Source of the DNA: Eubacteriales bacterium
GTDB lineage: Bacteria > Bacillota > Clostridia > Oscillospirales > CAG-382
Direction of reading: 5' to 3'
DNA length: 64,000 nt
NCBI GenBank assembly: GCA_045589515.1
Contig: JAZNPH010000025.1
Location: 4,034 to 68,033, forward strand
The notes under the pieces are model-generated. The model was not told the origin of the DNA and did no database searches. It saw only the letters and a list, made by a program, of their open reading frames with translations. Position 1 is the first letter of the stretch. Each line of letters begins with the position of its first letter. This document shows, piece after piece, positions 1 to 64,000 of the stretch. The position numbers and the translations under genes were made by a program.

Positions 1-180
1 AATGCGGGGTTTTACTTCCTGCCCAACGGTGAGGTATTCCTCCACATCGGAAACATAAACATCCGAGACTTGGGAGATATGGATCAGACCGCTGCTGCCA
101 TCCTCAAGTCTGACAAAAGCACCGAACTTGGTAATCCCGGTGACCTTGCCTTTACACGTCCTGCCTGCTTCCGCCTGCAT
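1..180 (-). CDS. S1 RNA-binding domain protein (YabR-like), N-terminal part only; the gene runs off the left edge
   Basis: My own minus-strand translation from the ATG at 178-180 gives MQAEAGRTCKGKVTGITKFGAFVRLEDGSSGLIHISQVSDVYVSDVEEYLTVGQEVKPRI, a classic S1/OB signature (FGAFV...GLIHISQ). The RBS GGGAAGGGGG lies 6 nt upstream. The position after divIC matches the Bacillus yabQ-divIC-yabR order. Confidence 0.7.
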   Translation of the reverse strand, partial: MQAEAGRTCKGKVTGITKFGAFVRLEDGSSGLIHISQVSDVYVSDVEEYLTVGQEVKPRI

Positions 181-211
181 GGACTGCCCCCTTCCCTTTC
201 CGGGTTAGCGT

Positions 212-493
212 TTATTCGGCGATATCGTTGTAGAAAAGAATCTCGTTGGGATAACGGTAATTCAATTTCTCTCTGGCATAGCGCTCGATATAAGCCGCAT
301 TGGTTTCTTCGGATAAACGATACTTGGTCTCCTCGATATCATCCTGCAGGTCGGCAATGTCGCTTTCCAGCTGTGCACGTTCTCTGCGGAGGGTATTGAG
401 ACTCAACTGCATATTGATCACGGAAATGAACAGGACCACAAGGATCCCGCCCAAAGCGAATTTAACCGCCAGACTGGTTCTTTGACGTTTCAT
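212..493 (-). CDS. divIC: Septum formation initiator, FtsB/DivIC family
   Basis: The ORF is 212..583. The likely true start is the internal ATG at 491-493 (MKRQRTSLAVKFALGGILVVLFISV...). It has one N-terminal TM helix followed by a coiled coil (RRERAQLESDIADLQDDIEETKYRL) and the conserved ARE.L....P.E tail. It is syntenic with yabP/yabQ. Confidence 0.75.
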   Translation of the reverse strand: MKRQRTSLAVKFALGGILVVLFISVINMQLSLNTLRRERAQLESDIADLQDDIEETKYRLSEETNAAYIERYAREKLNYRYPNEILFYNDIAE

Positions 494-923
494 CTTCCGT
501 TCTCCTTTTGAAATGACTTCTTGTGCCAAGCCCCTTACGGGCGTGGACGGACATAACGTACGTACGCATCCAAGTACGTACAAACCCTTTTATATACCGA
601 ACAGGCGGACCGAGCCGACGGGAAAGGCCTAAACAGATCCGACGAAACAGCCTGCCCAAGGTAAAGTACCAAATGACGAACCCCAAAATCAATCCGGGAA
701 AAGCGAAGAACCGCATCCTCCCGAAGGAAAGATTGAAAAACAACAGCATCATGCATACCGAGCAGATACAGGCAAAGAGAAGATCCTCAATGCAGATCAG
801 CCAAGCAGTACGCGGGTGCAAACGATGAAAGATCCGAAAAAATTCGTACACAAAGCCCAGAAACGCCCCAAGAAGCAAAGACCACAGAGCAAGCAGACTA
901 TGGAGAAGATAGTTGGTGCTCAT
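462..923 (-). CDS. yabQ: Spore cortex biosynthesis protein YabQ-like membrane protein
   Basis: The 153-aa protein is very hydrophobic with several TM helices. It lies immediately downstream of yabP (4-nt ATGA overlap) and upstream of divIC, as in Bacillus. The call rests mainly on synteny and topology. Confidence 0.6.
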   Translation of the reverse strand: MSTNYLLHSLLALWSLLLGAFLGFVYEFFRIFHRLHPRTAWLICIEDLLFACICSVCMMLLFFNLSFGRMRFFAFPGLILGFVIWYFTLGRLFRRICLGLSRRLGPPVRYIKGFVRTWMRTYVMSVHARKGLGTRSHFKRRTEDETSKNQSGG

Positions 924-1192
924 GCGCCGAAGAATCTGCCCAAGCCTTTCTTGCGGGGTTTGGAGTCATCCAGGTACAGGATCGTCTCCACACAGCCGCA
1001 AACGGTGATCTCGCCGTTTTCCAGAGACAAGCTGCTGACGGAAAGATCGGCTCCCCCAACACTCAATACCGTATCCCCCAAGGACATGGTAACGTTGGTT
1101 TCGTCGAAACTCAAAACCTCCTGCACCGCGGTGATCTTCAAAACACGGCGATCGGTTAGAGACAAGCTGTGGATGGGTGTTTGTGTATTCAT
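920..1192 (-). CDS. yabP: Sporulation protein YabP
   Basis: The ORF is 920..1210 (GTG). The ATG at 1190-1192 has the RBS AGAAAGG about 8 nt upstream. The sequence MNTQTPIHSLSLTDRRVLKITAVQEVLSFDETNVTMSLGDTVLSVGGADLSVSSLSLENGEITVCG is typical of the YabP/YqfC family. Confidence 0.7.
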   Translation of the reverse strand: MNTQTPIHSLSLTDRRVLKITAVQEVLSFDETNVTMSLGDTVLSVGGADLSVSSLSLENGEITVCGCVETILYLDDSKPRKKGLGRFFGA

Positions 1193-1258
1193 AGGCAAAA
1201 CCTTTCTCACATTTTTGAAATGATCCTACGGTTTCAGCTTATGAAGGAAGAATGGAAT

Positions 1259-1501
1259 TTATGACAGGATCTCGTACATCTCAGCGGCTTCCGCCTTACC
1301 GACGTGATCGTTGACGGATAAAACCTTCAGACGGGTGGTACGATTTCCGAAGGTGATCTCCAGAATATCCCCAACCTTTACGTCGTAAGAAGCCTTTGCA
1401 CGGCGGCCGTTTGCCAAAACGAGAGACTCATCGCAAGCCTCGTTGGCTACTGTGCGCCGCTTGATGATGCGGGAAACCTTTAAAAATTTATCTAATCGCA
1501 T
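1259..1501 (-). CDS. S4-domain RNA-binding protein (YabO/Hsp15-like)
   Basis: MRLDKFLKVSRIIKRRTVANEACD...V.NG..AK.S..VK.GD is the S4 alpha-L motif. The 80-aa size and the position next to yabP match Bacillus yabO. Confidence 0.75.
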   Translation of the reverse strand: MRLDKFLKVSRIIKRRTVANEACDESLVLANGRRAKASYDVKVGDILEITFGNRTTRLKVLSVNDHVGKAEAAEMYEILS

Positions 1502-1507
1502 ACTCTC

Positions 1508-1546
1508 AAAAAAGATATATTACCGGGTGATATACTCACCCGGTAA
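1508..1546 (-). terminator. Rho-independent terminator downstream of hup
   Basis: There is a perfect 11-bp stem, TTACCGGGTGA / TCACCCGGTAA (1520-1546), with a 5-nt loop. It is followed on the minus strand by TATATCTTTTTT. Confidence 0.65.
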
Positions 1547-1564
1547 TACATTGTTCAAATGAAA

Positions 1565-1843
1565 TCAGTCTTTTGCAACTGCATCCTTCAGACATTTGCC
1601 GGGTACGAAGGAAGGAAGCTTGGTTGCCTTGATGGTGATGGCCTGATTGGTTCTGGGGTTACGGCCGCTACGCTCTGCGCGCTCCTTAACCTTGAACGTA
1701 CCAAAGCCCGCTACCTGAACCTTGCCGCCGGTAGCCAACTCATCTTCGATTGCGGTAAATACTGCATTCACAGCTGCTTCAGCCTCTTTCTTCTTGAGAC
1801 CGGTGTTGGATGCTACAATTTCGATCAAAGTGGTTTTCGTCAT
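1565..1843 (-). CDS. hup: DNA-binding protein HU
   Basis: The 92-aa protein MTKTTLIEIVASNTGLKKKEAEAAVNAVFTAIEDELATGGKVQVAGFGTFKVKERAERSGRNPRTNQAITIKATKLPSFVPGK has the canonical HU/IHF signature (GFGTF.V..RA.R.GRNP.T). Confidence 0.92.
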   Translation of the reverse strand: MTKTTLIEIVASNTGLKKKEAEAAVNAVFTAIEDELATGGKVQVAGFGTFKVKERAERSGRNPRTNQAITIKATKLPSFVPGKCLKDAVAKD

Positions 1844-1883
1844 GATTGATTACTCCTTTTCAATAATCATAAGTCTTGAGGAT

Positions 1884-1912
1884 ATTATATCACATCATTT
1901 TACAATTTGCAA
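1884..1912 (-). promoter_or_regulatory. Sigma-A type promoter for hup
   Basis: The minus strand reads TTGCAA (1912-1907), a 17-nt spacer, then TATAAT (1889-1884). This lies about 40 nt upstream of the hup start. Confidence 0.5.
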
Positions 1913-1956
1913 GGGGGTTTTTAGAATATTTCCACAAAAATACAGAAATATTGTCA

Positions 1957-2763
1957 CTATGTAACATCTGTTTTAGCAATTTTCCAATAGGTCAATAAGT
2001 TTTCTCTGCTATTATCGACAATCTTCTTCCCGGCCGCCAAACTTTGCGATTCTACGGAAGCAAATCTGCGGAGGTATTTTTCGCAAGCCTTTGTCAGTGC
2101 AAGCTCGGGATCTACGCCATGAAGACGGGCGGCATTCACAGTGGAAAGCAACAGGTCACCGAATTCTTCTTCGATATGAGCGAAGTCATTTTCTGAAATT
2201 GCTTCCTTAACCTCCGCCAGCTCGTCGTCTATCTTGGAAAGGGATTCATCTGCTTCCCAATCGAAGCCGAACTTACGGGACTTCTTCCCCAGCTTGTCCG
2301 CCCGCATCAACGCGGGGAGGGTGCGGGGGATGGCCTGCAAAGTCTCGGTTGCGGTGGTGAAGCTGTGGGACTTGGCCTTGATGGCTTCCCAATCCTTTAA
2401 GGGCTTTCCGTCGCTGTCGAAGACGTGATCACCAAACACATGAGGATGGCGGATGATCATTTTGCGGCAGATCTCGTCGCAGACCTCCTCCAGATCAAAC
2501 CAACCGTCCTCCTCCGCAATACGGGAATGGAAGACCACTTGGAACAAAACGTCTCCAAGCTCCTCGCGCATACCGATGAGATCCTTGTTGTCGATGGTCT
2601 CCACGGTCTCGTAAACCTCTTCCAGAAAGTTCATTCGGATGCTTTCGTGGGTCTGTTCCTTGTCCCAGGGACACCCCTCGGGAGAGCGGAGGATCTCCAC
2701 CACGGTGCGGAGATCTTCGAAGGTATAGCGTTCTTTATTGCAAAGGGTTTCAATTCGATTCAT
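1957..2763 (-). CDS. mazG: Nucleoside triphosphate pyrophosphohydrolase MazG
   Basis: The 268-aa protein has two MazG repeats (EE.YE..E.I......EELGD.LFQV.F. and EE.GDLL). It begins LR.P.GCPWD.EQTH.S. Confidence 0.85.
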   Translation of the reverse strand: MNRIETLCNKERYTFEDLRTVVEILRSPEGCPWDKEQTHESIRMNFLEEVYETVETIDNKDLIGMREELGDVLFQVVFHSRIAEEDGWFDLEEVCDEICRKMIIRHPHVFGDHVFDSDGKPLKDWEAIKAKSHSFTTATETLQAIPRTLPALMRADKLGKKSRKFGFDWEADESLSKIDDELAEVKEAISENDFAHIEEEFGDLLLSTVNAARLHGVDPELALTKACEKYLRRFASVESQSLAAGKKIVDNSRENLLTYWKIAKTDVT

Positions 2764-4420
2764 GTAACAAGCCCTTTCTCACCAAGAAGGAGGCCAATCT
2801 GCCCCCCATGGGGAGCAATCGAACCTCGTCGGCGGTGATGCCCTTGAACAACAGCATGGTGATGACGTAAATGGCGACGGCGACAATCCCCGTAACAAGC
2901 AAAAGGATCAAAGCGTGAAGTCGTCCCGTGCCGTTAAGCACCAGACCAAGCAAACGATAGACAACCGTCGCGCCTCCGCAAGTCAGCAAAGCACACAAAG
3001 CCGGACGGGCAAACAGCTTGACGGGAGAAAGCTGTGCAGTGGTATACCTTGCAAGGAAGAACAGGTTCAGGGTTGCGGCAACGCAGTAGCAGCTGATAGA
3101 ACTGATGGGGGCGCCGTAAATACCAAGGAAGCCCGATACGCCGAAATATTCGATCAAGGCCATGCACACCACGCCTACACCCACGGAGACCATGGGTAAC
3201 CAGATCTTCCCCACCGCCTGCAAAAGGGCGTTGGTGGTGGAAACGATGGCCATGAAAATAATACCTACGGCAAGGATCATCAAAGTCCCCGAGGAAACCG
3301 TCAAGGCGTCGATGCGGGTGTATTGATTCAAAGCACCCTGATACAGGATGGAAAGGCAGGAGGGCGCTGTAGCGATCAGGAAGGCCGCGCTGGGCAAGCC
3401 AATAATTGCGCTGATGCGGATGGACTGGACGATGCTGTTGTTGGCGTTCTTGATATCCTTAACGGACAACGCGGCGGAAACCAAGGGTAACACGCTGATG
3501 GCGATGGGATAGATCAGCGTGGAAGGTAACAGATCCGCAATGGCGGTGGAATATGAGGTATACGCCGTGTAAAGGTCTTGAGCAACCTCTTCGGTGGCGC
3601 CGCCGATCATCAAGCACTTTTTGATCAGTACCGTATCAATAAAGGTGGAAAGATACAGCGCGGAAGAGGTGATGGTAGCCGGCAATGCGATGATCAGTAT
3701 CTTTTTGGTGAGTGCAGTGGTACGTTCACAGCCTTCATCCGTTCCTGTAGTGCGTTTTCTTTTGGTGAAAAAACGGTAGACGAACAGGAGGATCATCTCT
3801 AAGAACATCCCTACCGTAATACCGCTGACGGCACAAGCCGCCTGCACGTAAGGAGAATAGCCCGCATTGGCCGCCCAGACAGTAGCACCAAGTCCCAAGC
3901 CCATCTTCAGCGCCGCTTCGATGAGCTGGCCGATGGCGGTGGGATACATATTGTGAAGACCCTGGTAATACCCACGGAAGGCAGAGCAAACGCAGACAAA
4001 CAGCAAGGTCGGAGCGATTACATAAGCCGCAAGAACGCTGTCATGATGCCCGGTAGCTCCGAAGAAGGGCTTGGCCAGCAGGATCATGGCCGCCATGGCT
4101 GCAAAACCCAGCAGAGTAAATACCGTTAAGGCCACACGAAAGGTACGCTGTACCTCCTTTTCTCTGCCCTGCTTGGCAGATGCGGAGATCATACGACTGA
4201 TGGCCACCGGCAAACCACTGGTAGAGACCATATACAGCATAGCGTACAAGGAGTATGCCGCGCTGAAGATGCCCATGTGCTCGCCAAGGATATTGGCAAG
4301 GGGGATCTTAAACAGAACCCCGATGATCTTCACAACAAAGCTGGAAACGGAGATGATCCCCGCTTCCACCAAAAAACTTTTATTCTTTTTTTGTCCTTGT
4401 GCTTTTTCCAATTCAGACAT
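2750..4420 (-). CDS. MOP-superfamily polysaccharide/lipid II flippase (SpoVB/YabM/MurJ-like)
   Basis: The 556-aa polytopic membrane protein has about 14 TM helices. The N-terminus (F.V.AGIIS.SSF..KIIG..FKIPL.NILG) is typical of the SpoVB/polysaccharide biosynthesis family. The yabM position next to mazG is conserved. Confidence 0.75.
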   Translation of the reverse strand: MSELEKAQGQKKNKSFLVEAGIISVSSFVVKIIGVLFKIPLANILGEHMGIFSAAYSLYAMLYMVSTSGLPVAISRMISASAKQGREKEVQRTFRVALTVFTLLGFAAMAAMILLAKPFFGATGHHDSVLAAYVIAPTLLFVCVCSAFRGYYQGLHNMYPTAIGQLIEAALKMGLGLGATVWAANAGYSPYVQAACAVSGITVGMFLEMILLFVYRFFTKRKRTTGTDEGCERTTALTKKILIIALPATITSSALYLSTFIDTVLIKKCLMIGGATEEVAQDLYTAYTSYSTAIADLLPSTLIYPIAISVLPLVSAALSVKDIKNANNSIVQSIRISAIIGLPSAAFLIATAPSCLSILYQGALNQYTRIDALTVSSGTLMILAVGIIFMAIVSTTNALLQAVGKIWLPMVSVGVGVVCMALIEYFGVSGFLGIYGAPISSISCYCVAATLNLFFLARYTTAQLSPVKLFARPALCALLTCGGATVVYRLLGLVLNGTGRLHALILLLVTGIVAVAIYVITMLLFKGITADEVRLLPMGGRLASFLVRKGLLHESN

Positions 4421-4426
4421 AAAAAA

Positions 4427-5248
4427 TCAAATAAACTCTCTTAACAAAGAATCCTCCGGTACTGCGCTGTCCGGCAACAGAGGGATGGGCTTTAAGATCT
4501 CAATGAGCTCTTTTGCCTGATTAGCGTGGGAATGACCCGCAGGGAGCTGTTCCAGCAGTTCGATGGCATCATCTGCCAAAATGCTGCGTTCGTAATCGAA
4601 GAAGGTGTTGATCTTGGCATCCGCAAGGTACACGAAGGGCTCGATGGTCTCCTTCTCAGAGCTGCGGACGGTATCCCACTGGTCGAAGGTCTGAGCCGCG
4701 TCTGCGGCACGGTAGCGGGAATCTCTCACCAAACGGCGCAAAAGACGGCCGTCGATGCCATCCTCCGCCTCGGAATACAGATAGATACGGTATAAAGTCT
4801 CCTCAGACGTCCCCTTGGCACAGATGGCGGGATTCAAGGCGTGAAGACCTTCCACAATGGTGATGCCACCGGGTACGGGCTTTAAGGTACGGTAAGCGTC
4901 GGTACGTCGTTTACAGGTAAAATCGTAAAACGGGATGGGCGCCGGCTCTCCAACGGAGAGGAGGTGCATGGTCTCCTGCAACAGATCCAGTCGAAGGCTT
5001 CCCAAGCCTTCGATATCAGGCTTGCCGTTGGGGAGGAAAACCGCGTTTTCGGGGTTGCGGTAATAATCGTCCAGGGAGATGGTGTCCACGTGGCGGCCGC
5101 CTTTTTCGATGAGGCGTGCCAGCTTTTTCGTGGTGGTGGTTTTCCCTGCGCAGGAACCGCCTGCAATGAGAACCAATTTTAACTTCTCGTTTTTGCAGAT
5201 CTCGTCGGCACATTCAAGCAGACGCTGTTCATACAGTTCCTCTTTCAT
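4427..5248 (-). CDS. Uridine kinase/phosphoribulokinase-family nucleoside kinase
   Basis: It has the P-loop IAGGSCAGKTTTTKKL followed by SLDDYY and an IVEG.HALNP segment, as in Udk-like kinases. Substrate is unknown. Confidence 0.6.
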   Translation of the reverse strand: MKEELYEQRLLECADEICKNEKLKLVLIAGGSCAGKTTTTKKLARLIEKGGRHVDTISLDDYYRNPENAVFLPNGKPDIEGLGSLRLDLLQETMHLLSVGEPAPIPFYDFTCKRRTDAYRTLKPVPGGITIVEGLHALNPAICAKGTSEETLYRIYLYSEAEDGIDGRLLRRLVRDSRYRAADAAQTFDQWDTVRSSEKETIEPFVYLADAKINTFFDYERSILADDAIELLEQLPAGHSHANQAKELIEILKPIPLLPDSAVPEDSLLREFI

Positions 5249-5251
5249 TGA

Positions 5252-6742
5252 TCATCGATCCTTTCTTTGATAGTGTGAAAAGAACTCGCGGATCTCCGAC
5301 TCACGGATGCCGTTGTCGGTATCCAGATATTCATAGGGATATTTGGGGAATGCAATGCGGCAGATCTCGTCTCTTGCGGGAGAGACCAGCTTGGTGATAG
5401 CACCTGCGCCGCAGGCAAAGACGGTGGAGTATTCCTCCATCATTAAAACGTTGTAAAGGTTCTCGGTGCCTTCCTTGGCATAGCCCACGTTCTCTGCGTT
5501 GCCGATGATGTTCTTCTGGCGGTAGAGGTAATAGGGCTCCCAACCGGCATCATGCAAAGTCTTACAGGCGTACTCCACACACTCCCTTGCCAAAACTCCG
5601 GCAGGGTCGTAAACTTCCCCGTCGCGGAAGCGAAGCGAGGCGGATTTCTTCACGGATAGGGTGTGGACGGTAATGTTCTCAAAGCCCAGCTCCATCACGT
5701 CGGCAAGACTTTTTGCGAAGCTCTCGCGGGTATCCCCGGGAAGACCTGCGATGAGATCCGCGTTGACGGTATCAAAGCCCATGGACAAGGCTTTTTCCGC
5801 CACGGCAAAAAAATCGGAAACGGAGTGCTTTCTGCCGATGGCCTTCAGCACCTCGTCGTTGGTGGTTTGGGGGTTGACGCTGATGCGGTCAACACCGTTT
5901 GCTTTCAGGATATGCAGCTTCTCTTCTGTGATGGTATCCGGTCTGCCTGCCTCGAAGGAAAACTCCAGAAGATGCTCCTTGGGAAGATGCACGTTCATGC
6001 AGGACAGCAGGTCGGAAAGCTGTTCTTCTGTCAGGATAGATGGTGTTCCGCCGCCGATGTAAACGCTTCTGAGACGGAGACCAAGCTCTTTTATAATGGC
6101 GTAGGTGTTTACGAAATCTCTCTTCAAGCGCTCTAAATACGCGGGGATCAAAGAGAAAAGACGAGGGGTTGCGCAGGAGATAAAGGAGCAATAGTCACAT
6201 TTGGTGGGGCAGAACGGAATTGAAAGATACAATCCGCAATCAAATTCTCCCACATCTTTCAGCATGAGGTTTTCCGTCATGGCGGTCTTCACCGCAAGGT
6301 GTGCCTTGGAGGGCAGAACGTTATAATCCTCGGTAAAGAGTTTTTCCACAGTTTCGGGAGAATAACCGCGATCCAGATAATATTTTGCACGTTTGACGGG
6401 ACGAAGGCCGAGAAGATAGCCCCAAGGGAGGGGGAATCCAAGTAAGGCCTCACCTGCCTGCAGATACGCTTTGCCCAAGGCCAGAGATGCAAAATCGCTT
6501 TCCGTCATGGTGACATTGGGGGTATATCCTGCGGTATGGAAGCAACCCTCCGCGGTACGATCTCCCAAAGTCAGCGCAGTGTGGCAATAAAAGCCGTCCT
6601 CACGCTGTTCCAGAAGGAAAGAAGCCTCTGCAGGGCTATCAAAACCCTCGTGAAACTTTTCCCCGGGGAAATACAGCAGACAAAGGGTTTGGAAATAGTA
6701 ATCGTTAAGATATTCGGTTTTGTTTTGAATGGTCAGTTTCAT
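5252..6742 (-). CDS. hemZ: Radical SAM coproporphyrinogen dehydrogenase HemZ-like protein
   Basis: The 496-aa protein has the radical SAM cluster motif IPFCPTKCDYCSF and a HemN-like core (YIGGGTPS, GVDRISVNPQT). The long N-terminal extension is characteristic of clostridial HemZ. Confidence 0.65.
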   Translation of the reverse strand: MKLTIQNKTEYLNDYYFQTLCLLYFPGEKFHEGFDSPAEASFLLEQREDGFYCHTALTLGDRTAEGCFHTAGYTPNVTMTESDFASLALGKAYLQAGEALLGFPLPWGYLLGLRPVKRAKYYLDRGYSPETVEKLFTEDYNVLPSKAHLAVKTAMTENLMLKDVGEFDCGLYLSIPFCPTKCDYCSFISCATPRLFSLIPAYLERLKRDFVNTYAIIKELGLRLRSVYIGGGTPSILTEEQLSDLLSCMNVHLPKEHLLEFSFEAGRPDTITEEKLHILKANGVDRISVNPQTTNDEVLKAIGRKHSVSDFFAVAEKALSMGFDTVNADLIAGLPGDTRESFAKSLADVMELGFENITVHTLSVKKSASLRFRDGEVYDPAGVLARECVEYACKTLHDAGWEPYYLYRQKNIIGNAENVGYAKEGTENLYNVLMMEEYSTVFACGAGAITKLVSPARDEICRIAFPKYPYEYLDTDNGIRESEIREFFSHYQRKDR

Positions 6743-7191
6743 TTCTTCAAAAGTTCCGCAGTATCAAGGATCAGATTCACAGGGCCATCCAAATGAGCAG
6801 AAATCTGCATATCCGCGCCGAAGATGCCTCGGGCGACGGGAACCGTTTCCGCAACGGCATCGCAAAAGGCGTTATACATAGGTTCTGCCACAGAAGGATG
6901 GGCAGCATGGGTGCAATCGGGACGGAAGCCTCTTTGCACTCTGCCAAGCAGTGTGAAGTTGGAGATGATCATGATCTCTCCGCCTATGTCGGTGGCGGAG
7001 AGGGACATCTTCCCTTCTTCATTCTCGAAGATCCGAAGGCCTGCCAGCTTGGCACTGCCCTTTTTCAGATCCTCCTCCGTATCACCGTCAGCCACGCCAA
7101 CAAAGGCCAGAAGGCCTTTCCCGATACGAGAGACTTCTTTTCCTTCTACCACGCAGGAGGCGCTGTTGACACGCTGAACCACGATCTTCAT
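6739..7191 (-). CDS. dtd: D-aminoacyl-tRNA deacylase
   Basis: MKIVVQRV..ASC.V.G....IGKGLL.FVGV...D...D......K...LRIFE and SNFTL....RG.RP are conserved Dtd motifs. The protein is 150 aa. Confidence 0.9.
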   Translation of the reverse strand: MKIVVQRVNSASCVVEGKEVSRIGKGLLAFVGVADGDTEEDLKKGSAKLAGLRIFENEEGKMSLSATDIGGEIMIISNFTLLGRVQRGFRPDCTHAAHPSVAEPMYNAFCDAVAETVPVARGIFGADMQISAHLDGPVNLILDTAELLKK

Positions 7192-7193
7192 AC

Positions 7194-9395
7194 TTACTGA
7201 GTACCTCTTGTGATTTCATAGACGCCTTTGATCTTACGCAAAGCGCCGATAATGGTATTGGCATGTTCGGTATTGCTGCAACGGATACCGAAATTCAAAA
7301 CGATGTTGTCTCCGTTTTCTTTGGTGGCAACGGAGGTGATCTCCACCTTCATATCTCTCAGCAAAATGGAAACGTCTGCGATAATGCTGGGGGTATAGGT
7401 TGCAAAGATGTTGAGATGGATTTCAAAGCCGCCCAGCGCTCTTCTTTCCGCACGGGCAGTCCAGGAGGCGGTGACCCAGCGGTCGCGGTCTTCCTCCCGT
7501 TTCAGGCCGTTCTGGACGTTGATACAATCGTATTTATGAATGGAGATGCCGTAGCCCTTGGTGATAAAGCCAATGATATTGTCCCCGGGCAAGGGAGAAC
7601 AGCATTTTGCGAACTTCACGGCACAGCCTTCCACGTTGTCCACGATAACGCTTTCGGAGGATTTCTTGCTCTTGCGGTCCTCTCTGGCGGGGCGGTCTAC
7701 GATGTCGGGCTTCACGGGAGCGGGCTCCTGCTCGGGAACAACCTGGCGGTTGAACTCTTCCTTCAGCTTTGTACCCAGCTTAACAATATCCATTCCGCCG
7801 AAGCCGATGCTGTTATACAGGTCGTCTCCTTCTGCAAAGCCCATACGGGAAGCCAGGCTCTGCATGATCTTATCACGCTGAGCCTCGGTATAACGAACGC
7901 CGTAGCGCTTGAACTCACGATCGATCTCCTGCTTGCCCAAGAGAATGTTCTCTTCCCGCATTTCCTTCTTGAAGAACATACGGATCTTGTTGCGGGCCTC
8001 GCTGGAACGAACGTAGGTGAGCCAGTCGCGGCTGGGGCCTTTGGAATTGGGGTTGGTAAGGACTTCCACGATCTGCCCGGTCTGCAGCTCCGTATCGATA
8101 GGAACGATGTTGCCGTTGACCTTGGCGCCTACCATCTTATTACCTACCCCGGAGTGAATGGCATAGGCAAAGTCTACAGGGGTACTGCGGGCGGGAAGGT
8201 TGATCACGTCCCCCTTGGGGGTGAAGACGAAGATCTCGTCCTCAAACAGATCGATCTTCAGAGAATTGAAAAATTCGTCGGGATCTCCCCCTTCGTTGTC
8301 GGATTCCACAAGGGAACGGATCCAACGGAGCTTCTCGTCCAAGCCATGGGTGGCACGCTCGCCGGATTTATACTTCCAGTGAGCCGCAAGGCCGTATTCC
8401 GCAACGGAATGCATTTCCCAGGTACGGATCTGCACCTCAAAGGGAATACCGCCGGAGCCGATAACGGTGGTGTGGAGAGAACGGTAGAGGTTCTGCTTGG
8501 GGGTGGAGATATAGTCCTTAAAGCGCCCGGGCACGGAATTGAATTTCTCATGGATGATGCCCAGCACAGTATAACAATCCAACTCGGTATCCACGAGAAC
8601 ACGCAGAGCGTAGAAGTCGTAGATCTCATCAAAGGATTTGCTTTGGTTATACATCTTTTTATAGATGCTGTAGGTGCTTTTGACACGGCCTTCCAGTCGA
8701 TAATGCACGCCGTAGGAATCCAGACTTTGTGCAACCATTTTGGTAGCCTGGGTCAGGAAGTCCTTGCTTTCGCCGTAACGCTTTTCCGTATCCTTCTGGA
8801 TCTCCGCATAGCCGATGGGATCCAAATAAGACAGAGCCAGGGTTTCCAGCTCCAGCTTGATACGCTGCATACCGATACGGTGAGCCAAGGGTGCGTAGAC
8901 GTGCATGGTCTCCAAAGCGATGGAACGCTGTTTTTCAGGAGAGCGGACGTCAAGAGTACGCATATTGTGGAGGCGGTCGGCAAGCTTGACGAAAATAACG
9001 CGCAAGTCCTTGGACATTGCCAGGAACATCTTGCGCAGATTACGGATGCTGGCTTCCTGCTTGGTCTCGAAGGGGATGTTCAGCTTGGTAACGCCGTCCA
9101 CAATGTCGGCAACGTCGTTACCGAACTGCTTGCGAACGTCATCCAAGGTGACCCGATCGGAGCAATCCTCAACCGTATCGTGCAAAAAAGCGGCACAGAT
9201 GGAATCGGTATCCAACTGGCATTCGTACACGATGGTGGCAACTGCGATGGGGTGAATGATATAATCTTCCCCGGAAATACGCTTCTGGCCGCGGTGTAAT
9301 TCCTCGGCCAGATAATAAGCGCGTTTTATTTTGTCTATGTCGTAACAACCGCTTGCATCACATCTGGCAAGCAATTCGTTTACATCGTATTCCAT
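7194..9395 (-). CDS. relA: Bifunctional (p)ppGpp synthetase/hydrolase RelA/SpoT (Rel)
   Basis: The 733-aa protein has an HD hydrolase domain (HPIAVA..., LHDTVEDC), a synthetase domain (YRSLHTTV, EVQIRT..MH..AE.G.AAHW.YK), TGS, and a C-terminal ACT-like region. Confidence 0.92.
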   Translation of the reverse strand: MEYDVNELLARCDASGCYDIDKIKRAYYLAEELHRGQKRISGEDYIIHPIAVATIVYECQLDTDSICAAFLHDTVEDCSDRVTLDDVRKQFGNDVADIVDGVTKLNIPFETKQEASIRNLRKMFLAMSKDLRVIFVKLADRLHNMRTLDVRSPEKQRSIALETMHVYAPLAHRIGMQRIKLELETLALSYLDPIGYAEIQKDTEKRYGESKDFLTQATKMVAQSLDSYGVHYRLEGRVKSTYSIYKKMYNQSKSFDEIYDFYALRVLVDTELDCYTVLGIIHEKFNSVPGRFKDYISTPKQNLYRSLHTTVIGSGGIPFEVQIRTWEMHSVAEYGLAAHWKYKSGERATHGLDEKLRWIRSLVESDNEGGDPDEFFNSLKIDLFEDEIFVFTPKGDVINLPARSTPVDFAYAIHSGVGNKMVGAKVNGNIVPIDTELQTGQIVEVLTNPNSKGPSRDWLTYVRSSEARNKIRMFFKKEMREENILLGKQEIDREFKRYGVRYTEAQRDKIMQSLASRMGFAEGDDLYNSIGFGGMDIVKLGTKLKEEFNRQVVPEQEPAPVKPDIVDRPAREDRKSKKSSESVIVDNVEGCAVKFAKCCSPLPGDNIIGFITKGYGISIHKYDCINVQNGLKREEDRDRWVTASWTARAERRALGGFEIHLNIFATYTPSIIADVSILLRDMKVEITSVATKENGDNIVLNFGIRCSNTEHANTIIGALRKIKGVYEITRGTQ

Positions 9396-9407
9396 AGAGG
9401 CTTCCTT

Positions 9408-11504
9408 TTAAATTTGACGGTGGTTCCCCCGAATCATCTGCAGGATGGGAGATTGGTCCAGATTGACCTTTTTACCCACGGGCAGAATGCTGACCTCGGC
9501 AACCTTGCCGCCGTCGCTGTAGGTACGACTGATCAGTCCCTCGTCCGCAAGAACGTCCAGAATGACCTTGAAGCTGCAATAGGAAATATGAATATCCTCC
9601 TGCTCCAAGGCGCGGCAGGTGGCGGCGATAGCCATATGTTTGCTACTTTCCAGAACGTCGCGCTTCAGGAACTTGTAGACGTCTCTGAAGCCTGCCAGGG
9701 TAGGAACATCGCTGCGTGCAACGTCGCTGTGATCGGCAGGATCTATCAGACGGCGATAGGTGACCTCACCCTCAGCGGTGTCTTCACTTTCAATATCGGA
9801 CAGACGCAGAGCCTTGATGGTAACCTGGGGGGTGCATTGACCCATGTATTCGTTGATATCTGCGGTAAAGACAACATCACAGATATTCCCCTCGCTGAGT
9901 TTGAGATCAGCGGGAACGGAGAACCAGATGGCCCCAACCTCGCTACCTCCAAACTTATGGTCATGAGGACGGAGCTTGAACTTCAAATGCTTACCGCCGG
10001 AAAGGTATACCAGATCGGTAACCGCAACACGCTTCATCATCAGCACGGGCTGAGGATTCTGCAAGCCGAAGGGCTCCATAGTCTGCATCTCACGGATACC
10101 CTCAAGAGTGATATCGTTGAAATCCACCTTGCATTCGATTTCCAAAGGAAGGGAGGAATCGGTCTTCACCAGATACTGCTTGGCGTATTCGTTGATCCGC
10201 TTGCGGAAGTCGTCGATACGATCCTTGGAAACGGAGAGACCTGCGGCAAGCTCATGGCCGCCGTACTCACACAGAAGCTCCTCGCAGGAGGACAAAGCAT
10301 CCATGAGAGAAAAACCTTTGATACTTCTGCCAGATCCCTTGGCAACTTCCCCATCGTAAGAGAATAGAATGCATGGCAAAGAGAACTTCTCGGCAATTTT
10401 GGAAGCTACCACACCGATAACCCCCTGATGCCAGCCCTCGGAGCCGAGAACGTAGAAGCAATCGTCCTTGCAGGATGCTTCAATCTGGGCAAGAGCCTGC
10501 TCGTAGATTTCCTGCTCCATAGCCTGGCGAAGCTTGTTGGTCTCGCAAAGCTCCCCGGCAATACGATCTGCCATTTGCTCGTCCTTAGTGACCAGCAATT
10601 CCACAGCACGAGATGCGGAGGCGATTCTGCCTGCAGCGTTGATACGGGGAGCCAACACGTAGCCGACGGTGGAGGAAGTGACCTTCTTCACCTGTCTGCC
10701 ATGCTTGATGATGCCCGCATGACGCATCAGCGCAAGAATACCGGGAGAGCGGACAGTCTCCAGTTTCTTAAGTCCCATTGCCGCAATACGACGGTTTTCA
10801 TCAACAATAGGCATAACGTCTGCAATGGTACCGATGGCGACAATGTCCGCGTATCGATCACAGATCCGCTTGGTATCCCCGTCCACAGCACAAAGCACCT
10901 TGAACACCACGCCAACACCGGCAAGATTCTTAAAGGGATAGGGGCAATCCTCTCTGTGGGGATTCACCACCGCAACAGCCTCCGGAATTACCTCGCGGCA
11001 ATTGTGATGGTCGGTGATCACCATGTCGATTCCCTGTTCTTTTGCATACAGAGCTTCGTCAATGGCGGTGATACCCGTATCTACGGTGATGATCATATCT
11101 ACTCTGCCAACCATGCGTTTGATCACAGGGAGGCTGAGCCCATAGCCCTCGGAGATACGGTCAGGAATGAAATACTCGCACTTTACACCTCTGCCTGTGA
11201 GGTAATCGTACAGCATCATGGTAGAGGTAACGCCGTCTACGTCATAGTCGCCGTAGATACAGACACGCTCCTTGTTCTCGATGGCGCGACGGATTCTGGC
11301 AACGGCGGGCTCCATATCCTTGAGAAGATAGGGGTCGTGGAGAGGAATCTCATCCTTGTTTAAAAATGCTTTGACTTTATCGGCTGAGTCAAGCCCTCTG
11401 TTGGAGAGCAATTTAGCGGTCAGGGGAAGAACACCCAGCTCTGCCTGCAAACGGCTGCACAGGGTTTCGTTCAGCTCCCGGAGAACCCATTTTCTTTCTG
11501 TCAT
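9408..11504 (-). CDS. recJ: Single-stranded-DNA-specific exonuclease RecJ
   Basis: The 698-aa protein has DHH motifs (IYGDYDVDGVTS, ITVDTG, ITDHH) and DHHA1 (GGHELAAG). Confidence 0.9.
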   Translation of the reverse strand: MTERKWVLRELNETLCSRLQAELGVLPLTAKLLSNRGLDSADKVKAFLNKDEIPLHDPYLLKDMEPAVARIRRAIENKERVCIYGDYDVDGVTSTMMLYDYLTGRGVKCEYFIPDRISEGYGLSLPVIKRMVGRVDMIITVDTGITAIDEALYAKEQGIDMVITDHHNCREVIPEAVAVVNPHREDCPYPFKNLAGVGVVFKVLCAVDGDTKRICDRYADIVAIGTIADVMPIVDENRRIAAMGLKKLETVRSPGILALMRHAGIIKHGRQVKKVTSSTVGYVLAPRINAAGRIASASRAVELLVTKDEQMADRIAGELCETNKLRQAMEQEIYEQALAQIEASCKDDCFYVLGSEGWHQGVIGVVASKIAEKFSLPCILFSYDGEVAKGSGRSIKGFSLMDALSSCEELLCEYGGHELAAGLSVSKDRIDDFRKRINEYAKQYLVKTDSSLPLEIECKVDFNDITLEGIREMQTMEPFGLQNPQPVLMMKRVAVTDLVYLSGGKHLKFKLRPHDHKFGGSEVGAIWFSVPADLKLSEGNICDVVFTADINEYMGQCTPQVTIKALRLSDIESEDTAEGEVTYRRLIDPADHSDVARSDVPTLAGFRDVYKFLKRDVLESSKHMAIAATCRALEQEDIHISYCSFKVILDVLADEGLISRTYSDGGKVAEVSILPVGKKVNLDQSPILQMIRGNHRQI

Positions 11505-11532
11505 TTGACTCCGCCTCCTTTCTGTTTTATCA

Positions 11533-12804
11533 TCAGGGAATCATGTTTTCGACAACCTGCAAGGTCATCTCTGCCACGGAAACGGTATAATTTCCAACCA
11601 CACAAATATGGTTATTGCCGGTAGAAATCTCGGCGATACCGATGTAATCACCGGTGGCCGTATCCTTCTGCATGGTGTTGTAGTTGACCATAACAGTCAT
11701 AAGCTCGCTGTTATAATTCAAAACTTCTTGATACGGACCGAGAATGCGAACGGTAATATCTCTGATCGCCTCCGCGATGAGATTACTGTCTGCGGGAATC
11801 CCGTAGACAAAAATGCGTGAAGCGTCGATTTCGATATCCGCAAAACTGATGGCGGGAAGTGATACCGTATAAGTGAATTCCGTTTCGCCGAATTCAGCAC
11901 CGAGCGTAGTAGGAACGTTGTTCTCCGTCAAAAGCTCGAAAACCGTCATGGTTCTGGAAAAATCACCATTTTCGATGGACTCATCACAAGTAACGGTGAG
12001 GTAATCTACCTTCGAAAGATCGTAAACGGGCCCCTCCAGAGTCACGGAAGACAAGCCTGTCACAAAGCTGACCTCGTCTGCAGTGAAATCCGTATTCTCC
12101 ATAACAAGCTTGACGGGAACGGTCTTCTTGCCATTCATGGTAATGGTAACGTTCACCGTATTACGGCTGAGGGAAATATAGGGGTTGGAAATCGTCGCTT
12201 TTGTTTCCATATCCCGCAGCAAAATGTTGCCGCTAACGTTAAAGGAACCGGTCACAACGTTGCCAAGATCAAAATGAACGTAAGCTTCCGCATTGCTGAT
12301 GATGCTTTCGGGACCGTACACCGTAACAACGTAAGCATCCTGCTTCACCTGCCCAATGGTATAGGCAGACGTATAGGTTTTTTCCACGTTGATCTGAATG
12401 GTACGGGAGGTAAAAACGTCCACGTACAAAGTCACGTTGGGAACGGAAACGGATTCCACGGTAGAGCCGTTGGGCGCAACCACAGTTACGGGAAGAGTGG
12501 CCAAGCCCGGGCCGTTTACGCCGGAAATATCCACGTAAGCGGAAAGATCCCCGGCGTCGATATCGGAAAGCAGTTGGCGGGTGCCCTCCAAACGAACGTC
12601 TACGGACAGGGAGAAACTGTCTCCGTCCGCCACAGTATAGCCGTTGGTATTCACACCCATGATCTCAACCACCACGCCGGTGTAAGTCTCGCTGGCCATT
12701 TCGGTATCGTAGCCAATGGCGTACATCCAAAGAAGCAAAGCGCCGAACAATGCTACCGCAAAGGTAAAGATCTTTCTTTTTCTGCCAATCACTTCGTTAT
12801 TCAT
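11533..12804 (-). CDS. cdaR: YbbR-domain protein, putative diadenylate cyclase regulator CdaR
   Basis: It has an N-terminal TM helix (IFTFAVALFGALLLWMYAIGY) followed by repeated beta-rich YbbR-like segments. It overlaps the cdaA stop by 8 nt. Confidence 0.7.
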   Translation of the reverse strand: MNNEVIGRKRKIFTFAVALFGALLLWMYAIGYDTEMASETYTGVVVEIMGVNTNGYTVADGDSFSLSVDVRLEGTRQLLSDIDAGDLSAYVDISGVNGPGLATLPVTVVAPNGSTVESVSVPNVTLYVDVFTSRTIQINVEKTYTSAYTIGQVKQDAYVVTVYGPESIISNAEAYVHFDLGNVVTGSFNVSGNILLRDMETKATISNPYISLSRNTVNVTITMNGKKTVPVKLVMENTDFTADEVSFVTGLSSVTLEGPVYDLSKVDYLTVTCDESIENGDFSRTMTVFELLTENNVPTTLGAEFGETEFTYTVSLPAISFADIEIDASRIFVYGIPADSNLIAEAIRDITVRILGPYQEVLNYNSELMTVMVNYNTMQKDTATGDYIGIAEISTGNNHICVVGNYTVSVAEMTLQVVENMIP

Positions 12805-13693
12805 CGTTCTTTTTGCCTCCCTTCCGAAGAATGGTGCCTTTGAAACGATTTACCATTTTTTCTGCAATGGCATCCTCGCGGGAAAGACGCACGTTGAGGT
12901 ATTCCTCCAAAGAACTTCGGTCAAAGCCACGCTTCAACTCCCCTTCTACCGCGACGGAAATGATACCGGTCTCCTCGGAAACAATCAAAACAACCGCATC
13001 ACTGTTCTCGCTCATGCCAATACCTGCACGATGACGCGTGCCAAGTTCACGAATGAGATCCTCGTTGGAGGACAAAGGCAACAAGCAACCCGCAGCATAA
13101 AGTCGGGAATTGCTGATGATCACGGCACCGTCGTGCAAAGGAGATTTGTTGAAGAAAATATTTTCCAAAAGATAAGAGGATACATCCGCGTTAACAACGG
13201 TACCCGTCTTTGCCTGGTCACCAAGCTTTGTTTCACGTTCAAAAACGATCAAAGCGCCTGTTCTGGTCTTTGAGAAATAATCTGCGGCAATGCAGACCTC
13301 GTTCACAACGGATCGAAGAGCATCCTGGTTTTTATCCAGCTTGCCTTTGAAGTTATGGAAAGTGGTACCACCCACCTTTTCCAAGAAGCTGCGAAGCTCC
13401 GGCTGGAACACAACGATGAGAGAAAGGATACCTACAGAGAAGACGTTTGTCAAAATAAAATTCAGCGCCTTCATCTTCGCGACCTCGCTGATCAACAGCA
13501 AAACGATCAGCAAAACAACACCCACAAGCAATTTGCCTGCGCGGCGCTTCCGCATAAATTGGAAGATGTAATAGAAAACGAACGCCACCAAAAGGATGTC
13601 CAAGACATCCACGGCACGGATCGATTTCAATTGTTCGCCTACATAGCGAAAATAATCTAAGATCGCAGACACTTTCTTCCCACCTTGCAACAA
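12797..13693 (-). CDS. cdaA: Diadenylate cyclase CdaA
   Basis: It has three N-terminal TM helices and a DAC domain with the motifs GALIV.ERE, DGA.II and GTRHRAG.G.SE.SDA. The start codon is uncertain (TTG at 13693 or a downstream GTG). Confidence 0.85.
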   Translation of the reverse strand: MLQGGKKVSAILDYFRYVGEQLKSIRAVDVLDILLVAFVFYYIFQFMRKRRAGKLLVGVVLLIVLLLISEVAKMKALNFILTNVFSVGILSLIVVFQPELRSFLEKVGGTTFHNFKGKLDKNQDALRSVVNEVCIAADYFSKTRTGALIVFERETKLGDQAKTGTVVNADVSSYLLENIFFNKSPLHDGAVIISNSRLYAAGCLLPLSSNEDLIRELGTRHRAGIGMSENSDAVVLIVSEETGIISVAVEGELKRGFDRSSLEEYLNVRLSREDAIAEKMVNRFKGTILRKGGKKNDE

Positions 13694-13710
13694 AAAGTCA
13701 TCCGTTTCTC

Positions 13711-13739
13711 ATAATAACATATACAAAAAACGTTGTCAA
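13711..13739 (-). promoter_or_regulatory. Putative sigma-A promoter for cdaA-cdaR
   Basis: The minus strand reads TTGACA (13739-13734), a 17-nt spacer, then TATTAT (13716-13711). This lies in the 68-nt gap between rdgB and cdaA. Confidence 0.4.
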
Positions 13740-13761
13740 GAATTTCGATCGGTTTTTTGCG

Positions 13762-14364
13762 CTATTTCAAAAAGAAATCGCGTTTTTTCATCAAAAGTGA
13801 CAGCGCATTCCCACGATGACTCACGGCATTCTTTTCGCTGCCTGTCAATTCGGCAAAGGTCTTGCCAAACGGAGGGTAAAAGAACAAAGGATCGTATCCG
13901 AAAGTACCGTCTCCACGCTTGGACTCCAGAATGATTCCTTCGGCAGTGCCGCGAACGGTGAGATACTCTCCGTCTTCACGATAAACACAGATCGCACTGA
14001 CAAAACGTGCGGTTCGTTTCTCCGCAGGAACCTCGGACAACTCACGCAAAAGCTTTGCATTGTTGGCATCGTCATCCCCGTGAACGCCTGCATATCTCGC
14101 AGAATGGACACCCGGGGCGCCATTCAAAGCATCCACCTCCAAGCCGCTGTCGTCGGCAATGGCCATACATCCCGTCGCAAGAGCAACGGTGCGGGCTTTG
14201 ATGAGAGAGTTTTCCTCGAATGTCAGCCCGTCCTCAATGATCTCGCCCGAAAAGCCGGACTCTCTGAGAGAGACGATCTCCGCAGGGATCTCCGCCTCGC
14301 GGAAATAACGGCGGAACTCCTCAAGCTTATGAGCATTGTCGGAGGCTAAAATAATTCTTTTCAT
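13762..14364 (-). CDS. rdgB: XTP/dITP diphosphatase (RdgB/HAM1 family)
   Basis: MKRIILASDNAHKLEEF, ADDSGLEVDALNGAPGV.SARYAG and FGYDP.F are canonical. The protein is 200 aa. Confidence 0.85.
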   Translation of the reverse strand: MKRIILASDNAHKLEEFRRYFREAEIPAEIVSLRESGFSGEIIEDGLTFEENSLIKARTVALATGCMAIADDSGLEVDALNGAPGVHSARYAGVHGDDDANNAKLLRELSEVPAEKRTARFVSAICVYREDGEYLTVRGTAEGIILESKRGDGTFGYDPLFFYPPFGKTFAELTGSEKNAVSHRGNALSLLMKKRDFFLK

Positions 14365-14372
14365 GTGTGGTC

Positions 14373-15284
14373 TTATCCCTCAAAGAATGCTTCGATAAAT
14401 TCGGTACCGTTAAAGGTCTGAAGATCGTCGATGCCTTCGCCTACGCCGATGAACTTCACAGGGATGCCCAGCTCACGCTTTATGGCAAGAACAATACCAC
14501 CCTTGGCGGTACCGTCCAGCTTGGTGAGTACCAAGCCGGAGATATCGGCGGCCTTGCGGAATTCCTTGGCCTGTACCAAGGCGTTCTGACCTGTGGAGGC
14601 ATCCAGCACCAAAAGGGTGTCTCTGGTGGCCTCGGGAAGCTCGCGAGAGATCACGCGGTTGATCTTGGCGAGTTCGTCGATCAAATTCTTCTTGTTGTGA
14701 AGTCTGCCTGCGGTATCCACGATAAGGACATCAACACCCTGCTTTCTGGCGGCACCTGCGGCATCGAATACCACAGCGGCGGGGTCTGCACCCTCTTTTT
14801 GCTTGATCAGCGGGACGTTGCTTCTGTTTGCCCAAACCTCAAGCTGCTCAATGGCGGCGGCACGGAAGGTATCTGCGGCACAGAGCATCACTTTTTTGCC
14901 CTGCTGCTTCAGACAGTTTGCGATCTTACCGATGGAGGTAGTCTTACCAACGCCGTTGACGCCGATGACCAGGATCACGGATACTCCGTTCTCCCCAAGG
15001 GTCAAGGGAGCGCCCTCCCCTACCAGCTCCCGCAGAATAGCGCGGAACTCCTCTCTGGCAAGCTCGGTCTCCTTGATCTTCTTTTCTTTCAGCCGTTCTC
15101 TCAAGGTATCTGCGATATACTCGGAGGTCTCCACTCCCACGTCTGCCATGATCAGCAGATCGGTAAGCTCCTCGAAAAAGTCATCATCAACCTTGTCGCC
15201 GGAGGCAAACAGCATATCCACCGGCTTCAGCAGTGCATCCTTGGTCTTCTTCAGACCGGATTTCAGTTTATCAAAAAATCCCAT
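14373..15284 (-). CDS. ftsY: Signal recognition particle receptor FtsY
   Basis: The NG domain has GVNGVGKTTSIGK, DTAGRLHNK and TKLDGTAKGG. The start ATG shares one base with the smc TGA stop (TGATG). Confidence 0.92.
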   Translation of the reverse strand: MGFFDKLKSGLKKTKDALLKPVDMLFASGDKVDDDFFEELTDLLIMADVGVETSEYIADTLRERLKEKKIKETELAREEFRAILRELVGEGAPLTLGENGVSVILVIGVNGVGKTTSIGKIANCLKQQGKKVMLCAADTFRAAAIEQLEVWANRSNVPLIKQKEGADPAAVVFDAAGAARKQGVDVLIVDTAGRLHNKKNLIDELAKINRVISRELPEATRDTLLVLDASTGQNALVQAKEFRKAADISGLVLTKLDGTAKGGIVLAIKRELGIPVKFIGVGEGIDDLQTFNGTEFIEAFFEG

Positions 15285-18200
15285 CAGTTGGTGTACTCCT
15301 TAAAATTCTCTTCCAAGCCGGAAAGGCTGAGACGGATATAATCGGAAATGCCCTTCTGGTGCATGGTCACACCGTAAAGGGTATCGGCACGCTCCATGGT
15401 ACCGCGACGATGAGTGATGACGATATACTGGGTCTTTTCGCTGTGAGAACGGATGTAATCGGCGAATTTATTTAGGTTGATATCGTCAAGAGCGCTCTCG
15501 ATCTCGTCGAAGATACAGAAGGGTGCAGGGTTGACGCTTTGCAAAGCGAGATACAGGGCAATAGCCGCAAAGGACTGCTCCCCGCCGGAGAGCAAGGAAA
15601 TGCTCTTGACACTCTTTCCCGGCGGTTTCAAGATAATGTCGATGCCGCATTCCAGAGGATTCTCCGGGTCTTGCAATTCAATCCTTGCGCTGCCGCCGCC
15701 GAAGAGCTCAACAAATACCTGTGCAAAGCTTTCGTTGATCTGCCTGAAGGTGGTGACAAAGTTTTCCTTCATCTCCGTCTCAAGCTTGGAAATGGTACCG
15801 TCCAAACTGCGGCGGGTCTTCTGCAGATCCTCCACCTGGGCAGACAGGAAGTCAAAGCGTTCTTTGGTCTGGCGATATTCCTCCACGGCGTTGACGTTGA
15901 TCACGCCCATGGAGCGGATCTTCGCCTTCAGAGAAGCCAAACGGGAGGGCGCTTTTTCCATCTGCTCGTCGGGCAGTCGGTATGCTTCCGCGTCGGAATA
16001 GGTCAGCTCGTATTCATCCCACAGCTTGGCTGTGACGGTATCGAAATCCTCGTTGAGGCGGCGGAAGTTGTTCTCTTCGTTGGTCACCTGCACAAAGGCG
16101 GCTTCCCGCTTCTGCTGAGCCTCCTTATGCTGACGGCGGATCTCGGCGAGCTTGGATTCCTGTGCCTCGCGGCTACCCACAAGATCTTGCAATTTCTCTT
16201 CTGCCAAGGTGATTCCCTTGCAGGCAGCAAGGATCTTTTCTTCCACCACCGCGATGCGGTTGCCCCGCTCGGCGATGCTGTTCTGTGCGGAGGCAACTGC
16301 GATGCGGAGATTGGCGATACGATCCATGACTCCGGTCAGCTGTGCGGTCTGCTGAGCAAGAGCGGCAGATAAGCTGTCGGTATAGGAACGCTTGGATACT
16401 ACCACAATGCGCGCCTGAGACAATGCCTCATAGGCGGCAGATTCTGCCGAACGGGCATCCTCAACCTGTTTTTTACAGGAGCGGTTCTTCTCTTCTGCGG
16501 TGAGAACGGCCTGGTTGCGAACCTCCAAGCCCTTCTGAACCGCCTGCAAACGTTCCTCCAAGGAACGTCTGCCGTCGGAATCAGCATTCTTTCCGTTTTC
16601 GATGGCATGGATATGAGAAAGCTCCTCTTCCATACGCACCTGATAGCCGTTGATCTCGTTTTCCGCTTCATCATAACGAGACTTCTGCTCTGCGGAAAGA
16701 AGCTCCAGCTCTGCTACGGCTGCTTCGTTTTCTTCCACAGCGCGTTTTCTGCGGGCGGCCTTACGGTCAAGCTCCAGAAGCGCCATATTCAGCTCGCGGA
16801 TCTCCCCCGAGAGGCGCTCAATATCCATAGCGCGGGTAAACACGCCAACCTTTTTGGCAGAGGCGCCTCCTGTGAAGCTTCCGCCGGGATGGATCACCTG
16901 TCCGTCCAGGGTGACAATCTTCACCTTATAGCCGGTAGCGGCAGCGATCTTGGTGGCGTTGTCGATATGGTCGGCGATCACCGTTCTGCCAAGCAGATCG
17001 TTGGCGACACCGCGGAATTTCTCTTCAAAGCGGGCAAGCTGAGACGCAATTCCTACATATCCCTCCATGCCCTTGATCTTGGAAACGTCGCAAAGAGAGC
17101 CTTTGACAGTGTCCAGAGGCAGGAAGGTGGCTCGACCGATACGATGCTCTTTCAGATAACGGATACAAGCCTTGGCATCCTCGGCGCTTTCCACCACGAT
17201 GAACTGGACAGAAGCGGCAAGTGCGGTTTCAAGAGCGACCACATATTCGTTATCGGCGGAAAGAATGTTGGAAACGGGCCCGTGAAGAACCACGTTAGCG
17301 CCGCCGTTTCTGCGGATCTTTCCTGCGGCGCCCTCCTTTAAGATGCTGCGCACGCTTTCGGAATACCCCTCAAAGAGTTGCTCCATTCTTTGCAAGGATT
17401 CTCTGCGCTGTTCGGATGCGGTGAGTTTCAGACGGAGGGAAACGGCTTCCTCGCGAAGTTTTGCTTCCTCGACGGAGTCGATACGGATCTGTTCACGCTT
17501 TTCCTTGATGGAAGTGAGGGTTTCAAGATATTCTTCCTCCAGTCCGTCACGAACTTTTTCTTTTTCGGAGCAAACAGCTTCCAAAGACGCGATACGCTCT
17601 CTGCCTGCGGCGATACGTTCCTCGCTTTCCGAATCGCTTTTCTTGGCGGCCTCCCATTCGGCGGACAGGGCGGCCTCGGCCATGTTCAGATCGGAAAGCG
17701 CCTGTCTGGCAAGGGTAAGCTCCTGTTCCGCCTCCTCGGCGGCTTCCGTGCAGGCAGAGACGGTGGCTCTTGCGGTCTGCCATGTCTGCTCCTTGACGGT
17801 ACAATCTTCCTCGGCGGACTTTACATCTTCCTTGGAGGCGGCAATTTCCTGTTCGGAAACGGAGATCTGCTTAGCGATCACGGCGGACTGCTGTTCCGAT
17901 TCGGTGATCTCCTTGCTGCCGTCGGTGACGATCTGCTCATAGTGCTGAAGGTCGTTGAGGCAGACGGCTTTTTCGCCCTCCGCTTCTGCCTTCACACGCT
18001 CGGAGACAGCTTTTTCCTGTTCTGCCAAAGACATGAGGCGGGCAAACTCGTAGCTTTCGTTCAGCTGGTCATCCAGCTCCTTTTCCAGGGCAGTCTCGGA
18101 AAGCTGTGCCTGCTCCAGGGCAGTCTTGGCGTGGGTCAGACCCTCCTCGCCCAAATTCCGTTTTTCACGCAGGTCATCCAGACGGTTCAGCCAAAGGGTG

Positions 18201-18943
18201 ATCTCCAAGCCCTTCTTTTCCTCGCTGAGAACTAAGTACTGCTTGGCGTTTTCCGCTTCCTTTTCCAAGGGCTTCACACGGGAGGCGACCTCCTGGAGAA
18301 TGTCGGTGACACGCAAAAGATTGTTTTCCGTATCTGCCAGCTTCCGTTCTGCCTCGGTCTTACGATAGCGGAAGCGGGAGATGCCTGCTGCCTCCTCAAA
18401 GATGCTTCGGCGCTCATCGCCTTTTTGGGAGAGAACCTCAGCGATCTTACCCTGGCTGATAACGGAGTATCCCTCTCTGCCGATACCTGTATCGTAGAAC
18501 ATCTCGTAGATATCACGGAGGCGGGACAGCTTGCGGTTGATATAGTACTCACTTTCGCCGCTACGGTAATACTTACGGGTGATGATGGTCTCGGGGGAAT
18601 CGGAGAGACGGGGTTTATCGTCGGAGGACGGTTCCTCCTCCGGAGAATCCAAGGTCAATTGGTGGGTGGAGCGGTATTCCTCCTCGGAATCGATATACAG
18701 AGATACCGAAGCGCAGTTGGAGGCGGGACGGGTGGGCGTGCCGTTGAAAATGACGTCGTCCATTTTGGAGCCGCGCAGGCTCTTCATGCTCATTTCACCC
18801 AAAACCCAACGAACGGCGTCGGAGATATTGGACTTACCGCTTCCGTTGGGGCCGATGATGGCGGTGACACCTTGCTCGAAGGTGATCTTTGTTTTGTCGG
18901 GGAACGATTTGAACCCCTGCATTTCCACAGCTTTTAATCGCAT
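15284..18943 (-). CDS. smc: Chromosome segregation protein SMC
   Basis: The 1,219-aa protein has the N-terminal Walker A GPNGSGKSNI, long coiled coils flanking a hinge, the C-terminal signature LSGGE and Walker B FCIFDEIESALD. Confidence 0.95.
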   Translation of the reverse strand: MRLKAVEMQGFKSFPDKTKITFEQGVTAIIGPNGSGKSNISDAVRWVLGEMSMKSLRGSKMDDVIFNGTPTRPASNCASVSLYIDSEEEYRSTHQLTLDSPEEEPSSDDKPRLSDSPETIITRKYYRSGESEYYINRKLSRLRDIYEMFYDTGIGREGYSVISQGKIAEVLSQKGDERRSIFEEAAGISRFRYRKTEAERKLADTENNLLRVTDILQEVASRVKPLEKEAENAKQYLVLSEEKKGLEITLWLNRLDDLREKRNLGEEGLTHAKTALEQAQLSETALEKELDDQLNESYEFARLMSLAEQEKAVSERVKAEAEGEKAVCLNDLQHYEQIVTDGSKEITESEQQSAVIAKQISVSEQEIAASKEDVKSAEEDCTVKEQTWQTARATVSACTEAAEEAEQELTLARQALSDLNMAEAALSAEWEAAKKSDSESEERIAAGRERIASLEAVCSEKEKVRDGLEEEYLETLTSIKEKREQIRIDSVEEAKLREEAVSLRLKLTASEQRRESLQRMEQLFEGYSESVRSILKEGAAGKIRRNGGANVVLHGPVSNILSADNEYVVALETALAASVQFIVVESAEDAKACIRYLKEHRIGRATFLPLDTVKGSLCDVSKIKGMEGYVGIASQLARFEEKFRGVANDLLGRTVIADHIDNATKIAAATGYKVKIVTLDGQVIHPGGSFTGGASAKKVGVFTRAMDIERLSGEIRELNMALLELDRKAARRKRAVEENEAAVAELELLSAEQKSRYDEAENEINGYQVRMEEELSHIHAIENGKNADSDGRRSLEERLQAVQKGLEVRNQAVLTAEEKNRSCKKQVEDARSAESAAYEALSQARIVVVSKRSYTDSLSAALAQQTAQLTGVMDRIANLRIAVASAQNSIAERGNRIAVVEEKILAACKGITLAEEKLQDLVGSREAQESKLAEIRRQHKEAQQKREAAFVQVTNEENNFRRLNEDFDTVTAKLWDEYELTYSDAEAYRLPDEQMEKAPSRLASLKAKIRSMGVINVNAVEEYRQTKERFDFLSAQVEDLQKTRRSLDGTISKLETEMKENFVTTFRQINESFAQVFVELFGGGSARIELQDPENPLECGIDIILKPPGKSVKSISLLSGGEQSFAAIALYLALQSVNPAPFCIFDEIESALDDINLNKFADYIRSHSEKTQYIVITHRRGTMERADTLYGVTMHQKGISDYIRLSLSGLEENFKEYTN

Positions 18944-18950
18944 GGTTTTG

Positions 18951-19967
18951 TTATCCTTCTATTGAGATTTTCACGCGGGGGACAGAAAGAGCTTCGTCCT
19001 CCTGCAGATCAAGGGTACGGGGTAACAGAATGGTTTGTAATTCTTTCAGCACCAGACGGCCGTGGCCTGTCAGTTTGGAAAGCTCTCCGACGGGCAGATG
19101 TACGGTAAGGTGCTTGTTTTTCGCTTGGTTTTTCGCCTGTAACAGGATCTCTTTTGCATAGAGGTAACCGTAGGCCAACTCTGCAAGAGAGCCGTCGGTA
19201 GGGCCGAAGGGGGCTTCGGTAAGCTCTTTTGAGGATTGTAATCCGATCTTCAACACCTTAACGCCTCGAGACCAAAAGGTCTCCAGACAGGGAACGGTAC
19301 GTCTAGCGGCGGTAACGTCGTCCATGGGATGATACGCGCCCTGCAACGTCATTTGATGAAGCTTGGTTCCCGCAAAGACCACAGTGGGATAGATGCGTGC
19401 TTCCTTTGCTCCCATGTCACAGATGGCTTTGGCGGTGGCCAGCTCTTTTTCCTCGTCCGAGCCGGGTAGGCCAAGCATCATTTGTCCGCCAAACACAAAG
19501 CCGTGTTTGACAAGCAGTTCAGCGGAGGCTCGGGTTTGAGAGGCGGTGTGCCCTCTCCCCGACAAACGTAACACCTCGTCATCCATGCTTTGCACCCCAA
19601 GCTCCACGTGGGTGACACGGTAGTGCTTGAGGATTGCAACAATCTCTTCGTCGATGAGATCGGGACGGGTGGAGATACGAATGCTTGCGGCATCTCCCCT
19701 CTCCAAATATAGATTTGCACGCTCCAACAGAGCAATCATGCGCTTCTTGAGAATTCCCGTAAAGCTGCCGCCGAAGAAGGCGATCTGATTCTCGGTAGTA
19801 TGGAGCGCCCCTGCGTTCGCCATCATGGAATCGAAGGCAGAAAGCTCCGTTTGCAGATCCTCAGCTGTTTCCGTGTGGCCTGTAATCTTTTCCTGAGCGC
19901 AGAAGGCACAACGATGAGGGCATCCCGCGAAGGGGACGAAAAAAGGCAGATTACGGTGTTTCTTCAT
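18951..19967 (-). CDS. Radical SAM protein (ELP3/MiaB-like family, function unknown)
   Basis: It has an N-terminal CxxxCxxC motif (FAGCPHRCAFCAQ) and is 338 aa. It sits between rnc and smc, as in many Clostridia. Confidence 0.75.
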   Translation of the reverse strand: MKKHRNLPFFVPFAGCPHRCAFCAQEKITGHTETAEDLQTELSAFDSMMANAGALHTTENQIAFFGGSFTGILKKRMIALLERANLYLERGDAASIRISTRPDLIDEEIVAILKHYRVTHVELGVQSMDDEVLRLSGRGHTASQTRASAELLVKHGFVFGGQMMLGLPGSDEEKELATAKAICDMGAKEARIYPTVVFAGTKLHQMTLQGAYHPMDDVTAARRTVPCLETFWSRGVKVLKIGLQSSKELTEAPFGPTDGSLAELAYGYLYAKEILLQAKNQAKNKHLTVHLPVGELSKLTGHGRLVLKELQTILLPRTLDLQEDEALSVPRVKISIEG

Positions 19968-20679
19968 TCAGTTCGCCTAACAGAACAAGGGCGTGCTTGG
20001 CGGCCTGCTGTTCCGCTTCCCGCTTGGTTCTGCCCCTGCCCGCACCTAACAAATTGGAGTTCAGATAAACCTCGAAATGAAAAATACGGTCATGAGGAGG
20101 GCCCTCTTCGCCTTTTTCGGAATAGTACAGCTTTTCCTCGGGAGTCTGCTGTACGATCCGTTGGAGCATGGACTTATAATCCTCCGTGCCCTTTTTGGAT
20201 ACGGTCTCCAGCATACGGATCAGACGGGGCAGCAGGAAGGTCTTCACCTGCTCCATGCCGCTGTCCAAATAAATGGCGGCAAGCAGGGCTTCAAAGGCAT
20301 CGGCAATGATGCTCTTCCGCTTTTTTCCGCCCCCGGAGATGATCTCACCGTGTCCGAAGGACATAAAATCTCCCAAACCGATCTCGGTAGCCAGCACGGC
20401 AAGGGTGGCCTCACAAACCAAGGCGGCACGGGTACGGGTAAGAAAGCCTTCGTCTTCCCCGGGAAAGGTGGAAAACAGGTATTCTGCGGTGATTACAGAC
20501 AAAATGGAATCACCCAGAAACTCCAGCCGTTCGTTGCTTTCGATCTTGCGATGTTTATTTTCATTGCAGTAGGAAGAGTGGGTCAACGCTTCCGCTAAAA
20601 ATGCCTTGTTACGGAAGGTATATCCGATTCTCTCTTCCAAAAGCTCTTTGGTATATTCTTTCTGATTCAACTGGTACAC
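19951..20679 (-). CDS. rnc: Ribonuclease III
   Basis: It has the RNase III signature ERLEFLGDS and a C-terminal dsRBD (G.G.TKREAEQ.AA). The listed ORF (to 20988) runs through the 3' end of topA. The RBS AAAGGAAG followed by GTG 20679 / TTG 20670 is the plausible start. Confidence 0.85.
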   Translation of the reverse strand: MYQLNQKEYTKELLEERIGYTFRNKAFLAEALTHSSYCNENKHRKIESNERLEFLGDSILSVITAEYLFSTFPGEDEGFLTRTRAALVCEATLAVLATEIGLGDFMSFGHGEIISGGGKKRKSIIADAFEALLAAIYLDSGMEQVKTFLLPRLIRMLETVSKKGTEDYKSMLQRIVQQTPEEKLYYSEKGEEGPPHDRIFHFEVYLNSNLLGAGRGRTKREAEQQAAKHALVLLGELNEETP

Positions 20680-20695
20680 TTCCTTTTTTAAAGGA

Positions 20696-22918
20696 TTACT
20701 TCCCTTCGGAATAGCCGCAACCGGACTTGCAGTAGACGGTGCCTTTTCCTTTTTTGCGAAGAAGGGGACTGCCGCAGCCGGGACACTTTTCGCCTGTGGG
20801 AGCATCCCAGGAGGAGAAGGAGCATTCCGGATATTTTTCGCAGCAATAATATGTCTTATGCTTACGGGTCTGCTTGATGAGAACACGCTTGCCGCAATCG
20901 GGACAAGGGATACCACTGTCACGATAGAAGGGCATACTTCCCTTGCAGTCGGGATACTTGCGGCAGGCGAAGAAGGTACCGAAGGCACCCTTGCGGGCGA
21001 TCATTTCCCCGCCGCAGATAGGACAGGGATCATCGGCGACGATTTCCGGCTGACGTTCTTCGTCGGAAGCGGAAGCTTCCTCCTTAGTCTCCAGACGCTT
21101 GGTGTTCTTGCACTTGGGATAGTTGGGGCAAGCGGCAAACTTACCGTATCTGCCTTCTCTTTGGATCATGCGGGCGCCGCATTTCTCGCAGATCATATCC
21201 AGCTCTACCTTTTCAAGGGCAATACGCTCCTCGCCCAGAGTCTCGGAGGCGTGCTTCAGCTGGGATTCGAAATCTGCGTAGAAACGACGGAGAACAGCAA
21301 TATAGTCCTCGTCACCGCTTTCGATACGGTCAAGATCCGCTTCCATTTCCGCGGTGAAGTTGTAGTCCACGATATTGGAGAACGCCTTCTTCATCAGATC
21401 AGTGGTGACAAAGCCAAGATCTGTGGGGATCAGGGTCTTGCCCTCTCTCTTCACGTAGCCACGGTTCACGATGGTGGTGATGGTGGCAGTATAGGTGGAG
21501 GGGCGGCCGATACCTTTCTCTTCGAGAACGCGAATGAGAGAGCCCTCGGTGTATCTGGGAGGCGGCTGGGTGAATTTCTGCTCGGGATTGACGGAAACAG
21601 GAGACAGAACGGCGCCCTCGTTCAGTTCAGGAAGTCTGCCTTCTGCTTCCTCCTCATCTGCATCGTCATAAAGTGCCATATAGCCGCGGAAGCGGACGGT
21701 ATTGCCGTTGGCGCGGAACACGGCGGAGCCGGACAGAAGATCTGCCGCAACGGTATCGAAGGCCGCGGAAGCCATCTGGCTTGCCATAAAGCGCTCCCAA
21801 ATCAGCTTATAAAGCTTGTATTGGTCGGCGGAAAGCTTGCCCTTGACGTCCTCGGGAAGCAACGCGGGATCGGAGGGACGGATGGCTTCGTGAGCATCCT
21901 GGGCATTCTTCCGCATTTTGTACTGGTTGGGAGTTTCGGGATAATATTCTTCTCCGTAACGGGAAAGGATCACGTTCTTGGCGGTCTCTCTTGCCTCGTC
22001 GGAGATACGGAGAGAGTCGGTACGCATATAGGTGATCAAACCGTGGGTGCTCTTTTCGCCAAGATTCACGCCCTCATAAAGCTCCTGGGCGATCATCATG
22101 GTGCGGGAGGACTGGAAGCCAAGACGGCGGTTTGCCTCCTGCTGAAGGGTGGAAGTAACAAAGGGAGGCTGGGGCTTACGGTGCTTGACGGACTTCTTCA
22201 CGGAAAGAACTGTGAAGGTGCTGTCCATGGAGGAAAGAACGTCATCCACCTCTGCTTTGCAATGAAGCTCCTTTTTGCCGTTTTCATCTCCGTAGTAATG
22301 AGCGGTGAAGGATTCTCCTGCGCTGTTCTTCAACAGAGCATTGATGTGCCAATACTCATCGGGCACAAAGGCACGGATCTCCTCCTCACGCTCCACGATG
22401 ATGCGGGTGGCAACGGACTGCACGCGCCCTGCGGAGAGACCGTTTTTGATCTTCTTCCACAGGAAAGGGCTGATCTGATAACCCACGAGACGGTCCAGGA
22501 TACGGCGGGTCTGCTGGGAATTGACCATGTCCATATCGATCTCTCTGGGAGATTTGATAGCCTCCTTCACCACGCTCTTGGTGATCTCGTTAAAGGTGAT
22601 ACGCTTGGTCTTTTCGGGATCAAGCTTCAAAACGGCGGCCAGATGCCAGCTGATGGCTTCTCCTTCGCGGTCAGGGTCGGCGGCAAGCAGAACGCGGTCT
22701 GCAGCCTTTGCTTCCTTGCGAAGCTCGTTGATCAGGTCGCCCTTGCCGCGGATATTGATATATTGAGGTTCAAAATCATTTTCGATGTCGATGCCCAGCT
22801 TACTCTTGGGCAGGTCGCGGACGTGGCCCTTGGAGGCCTTGACTTTATATCCTTTTCCCAAAAAGCTTTTGATGGAATTCGCTTTTGTGGGGGACTCCAC
22901 GATTACCAATGTGTTCAT
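20696..22918 (-). CDS. topA: DNA topoisomerase I
   Basis: The Toprim N-terminus MNTLVIVESPTKANSIK begins at the ATG at 22916-22918. The topoisomerase IA core includes ITYMRTDS. The C-terminus has four CxxC...CxxC zinc ribbons. Confidence 0.95.
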   Translation of the reverse strand: MNTLVIVESPTKANSIKSFLGKGYKVKASKGHVRDLPKSKLGIDIENDFEPQYINIRGKGDLINELRKEAKAADRVLLAADPDREGEAISWHLAAVLKLDPEKTKRITFNEITKSVVKEAIKSPREIDMDMVNSQQTRRILDRLVGYQISPFLWKKIKNGLSAGRVQSVATRIIVEREEEIRAFVPDEYWHINALLKNSAGESFTAHYYGDENGKKELHCKAEVDDVLSSMDSTFTVLSVKKSVKHRKPQPPFVTSTLQQEANRRLGFQSSRTMMIAQELYEGVNLGEKSTHGLITYMRTDSLRISDEARETAKNVILSRYGEEYYPETPNQYKMRKNAQDAHEAIRPSDPALLPEDVKGKLSADQYKLYKLIWERFMASQMASAAFDTVAADLLSGSAVFRANGNTVRFRGYMALYDDADEEEAEGRLPELNEGAVLSPVSVNPEQKFTQPPPRYTEGSLIRVLEEKGIGRPSTYTATITTIVNRGYVKREGKTLIPTDLGFVTTDLMKKAFSNIVDYNFTAEMEADLDRIESGDEDYIAVLRRFYADFESQLKHASETLGEERIALEKVELDMICEKCGARMIQREGRYGKFAACPNYPKCKNTKRLETKEEASASDEERQPEIVADDPCPICGGEMIARKGAFGTFFACRKYPDCKGSMPFYRDSGIPCPDCGKRVLIKQTRKHKTYYCCEKYPECSFSSWDAPTGEKCPGCGSPLLRKKGKGTVYCKSGCGYSEGK

Positions 22919-22946
22919 ATAATTGCTTCTATCTCCTTGGTGTGAA

Positions 22947-24149
22947 TTATATACAGGTGAAACGGTTGCCGGGCAGAGAACGGATCTCGCCCTCAATTTC
23001 CAGCTCGGTGAGCTCTGCCAACAGGTCGCCGATACCGATTCCGATGAGAGTGGACAGCTCGTCGGCGGTGAGAGGCTTTGCCTTCAAGGCCTCGCAGATC
23101 CGTTTTGCGGGAGAGCCGGCGGGTATTTCTTTCGGAGGCTCGGCAGGGGGTGCCGCGGGAAGTACGGGAGGTTCCTCTGCAGGCGGGATGAAGGGTTCTT
23201 CTTCAACAGAAACGGCGGAAGCGTTCCCGTAAGCGTAGATCTTTTTGGAATTAAGAAGATACTCGGGATGGATCTTGGTGGGGTAAGAAAGGGAAAGCTC
23301 GTTTAAGATATCCGATGCGGAGGTGGCAGTTCTTGCGCCTCTTTTGATCAGATCGTTGGTGCCTGCATGGGAATCACCCAAAGCGCCGGGGACGGCGAAC
23401 ACCAGCTTATTCTGATAGACGGCGTGCTGTGCGGTGATCAAGGCACCGCTGTGCTCCCCCGCTTCCACCACCAGCGTCGCCTTGGAAAGGCCGCTGATGA
23501 TACGGTTACGGTGGGGAAAATCCCCGCGGCTTCTCTTACAGCCCGGATACATCTCACTGATGACCAAGCCGCTCTTATACAAGGCATGGAAGGCTTTTAC
23601 GTTCTCTTTGGGATAGATCTCGTCGATGGGTGTTCCCAACACACCGATGGTGTACCCGCCTGCGCGGAAGGCGCCCCGATGAGCGCAAGTGTCGATCCCC
23701 TTGGCGAGCCCGCTGATGACGGTGGCGCCGCAAATGGTGAGCCGCATAGCAAAATCTTCCGCTACCTTGGCACCATAGGCGGTCATTGCGCGCGTGCCAA
23801 CCACCGCAACGCCCACAAGATCATTCAAATCCCGTAGATCACCGATGGCGTACAATACGGCAGGAGGGGCTTGAATCAAGCGAAGGGAATCGGGAAAACG
23901 ATCTTCGTAATAGGTAAGCACGTGAATCTGCTTTTCCTTTAAAGACTTCATCAGCTCATAGGCTTCGTCCAGATCCTTACGCTTTAAATTCTTTTCGCAA
24001 ACGTGTTTTCCTTCCAGGAAAGAAAAGTCCTCGCACTCGTAGATCTCCCTGCAGGAGGAAAAACGGGTGAACAGCTTGAGGTAGACCGTATTGGCAATGC
24101 CGCAGGCTTGCTGTAACCATAATGCGTACAAAAGGTCGGGATTATGCAC
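22947..24149 (-). CDS. dprA: DNA-processing protein DprA (Smf)
   Basis: It has a Rossmann-like DprA core (VVGTR..T.YG, SGLA.GID..AH.GA, FP.RNRIISGLS..T.VVEA...SGALITA) and a C-terminal winged-helix-like tail after a Pro-rich linker. Confidence 0.85.
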   Translation of the reverse strand: MHNPDLLYALWLQQACGIANTVYLKLFTRFSSCREIYECEDFSFLEGKHVCEKNLKRKDLDEAYELMKSLKEKQIHVLTYYEDRFPDSLRLIQAPPAVLYAIGDLRDLNDLVGVAVVGTRAMTAYGAKVAEDFAMRLTICGATVISGLAKGIDTCAHRGAFRAGGYTIGVLGTPIDEIYPKENVKAFHALYKSGLVISEMYPGCKRSRGDFPHRNRIISGLSKATLVVEAGEHSGALITAQHAVYQNKLVFAVPGALGDSHAGTNDLIKRGARTATSASDILNELSLSYPTKIHPEYLLNSKKIYAYGNASAVSVEEEPFIPPAEEPPVLPAAPPAEPPKEIPAGSPAKRICEALKAKPLTADELSTLIGIGIGDLLAELTELEIEGEIRSLPGNRFTCI

Positions 24150-24930
24150 GGTTTCGCACTCCTTCCCACATAATAACGGCGGCGGCGACGGAAGCGTTCA
24201 GACTCTCGGCGGCATCCGTCATGGGAATCAACACGCCGCTGTCGCAGGCGGAAAGCAGAGCTTCCGATATCCCTTGTCCCTCGTTCCCTACCACGAAAAG
24301 GTCTTCTCTTCCCACAGGGAACTGCCCCAAAAGGCGGCTTTCTTCGCTCAACGCGGCAGCATAGGTTTGTCTGCCCGTTCCCTTGAAGGAATTAACGAAG
24401 GAAACGGGATCCTCGCACAGGTAGGTATTTCTTGAAAACAAGGCACCCATGGTGGCACGCACGGTCTTGGAGGCGTATACATCGGCACAATCGGAGGACA
24501 GCACCACGGACCAGCCCAAGGCGGCGGCAGTACGCAGGACGGTGCCTACGTTGCCGTTATCCCGAACGGACTCCAGCAAAAGGACCTGCCCCGGAACATG
24601 GGAAGCGTCAGTCACTTCCTGCACCTGCTCCAGATAGGGAGACAGGGTCAGGATGCCCTGGGGAGCCTGCTCGGTGGAAAGCTTTTCAAAAACGTGATCG
24701 GGAACGGAGCAAAGGACGTCCTCCGGCAGGGCGGAAAGGAGCTTTGAATACTTTGCAAGGGCCCCGTCGGTGGCGAACACGGTGTGGGGAAGGTTGCCGA
24801 AGCGGAGGTACTCTTCCAACAGGTGAGCACCTTCGAAAAAGAACAGTTTTTCTTCCTCGCGGTGCTTACGGGACGAAAGCTTCCCAACACGAACCACTAA
24901 CGGATTGTTGCGGGATTCAATACGCTTCAT
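24142..24930 (-). CDS. TrmH/SpoU-family RNA 2'-O-methyltransferase
   Basis: The probable start is the ATG at 24928-24930 (MKRIESRNNP). It has a substrate-binding N-domain and SpoU motifs (L...V.D.GN.G...RTA.A.G, VGNEG.G.S, IPM....ESLN.SVA.A...). Confidence 0.8.
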   Translation of the reverse strand: MKRIESRNNPLVVRVGKLSSRKHREEEKLFFFEGAHLLEEYLRFGNLPHTVFATDGALAKYSKLLSALPEDVLCSVPDHVFEKLSTEQAPQGILTLSPYLEQVQEVTDASHVPGQVLLLESVRDNGNVGTVLRTAAALGWSVVLSSDCADVYASKTVRATMGALFSRNTYLCEDPVSFVNSFKGTGRQTYAAALSEESRLLGQFPVGREDLFVVGNEGQGISEALLSACDSGVLIPMTDAAESLNASVAAAVIMWEGVRNRA

Positions 24931-25008
24931 ACAGCCACTCCTTTCCACGGCAAAACAAAAAATCCATACCATAATTATATATAATAATAGTACAGATTTT
25001 TTGAATTG

Positions 25009-25857
25009 TCAACCTCTTTTTGCTAAAACTACTCGATCATTTTTTGAATAATCCTTCAAAACCGCCACGCTGTAGCCCGCTTCCTCCAAAATACGGGAAA
25101 CATCCTCCCCCTGGTCGTAGCCGATCTCGAAGAGAATGATGCCGTCAGGTTTTAAGATCAGAGGGGCATAGGCCACGATAGCACGATAATAGCGCAAGCC
25201 GTCTTCCCCGCCGTCCAGAGCGTTGTGAGGCTCGTACTGCACCTCGGTAGACAGAAAGTCTATGACGTCCGTGGGGATGTAGGGCGGGTTGGAGATCAAT
25301 ACGTCGATCTGTCTGCCCGCTTTGATGGAAAGGGCGGCGTAATCGTCGGCATCCAATACGTCGAAGCGGAGCACCTCCACATTGGAGCAGGGATCCAGGT
25401 TACGGATGGTATATGGCAAAGCCTTTTGGGAAAGCTCCAAAGCGTAGCCCCTGCAATCCGGCAGATTGGCACCGATGGCTCTGGAGATACAACCGCTACC
25501 GCTGCAAAGATCGGCAAAAACGTCGCCGGGCTTCAAAAGCTTCAAAGCGGTTTCTACCAAAAGCTCTGTATCACTGCGGGGAATAAACACGCCGTCCCCC
25601 ACAAAGATCTCCTGTCCATAGAAGCAACAGCTTCCCAAAATGTACTGAATGGGCTTACCGTAGGAAAGCTCCTTGATGGCTTTGCCGCAGAATTCCTCGG
25701 ATTCTTCGGACATTTCCTCATCCAAGACGGAAAGCATTGTTCCCCTGTCGGTCTCCAAGGCGGCACAAAGCAACAGATCCGCAATGGCGTTTGCTTCCTC
25801 GGGGTTCATCTCCGCAAGAATGTCACGGAGTCTCGTTCTGTATTCCCTCACCAACAT
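25009..25857 (-). CDS. prmC: Release factor glutamine N5-methyltransferase PrmC (HemK)
   Basis: It has the SAM-binding motif DLCSGSGCI and the catalytic NPPY (LISNPPYIPT). The protein is 282 aa. Confidence 0.85.
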   Translation of the reverse strand: MLVREYRTRLRDILAEMNPEEANAIADLLLCAALETDRGTMLSVLDEEMSEESEEFCGKAIKELSYGKPIQYILGSCCFYGQEIFVGDGVFIPRSDTELLVETALKLLKPGDVFADLCSGSGCISRAIGANLPDCRGYALELSQKALPYTIRNLDPCSNVEVLRFDVLDADDYAALSIKAGRQIDVLISNPPYIPTDVIDFLSTEVQYEPHNALDGGEDGLRYYRAIVAYAPLILKPDGIILFEIGYDQGEDVSRILEEAGYSVAVLKDYSKNDRVVLAKRG

Positions 25858-26920
25858 TGGGTTCTTCCTCCGTTTTCTTGGCTTCTTCCTTCTTTTTCAG
25901 ATACTCCGATTCGTAAGGGATCTCAAAATCCGCAAATTCCTCGTGAAGGGCGGACTTGGTGGCAACAATCGCCACTTCGATCATATCGTCATCGGGCTCG
26001 CGGGTGGTGATACGCTGCATCCAAAGACCGGGCGCGGCAAGAACGCGCACCAGGGCGTTGTCGTGCTTACCGGCGTAACGGATGAACTCATAGCCCAATC
26101 CCACGCAAACGGGAAGCAGCAACAGCTTCAAAAGCACACGGAGCCAGCCCCATACGTTGGGGATGAACACAATGGAAACGATGATGGACAGGAACACCAT
26201 AACGAACATAAAGGAAGTACCGCATCTGGGATGAAAGCGGCTTTGCTTGCGAACGTTCTCCACGTTCAGCTCCAGACCCGCTTCGTAACAGAAGATGGTC
26301 TTATGCTCTGCGCCGTGGTACATATAAACACGACGGATTTCTTTCATCAGAGAAGTAAAGTACAGGTAGCCGATAAAGATCAGCACCTTCATAACGCCCT
26401 CTACAAGACACTTCAGGCGATTCATCCAGAAGTCTCCGTCCAGGTCATCCGGGAAGATCAGATTGGTGACGAAGGCGGGCAAAGCGATGAACAGCCCCAT
26501 TGCCAGCAGGATGCCCAGCACCATGGCGATGGCAGATACGAAATTCAGAAGACTTTTGCCGAAATGCTTTTCCAGCCATTTCTCGAACTTAGAGGGCTCT
26601 TCTGCCTGAAGCTCTTCCTCCAGACCCATCATCTCGGTAGATGCTGTCAACGTGGAGAAGGAGAGGATAAACATTTCCACAAGATTCACAACGCCGCGGA
26701 TCAAGGGAAGATCCAGGATCTTATACTTGGTGCGGACGGTAGTGGAGGGTTGGGTACGGACCACAATGGTTCTATCGTCGGTACGGCGAACTGCGGTTGC
26801 CATTTGTTTGGGAGAGCGCATCATGACGCCTTCCATCACTGCCTGACCGCCTACTTTTCCCAAGCGAGGATTTGCGGGGCAGTTTTTTTCTGCATTCTTT
26901 TTCAAAAATTCACCTTCCAT
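25823..26920 (-). CDS. DUF1385-family membrane protein
   Basis: It has the N-terminal motif GGQAVMEGVMMRSP and a central HGAEHK motif with flanking TM helices. It is typically encoded upstream of prmC in Firmicutes. Confidence 0.7.
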   Translation of the reverse strand: MEGEFLKKNAEKNCPANPRLGKVGGQAVMEGVMMRSPKQMATAVRRTDDRTIVVRTQPSTTVRTKYKILDLPLIRGVVNLVEMFILSFSTLTASTEMMGLEEELQAEEPSKFEKWLEKHFGKSLLNFVSAIAMVLGILLAMGLFIALPAFVTNLIFPDDLDGDFWMNRLKCLVEGVMKVLIFIGYLYFTSLMKEIRRVYMYHGAEHKTIFCYEAGLELNVENVRKQSRFHPRCGTSFMFVMVFLSIIVSIVFIPNVWGWLRVLLKLLLLPVCVGLGYEFIRYAGKHDNALVRVLAAPGLWMQRITTREPDDDMIEVAIVATKSALHEEFADFEIPYESEYLKKKEEAKKTEEEPNVGEGIQNETP

Positions 26921-26959
26921 TCTTGCTTTTTTTATAAAGATGTATTATACTGTGTTCAG

Positions 26960-26988
26960 ATGACAAAGTCATCTTTGCCTATTATACT
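26960..26988 (+). promoter_or_regulatory. Putative promoter for the RNHCP operon
   Basis: ATGACA (26960-26965), a 17-nt spacer, then TATACT (26983-26988). This lies about 55 nt upstream of the GTG start, which has the RBS GAGGA. Confidence 0.3.
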
Positions 26989-27041
26989 CTCACAAGCACC
27001 AAAAAGTAAAGACTATTTGTAAATTTTTGTGAGGATTTTTT

Positions 27042-27359
27042 GTGGAAACCAAGAGATTTACCAAAAATGACAGCGGTTTTGTCTGCGAGCACTGCAAAAA
27101 AGAGGTTCCGCCGCTGGTTTACTCCTCCCGCAATCACTGCCCTTACTGCCTTTGGTCTCTTCACGTGGACGAGCTCCCGGGAGACCGTGCCTGCACCTGC
27201 CGCGGGCAGATGAAACCTTACGCGGTGGTCTCCCACCCCAAGAAGGGATTCGTGATCACCCATAAATGCACAGTATGCGGGGAAGAAAAGAATAATCGAT
27301 CCCAACAAGATGACGATATGGATCTTCTGATCCGTCTTACCAATCCTTACAACAGGTGA
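27042..27359 (+). CDS. RNHCP domain-containing zinc-ribbon protein
   Basis: It contains the literal family motif SSRNHCPYCLWSLHVD plus flanking Cys pairs (CEHC, CTVC). The protein is 105 aa. Confidence 0.7.
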   Translation: METKRFTKNDSGFVCEHCKKEVPPLVYSSRNHCPYCLWSLHVDELPGDRACTCRGQMKPYAVVSHPKKGFVITHKCTVCGEEKNNRSQQDDDMDLLIRLTNPYNR

Positions 27360-28420
27360 TGAAATTGAAAAGAAAAGCTGAACTTTCACCCGCACTTTCC
27401 CTTTTATACGTACTACTGATCGGATTGCTGGCCTGCGCGGCTTCCTTGACCATGCGTTCTTCCGCAGGAATCTGGAGCACGGTGCCCTTGTATCCCGTTT
27501 GCGTTGCGGTGGCCTGCTTCATTCCCGCTAAGTCTTGGCATCGGTTTTTGTTCTTCGGGGGAATCACCCTGCTTTTGAATCTGGCGGAAGGGACTCCCGC
27601 GGAATGTCTTCCCTATCTGTTAGTTGCGGTGGGATGCTTTGGAACGGTCTCTGTTGCCATGGCGCTGCTCAAGAGCAGGAAACTGAAGAAGAGCCTCATC
27701 GGCGGTTGCATTCTTGTCAGCTATCTTGTGTTCTCTTTCCTATTCATGGGGAATCCCTTTGTCGCGTTCGGCAAGAGCGCCGCTTTGAATGAGTACATCG
27801 AAACCCATTACGGTGAAGGGAATCACTTTGAAAACGTGCGGTACGATACCACCTCCGGCTGTTACACCGTGACGGCGTATAACAAGCGCTTCCCCTCCGA
27901 GACGGCAGAGATCTTCCTCATGGGCGACCGCGTGATCGATCACTATCGTGAGTTGGTGGAACAGCAAGCTTTACGGGAACAAGCGCTTGTGTTGACTACA
28001 ACGCTGAGAGAAGCATTCCCCAAGGATTCCTTTACCGTTACCGGCGTGAGGATCGACGGGTTCTTGAAAAACGGAGAAAGATTTGACGCCTACGAAACCA
28101 AAGCAGACCCCGCGGATATGCATTTTTACATAGAGCTTTCCGGAAAGCCTATTTTTGAGAAGTATTACGAGGGTGTACAAGGGTACGCCAGAACCTTTGC
28201 CATGAAAAACACGGAGTTTGCTTCCGTGACCTACCTCTGCGGCACGGGGTTGCACTTCCGTGTGGCTATCATCCCTGAGATTTCCGACGGCTTCTACGTG
28301 ACACCGGAAACCATCGCGATTCATACGGTTGCACATCCGGAGAATCATTATTTCCTCCGCGCTTACGAGGATTGGAATCTGATCAAGCGCATCGGCGCAC
28401 TTGACAAAGAGGAAGAATAA
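27356..28420 (+). CDS. Hypothetical membrane protein (about 4 TM helices plus a soluble C-terminal domain)
   Basis: The 354-aa ORF has a hydrophobic N-terminal third. Its ATGA overlaps the RNHCP stop. It is followed by a terminator. I recognise no family. Confidence 0.5.
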   Translation: MMKLKRKAELSPALSLLYVLLIGLLACAASLTMRSSAGIWSTVPLYPVCVAVACFIPAKSWHRFLFFGGITLLLNLAEGTPAECLPYLLVAVGCFGTVSVAMALLKSRKLKKSLIGGCILVSYLVFSFLFMGNPFVAFGKSAALNEYIETHYGEGNHFENVRYDTTSGCYTVTAYNKRFPSETAEIFLMGDRVIDHYRELVEQQALREQALVLTTTLREAFPKDSFTVTGVRIDGFLKNGERFDAYETKADPADMHFYIELSGKPIFEKYYEGVQGYARTFAMKNTEFASVTYLCGTGLHFRVAIIPEISDGFYVTPETIAIHTVAHPENHYFLRAYEDWNLIKRIGALDKEEE

Positions 28421-28426
28421 ACACAC

Positions 28427-28460
28427 AAAAAGCCATCTTTTGCGGATGGCTTTTTTCTTT
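28427..28460 (+). terminator. Rho-independent terminator
   Basis: The stem is AGCCATC (28431-28437) / GATGGCT (28445-28451), flanked by an A-run and a T-run (TTTTTTCTTT). Confidence 0.6.
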
Positions 28461-28567
28461 GAATACGGGAAGGAACTGCGGGCAAAAATACCCTTGGAAA
28501 GGGTAACGGCAAACCCGTCTTCCACATATTCTGTTCTCGGGGGAACTCCCCCACGGGACATCGAGGA

Positions 28568-28984
28568 GTGTTTATCTTGAAAGGACAACAGAACAGCGGT
28601 GAACGGGGCTCCGTTCGCCGAGGTGACATTTTTTACGCCGACCTCAGCCCTGTAGTCGGCTCGGAGCAAGGGGGCGTACGTCCGGTTTTGATCGTGCAAA
28701 ACAACGTGGGGAATCGTTACAGTCCTACGGTAATTGCGGCGGCGATCACCAGCCAAACGGGGAAAAACAAGCTCCCCACTCATATTGAAGTAGAGGGACA
28801 GCCCACCGGAGACGGCAACCACAACGGGCTTGCAAAAAACTCCATCATTCTTCTTGAACAGATTCGCACCATTGACAAGCGAAGGCTGAAGGAAAAGATG
28901 GGGCATCTGGACGACCGCACCATGCATATGGTGGATGAGGCCATATCCGTCAGCTTCGGGCTGGGGAACGGCGGCATCGGATAA
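28568..28984 (+). CDS. mazF: Type II toxin-antitoxin system toxin, MazF/PemK (EndoA-like) endoribonuclease
   Basis: [48 protein letters not shown]...PTHIEV......[17 protein letters not shown] is close to the Bacillus EndoA consensus. The start may be TTG 28577, which has the RBS GAGGAG about 9 nt upstream. Confidence 0.85.
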
Positions 28985-28992
28985 CGAGTAAA

Positions 28993-29024
28993 AAGACCCT
29001 TTGAGAAAAGCCTCAAAGGGTCTT
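28993..29024. terminator. Bidirectional terminator between convergent genes
   Basis: There is a 12-bp perfect stem, AGACCCTTTGAG / CTCAAAGGGTCT, with loop AAAAGC. It sits between mazF (+) and the DUF4855 gene (-). Confidence 0.7.
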
Positions 29025-29029
29025 ATACG

Positions 29030-31153
29030 TTATTTGCGTTTTTTGATCAGCAAGGCAACCACAGCCAGAACGGCAGCGACGCCCCAAACTGCGATCAAAA
29101 TCCAAAGATATCTTCCGCCATTGGAAGGTTCCTCAGGTGCGGAAAGGGCTTCGGAAGACTCTTCGGAAACAACGGGAGGCTCCTCACCAACGTGGAGTAC
29201 AAGGGTGTATTCCACAGTCTCGTTCTGGCCGTCGGTGACGGTGATAACAACCTCCGCATCCCCCGCAAAGCCTTCGTCGGGGATGAAGATCAGGCTCTTT
29301 TTGGTGGCGGAGATCTGGGCTCGACCATTGACACAGGATTCCACCACCGCCTTCAGATCACCGGGGAAGGAATCGGCGTCGGAAACAGAAATCTCAACCT
29401 CCGAGCGTTCCCCTGCAGGGACGTAGGCTTCCTTGGGGATCTCGCAGAGAGGAGGAAGGTTTTCATATGTTTCTTTGATAAACAGATAGGTAATGTCGTA
29501 GAGACGGCGAAGTCTGCGCTCGTTGCCGCCTCCTCCGGTGGAGTGGCAGAAGTTATAAAGCGTACCCGGTCCCGCTCCCTGATAGAAGGTGTGGAGGGCG
29601 TTCATGTATCCCGTTTTGGAACCCACAAAGAGATATCGCTCGTAATTACGAACGGCCTCCGCCATAGTCTCGGGATTTGTAAAGAAAGCGGGCTCGTTGG
29701 TTTCGATCTCAACACCCAGATGGTATTTCCCGATGGTGTCCGAAAACTCCCAAAGCATTTCCGTATCGAAATAGGGACGGCTATCGGTGATGGCTACGTT
29801 AGGCTGCATCACGGCGGCATCGAAGCCCAGCTCCTGCCAATGGTCAAAGCCTGTGGACAGATAGAAGGGGTCGAACAGCACGGATTTCCCTCCGTCCTCG
29901 ATGGCCTTTGTGGCAAGCTTGGTAAACTTTGCCTCGTCCTCCGACCAGGAATAGTTTACTTCCTCACCGTACCAGTAGTAGCCTACCAGCTCCAGATGGG
30001 AGAAATTTGCCTGTTCAAAACGGTTCGTCACATATTCGTCGTACCATTTTACAGCGGCAGCACGTTCTTCGGGGGTTCGGGTGTAATCCGCCTTGCCGTC
30101 ACCGTCCAGGTCGCCAAAGGTCTTGGTGGGGAACCCTGCGTAGGGCATGGTCAACAGTACGGGGAATTTGCCCTCAATACCCAGCTTGGTGTACACCTGC
30201 TCCACGGCGGTGTTCAAGGCGTCCAGATCGTAGCCGTCCTCGAACAGGAAATCGGTATAGTAGATCCAGTCACTCATAACAGCGGCGGGGTACTTGGAGG
30301 TCTTGACCAGGGTGCCGCCGGAGGGGTATGCAAAGTTGGTGGAGACACAGGGAACAAAGGCAACGGCATCAAACATGGTATCCGTAATCTCCATGTCCGC
30401 AGAGAGATACGCCACGTAGGGCAACAGCTCCTCTACCGTGTTTCGAGCTCTGTCCTGAGCAGAGGGGAAATAGCCGTTGTACATCTTGATGATATCGGTG
30501 ATGCCCTCCAGGGAAGTGCAATAGGAGGAATCCTTGACAGGATCGGGGGTAACCTTTCGTTCGGAGCCGGAAAGGGTCCTGCTACCGTAGATCTCGATCT
30601 CGTCGCACACGCCGAAGATGTCACAGCAGTATTCCACCCGCACGTACTTTGCGGCGGTAGACTCAATAGAGAGCTTGGCATCAAAACGGCGTGAGGAGGC
30701 ATTCAGCGCGAAGGAGGGTTTGCAAGTACCTGCCAGGAACCAGTCCTCTCCGTTGTCGGAAAGGTACAGATTTACATAACGGGGTGCGTAGAAGGCGGTA
30801 CCACTGTCGTGATAAAAGCCTGCGGAAAAGCCATCGATGGCTACAGGAGCGTCAAAGGCGAAGGTGACGTAACGGGAACGAGAACGGAAGGAGGTGTACC
30901 AGGCGGAATCCTTGATTCCGCTTTTGGCGCGAACGCCGTCGGTCAGTTTTCCGGCAATGCCCAAACCGTCCTCGCTATCGTAGGTTGCTCCGCTTTCGGA
31001 GAAATTGGAATAGGAATGTTGGGTGGGGACACTGTTTTCCACGGTGTACGCCATTCCGGACACCAGATTGACGCTCTCGGCGCTTGCAGACCCTGTCAGG
31101 GGCAAAAGCAAAGAGAGCAGGATCAAAGAAACGAGCACCAGCTTCTTGAACAT
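29030..31153 (-). CDS. Secreted discoidin (F5/8 type C)-like plus DUF4855-like protein with Ig-like domain and C-terminal TM anchor
   Basis: It has a signal peptide (LLLPLTGSASA-ES) and an N-terminal discoidin-like region (LTDG......W....R...YVTF.F...V.I). It also has a large central domain I recall as DUF4855-like and a C-terminal helix YLWILIAVWGVAAVLAVVALLIKKRK. Confidence 0.55.
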   Translation of the reverse strand: MFKKLVLVSLILLSLLLPLTGSASAESVNLVSGMAYTVENSVPTQHSYSNFSESGATYDSEDGLGIAGKLTDGVRAKSGIKDSAWYTSFRSRSRYVTFAFDAPVAIDGFSAGFYHDSGTAFYAPRYVNLYLSDNGEDWFLAGTCKPSFALNASSRRFDAKLSIESTAAKYVRVEYCCDIFGVCDEIEIYGSRTLSGSERKVTPDPVKDSSYCTSLEGITDIIKMYNGYFPSAQDRARNTVEELLPYVAYLSADMEITDTMFDAVAFVPCVSTNFAYPSGGTLVKTSKYPAAVMSDWIYYTDFLFEDGYDLDALNTAVEQVYTKLGIEGKFPVLLTMPYAGFPTKTFGDLDGDGKADYTRTPEERAAAVKWYDEYVTNRFEQANFSHLELVGYYWYGEEVNYSWSEDEAKFTKLATKAIEDGGKSVLFDPFYLSTGFDHWQELGFDAAVMQPNVAITDSRPYFDTEMLWEFSDTIGKYHLGVEIETNEPAFFTNPETMAEAVRNYERYLFVGSKTGYMNALHTFYQGAGPGTLYNFCHSTGGGGNERRLRRLYDITYLFIKETYENLPPLCEIPKEAYVPAGERSEVEISVSDADSFPGDLKAVVESCVNGRAQISATKKSLIFIPDEGFAGDAEVVITVTDGQNETVEYTLVLHVGEEPPVVSEESSEALSAPEEPSNGGRYLWILIAVWGVAAVLAVVALLIKKRK

Positions 31154-31261
31154 ACGATTATCTCCTTTTCACATCTTAAGTACAGTATAAAGCTTTTTGA
31201 GGAAAATGCAAGGGGCGGAAAAAACTTTTTTTGCATATGCTGTAAATCAGAGGTGTTGTTT

Positions 31262-31987
31262 ATGTTTGACGGCAAGACGGTTGCTTTTCGGTTGCCCTGC
31301 GAGACGCCTGCTTTTTCCGTTGTGTTGACGGGTGAAGAAGGGTTTGCTGCGATTGACAGGCGGGAAAAGGCTGTATATTTGTTCTCCGCCCGGGGACAAT
31401 TTTTGGAGGCAGTATCAACGACGAGAGCATACGATGTGATCACAAGGGCGGGAGAGAACGGTTATCTTGCGCTCCCCCGCTGTGCATGCAGGCGGTATTC
31501 TAATCGGATCTATTTCTTGAACAAGGCCTTTGAGGAGGTGGGCAGCCTGGACCTCCCTTGGGAGGATGAGGACTGCGGAGAGTTGACGGACGTTTATTTC
31601 ACAGAGGACTGCGAGATCATGGCAACCTTCAAAAACAGCCTACGGGTATACGATCTCATGGGAAAGCAGACGGACGAGATGAACGATCCATCTTCCCGAT
31701 ATCTGTTCAACGTTGCCACCAACGAGGAATTAACAGCGGTACATCATCGCCGCAGGTGGGAGGATATGCTGACGGTGGCGTCTCCCACCAACACACAAAC
31801 GGGAGCGATCTGCGGGCGGCTTGTCCTGCGGGATCTGATTGCAGCAAAAGAAGGCGTTTTTTACGGACTATTCGGCTTCCGTTACCGGTATAATTATCTG
31901 TTACCTGTCTATTCCAACGGACGGATCATCCTTCCGAGCGAGGATGAGCTTTTCACCTTTCTGCAAAATGTTACACCCTGTTCTTGA
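31262..31987 (+). CDS. Hypothetical protein
   Basis: This is the in-frame ATG at 31262 within ORF 30809..31987. The upstream part of that ORF is antisense to the previous gene. The protein is 241 aa with no recognisable motifs. Confidence 0.4.
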   Translation: MFDGKTVAFRLPCETPAFSVVLTGEEGFAAIDRREKAVYLFSARGQFLEAVSTTRAYDVITRAGENGYLALPRCACRRYSNRIYFLNKAFEEVGSLDLPWEDEDCGELTDVYFTEDCEIMATFKNSLRVYDLMGKQTDEMNDPSSRYLFNVATNEELTAVHHRRRWEDMLTVASPTNTQTGAICGRLVLRDLIAAKEGVFYGLFGFRYRYNYLLPVYSNGRIILPSEDELFTFLQNVTPCS

Positions 31988-32037
31988 AAAGGAGCAAAAA
32001 ATGTGATACAATGCTTCCTGTAAGGAGGTGTTTTCAC

Positions 32038-32847
32038 ATGGTAAAACCGATTGATGAAAAGATTCTGAAACGGTTATTGCCCAGAGCGGAGGATTCCCAC
32101 AAAGGAAGCTTTGGAACCCTTTCCATGCTTTGCGGATGCGAGGATATGCCCGGTGCGGCGTATTTGGCGGCTTCGGGGGCATTACGTAGCGGCGTGGGAT
32201 TTTTGATGGCAGCGGCAGAGGGAGGATTGAAAACGGTCTTACAAAGCCGTCTGGCAGAGCCTGTATGGATCTCCCCGGAAGCACTTCCCCATCCTTCCGC
32301 AACGGCGTTTCTTTGCGGATGCGGTCTGGGACGGACGAGAGATGACCAATTGAAATCAATTTTGCCGAAGATATTCGTTCCCGCTGTTTACGACGCGGAT
32401 TGCATAAATTTTTTTGCTTTGCATAAAGATGTGTTGGACGGACTATCCGCATCCTTTGTGCTGACCCCGCACCCCATGGAATTTTCCCGTTTAACGGGAA
32501 TTGCCGTAGAGCGGATTCGGCAAAACAGGGAATCTCTTGCGGCTGAATTTGCGCACAAGCACGGCTGTGTTTTGGTTCTCAAGGGACACGGAACAGTGGT
32601 GGCATCTCCCCAGGGTGAGATCTACGTGAATACCAGCGGCTGTAACGCTCTTGCCAAAGGCGGCAGCGGCGACGTATTGGCAGGCGTTATCGCATCCCTG
32701 TTGGCACAGGGGCATTCCTGCTTGGATGCGGCTTGCATCGGTGTGTATGCCCACGGCCTTGCGGGAGAGCGATTGGCAGAAAAGCAAGGAATGCGAGGGG
32801 TTTTGCCCTCCGACCTGCCTATGGAGATCGGGAGGATCCTGGGATAA
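32038..32847 (+). CDS. nnrD: ADP-dependent NAD(P)H-hydrate dehydratase (YjeF C-terminal domain)
   Basis: The ATG at 32038 has the RBS AAGGAGG 8 nt upstream. Motifs are HKGSFGTL, TPHPMEF..L, LKG..T and GGSGDVLAG. Confidence 0.8.
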   Translation: MVKPIDEKILKRLLPRAEDSHKGSFGTLSMLCGCEDMPGAAYLAASGALRSGVGFLMAAAEGGLKTVLQSRLAEPVWISPEALPHPSATAFLCGCGLGRTRDDQLKSILPKIFVPAVYDADCINFFALHKDVLDGLSASFVLTPHPMEFSRLTGIAVERIRQNRESLAAEFAHKHGCVLVLKGHGTVVASPQGEIYVNTSGCNALAKGGSGDVLAGVIASLLAQGHSCLDAACIGVYAHGLAGERLAEKQGMRGVLPSDLPMEIGRILG

Positions 32848-32880
32848 GTCCGTATCTGAACAGAAACGGGACGATGGCAT

Positions 32881-33387
32881 TTGAGAAAGCTTTGGTTGAT
32901 TCCCCTGGTATGCATTCTGCTTTGCGGTTGCGGAGAAAAAAGAGCACAGCCGGAGGAAGCTTTACGATCGGCGATGGAGATCAACTTTTCCACGGAGGAT
33001 GTGGAAGGAATTCTTACAGTGACGGAGTCCGGGTGTACTTTTTCCTTTACCAAGCCCGACACACTGAAAAAGCTGACAGTCTTCTACGACGGAAAGGAAT
33101 TGACGGCAAAGTACGGGAAAATGGAAACCAAGGTGCCGAAATCCTTCCTGGGGAAAATTTTGCCCATCTATCAGCTGTTGGAAGCCTTCCGAGACGGAAC
33201 AGCTGAGCAAAGCGGGGAAAATATCCGCAAGGTAACCCTTGACGAACGGGAATTTTTGTTGTATTATAATTTAGAGAGCAATCGAATCACTCGTTTGGAA
33301 GTGAAAGGAGCAGACGGCACGTACGCGTACGACGTGCTTTCCTACATAGAAAAGAATGACGACACAGAGAGTGCGGGTTCAGATTGA
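32881..33387 (+). CDS. Hypothetical lipoprotein
   Basis: It has a TTG start and the signal peptide MRKLWLIPLVCILLCGCGEK with a lipobox (LLCG-C). The protein is 168 aa. Confidence 0.5.
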   Translation: MRKLWLIPLVCILLCGCGEKRAQPEEALRSAMEINFSTEDVEGILTVTESGCTFSFTKPDTLKKLTVFYDGKELTAKYGKMETKVPKSFLGKILPIYQLLEAFRDGTAEQSGENIRKVTLDEREFLLYYNLESNRITRLEVKGADGTYAYDVLSYIEKNDDTESAGSD

Positions 33388-34456
33388 GACCCGAAAGATC
33401 AAAGAGAATTACAGGCATTTGCAAGCACTTGTTCCCGAAAGCTGCAAGGTTTTGGCAGTGGTAAAGGCGGACGCCTACGGCCACGGTGCCGTGGAGATCT
33501 GCAATCTTCTTTACGAAAGCGGCTGCCGTTATTTTGCGGTTGCTTGTATTGAGGAAGCCATGCATTTGCGGAAGCATGGGATCAAAGGAAACATTCTGAT
33601 CTTGGGCAATACGGATCCCTCTTATGCCAAGCAGCTGGAGGAGTTGGATCTGATCCAGACGGTTGACGGAGAAGAATACGCCAAGGCGTTGGCCGAGGGC
33701 GGCAAGGTACGTATTCACATCAAGGTGGATACGGGTATGTCCCGTTTGGGGCTATACTGCCACCGCGAGGAAGATATTACCAATACCGCGAAGGTAATCC
33801 AACGTATCGCCTCCTCGGAGGGGCTTTTGGTGGAGGGCATCTTTACCCACTTTGCGGACAGCGACGGGGCGACGGAGGACTTTACACGGAAGCAGTTCGG
33901 GCTGTTCTCTTCCCTGCTGAATGCTCTGAATTCCATGGGTGTGGACGTTGGGCTCAGACATTGCTGTAACAGTGCGGGAATCCTGCGCTTCCCGGAAATG
34001 CATTTGGATATGGTCCGTGCCGGGCTGGTGCTTTACGGGCTGATGCCTTCTTCCTACGTGTACGATCCTGCCTTACAGCCTGCCATGAAGCTGATTGCGA
34101 GAGTTTCCGCTGTAAACACATTGCAAGCAGGAGATGCGGTCTCCTACGGCGGCATCTTTAAGGCAGATAAAGAGATGCGGGTGGCCGTGCTTTCCATCGG
34201 GTACGCCGACGGACTTTCCAGGGCGTTATCCGGTGACCTGAGCGTCACCATCAACGGGAGCGAGGTTCCGCTGATCGGACGGATCTGCATGGATCTTTGC
34301 ATGGCGGATCTTGGGGACATTCCCTGCAAGGCGGGGGATGAGGCGGTGATCTTTGATTCTCCGGAGAAGATCGAGGAAATCGCCGAAAAACTTGGCACCA
34401 TCAATTACGAGGTGATCTGCTCTCTGAAAAAGCGGGTCTACATCGAATATATCTGA
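33356..34456 (+). CDS. alr: Alanine racemase
   Basis: It has the PLP-lysine motif AVVKADAYGHG and C-terminal motifs VSYGG and GRI.MD. The protein is 366 aa. Confidence 0.9.
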   Translation: MTTQRVRVQIETRKIKENYRHLQALVPESCKVLAVVKADAYGHGAVEICNLLYESGCRYFAVACIEEAMHLRKHGIKGNILILGNTDPSYAKQLEELDLIQTVDGEEYAKALAEGGKVRIHIKVDTGMSRLGLYCHREEDITNTAKVIQRIASSEGLLVEGIFTHFADSDGATEDFTRKQFGLFSSLLNALNSMGVDVGLRHCCNSAGILRFPEMHLDMVRAGLVLYGLMPSSYVYDPALQPAMKLIARVSAVNTLQAGDAVSYGGIFKADKEMRVAVLSIGYADGLSRALSGDLSVTINGSEVPLIGRICMDLCMADLGDIPCKAGDEAVIFDSPEKIEEIAEKLGTINYEVICSLKKRVYIEYI

Positions 34457-34462
34457 ATATAA

Positions 34463-34492
34463 AAAGACTTCCCGAAAAAGGAAGTCTTTTTT
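34463..34492 (+). terminator. Rho-independent terminator of alr
   Basis: The stem is AGACTTCC / GGAAGTCT with loop CGAAAAA, followed by TTTTT. Confidence 0.75.
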
Positions 34493-34499
34493 AGTGGCT

Positions 34500-35354
34500 T
34501 TATGCGGGAATGAACCTCAGCAGGGCACAGGCGCCAACCATGGCGCTGGAGCAACAGATCTGCTTTTTACCGGGGGCATATTCGGAGATATGATGCCCGT
34601 GAACGTGGCCGCAAAGGATGGCGGCGATGGGACAGGATTCTTCTTGCAGATATGCGAGGAATTCAGCGCTCTCCGCATCTACGTCGTCCCCGCCCAGTAA
34701 GAAGTAAGGGTTGAAGATAGCAGTCTCTGCCGTGTTGTAGGGCGTTTTTACGGGAATATGCATAGCAAGCACGGGAACATTGCCCTGAGCGCTTTCTTGC
34801 AGTGCGGCGGATTTCACGGTCTCGGACAACTCCCGGGAGATCTTCTTGCGGGAATTATCGATACCGAGGAGGGACAGGTTGCCAAACCGAAGGATCTGTA
34901 CGGATCCTTCTCCGGTATAGGGCAGATAAGCCTCGTCGTTACCCACCTCGTGGTTGCCGCGCACCCACATCCGAGGAATCTCCACGTCCTGCAAGGCCTT
35001 CCCAAGGAAATCGATGGTCTCGGTGCTGAAGTCGTTGAGCATATCTCCCGTCATCAAAAGGCCGTTAGGCTTTTTTTCATTCACCAGGGCAATATACTTT
35101 GCAAGTGCTTCCTCGGGTTGGATGAGATGAGGCTCGTCGTAAGCATCGCCGTAGAGCTTTGCGAAGGAAAGGCGGACCCCCTGCCAGGCATCTCGCTGTT
35201 TTTGAGCAAAGGCCTTCCATTCCTCGGTGCTGTTTTCGTCGGTGACGATGAGGTGCAGGTCGGACATATGGAAGATCTGCACTTCCTCCTTAAGCCCTGC
35301 AATCGGAATGATCCGTTCGGTTACCTGGAAATAAGGATCGTTTGTATAAAACAT
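34500..35354 (-). CDS. Metallophosphoesterase (calcineurin-like)
   Basis: The ordered motifs are HMSDLH, TGDMLND, GNHE and CGHVHGH. Confidence 0.75.
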   Translation of the reverse strand: MFYTNDPYFQVTERIIPIAGLKEEVQIFHMSDLHLIVTDENSTEEWKAFAQKQRDAWQGVRLSFAKLYGDAYDEPHLIQPEEALAKYIALVNEKKPNGLLMTGDMLNDFSTETIDFLGKALQDVEIPRMWVRGNHEVGNDEAYLPYTGEGSVQILRFGNLSLLGIDNSRKKISRELSETVKSAALQESAQGNVPVLAMHIPVKTPYNTAETAIFNPYFLLGGDDVDAESAEFLAYLQEESCPIAAILCGHVHGHHISEYAPGKKQICCSSAMVGACALLRFIPA

Positions 35355-35365
35355 AGGCAGACCGC

Positions 35366-36229
35366 TTATTCAAAGGTGACGCTGGAAGCCCATTCAAAGA
35401 CGTCGTCCTTCAGCTTGGAAGTGCTCTTTTCCATGATGGCAAACTCCACAATCCAGAAGGCATCGTCGGTCTTATAGAAGAAGCTGAAATATCTGTATTC
35501 GGTGTCGTCTGCGGGATCTTCGTAGGTGTATTCAATGTAGACCAGATCGTCTTCTGTCTTCGTCTCGAAATCACCCTCAAGCGCATCGATATCCATATTT
35601 GCAATAACTGCGTCGATATATTCGTCCAGGGTAAACTCCTCCAATCCATCGTACGCGGCAAACTTCTCCTTGACGATCATGACGACGGCGTCGTTGGAAG
35701 AATAGCACTGGGTGAAGCCCATCGCATCTTCTTCGCTAAAATTATCCGTCAGAGTGATGGACATACCATCTGCGTTGAAGGTCTTGCCGGATGCGAAATC
35801 CAGATTGCGGAGAACACCAATGGCAACGCCCACCAAAATGGCCACCAGGATGATCACAACGCTCTTGACGGTGTTTTTCTTACGCTGCTTTAAAACGGCT
35901 TCGTTGGAATTGCCGTCAAAGCGGAAGGGGTTGCCCGCGCCGGGGTTGTAGGTGCATTTGCCGGACAGGACGATATCCTCCGTGCCCGCGGGGAGCTGGT
36001 AGAACTCGCCGGAAAGGCTTTTGCTGAGCACGTCGGCGATGACGTAAATCTTGGCCTCCTCGTCGCCTACCACGAAGTTGCGCTCTTCCCCGTTCTTCAG
36101 CTCACCGATCTTACGGCAGGGAACGCCGCCGATGGTGATCTCCTGGGACTGAGGGTCTTCGATGTAGACCTTCATGGTTGCCAAAGCCGCGACACCGGAC
36201 TTGGTACGAATAATGGTTACGTTTCTCAT
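35366..36229 (-). CDS. Hypothetical single-pass membrane protein
   Basis: The ATG at 36227-36229 is preceded by the strong RBS AAGGAGG; the listed ORF starts at an upstream GTG. There is a central TM helix (VVIILVAILVGVAIGVL). I recognise no family. Confidence 0.5.
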   Translation of the reverse strand: MRNVTIIRTKSGVAALATMKVYIEDPQSQEITIGGVPCRKIGELKNGEERNFVVGDEEAKIYVIADVLSKSLSGEFYQLPAGTEDIVLSGKCTYNPGAGNPFRFDGNSNEAVLKQRKKNTVKSVVIILVAILVGVAIGVLRNLDFASGKTFNADGMSITLTDNFSEEDAMGFTQCYSSNDAVVMIVKEKFAAYDGLEEFTLDEYIDAVIANMDIDALEGDFETKTEDDLVYIEYTYEDPADDTEYRYFSFFYKTDDAFWIVEFAIMEKSTSKLKDDVFEWASSVTFE

Positions 36230-36331
36230 ATTTGCCTCCTTTTTAAGCGCCGCAAGGTTCGCGGCTCTTTTTGTCACGGTCAGTATACCATATCGTTAGG
36301 AAAAACACAAGTGGTCAGGCTTATTTTTTAC

Positions 36332-36365
36332 AAAAAAAGAAGGCAACTTTTGCGTTGCCTTCTTT
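36332..36365 (-). terminator. Rho-independent terminator closing the 24-kb surface-protein operon
   Basis: There is a 12-bp stem, AAAGAAGGCAAC (36336-36347) / GTTGCCTTCTTT (36354-36365). It is followed on the minus strand by a run of seven T. It lies 8 nt after the stop of the dockerin gene. Confidence 0.75.
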
Positions 36366-36372
36366 GAAAAAA

Positions 36373-38556
36373 TCAATTTTCGGGAGTCCACTTGCCAAGC
36401 AAGTAGGATTTCAGCTTGAAATAGTCGGTTTTATTGACCTTGCCGTTGCCGTCGATATCGCTTCTGGCAAACATGCCGTCGTCAAAGGCGATATCTTTGC
36501 CCAGCAGGTAGGACTTCAGCTTGAAGTAGTCTGTCTTGGCGGCCTTTCCATCGCCGTCCACGTCACCAAAGACAAACGCGGGCTCTTCCTGCTCGAAATA
36601 GTAGCAAGCGAACATCCAAGCGTCATCCAGATTACCGCCGACCCAGCCGTCTTCACCATACCAATCCTGATACTTACCAACGCTTTGGAAAATGATCATC
36701 AGGTCCTCAGTCAGGGGATAATATGCGGTCTCATCGGTACATGCGAGGTATTCTCCGAATGCTTCGTTGTAGTTAATCTTCTGCACAACGGTATCGCCAT
36801 CATAGATTACATCCTTCAACTGCCCGTATTCCATTGCACCGGCTAGGCTCATGAGAGGATCGCTGAGGCAAGCATACAGGAGAGGACCGTTGGCGTTGCC
36901 AAGGTGATAATAACCATCCACACCGAGAACGGCCACGTCACAGACACCGTCAAAGGTATCTACATACAGAAGGGCATCTTCATCCCCCTCAAAGCTGAAG
37001 GGTACAGGGGTGAACTTGTTTTCATAGATGGTCCACGGAATCTCAACAATGACGATTTCTTCCTTTTCGATGGTGAGGAAGATTCCGGGCTCATCGGAAA
37101 TGGCCGCTACCAGAATGGACTGTCCAACATCCTTGCATTCCCATTCGAAGGTGCTTTCCGTAACGGTTTCTGCAGAGGGCTCGATGGTGACCCACATACC
37201 GTTGTAGCTGACCAGAGCAACATAGCCGTTGGCGGCAGTAAAGGTATACTTGCCGACCTCAGTGGGCTCAAAGTAATACACGGTATACATATACTCGGGA
37301 TCAAGCTCGCACTCGTTATCCCCAACGGAAAGAACGACATCGGACCAGAAGTAGCCTTCCGTTTTTCCATCGCCGGTGGGAGGGGTTACGGGCTCATCGG
37401 GAACGTCTACGGGAGGATCTACGGGATCTTCGCCTTCACCGGGGGTAAAGGTTAAGCTCCAATGCAAGGTTCCGGCAGGGTTATTCCACATATCTGCAGG
37501 GTCGTAGGTGGCAACCATCACGGTCACAACGTCGCCTGCGGATACGGAATGGCTCTCGGTGGAGACAACAGTCTCGTCATCACTCCAATGGGTATCGCCG
37601 TAGACAAAAGTCTCGTCGGCACGCAAAATATTCAAGTTATACTGCCAGCTTTCATCCAGCATGGCAACGGATACGGTCCCGTTTGCGGCGGCGGTCCAAG
37701 TGTAGTGATACCCCTGGTTACCCGCTTCCAGCACAGCGGTATACTCCCCTGCGGTAATTTCCTGAGGGAAATTCATAGAGCCAATGGCATCAAAGGATGC
37801 ATTGACGGAGACAGAGCCGGCAGGATTGCTCCACATATTGTTGGGATCGTAGGTGCTGACAAACAGAACGACCTCGTCGCCTGCAGACACTTTTACAGAC
37901 TCGTAGTTAACGGGAATCTCGTCGTCGCTCCAATGGATATCGCCATAGATGCCTGCGGTCACGTTGTTTAAAAAGTAAAGCCAGCCAACGGGCATATACT
38001 CTGCGTCAAACGCGCTGAGGTTGGCGGTGAAGTAACCGTCGGAAGTAGCGGTCCAGGAATAGTAGTAGCCCTCGTTGCCCGCATCAAGGTCCTTCGTTAA
38101 AAATGCGCCGAGATTGCCGAACCAATCCTTTTCCAAAAGGATCTCTTCGGGATTATCCATGGTTCCTGCACCTGCGAGAGCGCCTGCGGCCAGCTTCAGA
38201 TACACCACCACGTCGGTCTCGCCGCTGTTATAGACGGAGAAGACGTCGGAGAAGGCGTTCATGGTAAACTCTGCGGTGCCGTCTGCGCCGGGATACACGC
38301 TCTGTCTGCCATACTGCAGGAAATAGCCGTCGCTTGTTGCGTGGCCGACGGTGACGGTGGAGTTGTCACATTGATCCACCTTCACGTAAGCCTCTGTTCC
38401 GGGAGCAACGGTAATGGGCAGAGGGGTCATGCTGTCTGCATACAACAGGTAGGGATTCTCGTAAGTGCCGAGATCAGCATTCTCGGCGAGAACTGCCATA
38501 GGCGTGACAGTCAGAATCACTGCCATAAGCAGGCTAAGAAGTTTCTTCATAGTCAT
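36373..38556 (-). CDS. Secreted multi-domain protein with C-terminal type I dockerin
   Basis: It has a type I signal peptide (TPMAVLA-EN) and several beta-sandwich repeats, including an internal duplication. It carries the shared DGYYH...YPLTEDL...CYY module. The C-terminus has two EF-hand-like dockerin segments, DVDGDGKAAKTDYFKLKSYLLG and DIDGNGKVNKTDYFKLKSYLLG. Confidence 0.7.
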   Translation of the reverse strand: MTMKKLLSLLMAVILTVTPMAVLAENADLGTYENPYLLYADSMTPLPITVAPGTEAYVKVDQCDNSTVTVGHATSDGYFLQYGRQSVYPGADGTAEFTMNAFSDVFSVYNSGETDVVVYLKLAAGALAGAGTMDNPEEILLEKDWFGNLGAFLTKDLDAGNEGYYYSWTATSDGYFTANLSAFDAEYMPVGWLYFLNNVTAGIYGDIHWSDDEIPVNYESVKVSAGDEVVLFVSTYDPNNMWSNPAGSVSVNASFDAIGSMNFPQEITAGEYTAVLEAGNQGYHYTWTAAANGTVSVAMLDESWQYNLNILRADETFVYGDTHWSDDETVVSTESHSVSAGDVVTVMVATYDPADMWNNPAGTLHWSLTFTPGEGEDPVDPPVDVPDEPVTPPTGDGKTEGYFWSDVVLSVGDNECELDPEYMYTVYYFEPTEVGKYTFTAANGYVALVSYNGMWVTIEPSAETVTESTFEWECKDVGQSILVAAISDEPGIFLTIEKEEIVIVEIPWTIYENKFTPVPFSFEGDEDALLYVDTFDGVCDVAVLGVDGYYHLGNANGPLLYACLSDPLMSLAGAMEYGQLKDVIYDGDTVVQKINYNEAFGEYLACTDETAYYPLTEDLMIIFQSVGKYQDWYGEDGWVGGNLDDAWMFACYYFEQEEPAFVFGDVDGDGKAAKTDYFKLKSYLLGKDIAFDDGMFARSDIDGNGKVNKTDYFKLKSYLLGKWTPEN
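36391..36576 (-). other. Dockerin module (two 22-residue Ca-binding repeats)
   Basis: This covers aa 661-722 of the 727-aa protein. The D.D.DG.....D loop followed by an amphipathic helix occurs twice. The duplication is also visible at the DNA level (...CAGCTTGAAATAGTC... / ...CAGCTTGAAGTAGTC...). Confidence 0.7.
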
Positions 38557-38586
38557 TTGGGTTGCCTCCTGTTATTTGATTTGTTT

Positions 38587-39639
38587 TTAAGAGAGATATT
38601 CTGCGCACCAGGTAATCACGGTAGCGGGATACTTCCCTCTTCTGTTGGGAACTGCGCCCATATTGATGGAAAGATCATCCCCAGCTTCCACGGCAACATC
38701 AAAGTAGATCCTGCCCTGTTCGTCAACGGTATCCACGCCGTCGGAGCTAACCTGTACGTAACTGCGGTTATTAGTGACTCTGATAAAGCTGTCCACAGTC
38801 GCGGAAAGATAGAATCGAACGGTGCCATCCTTTACCGCTGTATGGCGATAGAAATAACCGATGTCATTTCCAGCTTCCAGAGAAACTACCGTATCTTCGG
38901 CCATAGACTCCTTAAGCTCGGCATTGCCCATAGAACCCAAGGGGATGGTGAACTTCAAGACAAAAGACTGCTCAGAGGTGCCGTTATTGCCTATTTCAAA
39001 GCCGATAGGAGCGCTGGCAAGCGCTCTTTCCACACGAAGAGTAAGAACTCCGTCAACGGGAGTATAGGTTACGCCCTCGTAGATCACGTAAACGTCGGCA
39101 GACTCGATGGTAAGATCCATGCCACCAACACGGTAAATACCAAAGAAGGCAGTGGTGCCGGGTTGGATCTTCACGGTGGTCACGGGGGTGTTCTCGTGGG
39201 GAATATACAGGTAGGGATCTTCCTCGGTGCCGGAGCCATCGGGAATAATCTCTTCGGGTTCAGAAGGATCTTCGGAGGGCTCATCCGGCTCAGAAGGCTC
39301 TACGGGCTCTTCGGAAGACTCATCGGGCTCGGAGGGCGCCTCGGAAGGCTCTTCAGAAGGTTCTTCGGAGGGTTCTTCGGAAGGCTCCACAGAAGGCTCC
39401 TCGGAGGGTTCTTCGGAAGACTCCACAGAGGGCTCCTCGGAGGGTTCTTCGGAAGATTCTTCAACAGAAACGGCCTCGGAAGAGATAGCTTCCGAAGAGG
39501 CATCGGCACTTTCTTCCTTGGATTCAACACCCGTGCTCACCTCGGGAGGAAGCTCCTCGGAGCAACCGACCAAAGCGAGAGAAAGCAGGCAAGTCAAGAG
39601 CAAGGAAGCGGCAAGACAAAGTAACAGTTTCTTATTCAT
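38587..39639 (-). CDS. Lipoprotein with long acidic (P-S-E-E)n linker and a beta-sandwich domain
   Basis: It has the signal/lipobox LSLALVG-CSEE. Residues 59-130 are almost pure SEEP/SEPD repeats. The C-terminal domain begins GTEEDPYLYIP, resembling the GTYENPYLLY / GTMDNPEEIL domain starts of the dockerin protein. Confidence 0.6.
   Translation of the reverse strand: MNKKLLLCLAASLLLTCLLSLALVGCSEELPPEVSTGVESKEESADASSEAISSEAVSVEESSEEPSEEPSVESSEEPSEEPSVEPSEEPSEEPSEEPSEAPSEPDESSEEPVEPSEPDEPSEDPSEPEEIIPDGSGTEEDPYLYIPHENTPVTTVKIQPGTTAFFGIYRVGGMDLTIESADVYVIYEGVTYTPVDGVLTLRVERALASAPIGFEIGNNGTSEQSFVLKFTIPLGSMGNAELKESMAEDTVVSLEAGNDIGYFYRHTAVKDGTVRFYLSATVDSFIRVTNNRSYVQVSSDGVDTVDEQGRIYFDVAVEAGDDLSINMGAVPNRRGKYPATVITWCAEYLS
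39250..39465 (-). repeat. In-frame tandem repeat encoding acidic Pro-Ser-Glu low-complexity linker
   Basis: GAAGGCTCTTC / GGAGGGTTCTTC-type 12-nt units reiterate. The translation is EEPSEEPSVESSEEPSEEPSVEPSEEPSEEPSEEPSEAPSEPDESSEEPVEPSEPDEPSEDPSEPEE. Confidence 0.7.
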
Positions 39640-39641
39640 AA

Positions 39642-40082
39642 TCAGTTACCCTTGGTCAAGGTCAGGGTGTATTCGGTAGCGCCGTATTCCAGATGGATCT
39701 CGGCCTCGCCCTCGTAGGTATACCCCTCAGGGAGCGTCATCACAGACAGTTTATAACCGTCGGTGATCTCAACGTTGAAAACAGCGACGCCGTCCTCGCC
39801 GCTCATAGAGGGCATGCAGGAATCCTTGCAGATCTGCACCATAGCGCCGGAGACGGGATTGCCGTCCTGATCCACTACGGTGACAGAGAACTTGGGAGCT
39901 TCGGGCACAGAGGTCTCGGAAGACTCGTTCTCCACAGCCTCGGAAGAGGTGTTTGCTACGCTCTCCGCAGAAGATTCTGCGGGAGCAGAGGTCTCGTTCT
40001 GCTCGCCGCAAGCCACCAAGCAAAGAAGCATGGTCAGACCCAAGACAAGAGCAAGAAGTCTTTTGGTGAGTTTCATATTCAT
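39642..40082 (-). CDS. Small lipoprotein consisting of an acidic linker plus one carboxypeptidase-regulatory-like beta-sandwich domain
   Basis: It has the lipobox CLVA-CGEQ and a Ser/Glu-rich linker. This is followed by FSVTVVDQDGNPVSGAMVQICKDS....GEDGVAVFNV..GYKLSV..LPEGY, the pattern of CarboxypepD_reg/prealbumin-like folds. Confidence 0.55.
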   Translation of the reverse strand: MNMKLTKRLLALVLGLTMLLCLVACGEQNETSAPAESSAESVANTSSEAVENESSETSVPEAPKFSVTVVDQDGNPVSGAMVQICKDSCMPSMSGEDGVAVFNVEITDGYKLSVMTLPEGYTYEGEAEIHLEYGATEYTLTLTKGN

Positions 40083-40092
40083 TTTCTCCTTT

Positions 40093-40977
40093 TCAGGGAT
40101 TCATTTCTTCGATGCTTTGGTAGGTTCTTTGCACATACTCGTCGGAAGTAACGTAAGCAAACAGACTGGAGAAGGTTTCCGCATCCGTCACAGCGCCGAT
40201 ATGCACCAGACAGATCATTCCATAACGGTCAATGACAACCGTTGTAGGATAAGCTCGGAGATTCATAGCAGTTTGCCAATACAACTCCTCGGAAGCGACG
40301 GGAAATGTCAATCCCATTTGCTCCGCATATGAGGAAACTGTGGCGTCGGTGCCATCGTAAGGATTGATGGCAATGACCTCCAGACTGTCTTTATACTGCA
40401 AATATGCTTGTTCCAGGTAAGGAAATTCCATACGGCAAGGGCCGCAACCGATGAACCAGAAGTTCAGCACGACAGCTTTCCTCTCTTTCAGAAGATCTGC
40501 GATGGAAAGCTGTGTGCCATCGGTACAGGTAACGCTGAGATTGGGAACAATGCTCCCGACACGTAGGGAAAGCGTGGTAAGGTCTTCCACTTCATAAGGA
40601 ACTGCTTGAACGGTGATCGTGGTTTCCGTTCCGGTAACGGGGTAATACGATTCACCGCAATATCCGGGATCTTCCGGATACAGAACCGCAACGTAAGAAT
40701 CGGATAACGGCGCACGGAAAGTGAAATTCCCTTCCCTGTCCGTCATAGCGGCATACACAAGATCGGTGAGGGAAGAATCCTCGTAAACCTTGACCAAAAC
40801 GTCGCCAAACTTCATTCCGCCTTCGGTTTGGAAGGTGAGCGTATAGTCTGCGAAATCGGATTCCTTGGAGGGCGCGGTGCTTTCTTCGAGAGCAGGATCA
40901 CACCCGACAAAGGAAAGGATCGCGATCATCAGCAGCCAAGAAAGTGCTGTGCGTAAATATTTCTTCTTATTCCACAT
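40093..40977 (-). CDS. TlpA/ResA-like thiol-disulfide oxidoreductase lipoprotein (CarboxypepD_reg-like domain plus thioredoxin fold, CGPC)
   Basis: It has the lipobox SFVG-CDP and a beta-sandwich (YTLTFQTEGGMKFGDVLVKVYED...DREGNFTF). The thioredoxin fold reads KAVVLNFWFIGCGPCRMEFPYLEQAY...YPTTVVIDRYG. I verified the CGPC codons at 40435-40446. Confidence 0.8.
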   Translation of the reverse strand: MWNKKKYLRTALSWLLMIAILSFVGCDPALEESTAPSKESDFADYTLTFQTEGGMKFGDVLVKVYEDSSLTDLVYAAMTDREGNFTFRAPLSDSYVAVLYPEDPGYCGESYYPVTGTETTITVQAVPYEVEDLTTLSLRVGSIVPNLSVTCTDGTQLSIADLLKERKAVVLNFWFIGCGPCRMEFPYLEQAYLQYKDSLEVIAINPYDGTDATVSSYAEQMGLTFPVASEELYWQTAMNLRAYPTTVVIDRYGMICLVHIGAVTDAETFSSLFAYVTSDEYVQRTYQSIEEMNP

Positions 40978-42226
40978 AGCAACACATCAACAGCCACGCG
41001 ATATCATGGTTGATACCGGGCTCGGGGTTGCCGTCCATATCCACGAAAAGGTAGGCTCGGCTTTCGGGATCCCACCAGCCCTGGTAATCACCATGCTGCT
41101 GTACAATATACTTCAGATCCTCGGTCAGGGGGTATACCCCCATGGCTTCGTCGGCACAAGCAATGTATTCCGCGAGACACTGGGAATAGGATTCCTTCTT
41201 TGTAAATTTCCCTTCCTCATCGTAGAAATACTTGGTAACGCCGGTGTGTTCCAGGATGGTCTGATAGGAATCCATATACTCGCTGTCCTCGGAAAGGCGC
41301 ATAAGCACCAGGGGACCGTCTGCGGAATCCAGATGGTAGAAGCCGTCGGTTTCATTGTACACCAAGGTGTATTCCTTAGTAAAATCAAATTCCTTTAAGG
41401 TCGCTCCTGCGGGAAGTTGATAAGCTTCGGGAGCTTTCACGGCCTCGTAAACTGTCCAGGGCTCATCCTCGATGGTTTTGATGGGATCGCCGATACGGCG
41501 GATACCAAAGATGCAAGAGGTCTCGATATCTGCATCCACACCAAGCACCAGCACGTTGGTGCCACCTTCGCCGCTTCCGATCATGGAAGCTTTGATGGAT
41601 ACGGTGAACACGTTATCGGTGACGGTTGCAACACTGTTTTCCATCACGTAATGCGGAGAACCGTAGTAGCCGACGGTTGCTTTGGTCTCTCCGATCAGAG
41701 AGAACTCAAAGTTACCGGCAACGGTGGGAGTAAACAGGAAGTAGTTCCGAACACCGGGGGTGAGCTCTACGTAGGTGGTTCCGATCCCTAAAGGATACGT
41801 CTCGATATCAGAAGAACTTACGGTAATCGCTTGAGACTCCGCAGTGATCCTGCCGCAGAGAGTCACTTCCGCAGAAGTGACCTCGGCAGTTACAGTGGTT
41901 TTTTCGTAGTAATGGTTCTCTTCTCCGTCGGAGAACGCAAGAGAGATTTCGTATTCCCCGGCAGTAAGGCTTTTGCTTGCAACGCCGTTTGCATCGCAAG
42001 GCTGCATGGCAACACGCTCACCGTTCTGCAAGAACTGCACGGCCACACCTGCTGTGCAGGGATCGCCGAACGCATCCTTAACGGTGACGGTGTAGGTAAG
42101 CTCCCCGGCAGGGGCAGAAGATTCCGGCTGAGAAGTGCCCTCCCCAGAGGAAGAGCAGGATCCCAGAAGCATTGCTACCGCCAGCAAGGCGGCTAAAATG
42201 TAGGTTTTCAAGTTCTTATTGATCAT
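40967..42226 (-). CDS. Modular lipoprotein (CarboxypepD_reg-like domain, beta-sandwich, shared C-terminal DGFYH...YPLTEDL...CCY module)
   Basis: It has the lipobox LLGS-CSSS and YTVTVKDAFGDPCTAGVAVQFLQNGERV...DANGVAS. Its C-terminal 165 aa are paralogous to the dockerin protein and to the 927-aa protein. Confidence 0.6.
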   Translation of the reverse strand: MINKNLKTYILAALLAVAMLLGSCSSSGEGTSQPESSAPAGELTYTVTVKDAFGDPCTAGVAVQFLQNGERVAMQPCDANGVASKSLTAGEYEISLAFSDGEENHYYEKTTVTAEVTSAEVTLCGRITAESQAITVSSSDIETYPLGIGTTYVELTPGVRNYFLFTPTVAGNFEFSLIGETKATVGYYGSPHYVMENSVATVTDNVFTVSIKASMIGSGEGGTNVLVLGVDADIETSCIFGIRRIGDPIKTIEDEPWTVYEAVKAPEAYQLPAGATLKEFDFTKEYTLVYNETDGFYHLDSADGPLVLMRLSEDSEYMDSYQTILEHTGVTKYFYDEEGKFTKKESYSQCLAEYIACADEAMGVYPLTEDLKYIVQQHGDYQGWWDPESRAYLFVDMDGNPEPGINHDIAWLLMCCYVE

Positions 42227-42241
42227 GGCATTTACCCGTCA

Positions 42242-45025
42242 TCAATCATTGGAGCCCAGATAATCGTAGTAGTAGCAGAGCTTCAACCAGGAATTCTCAA
42301 CACCTGCGAAGGTGTATTTATCCATGAGAAGCTGCAAAATCTCAGCAAGCCGCTGATCTACTACCACGCATCCGTTACGCTCGGTATTTTCGGAATCGTC
42401 AATCTTATCAAGATAGGAACGCACTTCCTCGGTAAGATCCCCGCCCTTGCCGTGGTATCTGCCGGCAAAGACATCCTCCAACTGGTAGTTGATTGCGTTT
42501 TGATCGTACTCATCTCCCCATTTTTCTCTGAGATAAGCATCGGTCTTTTCGATATCGTTATCGTTTTGCTTCAGGTAGGAAAGAATCTCGGCATCGGTCT
42601 CGGATTTACTGAAATCGAAGCCGCCCATCTCGATCATCTCAGTGATAGAGTGGCTGAATACGCTGGTCATAGAGGTGAAATCCGCATAGATCAGACTTCC
42701 GTCCGCAGAATCGTACCAATAACCGTCTTTCAGCTCGGGCTTAATGCCGCCGGTAATGATATCGTACATGGTGTCGCCGGTGGCGTCGCCGTCGTAGGTG
42801 AAGTAACCGGGAGCGGCGGCACGGAAGAGCCAAAGCTCTTCTGCGATATACTCAACGTCGTAGTAAATAACGCCGGTAGCGTAAACATCCCAGAAAGCCA
42901 TATTGATATAGTAGGGCTTGCCGGCTTCCATATAGTAGACCATGGAAACGTTAACGGTATCTGTATACATACGTTCGTCATGCTCGTAGGTATAAATAAT
43001 ATCGCCGTTGCTGTCAAAGATCCAGGAGTCGATGCCGTCTTTGTACTCGCTTCTGGAGGTAAAACGGTATACCCCGGATCTTTCGGGAATAAATTCCGCA
43101 AACATACCTCTGGGAATGATCGCTCTGTCGTAGTAGAAATAGTTGGTCTCGACGCCCTTGCCCAGGGTTGCGTCCAATGCGCTTTCGGGGCAAAGACCGA
43201 TGATGGGATCCTGAAGCTGAGTAGCGGTGGGACCGTATGCCACGAAGTACTTACAGATCTTCAACCATTCGTTTTCGGTGCCGTCGAAGCCTGCCACCTC
43301 GGCAACCTGCTTGAGCATTTCAGCAAGCTCTTTGTTTACGGTGCAAATGCCGTTCAAGGAAGCGTTGGAAGCATAGGAGAAGTACTTCACCATGTTTTTC
43401 CCTTCCTTGTCGTAGAGGCTGACGCCGTCCTTATCTGCCAGACCCTCGTAGACGATCTGGTAAACGGACATTTCCTCGGAGAAGGGAGTGTAGCCCATAA
43501 GGTCTGCCAGAAGAAGGGGGCCGTCCGCCTTGCCTACATGGTAGTAGCCGTCCTTTTCGTTGAAGACGATATCCACATAAGAATAGGTCTCGCCGTCCTC
43601 AGAAGTGCCGGCAGGGCGGGGCAAGTAAGTATCCACGTCGATCTCGGAAGCATCTACAGCGCGGAAATTGTTGATATAAACGGTGTCGTCCCCCTCGGAG
43701 GTGTCGCTATCCTTGACGAAGCAAAGAGCGATCTCGTAGGTGCCATCTTCTTCCGCAACGCAGGGGTAGCAAGACTGCCAGGTCTCGGTCTCTCCTACGC
43801 CGGAGATCTGGAACACGTCCTCGTCGTTGACGATGACGTACAAAATATCGCAAAGGCGCTCGGAGGAGATGAGGTAGTCGAAGCCAACCGCCTGTCCCTT
43901 CTTCAGAGTGACGTCGGCGTAGAGGATGGCGTAGGAGGAATCGATGCCGGTGTTGGAGGCGTAGAGCGCCTTCTTACCGTTCTTTTCCGTAGCGATGAAG
44001 GGCCAGATGTACTGGGCGTTTTCATCCTCGGTCTCGGGACGATAGGTAACTTGGATATCGCCCTTGTTGATGAGAGCAGAAATGTTCTCGGAGGAATCCA
44101 TGGTGTAGTTGGGAACCACCTGAGTCACCAGGTCGCCGATGCCGCCTACACAGACCTTCTGCTTATAAACGTCCGCAAGGAAGTGATCGAAGGCGGACAG
44201 GAAGGGACGCTTGCTGGTAATGGCACCTGCCTCCACTACGCTGATCAGCCCATAACGGTCAATGAACACAGAGGTGGGGTAGCCGGTAACGGAAAAGGTG
44301 TTGGCCCAGGAGGAAGGACAAGCGGCCATGGGAAAATCCAGACCGTGCTCAGCCTTGAAATTCTTAACGGCAGCTTCACCGTCCAGGGGATCCAACGCGA
44401 TGATCTCGATCTGATCCTTGTACTCAGCGTACAACTCGTTCATCAGAGGGAACTCTTCAAGACACCAGGTACAAGTGGTGTACCAGAAGTTCAGGATCAC
44501 CAGCTTTTTGGTCTCCAGAACCTTGGAAAGGGTGAGTTCTTCCCCATCGGAGGTGGTAACGGTGAAATCATACATGATATCGCCCATCCCCAAGGATGCG
44601 GAGGAAAGCTCCTCGTCGGTAACCAAAGAGGAGGTTAGGACGATGCTTGCGGAGGTGCCGGAGAAGCCGTAGTAGCTGTCAACGGAGTAACCCTTTGCAA
44701 CGCCCGTGAGGACAATGGCGTAGTCCTTGCTCTGGGGCAGGGTAAAGGATACGTCGCCGTTTACATCGGTCTTGGCAAAGTCCACCATGTCGGCAAGGGA
44801 ACCGTCTGCGTAGATATATACGTCGGTTTCGGACATTGCCATTCCGCCGGCCGTCTCCACGTGAACGGTATAAGTCGCGGAGCCGCCTGCAGGCGCGCTC
44901 TCCTCGGAGCTTGTGTCGCTGGTGGTTCCGCTGTCATCCGAGCAGGATGCCAACAGAGGGAGACAGATCGCCAAAAGCAGAAGTAAGGCGATCATACCAT
45001 GCTTTCTGTAAGTATTTCTTTTCAT
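42242..45025 (-). CDS. Large modular lipoprotein with TlpA-like thioredoxin fold (CTWC)
   Basis: It has the lipobox LLAS-CSDD and a CarboxypepD_reg-like domain (YTVHVETAGGMAMSETDVYIYADG...DVNGDVSF). The thioredoxin fold reads KLVILNFWYTTCTWCLEEFPLMNELY...GYPTSVFIDRYG, and I verified the CTWC codons at 44462-44473. A jelly-roll-like region and two copies of the shared module follow. Confidence 0.75.
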   Translation of the reverse strand: MKRNTYRKHGMIALLLLLAICLPLLASCSDDSGTTSDTSSEESAPAGGSATYTVHVETAGGMAMSETDVYIYADGSLADMVDFAKTDVNGDVSFTLPQSKDYAIVLTGVAKGYSVDSYYGFSGTSASIVLTSSLVTDEELSSASLGMGDIMYDFTVTTSDGEELTLSKVLETKKLVILNFWYTTCTWCLEEFPLMNELYAEYKDQIEIIALDPLDGEAAVKNFKAEHGLDFPMAACPSSWANTFSVTGYPTSVFIDRYGLISVVEAGAITSKRPFLSAFDHFLADVYKQKVCVGGIGDLVTQVVPNYTMDSSENISALINKGDIQVTYRPETEDENAQYIWPFIATEKNGKKALYASNTGIDSSYAILYADVTLKKGQAVGFDYLISSERLCDILYVIVNDEDVFQISGVGETETWQSCYPCVAEEDGTYEIALCFVKDSDTSEGDDTVYINNFRAVDASEIDVDTYLPRPAGTSEDGETYSYVDIVFNEKDGYYHVGKADGPLLLADLMGYTPFSEEMSVYQIVYEGLADKDGVSLYDKEGKNMVKYFSYASNASLNGICTVNKELAEMLKQVAEVAGFDGTENEWLKICKYFVAYGPTATQLQDPIIGLCPESALDATLGKGVETNYFYYDRAIIPRGMFAEFIPERSGVYRFTSRSEYKDGIDSWIFDSNGDIIYTYEHDERMYTDTVNVSMVYYMEAGKPYYINMAFWDVYATGVIYYDVEYIAEELWLFRAAAPGYFTYDGDATGDTMYDIITGGIKPELKDGYWYDSADGSLIYADFTSMTSVFSHSITEMIEMGGFDFSKSETDAEILSYLKQNDNDIEKTDAYLREKWGDEYDQNAINYQLEDVFAGRYHGKGGDLTEEVRSYLDKIDDSENTERNGCVVVDQRLAEILQLLMDKYTFAGVENSWLKLCYYYDYLGSND

Positions 45026-45058
45026 TCAAATTTTCCTCCCGGATGAATGAGTGTGTGG

Positions 45059-45304
45059 TCAAACGAGCCAAAAGATCAAAGCCACGATGAGAAAGGCGAC
45101 TGCAAGGAAGCCCACGGCAACAAGGGTGGGTAAAAGCATCATACGTACTGCGCTCCAATAGGTGCGCCAGATGTCGCCGACAGAGGACGTGGTACCGCTC
45201 CCCCAGCGGCTTTTCCCCGCGGAAACGCCTGACATATCCGCAATGGTCCTGCCGTCGTCGATATAATGCACTTTTTCCTTTTTGGACTTGTCTTTCTTCA
45301 TCAT
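45059..45304 (-). CDS. Small tail-anchored membrane protein, unknown function
   Basis: The 81-aa protein has a Lys-rich N-terminus (MMKKDKSKKEK) and a C-terminal TM helix (LLPTLVAVGFLAVAFLIVALIFWLV). It is packed 13 nt after the ABC ATPase gene and 33 nt before the 927-aa lipoprotein gene. Confidence 0.45.
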   Translation of the reverse strand: MMKKDKSKKEKVHYIDDGRTIADMSGVSAGKSRWGSGTTSSVGDIWRTYWSAVRMMLLPTLVAVGFLAVAFLIVALIFWLV

Positions 45305-45317
45305 GAACGCTTTTTCC

Positions 45318-46319
45318 TTACTCGTTCAGCAAGTGGCAGGCGGCGCAATGGCCGTTGCCGTAATCTTTGTACTCCGGCGTTACCTCTTTGCAAATATCCT
45401 TTGCATGGGGGCAACGGGTGTGGAAGCGGCAACCCTTGGGCGGGTTAGCGGGAGACGGGATGTCACCACTTAGGATGATACGGTTCATTTTCACGTCGGG
45501 ATCGGGATAAGGAATGGCAGAGAACAAGGCTTGGGTGTAGGGGTGCAAGGGGTTTGCGAAGATATCCTCCTTGGTACCGAATTCCACCATGGAGCCAAGA
45601 TACATGACGCCGATCTTATCGGATATGAACTTGACCACGGAAAGGTCGTGGGAATTGAACACGTAGGTGAGATCCATCTCCTGCTGGAGACGCTTCAACA
45701 GATTGATGATCTGCGCCTGAATAGAAACATCCAGAGCAGATACGGGCTCGTCACAGATGACAAGCTTGGGGTTGACGGAAAGGGCGCGGGCGATGCAAAT
45801 ACGCTGGCGCTGGCCGCCGGAGAATTCGTGGGGGTAGCGCTCGTAATAGTAGGAACGCAGACCGCACTTATCCATCAGATCCAGAACGTACTCCTTTACC
45901 TGATCCTTGGGAACAATATTATGTACCTCCACAGGCTCGGAAAGGATGCCGCCCACGGTGCTTCTGGGTGGCAGAGAGGAGTAGGGGTCCTGGAAAATGA
46001 TCTGCATCTTCTTGCGGATCTCCCGCATTTGGGAAGAAGTATAGTTGGTAATATCCTGCCCTTCAAAGAAGATCTGACCGGAGGTGGGCTGGTGGAGCTT
46101 AAGAATGGCTCTGCCCAAGGTGGTCTTGCCGCAGCCGGATTCGCCAACGATGCCTAAGGTCTCCCCTGCTTTCAGAGAGAAGGACACATCGTCCACGGCG
46201 ATGAGCTCGCGAGTGACCTTACCGGTGATGGTCTTTTTGAGAGGGAAGCACTTACGCAGGTGATGTACCTCCAAAAGGCTGTCACTTGCGGGGGCATTGA
46301 TCTTCTGTTCTTCAGCCAT
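45318..46319 (-). CDS. Oligopeptide/dipeptide ABC transporter ATP-binding protein (OppF/DppF-type)
   Basis: It has Walker A GESGCGKTT, the signature LSGGQRQRICIARAL and Walker B LVICDEPVSALD. The Opp-type C-terminal extension has Cys motifs (CRFHTRCPHAKDIC...CAACH). Confidence 0.9.
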   Translation of the reverse strand: MAEEQKINAPASDSLLEVHHLRKCFPLKKTITGKVTRELIAVDDVSFSLKAGETLGIVGESGCGKTTLGRAILKLHQPTSGQIFFEGQDITNYTSSQMREIRKKMQIIFQDPYSSLPPRSTVGGILSEPVEVHNIVPKDQVKEYVLDLMDKCGLRSYYYERYPHEFSGGQRQRICIARALSVNPKLVICDEPVSALDVSIQAQIINLLKRLQQEMDLTYVFNSHDLSVVKFISDKIGVMYLGSMVEFGTKEDIFANPLHPYTQALFSAIPYPDPDVKMNRIILSGDIPSPANPPKGCRFHTRCPHAKDICKEVTPEYKDYGNGHCAACHLLNE

Positions 46320-47460
46320 TGTTCTGTTCCTCCCCGTATAAGTGACATGCTACGTAATGGGTGGGGCTGACCCGGATCATCCCCGGATACTCCCCTGCGC
46401 ACTTTTTGGTGCAGGAGGAGCATCTCTCACGGAAGTAGCAATAGTTGGGCATATTGATGGGGTTGGGCACGTTACCGGGGATGTTGAACAGCGTGTCGCT
46501 GTCGGAATCCAGGGTGGGCTTGGATTTCTGCAAGCCGATGGTATAGGGGTGCATGGGATTATGGAAGATCTCTTGCACAGTGCCCTGCTCGATGACTCTG
46601 CCTGCGTACATGACCACCACGTAATCCGCCATCTCAGCAATAATGCCAAGATCGTGGGTGATGAGCATGATGGAGCCGTCGATCTTCTCCTTCAGATCAC
46701 GGAGCAGATCCAAGATCTGCGCCTGAATGGTTACGTCCAGAGCGGTGGTGGGTTCGTCGGCAATGATGAGGCGGGGATCCGCCGCGAGAGCCATGGAGAT
46801 CATCACACGCTGGCGCATACCGCCGGAAAGCTCGTGAGGGAAGGAATTATATACACGCTCGGGGATGGCAATGCCCACCAGATTCAGCATCTCGATGGAA
46901 CGGGCTTTCGCCGTCTCCTTAGTGGCCTTGGGGTTGTTGATGAAGGTGACCTCGTCAAGCTGCTGACCAATGGTGAACACGGGGTTCAAAGAGGTCATGG
47001 GCTCCTGGAAGATCATGGCAATCTGGTTGCCGCGGATCTTGTGAATGTCCCGCATGGGCATTTTTGCCACGTCGTAGACCTTCTCGGTGCCGTCGGCTTC
47101 TTTTGCGTTAAAGCGGATGGAGCCGGAATAGATCTGACCTGCGGGGCCCTGGATCAAACGCATAACGGACATACTGGTCACGGACTTGCCGCAACCGGAC
47201 TCCCCTACCACGCCTACGGTAGCATGCTTGGGAATATTGAAGGAAACGCCGTTGACGGCCTTAACCACGCCCTGCTCGGTGAAAAAATAGGTGTGGAGGT
47301 CATCGATCTCCAGAATGTTCGAATCGTCCTTCATTTCGGTGAGGTATTCCGATTCGGGGGCTTTACGATTCTTGTAGGCCTCCAGCTTTTTGATGATCTT
47401 TTTGTTTTCCTTGGCAATGGCGCGGACTTCCTTGCCCGAAAGGTGATTGGTTTTGCTCAT
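46312..47460 (-). CDS. Oligopeptide/dipeptide ABC transporter ATP-binding protein (OppD/DppD-type)
   Basis: It has Walker [10 protein letters not shown], the signature [15 protein letters not shown] and Walker [12 protein letters not shown]. The C-terminal Cys-rich Opp extension reads [14 protein letters not shown]...VACH. There is a Lys-rich N-terminal extension of about 45 aa. Confidence 0.9.
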
Positions 47461-47463
47461 AGC

Positions 47464-48507
47464 TTATCTCCTCGCTTTCGGGTCAAGGGCATCTCTCAGA
47501 CCGTCTCCCACAAAGTTAAAGCCCAACACGGCAATGACGATGCAAATACCTGCGGGAACCCAGACGTTGAGGTGGTTCTGAAGAATGTCCTGGTTGGTGG
47601 AAATGATGTTGATCATGGTACCCCAAGCAGCGTAGGGCGCCTTGACACCCAGGTTCAGGTAGGACAGCGTTGCCTCGTAGAGAATCATACTACCCAGGCT
47701 CAAGCTCATTTGCACGATGAGCTGGGGCATGACGTTGGGGACCAGGTGCTTAAAGATCTTACGGGGTGCGGAGTAGCCCATGGCTTCTGCCGCCACCATG
47801 TATTCCTGCTCGCGGAGAGACAGGATCTGACCGCGGACAAGTCGCGCGGTGCCGGGCCAGGAAATGAAGGTGAGGTAGATCATCAAGAGGTAAATGCGGT
47901 ATTTCGCATCAATGCCGGAGGCATCCAGGATGGTACTGATGATCAGCAGGATCGGGATACCGGGGAGGCAGATCAACACGTCGCATACACGCATGATGAT
48001 GTTATCCACTACCCCGCCGAAGAAACCTGCGATGCCGCCCATGAATACGCCGAGAATGGTGATCAGAAATACGGCGATAAAGCTGACGATGAGGGAGATT
48101 CTGCCGCCGTACATCAGACGGACGAAGATATCGTAGCCCTCGTTGTCGGTGCCGAGGATGTGCTCTGCGGAGGGAGGTGCCAGGAAGTTGTCCTTAAGAC
48201 TCTTCTCGGTGGTCTGATGGAGGGTGTATTCCACGCCATTGACGGTATAGGTGGTCTCCGCGGTGGCGTATTCCGTCTTACCGCTTTCGTCCAGCTCGAT
48301 CTCACCCCACTGAGTATAGATCAGAGGACCCACGAAACTGAACAGAAACAGCCCTACGATCATAACAAGACCGATGATGCTCAGCTTGGAGCGGAAGAAA
48401 CGACGAACCACCATACGGGTGGGAGACATTAAACGGACGTTTTGATCCAAAGGAGTGTCGGTATCTTCTTTCGCTTCGGGAGTATTGTTTTTCAGTTGTT
48501 CTTCCAC
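47464..48507 (-). CDS. ABC transporter permease (OppC/DppC-type)
   Basis: The BPD-transporter fold has the EAA loop (EQEYMVAAEAMGYSAPRKIFKHLVPN) and an OppC-type N-terminal segment. Confidence 0.9.
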   Translation of the reverse strand: MEEQLKNNTPEAKEDTDTPLDQNVRLMSPTRMVVRRFFRSKLSIIGLVMIVGLFLFSFVGPLIYTQWGEIELDESGKTEYATAETTYTVNGVEYTLHQTTEKSLKDNFLAPPSAEHILGTDNEGYDIFVRLMYGGRISLIVSFIAVFLITILGVFMGGIAGFFGGVVDNIIMRVCDVLICLPGIPILLIISTILDASGIDAKYRIYLLMIYLTFISWPGTARLVRGQILSLREQEYMVAAEAMGYSAPRKIFKHLVPNVMPQLIVQMSLSLGSMILYEATLSYLNLGVKAPYAAWGTMINIISTNQDILQNHLNVWVPAGICIVIAVLGFNFVGDGLRDALDPKARR

Positions 48508-48519
48508 AAAGATACCTCC

Positions 48520-49512
48520 TTACTCCAATTTGACTCTGGGGTCTACGATGCCGTACATCAGGTCGGCCAGCAATACGCCGATGACGCTGAGCAACGCAAG
48601 GAACATATTATAACCCATGATAAAGGGGATATCGCCGCGGTTCATGGCGTCCAGGGCGATATTACCGATACCGGGCAGGTTGAACACCTGCTCCGTGATG
48701 ATGGCACCGGAGAACAGGGAGGGCAGAAGCCCTGCCAGAGAGGTGACCATGGGAATCAGAGTGTTGCGGAAGGCGTGCTTGTTGATAACAACGCTTTCCT
48801 TGAGACCCTTTGCACGAGCGGTACGGATGTAGTCGGAGTTCATAACCTCCAACATATTGGTTCTGGTCATACGCATTCTGGCACCGATGGACAGGATCAC
48901 AATGGTGAGAATGGGGATGAACATATGCCGCGCATAGTCCAACAGGAGGGCGAGCCCTGCCTGGGACACGGTAGCGTCCAGCAAGCCCGAAGCCGGGAAC
49001 CATCCCAGCTTCAGGGCAAGGAAATCCTTGAGCACCTGCCCGAAGAAGAAAGAGGGCAGGGAGATGCCGATCATGACCAACACGGTTACCACGTAGTCGC
49101 GGATGCTGTACTGGTGGGTGGCGGCGGTGATCCCAAGGGGGATCGCGATGAGGAATTCGAAAATGGTGGCAATCAAGGCGATGATAAAGGACACGCCCAT
49201 ATGCTCGAAGATAACGTCTGCGACAGGAATGCCGTGGACGAAGCTGGTGCCCAGGTCAAAGGTGGCAAGAGCGCCAAGCCAGCTGAAGTATCCCTTCAGG
49301 ATTCCCATAAAGCTGTTGTCCCCCAGCCCGTACATTTCGTACATGGCGTTCACCGTTTCCTCGCTGACCGTTGCGCCGCCCTGGTTGATGGCGTCGATCT
49401 TGCTCTGGATAAAATCCACGGGCATGAGTCGGATCAGGAAGTAGATGATCATGGAGACGCCCAGCAGAATGAGAACTGCCATGGCAAGTCTTTTAATGAT
49501 GTATTTCAGCAT
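48520..49512 (-). CDS. ABC transporter permease (OppB/DppB-type)
   Basis: It begins MLKYIIKRL......LGVS.I.F.L..L.P.D and has the EAA loop (SDYIRTARAKGLKESVVINKHAFRN). Confidence 0.9.
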   Translation of the reverse strand: MLKYIIKRLAMAVLILLGVSMIIYFLIRLMPVDFIQSKIDAINQGGATVSEETVNAMYEMYGLGDNSFMGILKGYFSWLGALATFDLGTSFVHGIPVADVIFEHMGVSFIIALIATIFEFLIAIPLGITAATHQYSIRDYVVTVLVMIGISLPSFFFGQVLKDFLALKLGWFPASGLLDATVSQAGLALLLDYARHMFIPILTIVILSIGARMRMTRTNMLEVMNSDYIRTARAKGLKESVVINKHAFRNTLIPMVTSLAGLLPSLFSGAIITEQVFNLPGIGNIALDAMNRGDIPFIMGYNMFLALLSVIGVLLADLMYGIVDPRVKLE

Positions 49513-49526
49513 GGGTCACACCCGCT

Positions 49527-52118
49527 TTACTGAGCAAATTCGATTTCCCAAATACGGTCCAAGGGAGAGGAATAGGGATTCATCTCAGCCTCGGTAGGAA
49601 GGCTGGAGGAAGCGATGACGTTGGAGTTGTAGGCGTAGAGAACGCTTCTCTGGTATACGGGGAGCTCGATGGCCAGATCAAGAACGTGCTCCATAGCGCT
49701 CTGGTACAGCTGAGTACGCTTGCCCTGATCGTTGGTCTCACGAGCGGCGTCGATGATCTCGCTGAGCTCGTTGAGGATCTTGGTCTCCTCTGCACTGCCG
49801 CTGGTCTTCAGGTGGTTATAGCCCCAAGCCAGAGTGCTGGTTGCGGTGGAATCCTTGTGGTAAACCTGATACATATCGGGATCAAGAGCGGAGGACCAAG
49901 CTGCTGCCCAAACCTCCAGAGAACCGGTGTTGATCTTGGTAAGAGCCTGGGTATCGCAAACAACCTCTACGTCCCAGCCCATATCGTTCAACAGAGCGGC
50001 GGCATCACGGAACACCTTATAGGTGGGGTGATCCTGCAAGCTGGAGCCTGCGATGGTGAACTTCACGGAAAGCCGAGAGTCGCCTGCACTGACGCCTGCG
50101 GCCTGCATATACTTCTCGATGTTGGCAACAGCGATATCCTGGTTCCAGGTACCCAGAGGAGGATAGTCAAAGTTGTTGTCGTTGGCGGCCGCACCCTTGG
50201 GGTAAGCCCAGCTTACCTTGGACATGGGCCAGAAGATCTGTGCCGCGGTACCTGCACGGTAGTAGTCAAGTGCAAGGGAGGTGTTCATGGCGCACATGAT
50301 GGCCTTACGCAGGTTGATATCGTTAATCTTCGCCGCATTGACACCGATGTAACCGTAGCCCAGCTGATCGGTGGTGAGGGTCACCATGCCCTTGGAAGCC
50401 AGAGCCTCCAGCTTCTCGTAGTTGTTGGTGGTAAGAGAGGGAGAGATGTAGTGAACGTTGCCCTCCTCCAAAGCGGCAATGGCGTTGGCGGAAGAAACGA
50501 TCTGATAACGGATCTTGGGGATCTTGGCATTCTCGATGCCCTCGCCAACGGTGTTAAAGTTTTCGTTGGCCTTGAAGTATACCACGTTGTTGGAATAGAA
50601 CTGGCTTTCGCCGGGGTTATCGTCGTTTGCGGAGTTGGTCACCTTGTAAGCACCTGCACCCATGGGGAGCTTGATGTTACGGGTGGACTGGATCACGTCG
50701 GTCATGAAGTCGAAGCTTGCGAATTCAACGCCGAACTTGTTGTTGGCAATATCCATTGCCACAGAGCTGCCCTCGCCGTAGTAGTGCTGGGGAGCAACGG
50801 TCAGTGCGAAGTTCCAGATGGCCTTGGGGTCAACACCGTCGATGGTGATCTGCAGAACGTCGTACTCGGACGCGTTGGTAACGGTGCCGTCGGCATTGTG
50901 GCCGGAAGCAACGGTGTACTGGGTGCCGTTTACGGTGATGGTGGAGCCTGCCTTATCGGTATGACCCAAAGAAACGATACCGGAGATATGGTCAACTGCA
51001 AGAGAGCCGTCTTCAGAAACGTTCTCGTGGAGGATGACCTCCTTTGCCTTGGCGGTGAACTCGGTGTTAAGCGTGTTGGCGGTTGCCCAATACTGCAGAA
51101 TGATGTTCAGCTCTCTTGCGATCTTATCGTTGTAGATGTAGTCGATAGCAGCTTCCTTGGTGGTGATTGAGGAAGGATATGCAGGGGTCATCTTCTCGAT
51201 GGTGGTACGGTCGATCTTACCGTCTGCACCCTCGGCGTACTCAACTTCCACGTAGCCCTCGGAATACATGAAGCAGAAGATCTCGTTCTTGAATTCCTCG
51301 TAGTTGCTGAAGGGCTTGTCGATGTAGGATTCCTGAGCGGAGAGATAGTCGGTCTCCAGCTCTTCCTTGAACAGCTTCAGAGCGTACTCGTAGTCAGCCA
51401 GCAGGTTCTTGTTGGAGACCTCTGCGGGGTTGGTGGAGATAGCGGTCTTATAGCCGTTGCTCACAGAGTGAGCGTTGATGGCAGCCTTCATTGCCTCGTA
51501 GCCCACCTCTTTGGTGGAGGAAGCTTTTACCTGAGAGTTGAACAGGTTGATCAGCTCATTCAGTCTTGCGGTGGCTCTGGAAGCGGCCTGAGAGGTGATC
51601 TGGCTGTCGCTGTCATCGGAGGAAGAGCCGACGGTCTGGGTTCTGTACTCAGCAAGGCCCAGAATGTCGGTGGAATACAGGGTGTTGGAGCCGGTGTAAA
51701 CAGGATCCAGATATACGTAGTAGTTAAACAGAACGTCCTCCATGGTCAGAGGGTGGCCGTCGGAGAATTTGATGCCGTTCTTAAGGACGAAGGTGTAGGT
51801 CACGGTACCGTCGCTGTTTTCAACGATGTCGTAATCCTTGGTAACCACAGCCTCGTTTTCGCCGTAGGCAACCTGCACTTCCCCGTTGACATACTTGGAT
51901 GCAAGCATGCCGATCTGGGTCATGGCAACGATGGTGCCGTCATTGGCGGAGGTGGAGAAGAACGGATTGAACAGACCGTCAAGCTGTTCCGTCATGATAA
52001 CGAAAGCGTCTACGCCGGCGCCGCCGTTATCGGAACAACCTGTAAATGCAGTCAGGATGCCCATGCAAAGAACAACGCACAGGACCAGTGAAAGGAGTCT
52101 CTTTTTCATTTTGTTCAT
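49527..52118 (-). CDS. ABC transporter substrate-binding lipoprotein, family 5 (peptide/nickel type), unusually large (863 aa)
   Basis: It has the lipobox AFTG-CSDN and family-5 SBP features (...FVLK.GIKFSDG.P.T.EDV.F....). These are spread over about 860 aa with long insertions. The RBS AGGAAGG precedes the start. Confidence 0.8.
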   Translation of the reverse strand: MNKMKKRLLSLVLCVVLCMGILTAFTGCSDNGGAGVDAFVIMTEQLDGLFNPFFSTSANDGTIVAMTQIGMLASKYVNGEVQVAYGENEAVVTKDYDIVENSDGTVTYTFVLKNGIKFSDGHPLTMEDVLFNYYVYLDPVYTGSNTLYSTDILGLAEYRTQTVGSSSDDSDSQITSQAASRATARLNELINLFNSQVKASSTKEVGYEAMKAAINAHSVSNGYKTAISTNPAEVSNKNLLADYEYALKLFKEELETDYLSAQESYIDKPFSNYEEFKNEIFCFMYSEGYVEVEYAEGADGKIDRTTIEKMTPAYPSSITTKEAAIDYIYNDKIARELNIILQYWATANTLNTEFTAKAKEVILHENVSEDGSLAVDHISGIVSLGHTDKAGSTITVNGTQYTVASGHNADGTVTNASEYDVLQITIDGVDPKAIWNFALTVAPQHYYGEGSSVAMDIANNKFGVEFASFDFMTDVIQSTRNIKLPMGAGAYKVTNSANDDNPGESQFYSNNVVYFKANENFNTVGEGIENAKIPKIRYQIVSSANAIAALEEGNVHYISPSLTTNNYEKLEALASKGMVTLTTDQLGYGYIGVNAAKINDINLRKAIMCAMNTSLALDYYRAGTAAQIFWPMSKVSWAYPKGAAANDNNFDYPPLGTWNQDIAVANIEKYMQAAGVSAGDSRLSVKFTIAGSSLQDHPTYKVFRDAAALLNDMGWDVEVVCDTQALTKINTGSLEVWAAAWSSALDPDMYQVYHKDSTATSTLAWGYNHLKTSGSAEETKILNELSEIIDAARETNDQGKRTQLYQSAMEHVLDLAIELPVYQRSVLYAYNSNVIASSSLPTEAEMNPYSSPLDRIWEIEFAQ

Positions 52119-52149
52119 ACCTTCCTATGTGAAAATTTTAAATACGTAT

Positions 52150-53457
52150 TTACTCGGCGAAAGTCAGCGTGACCTTGTTGCCGTCAACAGCAACGGTGAT
52201 GCGATCGGGAGTGTCGCCCACAACGGAGCAAGTGATCTCCGCATCGGAGAGAGCGACTTCGCCCATGCCGCACACCAGGCCGATGGAATAGTCGTCAACG
52301 CCGAAATAGCAGGAGGAATCGATCTGCAAAGCGGAGTTCAGGATCTTTACTTGCTCCAGAACCGCTTCGGCGGAAACGGTGCCTGCCAAAAGACCGTAGT
52401 TGGTGCCCGCTACGCGGGTGCCGGATTGGACGGTGAAGGTAACGTTTTCAAACGTCAGATCCTTGATGGAAGCCTTCTCCGTCAACTGACCGAACAGCCC
52501 TGCGTTCGCCTTGGAGTTGTTGGTCTGTGCGAAAGAAACGTTTTTGATGGTGTGGCCGTTGCCTTTGATCTCGCCGCTGAAATTACCGTACATAAAGGTA
52601 GTGGGCCAGATCTCCTCGGAGAAATCCAGGTCGGCACAAATTTCGTAGTGGCCGTTCAGGTTGGCGTTATCTGCCAGCTGTTCGGCGGTATAGATGCGGT
52701 ACCATTCCCCTTCCGTGTACTCCACGTAAAGTTTCAGCACGGAATCCTTGGCAGTACCGTTCTCGTAGTCGATCACACCGGGATGCACTACGTTTTCGGT
52801 ATCCAGCACCTTGGTAAAGCCGTCGTCGTAATAGGCGGCGGTGAAGGTGTAGCCCTTGCGAGAGGGGAACTTATGCATCTCAAGAGTACCTGTCTCCGTA
52901 TTCCATACAGGAGATGCGATGGTCTCGGTGGTAGGATCGAAATCCAAAGACTCAAGCACTTCCCCGGTGGTCTTGTCGCAGAATTGGATCTCGAAGCGAG
53001 GAATCCACGCGGCATACAGAGTGAGCACGGGAGTTGCGGAGGAATGGACGGCGTTGGGATCAACGGTTACCAGATCGGTATCGAACTCCCACTTTTCGCC
53101 GTAGGTATACTCCCCGTCGGCAACCTCATTGCGAACGGCGTACCAGCCGGCAAGGAAATAACCGGGTCTGGAGACCGCAAAGGCATCGTTGCCGCGGAGG
53201 GGATCGTCGGGAGAAAGCAGGGCGATCTCCGCCTTGCCTTCTCCGTTTTTGTGAAGATTTGCGGGATTGAAGGAATCCACGATCACGGAAGAATTGGTGG
53301 TAAAGGTGCCGCCGTTGGCATCAAACCTGACGCTGACGGTATACCCCTCCAAATCGTTCTTCTCGTAGGGCGTGGGCTCGGCACTGCACCCGGTGATGAG
53401 GAGCAATGCGAAAACGCAAAGCAACGGGAAGAGGATGCTTTTGATGAATTTTTTCAT
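52150..53457 (-). CDS. Lipoprotein with Listeria-Bacteroides (InlB B-type) repeats and a beta-helix/GLUG-like C-terminal half
   Basis: It has the lipobox LLIT-GCSAE -> ITG-C. The repeats are YTVSVRFDANGGTF.... / GYFLAGWY and KGYTFTAAYYD. The C-terminal part (F.GEIKGNGHTIKNVSF......AGLFGQL....IKDLTFENV) resembles parallel beta-helix repeats. Confidence 0.55.
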   Translation of the reverse strand: MKKFIKSILFPLLCVFALLLITGCSAEPTPYEKNDLEGYTVSVRFDANGGTFTTNSSVIVDSFNPANLHKNGEGKAEIALLSPDDPLRGNDAFAVSRPGYFLAGWYAVRNEVADGEYTYGEKWEFDTDLVTVDPNAVHSSATPVLTLYAAWIPRFEIQFCDKTTGEVLESLDFDPTTETIASPVWNTETGTLEMHKFPSRKGYTFTAAYYDDGFTKVLDTENVVHPGVIDYENGTAKDSVLKLYVEYTEGEWYRIYTAEQLADNANLNGHYEICADLDFSEEIWPTTFMYGNFSGEIKGNGHTIKNVSFAQTNNSKANAGLFGQLTEKASIKDLTFENVTFTVQSGTRVAGTNYGLLAGTVSAEAVLEQVKILNSALQIDSSCYFGVDDYSIGLVCGMGEVALSDAEITCSVVGDTPDRITVAVDGNKVTLTFAE

Positions 53458-53485
53458 ATAAGTCTTATAGTCTCCTTCCCGTTAG

Positions 53486-56400
53486 TTACTGTGTGGGAAC
53501 GGGGTCGATGGGATCTTCCTTTTTCAGGACGCCCTGGAGGCAATAGATGGTCAGAACGAACACAGCCACCAGGGAGAAGAGGAGAGCCACTTCCCCGGGG
53601 TTACCCTTGGATGCGGTAGAATCATTGCCGGGAATATCCTCTACGGGAGGCGTCAAGGCCAGAATACGCTGTTCGGCGGATACCAGAACGTCGTAATTGG
53701 TGACCAGTGCCTGCTGTTCCAGGGTCGCGATCTTATCATAAGCAGCACGGGCGGCTTCCACGATAGCCTTATCCTCGTAGGATACCTTCTCAGGAATGGC
53801 GTTGATTGCCTTGATGGCGGCAATGGTCACGTCATCGGGAGCTGCGGGGCCTTGGATGCGGTAGCCGAAGTACTGGTCGCAAATGAAGGAATCGTAGCCG
53901 ACGCCGTTGACGGGGCTGACCATGATCACCTTATTATCCACGTAGCCCACGTAATCCACGAAGTTTGCACCGTAGAAGACGTTGGAGTACTGGCCGCCGG
54001 TGGCGTTCCACATGAAGTAAGGGATCAGACCCATACCGGTGATGGTCACCTCAGTGCCGTCGTAGTCGGTATAATCGCCGTATTCCCCTGCGCCGGGAAC
54101 GTGCTCCAGGGATTCGTAATACGTGGGATCGAACTCCTCTTCCATAATGGGAGCGGTGTAGCTGCCGAAGACCACCAAAGCCAGCTCGTCGCAGGCGTAG
54201 AAGGCCTTGTGGCCGATGGCGATGGTCATATAAGGCATCTTGATGCGCTGTACGTTGCTGCCTGCAAAGGCGTAAGCGGCAATACGTACGGTGTCATCTG
54301 CAACGATCACGTCCTCCGGGGTATAGCCTGCGTAGGTCACAAGCTCCATACCCAAAACGTTCTTGTAGTAAAGAGAGCCATCGATAACGGAAACGGTATC
54401 GCTGATCTCATAGGTGTAGGTAGGCACTTCGTATTCCTTGCCCCCGAAGGTCTCGGTGGTGGTGGATACAAAGGGAGTCAAGGTACACATAGCGAAGGGG
54501 TTATCGCCCAAGGTAGTCAGAGCGTTGCCCAAAGTGACCTTGAAGGGAGTTACCTCTTCCTTGATGAAGGCGTAAGAGCCAAGGGATACCACGCCGGAGA
54601 GATCTGCCTCGGTGAGGGCGATATAAGCAAATGCGTAGTCGCCGATCTCGGTCACGGCGGAGAGGTTCTTCACCTCATCCAACGGATCGCAGTATGCAAA
54701 TGCACCCTCGCCAACGGTGGAGCCGTTGGGATTCAAGGTGACGGATTCCATGAGACGGTTGGAAACGAAGGCGTACTTATCGACCTTGGAAACGGAGGAC
54801 AGATCTACGGATTCCAGGCCGCATTCCATGAAGGCGTATTCGCCGATGGTCTCCACGGACTTCAGATTAATCTTCTTGAGAGCGTCACATCCTGCGAAGG
54901 CGTAGGCGGGGATCTCCTTGATGCCGTCGCCCAGCTTGATCTCTACCATATCGCGGCAGTATGCAAAGGCATATTCGCCGATGCTTGCCGCAGAGGAGAG
55001 ATCCAAGGAAGTGAACTTGGGTCCGTAGTAGGAATAGATGTAATATCCGTCCTTACCTACGGCGGCAACAGTCATGTTGGTATCCATGCAAGCGTAGTAA
55101 ACGTCGCCGGACAGAGCATAGTCGCCGATGGACTTAGCCTTGGAAAGGTCAATGGACTTAAGAGAGCACAGATTGTAGAAGGCCATGTTGCCGATCACAG
55201 CGTTTTTACCCAAAGTGATCTTCTCAAGGCTTGCGGCGTAGGAGAAGGCGTTGTTGCCGATAACTACGTCGTCTCCGATGGTGAGAGAGGTCAGAGCGGA
55301 GGAGAACTTATAACGGAAGTACTTGTCCTCGCCCACATAGAAGCCCTCCACCTCAAAAGCATTATCCTTGTTCAGGCTGAAGGCGTAATCTCCCAGAACT
55401 ACGTTGTCGCCGATGACAACGGTAGCCAGATCCAGACACTCGCTGAAGATCCCTTCCCCTACCGTCATCCCGCTGGGGATGGTAACGGACTGCAGGGAGG
55501 TGTGTGAGAAGGCGTAGTCGCCCATAAAGGCGTCGTTTGCAAAGCCGGGAAGGGTTGTCAGATGAGTCTCGAAGAAGGCGTACGCACCGATGGTGGTAAG
55601 CTTGCCAAGCTTCACAGAAACCAGGTTGGTAGAGGAAGCGAAGCCGTAGTCCGCTACTGCGGTGACCTTTTCCATCACGGCGGAGGTGATCTTCTTGTTG
55701 TGAGACAAAGCACCCTTGCCGACGGTGGTCACGGAAGCGTTGACGTATTCACCGGAAACGTTGGGAGACAGGGCGATAAGGGTCTTTCCGTCGGAGGACA
55801 GAATGTTGTCGGCAGTCTGTGCGCGGTATGCACGGTTGCCGTTTTCCACCAAGAAGGACCCGATCTTGGTCTCGCGGAAGGCGAAGGCGCCGATGTCGTT
55901 CACCTCGGGACCGATGGTAACGGTCTCCATGGCCTTACACTGGTAGAACATACCCTCGGGCAGGACGGCGGAGTTGATGCGGAATTCCTTCAAGGATTCA
56001 CAACCGGTGAAAGCGTATGCACCGTATTTCACCTTATCTGCCTTGACATCTGCGCTTGCAAGCTTCTTACAGCCTGCAAAGGCGTACTGGCCAACGGACT
56101 GCAGAGTGTCCGCCAAAACGATGCCGGACAGGTTCTGGTTTCCTGCAAAGGCGTAGTCGGAGATCACGCAGATGGCATCCAGCGCAAGAGTTCCGCGGAG
56201 GTCGCAGTTCTCGAAAGCGTTCTGGTTGATGATCTTCAGGTTGTTATCACCGCTGAAAGTGATCTTCTTAAGAGAAGTGCAATTGTAGAACGCGCCGTAG
56301 TCGATGGCCTCCAGGGTGGAGGGGAACACGATCTCTTCAAGAGCGGTCAGGTTTGCGAAGGCATAGGAATTGATCTTTTCCACGCCCTCGGGGACGACCA

Positions 56401-59400
56401 CCTTGGTGATAGTGTTGTCACCAATGAACCATGCCTTGGAATTTTCGGCATCGTCAAAGGCAAGCTCTTCCTCCGTCTTCATGATGTATTCGAAGTTGGA
56501 GAAGGCAAACTGGCCGATCTCGGTAAGGGCAAGCTTTGCGGGAATGTCTACCAAGCCGCCGTTGCCGTAATAGTGAGTCAAGCTGGAGCCTGTTTTGATG
56601 TAGGGATCCTTGACCTCTACGGAAACGGTTTCGGAGTAGTAGGTGCTCTTCCCTTCCTGCATGACCTTGACGGTAACGGAAGCGAAGCCTTCCGCAACGG
56701 CGGTAACGATGCCGCTTTGGTCGATCTTGACGATCTTTTCGTTGCTGGATTCGAATTCCACGGTGGTGTCGCCGGGATAATAAGCATCCAGAGAATACTG
56801 CAGCAGAACGGACTCGGAGGGATACATTGCAAGGTTGAAGTTGCCTTCAAAGAAACGGACGTTACCGGTATCGCCGATGTCCTTATCCTCGTTCACCACA
56901 ACATAGTAGGCCTTCAGAGTCTGATAGCCGTCCAGGGTGAATACATCCACAACGGGCTTGTCGTATCTCTCGTAGCCCTCGTCTCCTTCCTTCAATACGG
57001 TGACCTTGAAGGTGACGCTTTCGTTGGTGTTGGGGTCCTGAGCCTTGATGATGGCGTTACCGGAGGAAACAGCCACCAGCTTATTATTTACCACGCGGAC
57101 AACACTGGGCTTGGAGGAGGAGTAGTGGAGCAGCTCGCCCCACTGGGTATAGGGATACACGATGGGCTCCAAAGTGTAAACCTCGTTGGGGCTGAGGGTG
57201 AGACCGTCCTCCAGGCTTTCGAAATAGAACTCGGTGAAGTCGTCGGGAAGAGGGATCTCGAAGGTTGCGGTGTTCAGCGCATAGTCGTAAACACTGACAA
57301 CGAAGCTGTTCTTATTGGTTGCGTTATGCTTAATGTCAAAGAGGTAATCCGTCAGCTCGAAGGTCACACGGGTGGTGCTGTTCTTCTTGGAGTATACGGG
57401 AGTCATATACTGCTCGAAGGACTTCATTTCGGGAGTGGGATTGCCGTTTTCGTCCTGACCCGTGGTGACATAGCCAAGCTGTGCGCTCATGGCGTAGTGG
57501 TTGTCGTAGATCAGCACGTCGGCGTAGAGACGGTTCTTCTTCAAGGTCTTGTCGTACTCGTAGTAATACTCTACGTCGGTAACGGTGGGAGCCTGGAAGT
57601 CGATGGTCAGAGGGAATTCAAAGACGTTGTTCTTATTGGTATCCAGGGCACCGTCGCCGTAATCCAGATATCCGGTGAGGGTGACGATGAACTGAGTGTT
57701 ATTGGCAAAGTTATAATTTGCGGTATCGAACTCTATCTCAATATTAGAGGGGTAGATGGAAGGTCCGCCGTCGCTGTAGGACTTACGCACCATATCGTCC
57801 ACACAGGTGAAGACCACTTCCCCGGTGGTGGCGTTGGAGATGGCCACTTCGATACGTTCGGCGTTACGAAGCATACCTGCCCAGACAAAGCGCAGGGAGT
57901 GGATGGTGCCGTCCTTATTGGAAAGGGCGATGTACTGCTCGTTGGCGGCGATCACCATGTCCTTGGGATCCTGCAGGAAATAGTAGGAGCCCAGGTAGCT
58001 GACGTAGTCCTCGCTGACACCGCCGACGGGACGGGTAGCGTAGGCGTCTGCCATGGTCTTGTCTTCAAAGTCGATGCCGTCATCCAGCTCGTCTGCGTTG
58101 GTATCGTAATAGGTCAGATCGAAGAGAGGCGCAACGGTCCAGTCACCGTAGAAGGCAAGGTAGGGAACGTTCAGGTCATATTCGGTGCCTGAGGTAGCGG
58201 TGAGGGTGATGTAGCCCTCCACATACATACCGTTTTCAAAAGATTTGTTCAGATAAGCTTTATCCGCATCGGACAGGGTGACGGTGACGGTGACGTCCAG
58301 GCTATCGCCGCCGTAAACGGTAACGGTGTTCCCCTGAAGGTGGCCGCCATTATTGTCCTTGGAGGTGACGGTAACGGTAGCACCGTCCAGAATGTAAGAT
58401 TCCTCGGTAACGGTGGTCTTACCTGCGCCGGTCTTGGTGTCGCTGACTCCCTCGGTCATTACGTAGGCGCCAAGGTCGTAGGAAACGGTTGCATCGCCGA
58501 AGTTGTTAATGGTGAAGGTCATCTCGTAGACGCCGGTCTTGGAGGGGTCGTCCCCAAGCTCCAGCTTGGCCTTGTCCATCAGGTTGCCGTTCTTGTCCAG
58601 GGTGGTGATGTAGGCAGGGGTGTTCAAAGCGTTGGAAAGGCTACCCAGACCTGCGCCCTGCTTACGAACGGAATAAGGAAGGCCGTTTTTGCCAAGGGCG
58701 ATGTCTGCGGTGGACATGAGAAGTCCGTTGACCATGGCATTGACCTTGTTGTTATCGTTTGCGATCTCGGGGAAATTCTCCACCACATACTGACGGAGAA
58801 GAACTACCACGCCTGCCAGGTTGGGGCAAGCCATGGAGGTGCCGGAAAGACGGTCGTACCCGCCGCCGGTAACAGAGGACAGGATGCTACCGCCGTGAGC
58901 GGTGATCTCGGGCTTAATGCGGAGATCGGGAGTGGGGCCCCAGGAGGAGAAGTCGGAGATAAAGGGACCGGAGGTCTGGGAACGGCTGATCAACAGCTTG
59001 CCACTACCCACAGCCGCCAGCATTTCGCCGTCGTCCTGGGAGATGGAACACACCGCAAGGGTGGTCTCACCCACGTTCATTTTGATATCGCCGGACACAT
59101 TATTATATATGATGATACCTGCCGCGCCCTGTTCCTGGGCGATGATGGCTTTTTCCTCGAAGGTGTTGGAACCGCGGCGTACCAGGGCGATCTTGCCCTT
59201 CACGTCCATACCGGTATAGTCGGCGGATCTACCCACGCCGGGGATGAGGACGAATTCCAGCTCGGCGGAATCCTTGTCTCCCAAAAGGGTATCGAAGAAG
59301 TTATTCTCTTCACTGGAGGAATTAACGGATTCGGTGAAGTACACGATGGTCTCGCCATATTTGATGTAAGGAGTCTCCACGCCGCTGATGGAAGCAACGG

Positions 59401-60673
59401 AAAGAACGCCCTCGTAGGTGGAGGGAGAACCAACCGTGCCGGTATCGGGGTTGGAAGTCAGACCCAGGTTACCGTTGGCTTCGGAGCCTTGAGAGGAGCT
59501 GTAGCTGTTGGAGGCGGCGACTACCATGCTGATGCCCGCCTTACGGATCTTTTCGTAGATGCCGTTGACAGCCTCTTCATCGGTCTCGCGGGAGAAGCCG
59601 CAGGCGGTACCGATGGACATATTGATCACGTCCACGCCCAAGACTACACAGTCCTCAAGAGCGGCCATAACCCATGCGGTTCTGGTGGTATCCATCACGT
59701 CGGAGAAGATCTTCATGGAAACCAACTGTGCGTTGGGTGCAACGCCGCGGATGGTATCGTCGTTACCCACGATAACGCCGGATACGTGAGTACCGTGGTT
59801 ATTATGGGTGGAATATACGTCGGAGTCGTTGTCGGCATAGTCAAAGCCGAAGGGAACCTTTTCGTTGATGTATACGTCGTCTACAGTAATACCCTTCAAG
59901 AGGTCGTAAGCGGTGGTCTTCTCCACAAGAGACGCCACTTCGTCATAAGTCAAGCCCAGATGAGTAGAGGTAAAGTTATCGGGAGAGAAAGCGGTATGCT
60001 TAGAGTCGAGACCGGTGTCCAGAACGGCAACAACCATGCCGCTGCCGTCGTAGCCCGCATCGGAGCTGTCAAAGATACCCGTATCAAAAACGTCCACTTC
60101 GTTTTCCACCAGCTGGGTCTCTGCGGCATTATATACCTCGCCGACAATGACACCTCTGCCTTCCCCCAAGGCGCTGCAGGTGGTAGCAAAATCCCCGGCT
60201 CTGATCAAAAGCTCAAAGCCACTGACAACGGTAGAGTATTCCTCGCCCAAACGGTAGGAAACGCCCTTCTTCTCCAGATTGGAGAGAACCTGAGATTTCT
60301 CCGCGGCAATGGAGGCTCTGATGCCCTTGGCATCCTCGCTCTCCGTGATGTATTCGGCAAAGCTCATGGTCTTACCGGAGCGTTCATAAGCGTCCATCAT
60401 GCTGATGGTGTCCACGGTGACGATCACAGAGATCTCCTCGCTGTCCTTGATGCCGGAGGGCAAGGGGAACATGACGGAGTTATTCAAATACTTCTGGTAA
60501 TCCAAGGACAATCCTTCCAGCTGCTTAATGGAATAGGGATTATCGACCTTGGCGGAGGTAAGGAGTTCGGTCAAATTCAAAATAGGCGCGACCAAAGTCC
60601 CCGCCAACAGGACGGGCACCAGCAAGGCCGCAAGGCTATTCTTCCATCTTTTTGAGAAAATTCTTCTGTTCAT
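53486..60673 (-). CDS. Giant membrane-anchored subtilisin-family (S8) cell-envelope protease with PA insert, Ig-like (Big_2-type) domains and a BspA-type leucine-rich-repeat region of about 800 aa
   Basis: The start at the ATG 60671-60673 (MNRRIFSKRWK..., RBS AGAGG) gives 2,395 aa. The triad motifs are VAVLDTG (Asp, 60017-60019), HGTHVSG and SGTSMACP (Ser, 58835-58837). A PA-like insert lies between them (GKIALVRRG..F.EK...A...GA.G.IIYN). Big_2-like segments span about 56606-57214. Repeated ...IG.YAF..C..L..I.L... units span about 54152-56569. The C-terminal TM helix ALLFSLVAVFVLTIYCLQGVL lies at 53528-53596, and there is no LPXTG. Confidence 0.85.
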   Translation of the reverse strand: MNRRIFSKRWKNSLAALLVPVLLAGTLVAPILNLTELLTSAKVDNPYSIKQLEGLSLDYQKYLNNSVMFPLPSGIKDSEEISVIVTVDTISMMDAYERSGKTMSFAEYITESEDAKGIRASIAAEKSQVLSNLEKKGVSYRLGEEYSTVVSGFELLIRAGDFATTCSALGEGRGVIVGEVYNAAETQLVENEVDVFDTGIFDSSDAGYDGSGMVVAVLDTGLDSKHTAFSPDNFTSTHLGLTYDEVASLVEKTTAYDLLKGITVDDVYINEKVPFGFDYADNDSDVYSTHNNHGTHVSGVIVGNDDTIRGVAPNAQLVSMKIFSDVMDTTRTAWVMAALEDCVVLGVDVINMSIGTACGFSRETDEEAVNGIYEKIRKAGISMVVAASNSYSSSQGSEANGNLGLTSNPDTGTVGSPSTYEGVLSVASISGVETPYIKYGETIVYFTESVNSSSEENNFFDTLLGDKDSAELEFVLIPGVGRSADYTGMDVKGKIALVRRGSNTFEEKAIIAQEQGAAGIIIYNNVSGDIKMNVGETTLAVCSISQDDGEMLAAVGSGKLLISRSQTSGPFISDFSSWGPTPDLRIKPEITAHGGSILSSVTGGGYDRLSGTSMACPNLAGVVVLLRQYVVENFPEIANDNNKVNAMVNGLLMSTADIALGKNGLPYSVRKQGAGLGSLSNALNTPAYITTLDKNGNLMDKAKLELGDDPSKTGVYEMTFTINNFGDATVSYDLGAYVMTEGVSDTKTGAGKTTVTEESYILDGATVTVTSKDNNGGHLQGNTVTVYGGDSLDVTVTVTLSDADKAYLNKSFENGMYVEGYITLTATSGTEYDLNVPYLAFYGDWTVAPLFDLTYYDTNADELDDGIDFEDKTMADAYATRPVGGVSEDYVSYLGSYYFLQDPKDMVIAANEQYIALSNKDGTIHSLRFVWAGMLRNAERIEVAISNATTGEVVFTCVDDMVRKSYSDGGPSIYPSNIEIEFDTANYNFANNTQFIVTLTGYLDYGDGALDTNKNNVFEFPLTIDFQAPTVTDVEYYYEYDKTLKKNRLYADVLIYDNHYAMSAQLGYVTTGQDENGNPTPEMKSFEQYMTPVYSKKNSTTRVTFELTDYLFDIKHNATNKNSFVVSVYDYALNTATFEIPLPDDFTEFYFESLEDGLTLSPNEVYTLEPIVYPYTQWGELLHYSSSKPSVVRVVNNKLVAVSSGNAIIKAQDPNTNESVTFKVTVLKEGDEGYERYDKPVVDVFTLDGYQTLKAYYVVVNEDKDIGDTGNVRFFEGNFNLAMYPSESVLLQYSLDAYYPGDTTVEFESSNEKIVKIDQSGIVTAVAEGFASVTVKVMQEGKSTYYSETVSVEVKDPYIKTGSSLTHYYGNGGLVDIPAKLALTEIGQFAFSNFEYIMKTEEELAFDDAENSKAWFIGDNTITKVVVPEGVEKINSYAFANLTALEEIVFPSTLEAIDYGAFYNCTSLKKITFSGDNNLKIINQNAFENCDLRGTLALDAICVISDYAFAGNQNLSGIVLADTLQSVGQYAFAGCKKLASADVKADKVKYGAYAFTGCESLKEFRINSAVLPEGMFYQCKAMETVTIGPEVNDIGAFAFRETKIGSFLVENGNRAYRAQTADNILSSDGKTLIALSPNVSGEYVNASVTTVGKGALSHNKKITSAVMEKVTAVADYGFASSTNLVSVKLGKLTTIGAYAFFETHLTTLPGFANDAFMGDYAFSHTSLQSVTIPSGMTVGEGIFSECLDLATVVIGDNVVLGDYAFSLNKDNAFEVEGFYVGEDKYFRYKFSSALTSLTIGDDVVIGNNAFSYAASLEKITLGKNAVIGNMAFYNLCSLKSIDLSKAKSIGDYALSGDVYYACMDTNMTVAAVGKDGYYIYSYYGPKFTSLDLSSAASIGEYAFAYCRDMVEIKLGDGIKEIPAYAFAGCDALKKINLKSVETIGEYAFMECGLESVDLSSVSKVDKYAFVSNRLMESVTLNPNGSTVGEGAFAYCDPLDEVKNLSAVTEIGDYAFAYIALTEADLSGVVSLGSYAFIKEEVTPFKVTLGNALTTLGDNPFAMCTLTPFVSTTTETFGGKEYEVPTYTYEISDTVSVIDGSLYYKNVLGMELVTYAGYTPEDVIVADDTVRIAAYAFAGSNVQRIKMPYMTIAIGHKAFYACDELALVVFGSYTAPIMEEEFDPTYYESLEHVPGAGEYGDYTDYDGTEVTITGMGLIPYFMWNATGGQYSNVFYGANFVDYVGYVDNKVIMVSPVNGVGYDSFICDQYFGYRIQGPAAPDDVTIAAIKAINAIPEKVSYEDKAIVEAARAAYDKIATLEQQALVTNYDVLVSAEQRILALTPPVEDIPGNDSTASKGNPGEVALLFSLVAVFVLTIYCLQGVLKKEDPIDPVPTQ

Positions 60674-60811
60674 CGGGACCTCTTTTCTGATTTGGGCATA
60701 ATACGACACATACATATTCATTATATATTACAATATTTTTTCAAAAAAAGCAATAGCATTATCACATTTTTTTGATATTTAATTTTTTGTTCATCTTTTT
60801 TCGTCAAAACA

Positions 60812-60840
60812 TTTACTTTCGCGAGAACTTGTGGTATACT
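60812..60840 (+). promoter_or_regulatory. Sigma-A promoter with extended -10 for the CxxC-membrane-protein / polyferredoxin-thioredoxin operon
   Basis: TTTACT (60812-60817), a 17-nt spacer, then TGG-TATACT (the hexamer is 60835-60840, with TG at -15/-14). It lies inside the AT-rich divergent region and invalidates the GTG 60831 start of the listed ORF. Confidence 0.5.
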
Positions 60841-60872
60841 CTTTGTTACGAATGAACGATGGGAGCTTCCTT

Positions 60873-61619
60873 ATGACCCAAAAAACGCTGAAAATCATCC
60901 ACCGTATCTACGGTACAACCCTTTCCCTCTCCCTGTTTTTGGCAGGTATATGCCTGATGGCGGGGTGCATTTCCATATACAACGGAGGAGATCCCTTGTA
61001 TTCCCGCGATATGGTGGCGGAGACCTTTTCCGCTGTCGCCGTTCCCGTTTGTATCTTCCCCATTTTGGCGGTGCTTGGTTTCTTTTTGCCCGGCAATCGC
61101 GCGGTCAAGGGAGGCAAACGTTCCGTCCCCGGCGGGATGATTCTGGGAAAAGATCTTTCCGGCTGCGACGAGGCCACCCTCTCCGCCATCAAGGACGAAC
61201 AGACCGGGCGTAAGGTCAGAAGCATCTTTTTGCTGGGTCTTTCCGTTCTTTGCGGTACTGTCTTCCTTGGTTACGCTTTGGCCACCGCTCACAGCGAAGG
61301 GGTTTCTATCAACGATTACGTCATTAACTGTATGCGTGTGATGGTTCCCTGCTTGCTGGTTCCCTTCGGCTTTGGGCTCTATGCTTCCATGTGGAGTGAC
61401 AAGAGCCTTGCCCGTCAATGGGAGCTGGTGAAGAAATGTCCTGCCGCGAAGGGAGAGGAATCTACGTTTTGCCGGGCGGAAAAACGTCGGATGTTCATTC
61501 TGGCATCCTTGACGGTGGTTGCCGTGGCACTGATTATCATCGGCAGATGTATGGACGGCGCGGCGGACGTATTGACCAAGGCCATCAATATTTGCACCGA
61601 ATGTATCGGCTTGGGTTAA
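60873..61619 (+). CDS. Five-TM membrane protein ending in an extracytoplasmic CxxC tail (…INICTECIGLG)
   Basis: The ATG at 60873 has the RBS GGGAG 8 nt upstream. There are five hydrophobic helices with Lys/Arg-rich loops after TM2 and TM4, which places the C-tail outside by the positive-inside rule. I verified the CTEC codons at 61593-61604. The stop lies 12 nt before the next gene. Confidence 0.6.
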   Translation: MTQKTLKIIHRIYGTTLSLSLFLAGICLMAGCISIYNGGDPLYSRDMVAETFSAVAVPVCIFPILAVLGFFLPGNRAVKGGKRSVPGGMILGKDLSGCDEATLSAIKDEQTGRKVRSIFLLGLSVLCGTVFLGYALATAHSEGVSINDYVINCMRVMVPCLLVPFGFGLYASMWSDKSLARQWELVKKCPAAKGEESTFCRAEKRRMFILASLTVVAVALIIIGRCMDGAADVLTKAINICTECIGLG

Positions 61620-61631
61620 AAGGAGCAGACG

Positions 61632-63128
61632 ATGAAAACTTTTTTTGCAAAACTGAAAAAGCTGGTTCCTTCCAAGCGGAAGCTGATCCAATTGTATTTC
61701 GCATTGCTGTTCAACGCAAACGCAAAGGGGTTTGCAGAGGGTAAGATCTTCAGAGGAAGCTCCAAGTCTCTGTGCATTCCCGGATTGAACTGCTATTCCT
61801 GCCCCGGTGCGGTGGGCGCTTGCCCATTGGGATCCCTGCAAGGCTCCTTTGCCGCAGGAAAGAGCACCGTCTTCTACGTATTTGGCATTCTCATGCTCTT
61901 TGGGCTGGCGCTGGGCAGAACCATCTGCGGTTGGCTGTGTCCCTTCGGGTTGATCCAGGAGCTTCTCTATAAGATCAAGACACCAAAGCTGAAGAAAAGC
62001 CGTGTAACTCGTTTGCTTTCTTACTTAAAGTACGTGATCCTGGCTTTCTTCGTGTTCCTGGTGCCGATTCTTTACGCATTCAAGGACACGCCGTTACCTG
62101 CCTTCTGCAAGTACATTTGTCCGGCCGGAACCTTAGAGGGCGGCATCAGCTTGCTTTCCAACAAGCTGAACGAAAGCTATTTCGCTATGCTGGGCCCGCT
62201 GTTTACCTGGAAGTTCTTGCTTTTGGTAAGCTTTGTGGTAGGCTGTGTTTTTGTGTTCCGTTTATTCTGTCGTTTCTTCTGCCCCCTGGGGGCGCTTTAC
62301 GGCTTCTTCAACCGCATTTCCTTTATCGGGGTTCAGGTGGAAGCACCCAAGTGTACCAACTGCGATCTTTGCGTTCACAAGTGTAAAATGGACGTGAAAA
62401 AGGTGGGAGATGCGGAGTGTATCTCCTGCGGAGAATGCATAGACGTTTGTCCCACGAAGGCCATCTCCTGGAAGGGGTTTCCCAAAAAGAAAACCTCCCT
62501 TGCGGAGGACGCTTCGGGAGGCAGCAAGAAAAAGGCCAAATTCATCACCCGCTGTATTTCCGCGGTGTTGATGATCGCGCTGTTGGCAGGAGTATTCGTA
62601 TACGCATGGAACGATACGGGGGACGCATCTTCCGAAATATCCTCCGATGCCTCATCCGAAGAAAGCTCCTCCGTTCCTATTGGGAATCGGGTAGGCGAGA
62701 AGTGCTATCAAGGTACTTTGTCCGCGGTGGATGCCGCGGGAATCAAGGAAGAGACTCTGGACGTGATCGCCGAAGGAAAGATCACCGTGATCAACTTCTG
62801 GGGCACCTGGTGCACTCCTTGCGTCAACGAGCTTCCTTATTTCGACCGCATTGCAACGGAGTACGAGGATTCCGTTTCCGTGGTTGCGATTCACACCAAC
62901 ATGGTGGTGAATACCGCCGGCGGCTACATTGCACAGCATTATCCCGAGAGCAACATCAGATTTGCCTGCGACGGCGAGGGTGAGTCATACTACAACACCT
63001 TGGGCGGCAGAGGGACCTATCCCTATACCGTGGTGGTTGACAAAGATGGTGTGATCGCCGCTGTGTTCGTGCAAGCATTGGAGTATGAGGATCTGCAGGA
63101 GATTGTAGAAAAGCTTCTGGCTGATTAA
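61632..63128 (+). CDS. NapH/MauN-like membrane polyferredoxin (2x[4Fe-4S]) fused via an additional TM helix to a TlpA-like thioredoxin domain (WCTPC)
   Basis: The RBS is AAGGAG. The membrane core has the CxxCP-type motifs NCYSCPGAVGACPLG, GWLCPFG, CKYICPAG and FFCPLG. The ferredoxin motifs are CTNCDLCVHKC (62352-62384) and CISCGECIDVCP (62418-62453). A Lys-rich segment precedes the TM helix FITRCISAVLMIALLAGVFVYAW (62544-62609) and an acidic Ser-rich linker. The thioredoxin fold reads ITVINFWGTWCTPCVNELPYF, with the CTPC codons at 62811-62822. Confidence 0.8.
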   Translation: MKTFFAKLKKLVPSKRKLIQLYFALLFNANAKGFAEGKIFRGSSKSLCIPGLNCYSCPGAVGACPLGSLQGSFAAGKSTVFYVFGILMLFGLALGRTICGWLCPFGLIQELLYKIKTPKLKKSRVTRLLSYLKYVILAFFVFLVPILYAFKDTPLPAFCKYICPAGTLEGGISLLSNKLNESYFAMLGPLFTWKFLLLVSFVVGCVFVFRLFCRFFCPLGALYGFFNRISFIGVQVEAPKCTNCDLCVHKCKMDVKKVGDAECISCGECIDVCPTKAISWKGFPKKKTSLAEDASGGSKKKAKFITRCISAVLMIALLAGVFVYAWNDTGDASSEISSDASSEESSSVPIGNRVGEKCYQGTLSAVDAAGIKEETLDVIAEGKITVINFWGTWCTPCVNELPYFDRIATEYEDSVSVVAIHTNMVVNTAGGYIAQHYPESNIRFACDGEGESYYNTLGGRGTYPYTVVVDKDGVIAAVFVQALEYEDLQEIVEKLLAD

Positions 63129-63151
63129 AGGGTTACGGGGATTAAAGGGTT

Positions 63152-64000
63152 ATGAGACACAAAAGAGACGGCGCGGCATCCTTGATTCTGCTGTGTTGGT
63201 TAGTTTACGCTTGCTCTTATTTGGGGAAGCTGAATTATGCGGCCAATATCACCCCCATCATGGCACATTACGGCGTGAACCATGCCCAGGCGGGATTGGT
63301 GAGCAGTTATTTTTCCGTGACCTACGCCATCGGACAGGTGGTGAATGGGATCTTCTGCAGACGGTATCCCTTGAAGCAGGTGGTTTTCGGTGCTTTGGTG
63401 GTTTCCGCAACCATCAATCTCGCCGTTGCGTTTGCTCCCGCTTTTTGGATGATCCGTTTTCTGTGGATGGTGAACGGGTTTGCCACTTCCCTGCTATGGC
63501 CCTGCCTTGTAAGACTACTTTCCGAGACCTTGGACAAAAAGGATCTGGGTAAAGCGGTGATTGCCATGGGGACCACAACGGCGTCAGGCACCTTTGCCAT
63601 TTACGGCATAAGCGCGGGGTTTGCGTTGTTTGACGGTTTTAAGTGGGTGTTCGTTCTCGCGGCGGCGGTGGTTCTGTCGGTTGCGGTATATTGGTTATGG
63701 GTTGCAGATAAGAAGATCGGCGGCGTTGTCAGAACGGAAGAAGCGGAAACTCCCCTTGTGAAAAAGCAAGAGCGGGTCTCACCGGGGAAAGCACTTTTCA
63801 TCTGTGTCGGGATGTTGGCCCTTTACGGCGTGTTCACCAATCTGGTGAAGGATGGACTTTCCGGGTGGGTGCCTTCCATTTTGAAGGAAGAATACGGACT
63901 GGGAGATTCCCTTTCCATTCTTCTGACCCTGACATTGCCTATGGTATCCATGTTCGGTAGTGCCCTCTCTGTGCGGGCACAGAAACGGATCCCGGATTTT
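63152..64000 (+). CDS. MFS transporter, N-terminal part; the gene runs off the right edge
   Basis: My own translation from the ATG at 63152 has no stop up to position 64000. It reads MRHKRDGAASLILLCWLVYACSYLGKLNYAANITPIMAHYGVNHAQAGLVSSYFSVTYAIGQVVNGIFCRRYPLKQVVFGALVV.... This gives successive TM helices and an MFS-like loop motif, resembling the organophosphate/sugar-phosphate antiporter type. It is absent from the ORF track because it is open-ended. Confidence 0.65.
   Translation, partial: MRHKRDGAASLILLCWLVYACSYLGKLNYAANITPIMAHYGVNHAQAGLVSSYFSVTYAIGQVVNGIFCRRYPLKQVVFGALVVSATINLAVAFAPAFWMIRFLWMVNGFATSLLWPCLVRLLSETLDKKDLGKAVIAMGTTTASGTFAIYGISAGFALFDGFKWVFVLAAAVVLSVAVYWLWVADKKIGGVVRTEEAETPLVKKQERVSPGKALFICVGMLALYGVFTNLVKDGLSGWVPSILKEEYGLGDSLSILLTLTLPMVSMFGSALSVRAQKRIPDF

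Follow-up and report, generated by a model that had tools for sequence, protein, structure and literature searches.

Why should a giant surface subtilase, an oligopeptide importer, and a set of thioredoxin lipoproteins be encoded side by side in an uncultured gut bacterium of the Oscillospirales? A reading of the sequence alone had taken this array for a single machine that reduces, cleaves, and imports protein, and had considered the combination of protease, importer, and thioredoxins to be undescribed; we likewise found no description of it in the literature. Here, we have analyzed the locus within a window of 64 kb, the whole stretch of DNA under study, and compared it with its relatives in a survey that covered 74 loci of uncultured bacteria from the gut, almost all of them Clostridia. 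We give an even chance to the view that it constitutes a conserved 16-gene cell-surface system made up of three coupled blocks.

Organization of the locus

An ORF check of the window recovered all 14 previously reported genes at the same coordinates, every one of them on the minus strand and tightly packed between 36373 and 60673. The gaps between successive genes (g1 to g14) are 28, 31, 14, 12, 3, -8, 13, 33, 15, -11, 10, 2, and 30 nt, which reproduces the range of -11 to 33 nt given before. The array is closed by an intrinsic terminator on the minus strand (36336..36365), a 12-pair stem followed by a T-run. This hairpin is the best terminator-like site between 35000 and 54000, as expected from the single strong terminator proposed earlier; the other minus-strand sites in this interval, including one within g13 (39497-39474), are weak, with a total of 17 vs. 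a shuffled expectation of 17.8. At the opposite end, the upstream region (60674..60873) is indeed AT-rich, with 30% GC vs. 53% for the locus. It has a plus-strand promoter-like site with an extended -10 (60812-60840) and matched no Rfam family. Beyond this control region lie two plus-strand genes (60874-63128), divergent from g1 and absent from the sequence-only reading. The 14-gene array is thus real but is not the whole unit, to which these two genes also belong. The locus is not a mobile island, because the chromosomal region around it is of housekeeping character and does not differ from it in GC content. All seven lipoboxes predicted earlier are present (g2, g3, g9, g10, g11, g12, and g13), and the earlier domain assignments hold by domain search, except for that of g2.

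A surface protease and its partner lipoprotein

The first gene, g1 (53486..60673, minus strand), encodes a 2395-aa S8 subtilase of the cell-envelope proteinase (CEP) type, in which a Peptidase_S8 domain with the catalytic motifs VLDTG, HGTHV, and GTSMA is combined with a PA insert, fn3_5, Big_2, and LRR_5 domains (the last a BspA-type LRR region of roughly 900 aa), and a C-terminal TM anchor at residues 2377-2395. The previously chosen start at 60673 is preferable to that of the longest ORF at 60721, because it carries an AGAGG ribosome-binding site and because the called homologues from four loci measure 2380-2396 aa and that from a fifth locus 2426 aa. Among solved structures, g1 comes closest to C5a peptidase (7edd, 9e-66), SpyCEP, and CEP A. 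Over its residues 200-860, it matches the streptococcal C5a peptidase ScpA/ScpB and SpyCEP at 9e-66 to 1e-51, with the same catalytic, PA, and Fn3 core. Those enzymes are virulence factors that act on a narrow set of host targets and are attached through LPXTG, whereas g1 is held by a TM helix, is far larger and rich in LRRs, is linked to an importer, and occurs in metagenome-assembled genomes (MAGs) of gut commensals.

C5a peptidase and SpyCEP do not degrade bulk protein but cut particular immune peptides of the host, which would fit a locus serving in defence. The targets would then be antimicrobial peptides or toxins stabilized by disulfides (defensins, bacteriocins, or plant thionins, for example), to be reduced, cleaved, and imported as in resistance by Sap/Dpp-type transporters, through steps identical to those of protein foraging. 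We nevertheless regard this as very improbable, given that the many large capture proteins of the 24-kb locus look like nutrient foraging, that the locus contains no regulator or sensor, and that it is conserved across relatives from sheep, goat, deer, buffalo, and yak hosts.

The adjacent g2 (52150..53457, minus strand) encodes a 435-aa lipoprotein (lipobox ITGC) with no assigned fold. Its former label as a B-repeat protein is below threshold: no significant family was matched, with Flg_new reaching E=0.096 (13 bits vs. a cut-off of 27) and Pectate_lyase_5 E=0.07. Its position is conserved in relatives, where it sits between the S8 protease and the substrate-binding protein (SBP) in every case.

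The importer

All genes of the importer lie on the minus strand. The first, g3 (49527..52118), encodes an 863-aa family-5 substrate-binding lipoprotein with a split SBP_bac_5 match of 94 bits and a conserved insertion of roughly 330 aa that lacks any match; its orthologues are 854-862 aa long and 76-98% identical. It is followed by permeases of the OppB type (g4, 48520..49512; BPD_transp_1_N and BPD_transp_1) and OppC type (g5, 47464..48507; OppC_N and BPD_transp_1), by ATPases of the OppD type (g6, 46312..47460) and OppF type (g7, 45318..46319), each with ABC_tran and oligo_HPY domains, and by an 81-aa tail-anchored membrane protein (g8, 45059..45304; TM segment at 60-78) that found no family match in domain searches. 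This small protein travels with the Opp genes, coming after OppF even in L049, a locus in which Opp has the opposite orientation to g9. When a profile of g3 orthologues was compared with the PDB, it matched only AppA, Lmo0135, L. lactis OppA, and an unnamed ABC-transporter SBP (5u4o). The earlier proposal of peptide import is supported insofar as the closest solved relatives that carry a name are peptide binders, although the resemblance is weak (3e-11 over about 240 residues).

The pairing recalls PrtP and Opp of lactic acid bacteria (LAB). In both, the protease is an S8 subtilase at the cell surface that carries a PA insert together with an Fn3-like domain, the Opp-type ABC importer has five components, among them a family-5 binding lipoprotein, and the logic is one of cleavage outside the cell and subsequent uptake of peptides. 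In contrast to the LAB system, protease and importer here occupy one co-directional array without a PrtM-type maturase, the protease is held by a TM helix rather than LPXTG and bears the long BspA-type LRR region, the SBP is enlarged to 863 aa by its insertion, a CodY box search at the locus gave matches at chance level only, and a putative thiol-reducing branch is attached. To our knowledge, the LAB proteolytic system has no such branch, and a literature search for one in systems of this type found none.

Thioredoxin lipoproteins and associated surface proteins

The six remaining genes of the array form a cassette, again on the minus strand. Its signature lipoprotein, g9 (42242..45025, 927 aa), contains a Redoxin/AhpC-TSA match corresponding to a ResA/TlpA-like thioredoxin (CTWC), within the order Ig-like, thioredoxin, jelly-roll, module, second jelly-roll, and second module. 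More than 120 full-length homologues share 65-93% identity with it. In AF2 models (pLDDT 80.6 and 83.3), the thioredoxin domain matches ResA by Foldseek with a TM of 0.8, and the rest matches only jelly-rolls of CBM16, CBM61, and MAM type. Such CBM/MAM-like folds would suit glycans too. The second thioredoxin lipoprotein, g11 (40093..40977, 294 aa; Redoxin, AhpC-TSA), consists of an Ig-like domain and a ResA/TlpA-like thioredoxin with the classic thioredoxin motif CGPC. It falls in the ResA subfamily (86.6 bits) and is 37% identical to g9 residues 7-290, and in a residue alignment its CXXC, the Glu of EFP, and the cis-Pro align on ResA (1st9/4nmu). As judged from sequence and modelled fold, for both of which ResA is the best match, the thioredoxin domains of g9 and g11 are of the ResA/TlpA type.

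The accompanying proteins are modular. The 419-aa lipoprotein g10 (40967..42226; lipobox LGSC) combines an Ig-like domain (Big_3_5 and Big_1 matches are sub-threshold), a jelly-roll, and a module of about 150 aa, 'GYYH...WxxCYY'. One Ig-like/CarboxypepD_reg-like beta-sandwich makes up the 146-aa lipoprotein g12 (39642..40082; lipobox LVAC; weak matches to DUF7382, CarboxypepD_reg, and Big_1), which is often duplicated in relatives. The 350-aa lipoprotein g13 (38587..39639; lipobox LVGC), conserved in its position in the cassette, has a long acidic Ser/Glu/Pro linker, a PT repeat match, and a jelly-roll-like C-terminal part; it is 27% identical to g14 30-246. Finally, g14 (36373..38556, 727 aa) is a secreted protein with a signal peptide but without a lipobox, in which jelly-roll-like repeated units and the module precede a C-terminal dockerin (Dockerin_1, 37.9 bits); its residues 409-655 are 29% identical to g10 146-419, and one orthologue (L012) ends in IPNTG and a TM segment with no dockerin. 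The module common to g9, g10, and g14 corresponds to no database family. When queried with g10 residues 260-419, it retrieved 646 representative clusters, and 28 of 40 long family members have Redoxin/AhpC-TSA, with only Ig-like spacers besides. By sequence, then, the module mostly co-occurs with TlpA-type domains.

Family-5 SBPs also serve ligands such as nickel, haem, and oligosaccharides, and the substrate could accordingly be a glycan, glycoconjugate, metal chelate, or haem, protein only in part or not at all, with the Opp-type transporter taking up something else than plain peptides and the thioredoxins reducing the ligand or its carrier. The jelly-roll matches to CBM16, CBM61, and MAM-type folds, the dockerin of g14, the weak NikA matches and unmatched insertion of g3, and the presence among the fold matches of FetE, a thioredoxin of an iron-uptake system, would all be in keeping with this. 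We consider it unlikely, however, as the locus holds no glycoside hydrolase, lyase, or metal-handling gene and starts with a CEP-type protease that is conserved together with the importer, and as the named PDB matches of g3 are all peptide binders.

A candidate electron supply

The first of the two plus-strand genes (60874..61619) encodes a Cys-rich membrane protein with five hydrophobic segments and a CXXC tail (…NICTECIGLG) of the CD1871A family (NF040920, 36.1 bits vs. a cut-off of 32). The tail is kept in about 90% of 21 homologues, and in the contexts sampled the gene is always paired with the second one (61632..63128), which encodes a NapH/MauN-type membrane ferredoxin fused to a ResA/TlpA-like thioredoxin (WCTPC; Fer4_5, Fer4_7, Redoxin, and Thioredoxin), hereafter NapH-Trx. 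It has three CX3CP in its membrane part, two 4Fe-4S motifs (C-x2-C-x2-C-x3-C), and four TM segments, and its thioredoxin matches ResA (51 bits; 4nmu, 5e-12). In the predicted topology, the Fe-S part is followed by a K-rich stretch, a TM helix, an acidic linker, and the thioredoxin, and the latter is therefore predicted to lie outside.

NapH-Trx has in common with the NapH/MauN/NosR/CcoG family Fer4_5 with CX3CP, the two cluster motifs, and the four TM segments. It departs from it in scoring 85 bits with TIGR02163, under the NapH subfamily cut-off of 213, in lacking NapG, NapC, or NosZ partners, in its extra C-terminal TM helix and TlpA-like domain, and in its CD1871A-type CXXC membrane partner. 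In the mau cluster, MauN is paired with the thioredoxin-like MauD, and MauD is a weak match of g9. The pair is divergent from the S8 gene in the window and in 5/5 sampled relatives (57-87% identity), and the same junction occurs beside distant g9 homologues in Christensenellales and in one Acholeplasmatales MAG. From these sequence contexts, it is plausible that the pair would provide a dedicated electron supply for the g9 and g11 thioredoxins. We know of no role of NapH-family proteins in thioredoxin reduction, and found none described in the literature for the NapH/MauN family.

By family assignment, NapH-like proteins are respiratory electron-transfer components, and NapH-Trx might instead serve redox balance in the first place, dumping surplus reducing equivalents on extracellular disulfides (disulfide respiration) while protease and importer merely harvest the products. 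The NapH-Trx family far exceeds that of g9 (at least 7997 vs. 1557 matches), which suggests a more general role. Yet neither quinone-related nor energy-coupling genes occur in the locus, NapH-Trx is linked to S8-Opp in all five contexts sampled, and the idea is compatible with protein foraging rather than exclusive of it; as the primary function we hold it to be quite unlikely.

Lipid-anchored, outward-facing thioredoxin folds are also found among the extracytoplasmic ResA/TlpA/CcmG-type reductases fed by CcdA/DsbD, including the pneumococcal Etrx1/Etrx2-CcdA-MsrAB2 (PMC3914529). With these reductases, g9 and g11 share the CXXC, the ResA-type Glu, and the cis-Pro, and, as in CcdA/DsbD-fed systems, a membrane component that may supply electrons is encoded nearby. 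Here, however, this component is an Fe-S protein with a fused thioredoxin, no CcdA/DsbD, Msr, or cytochrome-maturation client occurs within the window, and capture domains add up to 640 residues to the lipoproteins, unlike in Etrx/ResA.

Conservation of the linkage

Every homologue found derives from a MAG. The cassette g9-g13 is conserved among the surveyed loci, in most cases together with g14. Of 50 informative loci, 20 have S8-Opp immediately before g9, on its upstream side, and in 12 loci the NapH pair comes after the cassette, followed by S8 where the flank is long enough. Where 10 kb are available on both sides, Opp, NapH-Trx, or S8 stands beside the cassette in 21/29 loci. In a second arrangement (B), the cassette forms a unit of its own, and the NapH pair lies on the opposite strand between it and S8-Opp; L049 and L051 show further permutations of gene order. 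The layout of the window is more than chance, because separate species with 55-95% identity in g9 have it too, and the persistence of the linkage through at least three permutations argues for functional coupling. On the other hand, none of S8, Opp, or NapH lies within 10 kb of the cassette in 8/29 loci with both flanks, it also stands alone in L002/L003, and distant g9 homologues in L074 and L075 have unrelated contexts; the thioredoxin branch can therefore work without protease and importer. The neighborhood is thus conserved across many species, if not in all, and the single integrated operon proposed earlier would apply to the layout of this lineage but not to the separate unit of arrangement B or to the solitary cassettes.

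Such independence might mean two neighboring systems, namely a CEP-Opp nutrition unit and an envelope system for thiol-redox maintenance or oxidative stress, in which NapH-Trx, the CD1871A-type protein, and the TlpA lipoproteins would keep the own surface proteins of a strict anaerobe reduced, by analogy with CcdA-Etrx-MsrAB2. A repair role of surface thioredoxin lipoproteins is documented in S. pneumoniae (PMC3914529), and the structural matches of the g9 thioredoxin domain include Etrx1 and Etrx2. Nonetheless, this strikes us as rather doubtful: the locus and its surroundings offer no Msr gene or other obvious client, the NapH pair has its control region in common with S8 and not with the cassette in the window and all sampled relatives, the linkage outlasts several permutations, and the thioredoxin lipoproteins bear large arrays of jelly-rolls and modules, as is typical of proteins that capture a substrate but not of a housekeeping reductase.

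A model for protein foraging

The reading that we favor is thus that of a protein-foraging system at the cell surface, which reduces, cleaves, and imports. The conserved linkage, the reductase-type motifs, and the candidate electron source have strengthened this proposal, while the generality of the operon, the g2 label, and the identity of the substrate found no support: no feature of the locus marks the target as disulfide-rich protein, still less as mucin or immunoglobulin. Disulfide reduction is needed before subtilisin-type proteolysis of cross-linked protein in keratinolytic consortia. This combination of reduction and S8 protease is an analogy of process only, with no pointer to keratin here, and in those consortia reductant and protease do not form one conserved surface locus with an importer.

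In the proposed model, the proteolytic block would consist of the TM-anchored g1 with its LRR region and the partner lipoprotein g2, and the import block of the SBP g3, the permeases g4/g5, the ATPases g6/g7, and the tail-anchored g8. The block for extracytoplasmic thiol reduction would comprise NapH-Trx, its 5-TM partner with an outward CXXC tail, and g9 and g11, the latter two embedded among the surface proteins g10 and g12-g14 with their Ig-like spacers, jelly-roll binding domains, and ~150-aa module. Low-potential cytoplasmic electrons, presumably from ferredoxin or quinol, would enter the cytoplasmic 4Fe-4S clusters of NapH-Trx, pass to its fused outer thioredoxin, and from there may reach the thioredoxin domains of g9 and g11. 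The substrate, a probably proteinaceous macromolecule, would be bound by the jelly-roll, module, and LRR domains, and these thioredoxins would reduce its disulfides. As their families suggest, the S8 protease would then cut the opened substrate, and g3 would bind the resulting peptides for import via g4-g7. On the present evidence, we judge the probability to be evenly balanced that these uncultured gut bacteria forage for protein in this manner.

Results

Organization of the gene array

The sequence-only reading of the window had proposed a unit of 14 minus-strand genes running from 60673 to 36373, and all 14 open reading frames (ORFs) were found at these positions. They encode an S8 protease (g1), a lipoprotein (g2), a substrate-binding protein (SBP, g3), two permeases (g4 and g5), two ATPases (g6 and g7), a small protein (g8), five further lipoproteins (g9 to g13), of which g9 and g11 have a thioredoxin (Trx) domain, and a dockerin protein (g14). 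The close packing described earlier is borne out by inter-gene distances of 28, 31, 14, 12, 3, −8, 13, 33, 15, −11, 10, 2, and 30 nt, the domain calls are upheld by Pfam and NCBIfam, and the seven lipoboxes that had been claimed were also counted here. The "B-repeat" label for g2 did not hold up, as the match is sub-threshold (Flg_new, E=0.096). For g1, the start at 60673 was preferred over the longest-ORF start at 60721, because it agrees better with the ribosome-binding site and with homologue lengths. Both proposed boundaries were recovered: the region 5' of g1 is AT-rich (30% GC versus 53% for the locus), and the hairpin at 36365-36336 (12 pairs, then a T-run) ranks first among the terminator-like sites of the region, whose other pattern matches equal the shuffled expectation. 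Internal promoters and terminators occur in the array at or below the shuffled expectation, a result that is neutral on internal units. The array itself therefore stands, but the 14 genes do not make up the whole unit, since two opposite-strand genes upstream of g1 had been missed.

The flanking window is ordinary chromosome of the same GC content, with genes for RelA, RecJ, SMC, TopA, CdaA, and alanine racemase, and the locus is therefore no mobile island. An Rfam scan of the whole window returned no riboswitch or T-box. Control by CodY was rejected, with three consensus matches against 2.2 expected and none in the promoter region. Past the terminator, the minus strand (34500-36277) encodes a 303-aa protein without a family match and a Metallophos phosphoesterase, which are syntenic only in the closest relatives (loci L001 and L004-L007) and hence lie outside the conserved system. 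A few kilobases from the locus, and with no relation to it that we could see, a 707-aa protein (29030-31153, minus strand) contains DUF4855 (240 bits) and Big_9; its F5/8 type C match stays below threshold (20.7 bits, cut-off 28.2). This large protein is probably surface-located or glycan-related.

The surface protease and the importer

The Peptidase_S8 domain of g1 (150 bits, residues 226-691) has intact catalytic Asp-His-Ser motifs (VLDTG at 233, HGTHV at 309, and GTSMA at 627) and encloses a PA insert (499-568); the protein further contains an fn3_5 domain (729-855), Big_2, and a long LRR_5 region, and it ends in a transmembrane (TM) helix (2377-2395) with a charged tail. Residues 200-860 align with C5a peptidase (9e-66, spanning 203-853), SpyCEP, and CEP A, while the score against the NCBIfam model SGO_0316 is 256 bits (cut-off 1400). 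Judged by these features, g1 belongs to the cell-envelope proteinase (CEP) class of S8 subtilases (PrtP/ScpA/SpyCEP), with which it shares the S8 motifs, the inserted PA domain, and the Fn3-like domain, but from which it differs in having no LPXTG sortase anchor at its C-terminus.

The five genes that follow g2 have the domain set of an Opp/Dpp-type (PepT) ABC importer: a family-5 SBP of 863 aa (g3), two BPD_transp_1 permeases (g4 and g5, one with OppC_N), and two ATPases with oligo_HPY tails (g6 and g7). Orthologues of g3 have 854-862 aa and 76-98% identity, and they retain an insertion of roughly 330 residues. The Opp4A score is 90 bits against a cut-off of 650, and the PDB entries matched by a profile of the orthologues are AppA (3e-11), Lmo0135, OppA of L. 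lactis, and an unnamed SBP of an ABC transporter (5u4o). The matches to AppA, Lmo0135, and OppA are modest evidence that the ligand of g3 is a peptide; a non-peptide cargo is also possible. The 81-aa tail-anchored g8 has no family match, but it is conserved (41-99% identity) and follows OppF in every case, even in locus L049, in which the Opp block has the opposite orientation to g9, and it may be an uncharacterised accessory of the importer. The C-termini of g6 (46312-46430) and g7 (45318-45440, CRFHTRCPHAKDIC...CAAC) are Cys-rich. In some OppD/OppF proteins, tails of this kind hold an Fe-S cluster; should those of g6 and g7 do the same, import might be redox-sensitive.

Thioredoxin domains related to ResA

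Redoxin/AhpC-TSA domains are found in g9 and g11, with CTWC and CGPC, respectively, as the CXXC motif, and a third thioredoxin domain is encoded by one of the overlooked plus-strand genes, a NapH-type fusion (NapH-Trx). The active-site stretches are FWYTTCTWCLEEFP in g9, FWFIGCGPCRMEFP in g11, and FWGTWCTPCVNELP in the fusion. ResA is the best sequence match of all three domains. When g11 is aligned on ResA, the CXXC motif, the ResA-type Glu (EFP), and the cis-Pro coincide with the ResA residues, and for g9, the one domain compared by structure, ResA is the best fold match of the model (Foldseek TM ~0.8). All three nevertheless score below the ResA subfamily cut-off of 170 bits (86 bits for g11) and are relatives rather than orthologues. 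Their likeness to ResA/TlpA/CcmG-type reductases extends to the outward lipid anchor implied by the lipoboxes of g9 and g11, whereas the CcdA/DsbD proteins that supply those reductases with electrons have no counterpart here: no CcdA/DsbD domain is present among the window ORFs scanned.

Thioredoxin lipoproteins, together with CcdA and a surface methionine sulfoxide reductase (Msr), are also part of the pneumococcal surface repair pathway, CcdA-Etrx-MsrAB2 (PMC3914529). This pathway sets a precedent for the main rival interpretation of the locus, namely that a CEP and Opp nutrition unit and an envelope redox-maintenance unit are mere neighbours. The locus departs from the precedent, since neither a CcdA nor an Msr domain was detected in it or in the flanking regions. 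Both this lack of an Msr-type client and the capture-type build of the lipoproteins speak against the rival interpretation.

Modular lipoproteins and a module accompanying TlpA-type domains

The lipoproteins share parts with one another and with g14: residues 7-290 of g9 are 37% identical to g11, and residues 146-419 of g10 are 29% identical to residues 409-655 of g14. A C-terminal-type module of ~150 aa, with conserved D-G-x-Y-H, G-P, Y..D...G.YPL..DL, GWW, and AW.F.CCY, is common to g9, g10, and g14. In the AF2 model of full-length g9 (pLDDT 80.6), an Ig-like sandwich is followed by the thioredoxin domain, a jelly-roll, the module, a second jelly-roll, and a second module; residues 291-927 modelled separately gave a pLDDT of 83.3 and a pTM of 0.71. 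Thioredoxin matches dominate a Foldseek search with the full-length model, and the C-terminal 637 residues returned only generic CBM/MAM-type jelly-roll matches (TM <0.2 on the query) and no solved homologue of the module. An exhaustive search with the g10 module yielded 646 representative clusters, in which the module is nearly always C-terminal. Since 28 of 40 long members also carry Redoxin/AhpC-TSA, and the remaining length consists only of Ig-like spacers, the module is a dedicated companion of TlpA-type domains. The idea that it is a second redox centre like DsbD-alpha was weakened, as the C-terminal Cys alone is conserved (74-86%), and 34-48% of members have partner Cys.

The dockerin match of g14 is above threshold (Dockerin_1, 37.9 versus a cut-off of 22.9). 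Its orthologue in 'Ca. Fimenecus' (L012:16477-18642) has an IPNTG sortase-type motif, a TM helix, and a basic tail in place of the dockerin, which suggests that the anchoring device of g14-type surface proteins differs between related species.

A CD1871A-type protein and a NapH-thioredoxin fusion

The two plus-strand genes are divergent from g1, and a promoter-like site with an extended −10 is located at 60812-60840. The product of the first (60874-61619) is rich in Cys and has five hydrophobic segments; its 38 C-terminal residues match the CXXC domain of the CD1871A family (NF040920; 36.1 bits, cut-off 32). It ends in NICTECIGLG, and the tail KA.NICTECIGLG is kept in about 90% of 21 homologues. 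Several of its 12 cysteines lie beside prolines in predicted TM helices (AVPVCIFP and VMVPCLLVP), stretches that we take to be reminiscent of the PCxxP motifs in CcdA/DsbD. These TM cysteines are conserved in just 57-71% of the same homologues, and we therefore keep the notion of a CcdA analogue as speculation only.

The second gene (61632-63128) encodes a NapH/MauN-type membrane ferredoxin (Fer4_5, 53.7 bits) with TM segments at 80-98, 132-150, 195-213, and 308-326. Like NapH/MauN proteins, it has CX3CP motifs in the membrane part (at 99, 159, and 213; a fourth match at 269 belongs to the second cluster motif) and two 4Fe-4S motifs (C-x2-C-x2-C-x3-C at 241 and 263), but it falls outside the curated NapH/MauN subfamily (TIGR02163; 85 bits, cut-off 213) and has no nap or mau partner genes within the window. 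The Fe-S part is followed by a K-rich stretch, a TM helix, an acidic Ser-rich linker, and the ResA/TlpA-like thioredoxin domain, and from the positive-inside rule the Fe-S part is predicted to be cytoplasmic and the thioredoxin to be outside. The family is very large: at E<=1e-10 it has at least 7997 matches, whose sole annotation is '4Fe-4S binding protein', and some members have two thioredoxin domains. Such variants of about 650 aa with two tandem thioredoxin-like domains include P0274-P0283 and L079:10001-11995, the latter placed between the S8 gene and an inverted g9-g13 cassette.

We know of no NapH-family protein that reduces a thioredoxin. Because the fusion is adjacent, and because CcdA/DsbD is missing among the window ORFs scanned, it is nonetheless the obvious candidate electron source for the thioredoxin lipoproteins. 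We rate the chance that the thioredoxin branch is reductive and draws its electrons from the fusion at somewhat better than even; an electron-sink role is another possibility.

Two further observations were set aside. An MFS-type gene (63147-64000, plus strand, running off the window end) begins 18 nt past the NapH-Trx stop, but it is absent from 77 loci of relatives (L001-L077) and was rejected as probably foreign to the system; a homologue at this place (397 aa, MFS_1) was seen only in a close relative (L078). In an Acholeplasmatales MAG, an 846-aa ORF (L072:4394-6934, plus strand) joins a NapH-like ferredoxin, a TM helix, and a Cys-less Trx-like remnant to the C-terminal half of a g3-like SBP, with a g4-like permease after it and a g9-like protein (33% identity) and a CD1871A-type gene before it. 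Gene decay or an artefact of assembly could account for this ORF as well as a genuine fusion could, and with only a Cys-less remnant and half an SBP we do not rely on it as proof of physical coupling.

Conservation of the neighbourhood

Although g9 itself is not on record as an exact match in public assemblies, more than 120 full-length homologues share 65-93% identity with it, and every one comes from uncultured Ruminococcaceae or Clostridia. The nearest relatives are in a MAG from sheep rectum (95%) and in two further MAGs (94% and 93%). A survey limited to one genome per species returned 74 loci, all from MAGs and nearly all from Clostridia, labelled Oscillospiraceae, Acutalibacteraceae, 'Ca. 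Fimenecus', 'Avispirillum', Faecousia, or Ruminococcus; where record titles name a gut source, it is sheep, goat, deer, buffalo, or yak.

The sequence-only reading had suggested checking whether the neighbourhood is conserved. When all window proteins were compared with 77 loci by tblastn, the g9-g13 cassette, usually with g14, was intact almost always, and linkage to the other blocks was found in two main arrangements. Arrangement A, that of the window, has g2-g8 immediately upstream of g9 and was seen in 20 of the 50 loci whose upstream flank spans at least 3 kb; every flank long enough to reach g1 shows the end of that gene. In the 12 loci with arrangement B, the NapH-Trx and CD1871A pair comes after the cassette on the opposite strand, and g1 comes next where the flank suffices. 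Single loci have yet other orders, with the Opp block convergent with g9 in L049, and g9, g11, g12, g1, g2, and g3 in succession in L051. Viewed from the other end, all five sampled contigs with NapH-Trx homologues (57-87% identity) carry the CD1871A-type and NapH-Trx genes divergent from S8, followed by g2 and the SBP. The junction of the pair with S8 is more constant than that of Opp with the cassette. Two of the five contigs are those of arrangement-A loci (L014 and L036), so that the entire set of 16 genes is laid out as in the window in separate species. More distant g9 homologues in Christensenellales (29% identity) and an Acholeplasmatales MAG (33%) are beside CD1871A-type, NapH-type, and Opp-type genes; two others (31% and 39%; L074 and L075) have unrelated neighbourhoods and gave no further clue.

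These data bear on the mere-neighbours interpretation in both directions. Flanks of about 10 kb on either side were available for 29 loci. In 21 of these, Opp, NapH-Trx, or S8 is next to the cassette, while in the other eight, and likewise in L002 and L003, the cassette stands alone, as unrelated units might. The linkage nevertheless persists through rearrangements, and the NapH pair and the S8 gene have a common control region, which mere neighbours would not lead one to expect. We consider it likely that the protease, the importer, and the thioredoxin branch are functionally coupled.

Discussion

The best-supported reading, to which we would give roughly even chances, is a surface system that captures, reduces, cleaves, and imports its substrate. 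A macromolecular substrate would be captured at the surface, the thioredoxin lipoproteins would reduce its disulfides, the giant subtilase g1 would cleave the opened substrate, and the Opp importer would take up the resulting peptides. Rather more tentatively, the substrate may be a disulfide-rich protein taken for nutrition; defence against cystine-stabilised peptides is possible as well.

We file the locus as a CEP and Opp proteolytic system with an extracytoplasmic reductive branch added. It differs from the proteolytic system of lactic acid bacteria, PrtP-PrtM-Opp under CodY, in that no PrtM/PrsA-like maturase domain is present in the locus and CodY boxes occur at chance. Each component is of a known kind, but full-text searches of the accessible literature turned up no account of CD1871A, of NapH-thioredoxin fusions, or of the conserved combination as a whole, in which a CEP and an Opp importer are joined by modular TlpA lipoproteins, a NapH-thioredoxin fusion, and a CD1871A-type partner. 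True novelty is most likely to lie in the electron conduit and in the TlpA-associated module, which may represent a domain family of its own and whose partner can be tested. It is a less likely prospect that NapH-Trx and its CD1871A-type partner form a hitherto unrecognised, Fe-S-based, CcdA/DsbD-independent transmembrane reducing route that powers extracellular "reductive proteolysis" in gut Oscillospirales. How Gram-positive anaerobes supply their surface with electrons in the absence of CcdA/DsbD is an old question, to which a membrane Fe-S protein fused to an outward thioredoxin would offer a new answer. If the proposed system is real, abundant uncultured gut Oscillospirales (Clostridia) would own a dedicated attack on disulfide-stabilised proteins that resist ordinary proteolysis, such as protease inhibitors, storage proteins, mucin domains, and immunoglobulins, with relevance to hindgut protein fermentation and to the turnover of host defence proteins.

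Follow-up and report, generated by a model that had tools for sequence, protein, structure and literature searches.

Four stretches in three neighbouring cell-surface proteins of an uncultured gut Clostridium are, with a probability of about 0.9 for this description as a whole, copies of one autonomous extracytoplasmic alpha/beta domain of approximately 130-190 aa that was previously uncatalogued. The signature of this module comprises D-G-x-Y-H, G-P, Y, (Y-P-)L-x-x-D/E-L, and W-x3-C-x-Y. The module constitutes a new domain family with no detectable relative in Pfam, NCBIfam, or PDB, and the claim of novelty applies to the domain family and its fold.

Four copies of one domain

All four copies are encoded on the reverse strand of the window, the whole stretch of 64,000 nucleotides that was analysed. 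Copy A (36589 to 37041; aa 506-656) lies in a 727-aa secreted dockerin protein (36373 to 38556), which consists of repeated sandwiches, the module, and a type I dockerin at aa 664-720 (Pfam Dockerin_1, 2e-09). Copy B (40970 to 41464; aa 255-419) follows an Ig-like domain and a PPC-like sandwich in a 419-aa lipoprotein (40967 to 42226). Copies C (43232 to 43633; aa 465-598) and D (42257 to 42823; aa 735-923) both belong to a 927-aa TlpA lipoprotein (42242 to 45025), which contains in order a lipobox, an Ig-like domain, a TlpA/ResA-like thioredoxin domain, a domain at aa 300-465, copy C, a sandwich, and copy D. A sequence-only reading had proposed these four copies, and both their positions and the motifs quoted for them were confirmed in the three translations. 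In the alignment, A and B possess a loop of approximately 20-25 aa that is absent from C and D; C is the shortest copy and represents the core version, and D carries an insertion of approximately 47 aa and has no histidine in the DGxYH motif. The Trp, Cys, and Tyr that had been noted at the C-terminal end are indeed conserved, but their spacing was revised to W-x3-C-x-Y in all four copies.

The similarity among the copies, which had been judged by eye, proved significant by BLASTP, profile-profile comparison, and HMMs built from single types. BLASTP aligned aa 409-655 of the dockerin protein with aa 146-419 of the 419-aa protein over 277 columns (E 4e-20), and this match exceeds the module boundaries drawn earlier because the preceding beta-sandwich is also common to both proteins. 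The 419-aa protein also matched copy C of the 927-aa protein (E 3e-8). The hhalign analysis revealed that B and C match over the entire module (probability 97%, E 7.7e-11), and that C and D match over the C-terminal 81 columns (probability 95.8%, E 7.4e-9), with a further weak, collinear match on the DGYYH piece (E 0.01). The HMM of B alone detected A at 2e-16 and C at 7e-7, the HMM of C alone detected D at 2e-5, and that of D alone detected C at 2e-7; no copies beyond the four were detected when the single-type HMMs were searched against the whole 2.4-Mb genome. The direct comparison of B with D by hhalign was not significant, and D is thus tied to B via C. Taken by itself, this result would fit a chance resemblance or a low-complexity artefact; however, the remaining pairings are all significant with independent profiles, the family exceeds 1,300 clusters, and the same columns are conserved across all types in a coherent alignment, so that chance is effectively ruled out by the BLASTP, hhalign, and single-type HMM results and by the family size.

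The AF2 model of copy B alone (aa 247-419) showed an alpha/beta structure with a pLDDT of 92.9 and a pTM of 0.87, and the module is predicted to fold on its own. The fold comparison suggested by the sequence-only reading was carried out with this module-only model, for which Foldseek returned no fold match in PDB (best E 0.45; TM at most 0.19). The Foldseek matches of the full 419-aa model (pLDDT 91.2), namely ColG CBD, PPC, DUF3823, and SusC NTE, were confined to the two N-terminal beta-sandwiches, and none fell on the module. The best match of the module profile against PDB sequences, 2jpu (E 0.032), was not significant and was absent from the Foldseek results. Scanning of the whole proteins with Pfam-A (2025 copy) and NCBIfam 20.0 returned no match within the module up to E 1. 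When 13 module fragments were scanned singly at E up to 10, ten different Pfam families were hit by one or two members each, with a best E of 0.0038; the weak matches to Trans_reg_C (0.0038), FBP_C (0.067), and others, each seen in one or two of the 13 fragments, were rejected. The earlier view that the module is not a named domain was therefore upheld, as no Pfam-A or NCBIfam match was consistent even at E 10 and PDB offered neither a sequence nor a fold match. The statement that no relative is known covers the Pfam-A, NCBIfam, and PDB sequence and fold searches.

Several known domain classes were also considered individually. No CxxC motif and no thioredoxin fold match by Foldseek were found in the module, and the true thioredoxin domains of the carrier proteins sit elsewhere, outside it. 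The features of cysteine peptidases (clan CD, sortases, and L,D-transpeptidases) were not recognised, since the Cys and His are replaceable and there was no fold match. The module is alpha/beta and not the nine-stranded beta-sandwich of cohesins (PF00963), and no Pfam CBM model matched it. Cohesins (PF00963) are encoded on another contig of this genome and not in the module proteins. A role of the module as dockerin receptor was rejected, because ordinary cohesins exist elsewhere in the genome, which has 26 dockerins.

A conserved surface-lipoprotein cassette

The module occurs almost exclusively in a single conserved six-gene surface-lipoprotein cassette, and at least 80 uncultured species of hindgut Clostridia have retained this cassette. 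The thioredoxin domain of the 927-aa lipoprotein (aa 148-272; motif CTWC) was matched by Pfam AhpC-TSA (2.6e-14) and Redoxin (8e-11), and the protein has more than 2,080 homologues at approximately 70% identity. A second cassette member is a 294-aa TlpA-like lipoprotein (40093 to 40977, reverse strand) with the motif CGPC (Pfam Redoxin, 1.9e-15). Scores above the Pfam cut-offs (AhpC-TSA, Redoxin) and the CTWC/CGPC motifs, together with the lipobox signal peptides, place the carrier proteins in the TlpA/ResA family; this membership holds at the family level and not as the ResA equivalog, because the NCBIfam ResA subfamily match of the 927-aa protein (3.7e-24) scored 85.6, below the cut-off of 170. 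The 419-aa lipoprotein has more than 1,375 homologues, every one of which is unnamed or annotated as "hypothetical". The remaining 146-aa and 350-aa lipoproteins (38587 to 40082, reverse strand) have no module; they carry an Ig-like domain and an acidic PSEE linker with sandwiches, respectively.

An Opp-type ABC importer recognised by Pfam (45059 to 52118, reverse strand) lies upstream and consists of an 863-aa binding protein, two permeases, two ATPases, and an 81-aa tail-anchored protein. From the binding-protein gene through to the dockerin gene, the intergenic gaps are all 0-33 nt, and a terminator-like hairpin of 12 pairs followed by a T run (36336 to 36365, reverse strand) was located 8 nt past the stop codon of the dockerin gene. 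It is therefore plausible that these genes form one operon, in which the importer precedes the cassette.

Immediately upstream of copy B, a beta-sandwich (41489 to 41857, reverse strand; aa 124-246) resembles PPC and collagen-binding domains. In the Foldseek search with the full model, it matched the ColG collagen-binding and collagenase PPC domains with a probability of 1.00 and a TM by target of 0.5-0.58, whereas Pfam PPC (PF04151) gave no match by sequence. Of 184 module instances, 136 have a sandwich of this cassette type immediately before them.

A set of 80 related loci was collected with the B-type alignment. Five of the six cassette genes are conserved in 74-80 of the 80 loci (76 for the 146-aa and 74 for the 350-aa lipoprotein), and the N-terminus of the dockerin protein in 50. 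Types B, C, and D occur in essentially all of them, which makes the module the hallmark of this locus type, in agreement with the earlier suggestion that it may be the family-defining unit of the locus. The copy number is nearly constant at three to five per locus. The fourth copy is optional and is either A or a copy fused to the second redoxin; the counterpart of the 294-aa lipoprotein itself bears the module in 18 of the 80 loci. A requirement for four copies was rejected, as at least five complete loci have B, C, and D alone.

The sequence-only reading had proposed a check for co-occurrence with Opp, S8, and thioredoxin genes. Co-occurrence held for the last of these, with a redoxin gene no more than 10 kb away in 79 of the 80 loci, but not as a rule for Opp (23/80) or S8 (18/80). 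Inside the genus, the module is strongly linked to Opp and S8, although this association does not extend to all related loci. In the genus of the window, the cassette, the Opp transporter, and the NapH-like thioredoxin feeder are either co-present or co-absent: of 25 genomes, the same 8 encode the module, an orthologue of the 863-aa binding protein, and the CxxC partner of the NapH-like protein, and these three components share contigs. Divergent architectures still adjoin an S8-PA-LRR protease, a Fer4_5-redoxin protein, and SBP_bac_5.

The family search recommended by the sequence-only reading yielded 1,355 clusters (50% identity) at E 1e-3 or better, 885 of them at 1e-10 or better. Each protein carries one to three module copies, which are fused to Ig-like or PPC-like beta-sandwiches, TlpA/redoxin domains, or dockerins. 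Among 48 diverse members, the partner domains were Redoxin (14, as direct fusions), Big_1 (13), CarboxypepD_reg (11), and Dockerin (7), and no catalytic partner other than thioredoxin-type domains was found. The tree showed that types B, C, and D are each monophyletic, with a clade support of 100/99 for B; C and D are sister clades (99/98), and type B has the redoxin-fused copies as its sister group. The three types B, C, and D thus represent ancient paralogues, each conserved separately. Copy A belongs to a fast-evolving type, with 67% identity to its nearest orthologue versus 91-96% for copies B, C, and D.

Such a set of paralogues could indicate an assembly module, in which the different types bind each other or the Ig-like and sandwich domains of the cassette and thereby build one fixed surface complex, by analogy with the cohesin-dockerin pairs of cellulosomes. 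Several non-redundant paralogues, borne by different proteins of a single operon, are indeed each conserved, the copy number per locus is nearly constant, the fourth copy shifts between the dockerin protein and the second redoxin, and thioredoxin domains are the sole catalytic partners. However, solitary single-copy proteins occur in another genus that has no cassette, and a solitary P2-like protein with no redoxin nearby suggests that the module can function independently. One two-copy protein adjoins an LRR protein in the absence of a redoxin, and the fast evolution of type A would not be expected at a fixed interface. We consider the assembly role rather unlikely.

Conserved residues and cysteine pairs

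Conservation was calculated over 184 instances of the module and reached 96% for D50, 94% for H54, 91% for C160, and 93-98% for Y53, Y109, and Y162. A nearly invariant His and Asp combined with a 91%-conserved Cys could mark a small enzyme or a metal site, in which the Asp and His of DGxYH would form a triad or metal centre with the C-terminal Cys and Tyr. The distribution of these residues makes this highly improbable. The D-G pair is located in a predicted beta-hairpin turn of the AF2 model, a typical structural position. The His is replaced by Tyr or Arg in 11 of the 184 instances, including copy D, which has no His in the window or in a related locus (L002) and is nevertheless among the most conserved copies. 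In half of the instances, 3-10 residues separate the Cys from the protein end; the Cys is also replaceable, and Foldseek detected no similarity to hydrolase folds.

The sequence-only reading had linked the conserved Cys to the thiol-redox theme of the locus, and this link was weakened by the substitution pattern. C160 is absent from 17 of the 184 instances, where only Leu, Val, or Ile takes its place, and the position is thus likely to be buried. The module cysteines occupy HMM columns 105, 112, 121/122, 160, and 161. Cysteines at 105 and 161 covary (p 9e-22), and those at 112 and 121/122 are mutually exclusive (p 5e-14). A test of types B, C, and D showed that each has its own partner cysteine, which is invariant or nearly so; for example, Cys561 and Cys591 of copy C are invariant among 117 orthologues. 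No partner was present at the five checked positions (110, 112, 113, 121, and 122) in 49 of 167 instances.

A redox client or relay would also involve these cysteines, either as a substrate pair of the TlpA-like reductases or through mixed disulfides with targets, which would give the module a redox-switched state. The close genomic and physical coupling to TlpA-like domains, the retention of C160 and of type-specific partners, and the dedicated outward conduit for reductant beside the cassette of a strict-anaerobe lineage are in line with such a role. It appears quite unlikely, however, since exclusively aliphatic substitution indicates burial, partner sites vary by type and are often empty, and the module has no CxxC. 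Cysteine is also not unusually rare in the lipoprotein-like ORFs of this genome (1.2% versus 1.9% overall), and its conservation is therefore not remarkable in itself. The notion that any conserved exported Cys is remarkable was set aside, because the statement on Cys exclusion from exported proteins concerns aerobic Firmicutes (PMC2823432) and Cys is only mildly depleted here. The conserved Cys thus resembles a structural staple more than a redox centre, and such staples would pin the C-terminal strand onto the domain body.

Possible role of the module and comparison with known systems

We tentatively infer, at somewhat below even odds, that the module is a non-catalytic recognition unit that places the surface reductases on protein targets outside the cell. 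The ligand- or partner-binding role put forward by the sequence-only reading is likewise tentative. The module, jointly with the beta-sandwich found in front of it in most instances, would hold an extracellular target beside the TlpA-like thiol-disulfide reductases of the cassette. The target would most likely be a protein substrate, in favour of which we count the resemblance of the flanking sandwiches to the PPC/collagen-binding domains of secreted proteases. The island would then operate as a reduce, cleave, and import system: reducing power would flow outwards to the TlpA lipoproteins through the NapH-like iron-sulfur protein with its fused thioredoxin domain, the lipoproteins would open the disulfides of captured proteins, the S8-PA-LRR protease would cut the latter, and Opp with its oversized binding protein would import the resulting peptides. 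Because only roughly one locus in four has Opp within 10 kb, and the same is true of S8, this chain rests on a recurring neighbourhood and not on obligate linkage. The whole scenario, in which gut Clostridia would possess an undescribed reduce-and-digest machine outside the cell and the module, with a new fold, would be its target-recognition unit, remains a doubtful possibility; the prey would be dietary or host proteins rich in disulfides, for example protease inhibitors, storage proteins, mucin domains, or keratin.

PPC and collagen-binding domains tether secreted proteases to insoluble protein substrates. The likeness to those of clostridial collagenase (ColG s3a/s3b, 5iku, 1nqd; 5sv5) concerns only the neighbouring sandwich, whereas the alpha/beta module is unmatched. 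Cellulosomal CBMs and X-modules are non-catalytic accessory modules beside dockerins; similarly, the module is mobile, varies in copy number and position, and sometimes directly precedes a type I dockerin. However, no relation to a CBM, X-module, or cohesin was detected, and its partners are thioredoxin domains and not glycoside hydrolases.

Surface thioredoxin-family lipoproteins are known from Streptococcus pneumoniae as Etrx1 and Etrx2 (PMC3914529). Like these and ResA, StoA, and TlpA, the module carriers are lipid-anchored and outward-facing, have a TlpA/ResA-like thioredoxin fold with CxxC, and presumably receive electrons across the membrane. The known proteins are single thioredoxin domains with CcdA/DsbD-type feeders and a defined client (MsrAB2, apocytochrome c, or a spore-cortex enzyme), whereas here the thioredoxin domain is joined to approximately 650 aa of extra domains including two module copies, five more surface proteins are encoded in the operon, and the adjacent feeder is a NapH-like Fer4_5 protein. 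The module has no counterpart in the Etrx, ResA, StoA, and TlpA systems. NapH-like Fer4_5 membrane modules serve extracytosolic electron transfer (PMC8238504), and the Fer4_5 membrane protein that recurs beside the cassette could plausibly supply the reducing power. Flavinylated or respiratory reductases are the recipients in the described NapH-like systems, whereas the protein found here is fused to thioredoxin and travels with module-bearing TlpA lipoproteins.

The breakdown of keratin and other disulfide-rich proteins combines subtilisin-type proteases with disulfide reduction (PMC6906142). In known cases, sulfite, a soluble reductase, or the cell surface acts as the reductant. The order of reduction, S8 cleavage, and peptide uptake is the same as that proposed for the island, but this is a functional analogy only, and neither a dedicated surface lipoprotein cassette nor a recognition module is described there.

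In summary, the new part is the domain family and its fold, and the system around it is better regarded as a variant of the surface TlpA/ResA type. With more than 1,000 clusters, a confidently predicted fold, and no Pfam, NCBIfam, or PDB relative, the family is a candidate for a database entry and a target for structure determination. The module marks a conserved, unstudied surface system of uncultured hindgut Clostridia of ruminants and poultry, which joins outward-facing thiol-disulfide reductases with a giant protease and a peptide importer. Should the module turn out to recognise substrates, it would account for how these anaerobes gain access to disulfide-locked proteins that escape host digestion, a question that bears on hindgut protein fermentation and feed efficiency.

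Homology, fold and novelty of the module

The four copies of the module, A (36589-37041), B (40970-41464), C (43232-43633) and D (42257-42823), all on the minus strand, are carried by the 727-aa dockerin protein (A), the 419-aa lipoprotein (B) and the 927-aa TlpA lipoprotein (C and D). Every motif and coordinate quoted in the sequence-only reading was present in the translations, and its proposal that the four stretches are copies of one module was confirmed by BLASTP, hhalign, single-type HMMs and a joint alignment. BLASTP matched aa 409-655 of the dockerin protein to aa 146-419 of the 419-aa protein (E 4e-20), and the 419-aa protein to copy C (E 3e-8). When alignments of 114 and 117 orthologues were cut into regions and compared using hhalign, B matched C across the whole module (97% probability, E 7.7e-11) and C matched D over the C-terminal 81 columns (95.8%, E 7.4e-9), with a collinear but weak match in the DGYYH segment (E 0.01). 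Among the single-type HMMs, the B model detected both A (2e-16) and C (7e-7), the C model detected D (2e-5) and the D model C (2e-7); a six-frame HMM search of the 2.4-Mb assembly for further copies matched these three proteins only. The joint alignment of 13 fragments was coherent, with invariant G, Y, L and W columns and near-invariant D, D, Y, G, C and Y columns. Copy D contains an insertion of approximately 47 aa, and in A and B, but not in C and D, the last helix is preceded by a loop. The Trp/Cys/Tyr ending proved to be real, but its exact form is W-x3-C-x-Y, not the variable x2-3 spacing first described.

The 419-aa protein was modeled with AlphaFold2 on a 114-sequence alignment (pLDDT 91.2), which placed an Ig-like domain at 42-122, a second beta-sandwich at 124-246 and an alpha/beta domain at about 250-419. 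The module alone (aa 247-419) folded confidently (pLDDT 92.9, pTM 0.87) into four helices and nine short strands, with D-G within a hairpin turn; thus the module is predicted to be an autonomous domain, and the boundaries proposed for copies A and B are correct.

No match to the module was found in Pfam-A or NCBIfam at E 1 or better using whole proteins, and the 13 fragments scanned singly to E 10 gave only scattered, inconsistent matches. The best profile match among PDB sequences had an E of just 0.032, and a Foldseek search of PDB folds with the module model gave a best E of 0.45 and TM <=0.19. With the full 419-aa model, Foldseek matches were confined to the sandwiches (ColG collagen-binding domains, collagenase PPC domain, DUF3823 and SusC N-terminal extension). 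Homologues were annotated as 'hypothetical protein' or named for their thioredoxin part. The module is therefore unnamed, as had been supposed. Judged against Pfam, NCBIfam and the PDB, the domain family and its fold are new, and the system itself is a variant of surface TlpA systems; the closest characterized surface thioredoxin lipoproteins, Etrx1/Etrx2 of S. pneumoniae (PMC3914529), have the thioredoxin part alone in common with it.

Conserved columns and cysteines

The HMM search for a wider family, using a 165-position profile, matched 1,355 representatives (clusters at 50% identity) at E <=1e-3, 885 at <=1e-10 and 187 at <=1e-30. Module-bearing representatives were 149-1,816 aa long with one to three copies each. 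In a sample of 48 diverse representatives, the module shared its protein with the Pfam domains Redoxin/AhpC-TSA (14), Big_1 (13), CarboxypepD_reg (11), and SpaA, MG4 and Dockerin_1 (7 each), and no catalytic partner domain other than the thioredoxin type was found by Pfam. Across 184 instances the conserved positions were D50 (96%), G51 (98%), Y53 (98%), H54 (94%), G60 (99%), Y109 (96%), P123 (82%), L128 (98%), W156 (99%), C160 (91%) and Y162 (93%). Half of these instances stop <=12 residues from the protein C-terminus, and the cassette-type beta-sandwich lies immediately N-terminal to the module in 136.

The conserved Cys had been linked to the thiol-redox theme of the locus. C160 is replaced only by L, V or I, and its possible partner is at column 112 (window copies A and B) or 121/122 (C and D), never both (p 5e-14), with no partner Cys at five checked positions in 49 of the 167 C160-bearing instances. 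A column-105 Cys is accompanied by a column-161 Cys in 54 of 58 cases (Fisher p 9e-22). In the 419-aa protein, the cysteines at these columns are C350, C357, C415 and C416. Judged from these alignments, the pattern is that of a buried position with optional and movable disulfide staples, not of a catalytic or redox-active thiol, which weakens the proposed link; such staples would fasten the final strand to either helix 2 or strand 118-120. A role for the module as a redox client or relay accordingly seems quite unlikely. The cysteine-exclusion argument (PMC2823432) was also considered and adds little, since Cys is only mildly depleted in lipoprotein-like ORFs of this genome (1.2% vs 1.9% overall), without strong avoidance.

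The 927-aa protein also contains a C-Y-P-C motif (aa 419-422; 43760-43771, minus strand) in the 300-465 domain between its thioredoxin domain and module C. C419, Y420, P421 and C435 were invariant in 117 orthologues, and the domain had no Pfam match. It could serve as a second redox motif, separate from the thioredoxin fold.

Cassette and island across genomes

The minus-strand genes begin with the SBP_bac_5 binding protein (863 aa), followed by two Opp permeases and two Opp ATPases, an 81-aa tail-anchored ORF (45059-45304), the 927-aa (42242-45025) and 419-aa (40967-42226) lipoproteins, the 294-aa redoxin lipoprotein, the 146-aa and 350-aa lipoproteins, and the 727-aa secreted protein with a type I dockerin at its end (36373-38556). 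Spacing throughout is 0-33 nt. A strong terminator-like hairpin on the same strand (36336-36365; 12 pairs then TTTTTGT), 8 nt past the last stop, likely closes an operon that starts at the binding-protein gene and spans about 15.7 kb.

The B-type protein was found in 159 species-representative genomes. For context counts, 80 loci were kept, all from metagenome-assembled genomes, with sources including goat, sheep, buffalo, deer and yak hindgut, and labels such as Oscillospiraceae, Acutalibacteraceae, Faecousia, Fimenecus and Ruminococcus. Within 10 kb, the 927-aa type and the second redoxin were each present in 79 loci; the 146-aa and 350-aa types were found in 76 and 74, respectively, and the N-terminus of the dockerin protein in 50. 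The module, which is extracytoplasmic, is thus a hallmark of this locus type, as suggested previously, and of a surface cassette with two TlpA-like reductases. The suspected co-occurrence held for thioredoxin-type genes, but constant linkage to Opp (23/80) or S8 protease (18/80) genes did not, although many contigs were cut; the CxxC partner of the NapH-like protein was in 19/80. The 81-aa ORF was found in 23 loci, as were the genes for the Opp binding protein and each permease, with the two ATPase genes in 24; it thus seems to be part of the transporter and not of the cassette.

The window's layout occurred in 34 loci. In 15 others the fourth copy was on the second redoxin instead, 3 loci had both the redoxin-fused and dockerin-protein copies, and at least 5 uncut loci had B, C and D alone. 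In a maximum-likelihood tree built from 89 instances, types B, C and D were each recovered as a single clade (support 100/99, 95/89 and 99/99, respectively), C and D were sisters (99/98), and redoxin-fused copies were sister to B (98/95); the tree did not settle the position of type A. These clades place the duplications before the spread of the cassette, and the separate retention of each type argues for non-redundant roles. Identity to the nearest relative was 67% for A vs 91-96% for B, C and D, indicating that A and its carrier evolve much faster, which fits an exposed, variable tip protein.

The cassette recurs with the NapH-like thioredoxin feeder, the S8-PA-LRR protease and the Opp importer. 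Divergent carriers (1,441, 1,816, 815 and 381 aa) also adjoin the S8-PA-LRR protease, a Fer4_5-redoxin fusion and its partner, SBP_bac_5 or Opp. Of 25 genomes from the window's genus, exactly the same 8 contained the module and the orthologous 863-aa binding protein (77-84% identity), a coincidence of about 1 in 1.08 million if genomes were independent, which they are not fully. The CxxC partner was found in these eight, sharing contigs with the other two; one more genome (G007:C142:3400-4230) retains this gene alone, broken by three TAA stops and apparently left over after the island was lost. Within the genus, the island thus comes and goes as one unit. Across the order, sampled evenly, the module was rare and patchy (10/401 genomes, 5/178 genera).

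Two other settings were observed. At locus L088 (1575-13951), a two-copy 1,316-aa protein directly follows a 2,722-aa LRR_5 (BspA-type) protein, with no redoxin nearby; as the island's S8 protease bears the same LRR type, the module may be connected with LRR proteins. Solitary single-copy proteins resembling the 419-aa type (about 442-454 aa; Ig-like domain and module) occur in 3 of 4 module-bearing genomes of another genus of the same family, g25. The one locus examined (L091, G266:C2, 9781-11109, minus strand) has HTH regulators and an acyltransferase as neighbours, and no redoxin lies within 10 kb of it.

Proposed role at the cell surface

Cohesin-bearing ORFs were found on a separate contig from the cassette (G000 contig C45, about 4856-5530 and 35213-37463), and 26 dockerin matches genome-wide. 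The 727-aa protein thus probably docks through its dockerin onto an ordinary scaffoldin, which would put module A on a cellulosome-like assembly. That the module itself serves assembly is rather unlikely, and that it is a small enzyme or metal site is highly improbable.

We infer instead that the module is a non-catalytic recognition unit acting together with the preceding sandwich, which in fold resembles PPC and collagen-binding domains, the substrate tethers of secreted proteases. As such, it would hold extracellular protein targets close to the reductases. Electrons would take the same kind of outward route as in known NapH-like conduits (PMC8238504). Overall, the island would reduce, cleave and import disulfide-rich proteins, a logic that runs parallel to keratin breakdown, in which subtilisin-type proteases cooperate with disulfide reduction (PMC6906142).

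Follow-up and report, generated by a model that had tools for sequence, protein, structure and literature searches.

Two ResA/TlpA-type thioredoxin lipoproteins in a conserved surface module of uncultured gut Clostridia, with a possible link to extracellular proteolysis

What might two surface-anchored thioredoxins with different active-site dipeptides be doing in a gut clostridium, next to a protease and a peptide importer? This question is raised by a DNA stretch of 64,000 nucleotides (contig JAZNPH010000025.1 of the Eubacteriales bacterium assembly GCA_045589515.1; hereafter, the window), in which the original prediction, made from the sequence without database searches, singled out the following two genes and their CxxC codons:

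40093..40977, minus strand: 294-aa lipoprotein, beta-sandwich followed by a ResA-like thioredoxin domain (aa ~137-271; profile and structure-relative searches)
40435..40446, minus strand: CGPC active-site codons, aa 178-181 of the 294-aa protein (reverse complement, TGCGGCCCTTGC)
42242..45025, minus strand: 927-aa lipoprotein with a lipobox signal peptide, an Ig-like beta-sandwich (aa 49-132), a ResA-like thioredoxin domain (aa ~140-290) and then ~640 aa
44462..44473, minus strand: CTWC active-site codons, aa 185-188 of the 927-aa protein (reverse complement, TGTACCTGGTGT)

Reading of the reverse complement confirms the two dipeptides at these positions, in the contexts VLNFWFIGCGPCRMEFPYLE (294-aa protein) and ILNFWYTTCTWCLEEFPLMN (927-aa protein). 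The proposal that both ORFs encode outward-facing, lipid-anchored thiol-disulfide oxidoreductases of the ResA/TlpA type is well supported by the sequence comparisons. In Pfam, each of them scores above the cut-offs of both Redoxin and AhpC-TSA (E 8e-11 to 2e-15); the best solved relative of each by sequence is ResA (E 1e-17 and 2e-18 for the 294-aa and 927-aa proteins, respectively), and the alignments with the ResA crystal structure include the cis-Pro stretch (AYPTTVVIDRYG and GYPTSVFIDRYG, respectively). By fold, too, ResA is the best relative of the 927-aa protein (Foldseek TM 0.81, rmsd 1.4-2.2 Å). The equivalent of ResA Glu80 lies in an EFP motif in both proteins (E184 and E191), and E191, F192 and P193 are invariant across 45 sequences. 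Both proteins carry Sec signal peptides with a terminal lipobox (SFVG-C26 and LLAS-C28), so the claim of lipid anchoring stands. Aligned with aa 41-290 of the 927-aa protein, the 294-aa protein shows 38% identity. The CxxC cysteine pair is retained in 81 of 83 orthologues of the large protein and in 60 of 62 of the small one, as well as in 127 of the 136 thioredoxin-domain matches among distant large-protein representatives; with over 1,500 homologues known for the large protein and 268 for the small one, and both cysteines conserved, chance is excluded.

The beta-sandwich that precedes each thioredoxin domain had been described as carboxypeptidase-regulatory-like. The sandwich itself is borne out by AlphaFold2 (strands at aa 49-132 of the 927-aa protein, pLDDT ~90), but the family label is not, Pfam matches being below threshold (Big_1, E 0.004) and CarboxypepD_reg appearing only in the adjoining 146-aa protein. 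The additional ~640 aa of the 927-aa protein are indeed present and comprise a MAM/CBM-like jelly roll with a W.SCYPC motif, two copies of an uncharacterised alpha/beta domain (here, the Y domain) and a further beta-sandwich; no Pfam family was found in this part. Fold searches with it yielded generic beta-sandwich matches only, and none for the Y domains, so a substrate-binding function of this region is a guess.

The two families differ in how far the dipeptide is conserved. The small proteins keep a CxPC motif, and the 120 closest homologues of the large protein have CSWC (99), CTWC (19) or CGPC (2); the wider large-protein family is more variable still (CGPC, CSWC, CTYC, CTWC, CSAC, CSPC and others), and in six related loci the large protein carries CGPC. 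A relay between thioredoxins of different potential, as suggested originally, is therefore not a defining feature of the system.

Given that ResA is the best solved relative and that the organism is a spore former (YabQ is encoded in the window, and Spo0A and SpoIVB-like genes in related loci), the two proteins might play the classical roles of ResA or StoA in cytochrome c maturation or endospore cortex synthesis, with the partners encoded elsewhere. The resemblance to the Bacillus proteins is real and extends to the CxxC motif followed by E-F-P, the cis-Pro loop and an extracytoplasmic, membrane-tethered location; however, the anchor here is a lipid plus an Ig-like stalk instead of a transmembrane helix, and the large protein has C(S/T)WC where ResA has CEPC. 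The NCBIfam cut-offs are missed by a wide margin (ResA, 85.6 and 86.6 bits where 170 are required; StoA, 35 and 38 bits where 210 are required), and neither ResA nor StoA has anything comparable to the conserved fusion with ~640 aa of binding-type domains or to the module context described below. No CcdA/DsbD, ResB or ResC/CcsA domain was detected in any of the window ORFs scanned, in agreement with the earlier claim that the maturation partners are absent nearby, and neither resB, resC nor ccdA is found near the thioredoxin genes in the related loci. To our knowledge, gut Oscillospirales generally lack c-type cytochromes. Taken together, these observations make the classical roles very improbable.

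The original prediction overlooked that the thioredoxin genes belong to a module of five to six lipoprotein genes, whose products have uncharacterised domains in common. The other members of the module in the window, and the hairpin that closes this minus-strand gene string, are:

40967..42226, minus strand: 419-aa lipoprotein that has one Y domain in addition to Ig-like beta-sandwiches (found in 79 of 84 related loci)
39642..40082, minus strand: 146-aa lipoprotein, a single beta-sandwich with a C85-x3-C89 motif (75 of 84 loci)
38587..39639, minus strand: 350-aa lipoprotein, an acidic Ser/Glu/Pro linker and an uncharacterised domain (here, X; 72 of 84 loci)
36373..38556, minus strand: secreted protein of 727 aa that carries two X domains and one Y domain and ends in a type I dockerin (relatives in 33 of 84 loci)
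36336..36365, minus strand: intrinsic-terminator-like hairpin, a 12-bp stem followed by a T run

Of 84 loci, taken from species with 54-95% identity, 72 to 84 share the gene order 927-419-294-146-350, with the 419-aa gene invariably located between the two thioredoxin genes (in the window, the start of the 294-aa gene overlaps its 3' end by 11 bp) and the dockerin protein gene often following. All the module proteins are, by sequence, exported lipoproteins, and the view of the 294-aa and 927-aa proteins as the putative catalytic core of a conserved surface module is well supported. A relative is encoded by 334 species genomes, and those listed are all uncultured Clostridia from herbivore guts; the gene cluster is conserved but unstudied. 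No strong terminator was found between the subtilase gene discussed next and the dockerin gene; a strong one directly follows the latter.

Upstream of the module, the window encodes a protease, an importer and, on the opposite strand, a pair of membrane proteins:

53486..60721, minus strand: 2,411-aa cell-envelope subtilase (domain search)
52150..53457, minus strand: 435-aa lipoprotein, function unknown, whose gene accompanies that of the protease
45318..52118, minus strand: Opp-type ABC importer, five genes (upstream of the module in ~20 of 84 loci)
49527-52118, minus strand: 863-aa family-5 substrate-binding lipoprotein of the importer
48520-49512 and 47464-48507, minus strand: importer permeases
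46312-47460 and 45318-46319, minus strand: importer ATPases
45059..45304, minus strand: 81-aa membrane protein with a single pass, encoded between the oppF and 927-aa genes
60831..61619, plus strand: 262-aa membrane protein with five predicted helices and a terminal CD1871A-type CXXC domain, predicted to face outward
61632..63128, plus strand: 498-aa fusion of a NapH/NosR-type membrane module with a WCTPC thioredoxin domain

The subtilase has an S8 domain carrying a PA insert, an fn3_5 domain and leucine-rich repeats of the BspA type, and ends in a membrane anchor; among solved structures, it is closest to C5a peptidase, SpyCEP and cell-envelope proteinases (E 3e-66). The link to a protease noted originally holds well beyond the window, the subtilase gene being a neighbour of the module in ~43 of the 84 related loci, which show three or more different gene orders. 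The first of these, arrangement A (subtilase, 435-aa lipoprotein, binding protein, Opp, 81-aa protein, module), is seen in 20 loci; in arrangement B, the module is followed by the convergent genes for the fusion and its CXXC partner and then by a divergent subtilase gene, which was seen in 21 of the 28 loci where the flank was long enough; in arrangement D (2 loci), the subtilase gene directly follows the module. The peptide importer is a neighbour here, as stated before, but only about one locus in four has it together with the module; the gene for the 81-aa membrane protein goes with the Opp genes (21 loci). The best solved relative of the 863-aa binding protein is the oligopeptide binder AppA, but its resemblance to OppA is weak (89.8 bits against an NCBIfam cut-off of 650), and family-5 binding proteins bind nickel or sugars too.

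The WCTPC protein, previously named as a candidate partner, is encoded close to the module in 28 of the 84 loci, on the same contig in the window-type arrangement, and its gene is always divergent from that of the subtilase, in the window and in the related loci. Its membrane module contains CX3CP motifs and two [4Fe-4S] motifs and is followed by an extra transmembrane helix, an acidic linker and the ResA-like thioredoxin domain; from hydropathy and charge bias, the FeS motifs are predicted to lie on the inner side of the membrane and the thioredoxin domain on the outer side. All 19 cysteines are kept in 26 of 26 orthologues. The adjacent 262-aa protein matches NF040920 (36.1 bits against a cut-off of 32), and its CXXC is kept in 27 of 27. 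Unbiased clustering of all ORFs in the related loci revealed no other recurrent membrane redox protein. The NapH/NosR/RdhC membrane module feeds electrons to extracytoplasmic enzymes (PMC5928378), and the two [4Fe-4S] clusters of the fusion suggest a ferredoxin-type rather than a thioredoxin donor.

From this gene context, we consider it possible, with a probability of roughly 45%, that the cluster couples surface disulfide reduction to proteolysis, with electrons perhaps arriving via the polyferredoxin fusion instead of CcdA; it may open disulfide bonds of outside proteins ahead of their digestion. The electron route, the direction of flow and the substrates are what we infer. Ig-like stalks and acidic linkers would hold the thioredoxin domains and adhesin-like binding modules off the membrane. 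Conserved synteny points to the membrane pair as the source of reducing power: the NapH-like module, with its two cytoplasmic clusters, would pass electrons to its own exofacial WCTPC domain with the help of the CXXC partner, the pair standing in for CcdA/DsbD, and the WCTPC domain would reduce the small CxPC lipoprotein, the large C(S/T)WC one, or both. The 927-aa protein may use its jelly-roll and Y modules to hold disulfide-bonded proteins outside the cell, whose disulfides it would open; judging from synteny, the adjacent subtilase would then cut the loosened substrate and, in lineages like that of the window, the Opp-type importer would take up the peptides. The proposed role resembles that of DsbD, CcdA and ScsB, in which cytoplasmic reducing power reaches an outward thioredoxin-fold domain (fused, as in DsbD), although the fusion is non-homologous, its membrane part being of the NapH/NosR/RdhC type with CX3CP motifs and two [4Fe-4S] clusters. 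Several observations weaken this reading. An aromatic residue before the second cysteine, as in CTWC, is more typical of oxidases and isomerases (DsbA CPHC, DsbC CGYC, glutaredoxin CPYC) than of reductants, and the large-protein dipeptide is not fixed in the wider family; uptake is made less secure by the limited occurrence of the Opp operon and the weakly OppA-like binding protein; and in ~12 loci, the module has neither a subtilase nor a fusion gene within 10 kb.

The same aromatic position is among the arguments for self-maturation, in which the thioredoxin domains, especially C(S/T)WC, would serve as a dedicated oxidase or isomerase that folds or proof-reads the cluster's own exported cysteine-containing proteins and does not act on foreign substrates. 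Candidate clients are present: the 927-aa protein has structural-looking conserved pairs in its Y domains (C561/C591 and C886/C917) and jelly roll (C419/C435), along with conserved C236 and C292 in and just past the thioredoxin domain; the CX3C pair of the 146-aa lipoprotein is kept in 64 of 76; and the thioredoxin domain is fused in cis to the pair-carrying domains in 129 of 150 family representatives. Still, two thioredoxin lipoproteins plus a third domain on the fusion amount to much machinery for few proteins, the small protein retains CxPC, a strongly reducing type, the organisms are gut anaerobes, and the associated membrane protein carries ferredoxin-type clusters, the potential of ferredoxin (~-400 mV) relative to thiol/disulfide couples (-120 to -270 mV) favouring outward electron flow. 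On balance, self-maturation appears unlikely.

By analogy, the closest precedent for the proposed surface reduction is the CcdA1/2-Etrx1/2-MsrAB2 system of Streptococcus pneumoniae, also Gram-positive, in which two ResA/TlpA-type surface thioredoxin-fold lipoproteins with different CXXC dipeptides and potentials (-191 and -282 mV) serve MsrAB2 and not cytochrome maturation (PMC3914529). Hence the location outside a cytochrome-maturation context, stressed originally, is genuine yet not unusual. Etrx1 and Etrx2 are also among the solved relatives (4hqs, 4hqz, 2yp6; E 2e-9 to 5e-12), which raises the prospect of a similar antioxidant repair, with the lipoproteins keeping surface proteins reduced or feeding a methionine sulfoxide reductase or peroxidase when oxygen is met in the gut. 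This appears quite improbable: neither msrA, msrB, a peroxiredoxin nor ccdA turned up in the window or in any family that recurs across the 84 loci, the ResA-type Glu is kept here where the Etrx proteins have Ser (PMC3914529), one of the thioredoxins carries ~640 aa of fused binding-type domains, and the conserved partners are binding-module proteins, the subtilase, the polyferredoxin-thioredoxin fusion and, in some lineages, the Opp importer.

For the coupling of surface reduction to proteolysis, keratinolytic consortia offer the same concept, disulfide reductase or sulfitolysis opening a cross-linked protein to an S8 keratinase, but their reductases are ill-defined and do not form a surface module of thioredoxin lipoproteins encoded next to the protease (PMC7775373, PMC6906142). 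Lactic-acid-bacterial PrtP with Opp and streptococcal ScpA/SpyCEP share a large S8 protease that is anchored in the wall or membrane and has a PA insert and an Fn3-like domain and, in the case of PrtP, the encoding with an oligopeptide importer; unlike the cluster described here, they come without associated extracellular thioredoxins, and the protease of this cluster bears BspA-type leucine-rich repeats. In one related locus (L086), all three units, the module, the subtilase and the fusion, are found together around the fusion gene.

Two lipoproteins encoded in the window, 294 and 927 aa long, carry thioredoxin domains whose active sites are those of the original prediction: the reverse complement of positions 40435-40446 encodes CGPC (aa 178-181 of the 294-aa ORF, 40093-40977), and that of positions 44462-44473 encodes CTWC (aa 185-188 of the 927-aa ORF, 42242-45025). 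The two proteins score 57.4 and 42.3 bits against Pfam Redoxin (cut-off 26.6) and 56.4 and 53.7 bits against AhpC-TSA (cut-off 26). The latter matches are generic for the fold, and a peroxiredoxin identity was rejected given the CxxC, the cis-Pro loop and the residue-for-residue alignment with ResA. Sequence comparison with ResA crystal structures yielded E-values of 1e-17 and 2e-18 (1e-17 for the 294-aa protein against 4nmu), with alignments that span the CxxC, the 'EFP' motif and the cis-Pro stretch YPT(T/S), which in both proteins coincides with the 'PT' of the ResA cis-Pro loop; in a Foldseek comparison, the thioredoxin domain of the 927-aa model was superimposed on 4nmu with a TM-score of 0.81 and an rmsd of 1.4-2.2 A. 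The glutamates of the 'EFP' motif, E184 and E191, correspond to the acidic residue three positions past the second cysteine (Glu80 of ResA), and E191, F192 and P193 are invariant in the aligned relatives. The CxxC is retained in 60 of the 62 orthologues of the small protein and in 81 of the 83 orthologues of the large one, and both signal peptides are predicted to close with a lipobox (FVG-C26 and LAS-C28). By fold, CxxC, cis-Pro loop with its Glu, and predicted membrane tethering, the two proteins are members of the TlpA/ResA-like class of extracytoplasmic thiol-disulfide oxidoreductases.

Extracellular thioredoxin lipoproteins of Gram-positive bacteria function in cytochrome maturation, spore cortex synthesis and methionine sulfoxide repair, with electrons supplied by CcdA or DsbD. 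The enzyme class is already known, and the two-lipoprotein surface thioredoxin system of pneumococcus is a direct precedent. The scores of the two proteins against the NCBIfam models of the ResA subfamily (NF002854, 85.6 and 86.6 bits; cut-off 170) and of StoA (NF041202, 35.2 and 38.2 bits; cut-off 210) are far under the cut-offs. No Pfam domain of CcdA/DsbD, ResB, CcsA or ccm-type partners was detected in any window ORF scanned, the cytochrome-maturation partners (ccdA/dsbD, resBC, ccm) are absent from the recurrent gene families of 84 related loci, and unbiased ORF clustering across these loci with 10-kb flanks produced no CcdA-like recurrent neighbour. With such scores and no partner genes nearby, the classical roles of ResA or StoA are highly improbable. 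Antioxidant repair of the Etrx kind is also unlikely, if somewhat less so: the two proteins share the lipoprotein nature of the CcdA-Etrx-MsrAB components, but neither ccdA nor msr occurs in the window or among the recurrent neighbours, and the ResA Glu retained here is replaced by Ser in Etrx proteins. It is well supported that both proteins are outward-facing ResA/TlpA-like oxidoreductases in a dedicated surface module, outside any cytochrome-maturation operon; thiol-disulfide exchange is their predicted activity.

The N-terminal halves of the two proteins are paralogous (38% identity over 253 aa). Both have the proposed beta-sandwich in front of the thioredoxin domain, with strands at 49-132 (pLDDT ~90) in the AlphaFold2 model. 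For the 'carboxypeptidase-regulatory-like' label attached to it we found only sub-threshold matches. Residues 291-927 of the large protein match no Pfam family, and a fold search with the full-length model (mean pLDDT 77.7) retrieved matches to the thioredoxin domain only. A separate model of the C-terminal part (pLDDT 84.6, pTM 0.71) contains a jelly roll similar to MAM domains, CBMs and the adhesin domain of gingipain, together with a second beta-sandwich and two alpha/beta domains, denoted Y; the fold search with this model gave generic jelly-roll, MAM, CBM and adhesin matches at low TM-scores, and none for the Y domains. The Y domain (~150-170 aa; signature DGYYH..GPLL.A...C.V..LA..L...W.K.C.Y) is present in two copies in the 927-aa protein (within 42242-43650(-)) and in one copy each in the 419-aa (40967-42226(-)) and 727-aa (36373-38556(-)) proteins; no Pfam family covers it, and PDB gave no match by sequence or fold. 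Another domain, X, is common to the 350- and 727-aa proteins. Searches for X and Y in Pfam (to an E-value of 5), in NCBIfam and, with a profile, in the sequences of PDB returned nothing usable.

Homologues of the large protein number more than 1,500. The best 120, all full-length proteins with 65-93% identity, belong to MAGs of Ruminococcaceae and Clostridia, and their annotation goes no further than 'TlpA family protein disulfide reductase' or 'redoxin domain-containing protein'. In a scan of one genome per species, relatives were found in 334 species, and the 80 of these that were listed are all uncultured Clostridia, most with names from sheep, goat, buffalo or deer hindgut samples; the same enzyme type is here part of a widespread conserved cluster, found, among the listed species, in uncultured herbivore-gut Clostridia. 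The active-site motif in the best 120 homologues is CSWC (99), CTWC (19) or CGPC (2), and the small-protein family retains the proline (CGPC 69, CQPC 27, CDPC 12). A library-wide search with the C-terminal 637 aa of the large protein yielded 680 clusters, of which the best 150 were examined. An N-terminal thioredoxin domain is present in 129 of these 150 (the other clusters are mostly fragments), and both cysteines are retained in 127 of 136 thioredoxin-domain matches; such wide retention indicates that the thioredoxin fusion and its redox site are under selection. The dipeptides themselves vary (CGPC 19, CSWC 17, CTYC 17, CTWC 14, CSAC 13, CSPC 10, and others), with more than 25 kinds among distant members, and in six related loci the large protein itself has CGPC. 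An obligatory relay between CGPC and CxWC thioredoxins is therefore not a defining feature of the system; a particular difference in potential between the large and the small protein is usual in this clade, not universal.

Every gene between 60721 and 36373 is encoded on the minus strand, with gaps of 11 to 33 bp and in the following order.

Genes of the minus-strand series, in order
53486-60721, minus strand: S8 protease, 2,411 aa, with PA insert, fn3_5 and BspA-type leucine-rich repeats; first in the series
52150-53457, minus strand: 435-aa lipoprotein; second, after the protease
49527-52118, minus strand: family-5 substrate-binding lipoprotein, 863 aa; third
Minus strand, after the binding lipoprotein: two Opp-type permeases and two Opp-type ATPases
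45059-45304, minus strand: 81-aa single-pass membrane protein, between oppF and the module
Minus strand, after the 81-aa gene: 927-, 419-, 294-, 146- and 350-aa lipoproteins, the module
36373-38556, minus strand: 727-aa dockerin protein; last in the series

The strongest terminator-like hairpin of the region (36336-36365(-)) directly follows the dockerin gene, and there is no convincing terminator upstream of it in the series. The 727-aa protein terminates in a type I dockerin (36373-36570(-)), by implication the counterpart of a scaffold with cohesins that is encoded elsewhere in the genome. Two genes, those of a CXXC-containing partner (60831-61619(+)) and of a fusion protein (61632-63128(+)), diverge from the protease gene. 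The rest of the window consists of housekeeping genes (relA, recJ, ftsY, smc, rnc, topA, dprA, alr) and the YabQ spore gene, together with a 707-aa protein (29030-31153(-)) that contains DUF4855, an F5/8 type C-like domain (below threshold) and Big_9, and has no relation to the cluster.

In the 2,411-aa protein, Pfam Peptidase_S8, PA and fn3_5 are all above cut-off, the closest proteins of known structure are C5a peptidase and SpyCEP (E 3e-66 to 6e-53), and a hydrophobic membrane anchor is located at the C-terminus. Judged by this combination of catalytic domain, PA insert, Fn3-like domain and anchoring, it is a cell-envelope proteinase of the S8 family (PrtP/ScpA/SpyCEP type). It also carries seven BspA-type leucine-rich-repeat stretches, and its gene is always followed by one for a lipoprotein of 430-440 aa. 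The substrate-binding lipoprotein has the oligopeptide binder AppA as its best solved relative (E 4e-12) and scores 89.8 bits where the NCBIfam cut-off is 650; because it is only weakly similar to OppA and AppA and, at 863 aa, ~300 aa longer than is typical of them, its ligand is uncertain.

The 498-aa fusion protein, annotated by NCBI only as '4Fe-4S binding protein', joins a membrane module of the NapH type and two [4Fe-4S] motifs, by way of an additional helix and an acidic linker, to a ResA-like domain that carries WCTPC. The [4Fe-4S] motifs are predicted to be cytoplasmic and the thioredoxin domain external. The protein scores 53.7 bits against Pfam Fer4_5 (cut-off 22); 119 of 120 homologues share its CX3CP motifs and two C-terminal [4Fe-4S] motifs, and all 19 cysteines are kept in 26 of 26 orthologues. 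It has the hallmarks of the NapH/MauN membrane module; its score against TIGR02163, 85 bits, is under the cut-off of 213, and no nap or mau genes occur in the window. The NapH/NosR/RdhC membrane module serves extracytoplasmic redox enzymes (PMC5928378). Some relatives of the fusion protein have two thioredoxin domains (640-690 aa). The preceding gene encodes the 262-aa partner, with five predicted helices and a C-terminal CD1871A-type CXXC domain, the CXXC being kept in 27 of 27 proteins.

We mapped the window proteins onto the 84 related loci, with 10-kb flanks, by tblastn. The order 927-419-294-146-350 was found almost wherever the contig permits, and three further units recur beside this module in differing orders. 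In 20 loci, the arrangement is that of the window (protease, 435-aa lipoprotein, binding protein, Opp, 81-aa protein, module), and in these the fusion gene is found just outside the 10-kb flank, in divergent orientation to the gene of the protease. A second arrangement, in which the module is followed first by a convergent fusion gene with its CXXC partner and then by a divergent protease gene, accounts for 28 loci with the fusion gene, 21 of which include the protease, that is, all those where the flank is long enough. In two loci, the protease and 435-aa genes directly follow the module, and in about 12, neither the protease nor the fusion gene is found within 10 kb of it. In one locus (L086), all three units surround the fusion gene, and that fusion has two thioredoxin domains. 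When all ORFs of the loci were clustered without bias, no other recurrent membrane redox protein emerged. That the module, the fusion pair and the protease stay linked through rearrangement argues that they are functionally connected. Of the two neighbours singled out in the original prediction, the protease is linked to the module in three gene orders, and chance proximity was rejected for it; for the importer, chance was rejected only in part, since it is present in only about a quarter of the loci, and it is an add-on in one lineage. The 81-aa membrane protein is conserved only in loci with the Opp operon (21 loci).

The NapH-like fusion protein may be the electron source of the lipoprotein thioredoxins; judging from established potentials, outward reduction from ferredoxin-level donors would be thermodynamically favourable. 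The resemblance of the protease to C5a peptidase, SpyCEP and lactocepin, and of the binding protein to AppA, its nearest solved relative, suggests that disulfide-bonded proteins would be reduced first, followed by proteolysis and uptake. A parallel exists in keratinolysis, where disulfide reduction precedes S8 attack (PMC7775373, PMC6906142). We tentatively propose, with a probability of roughly 30%, that the NapH/NosR-type FeS module, the exofacial thioredoxin and the CD1871A-type partner constitute a CcdA/DsbD-independent apparatus for the export of reducing power, driven by low-potential cytoplasmic ferredoxin, which powers a surface machine where tethered thioredoxins open disulfides of dietary or host proteins for the cell-envelope protease. 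If so, gut anaerobes would possess, as an organised trait, a reductive pre-treatment of disulfide-rich proteins, candidates being plant protease inhibitors and storage proteins, mucins and immunoglobulins; a second, ferredoxin-linked transmembrane route of reducing equivalents to thiol-disulfide enzymes would exist; and the NapH/NosR/RdhC CX3CP module would gain a tractable thiol-based read-out of its chemistry. The cluster is set apart by its partners, namely, the giant cell-envelope protease, adhesin-like modules and an FeS membrane protein fused to a thioredoxin. Three features appear to be new: the architecture of the module and its conservation, a thioredoxin joined to ~640 aa of binding-type domains, and the recurring association with a cell-envelope protease and, instead of CcdA, a polyferredoxin-thioredoxin fusion; in the literature on CD1871A, on TlpA in Ruminococcaceae and on polyferredoxin-thioredoxin fusions, we found no account of this system.

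Conserved cysteines of the large protein, the pairs C419/C435, C561/C591 and C886/C917 along with C236 and C292 near the thioredoxin domain, bear on the possibility that the thioredoxins act in cis, as an oxidase or isomerase that serves the cysteine pairs of the module itself. These pairs and the aromatic residue of the dipeptide would fit such a role, but the CxPC partner and the ferredoxin-type membrane protein would not, and we consider it doubtful, albeit a better candidate than Etrx-like repair. The three pairs are probably structural. In the MAM-like jelly roll, a second CxxC-like motif, W(K/Q)SCYPC, is found (43760-43771(-), aa 419-422); C419 is invariant (83/83) and C422 is present in only 52 of 83 sequences, so C419 more likely pairs with C435 than forms a second redox site. 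The 146-aa lipoprotein (39642-40082(-)), a single beta-sandwich, has a CX3C motif of its own, C85-KDS-C89, kept in 64 of 76 relatives, which could act in redox chemistry, bind a metal or be a client of the thioredoxins encoded beside it.
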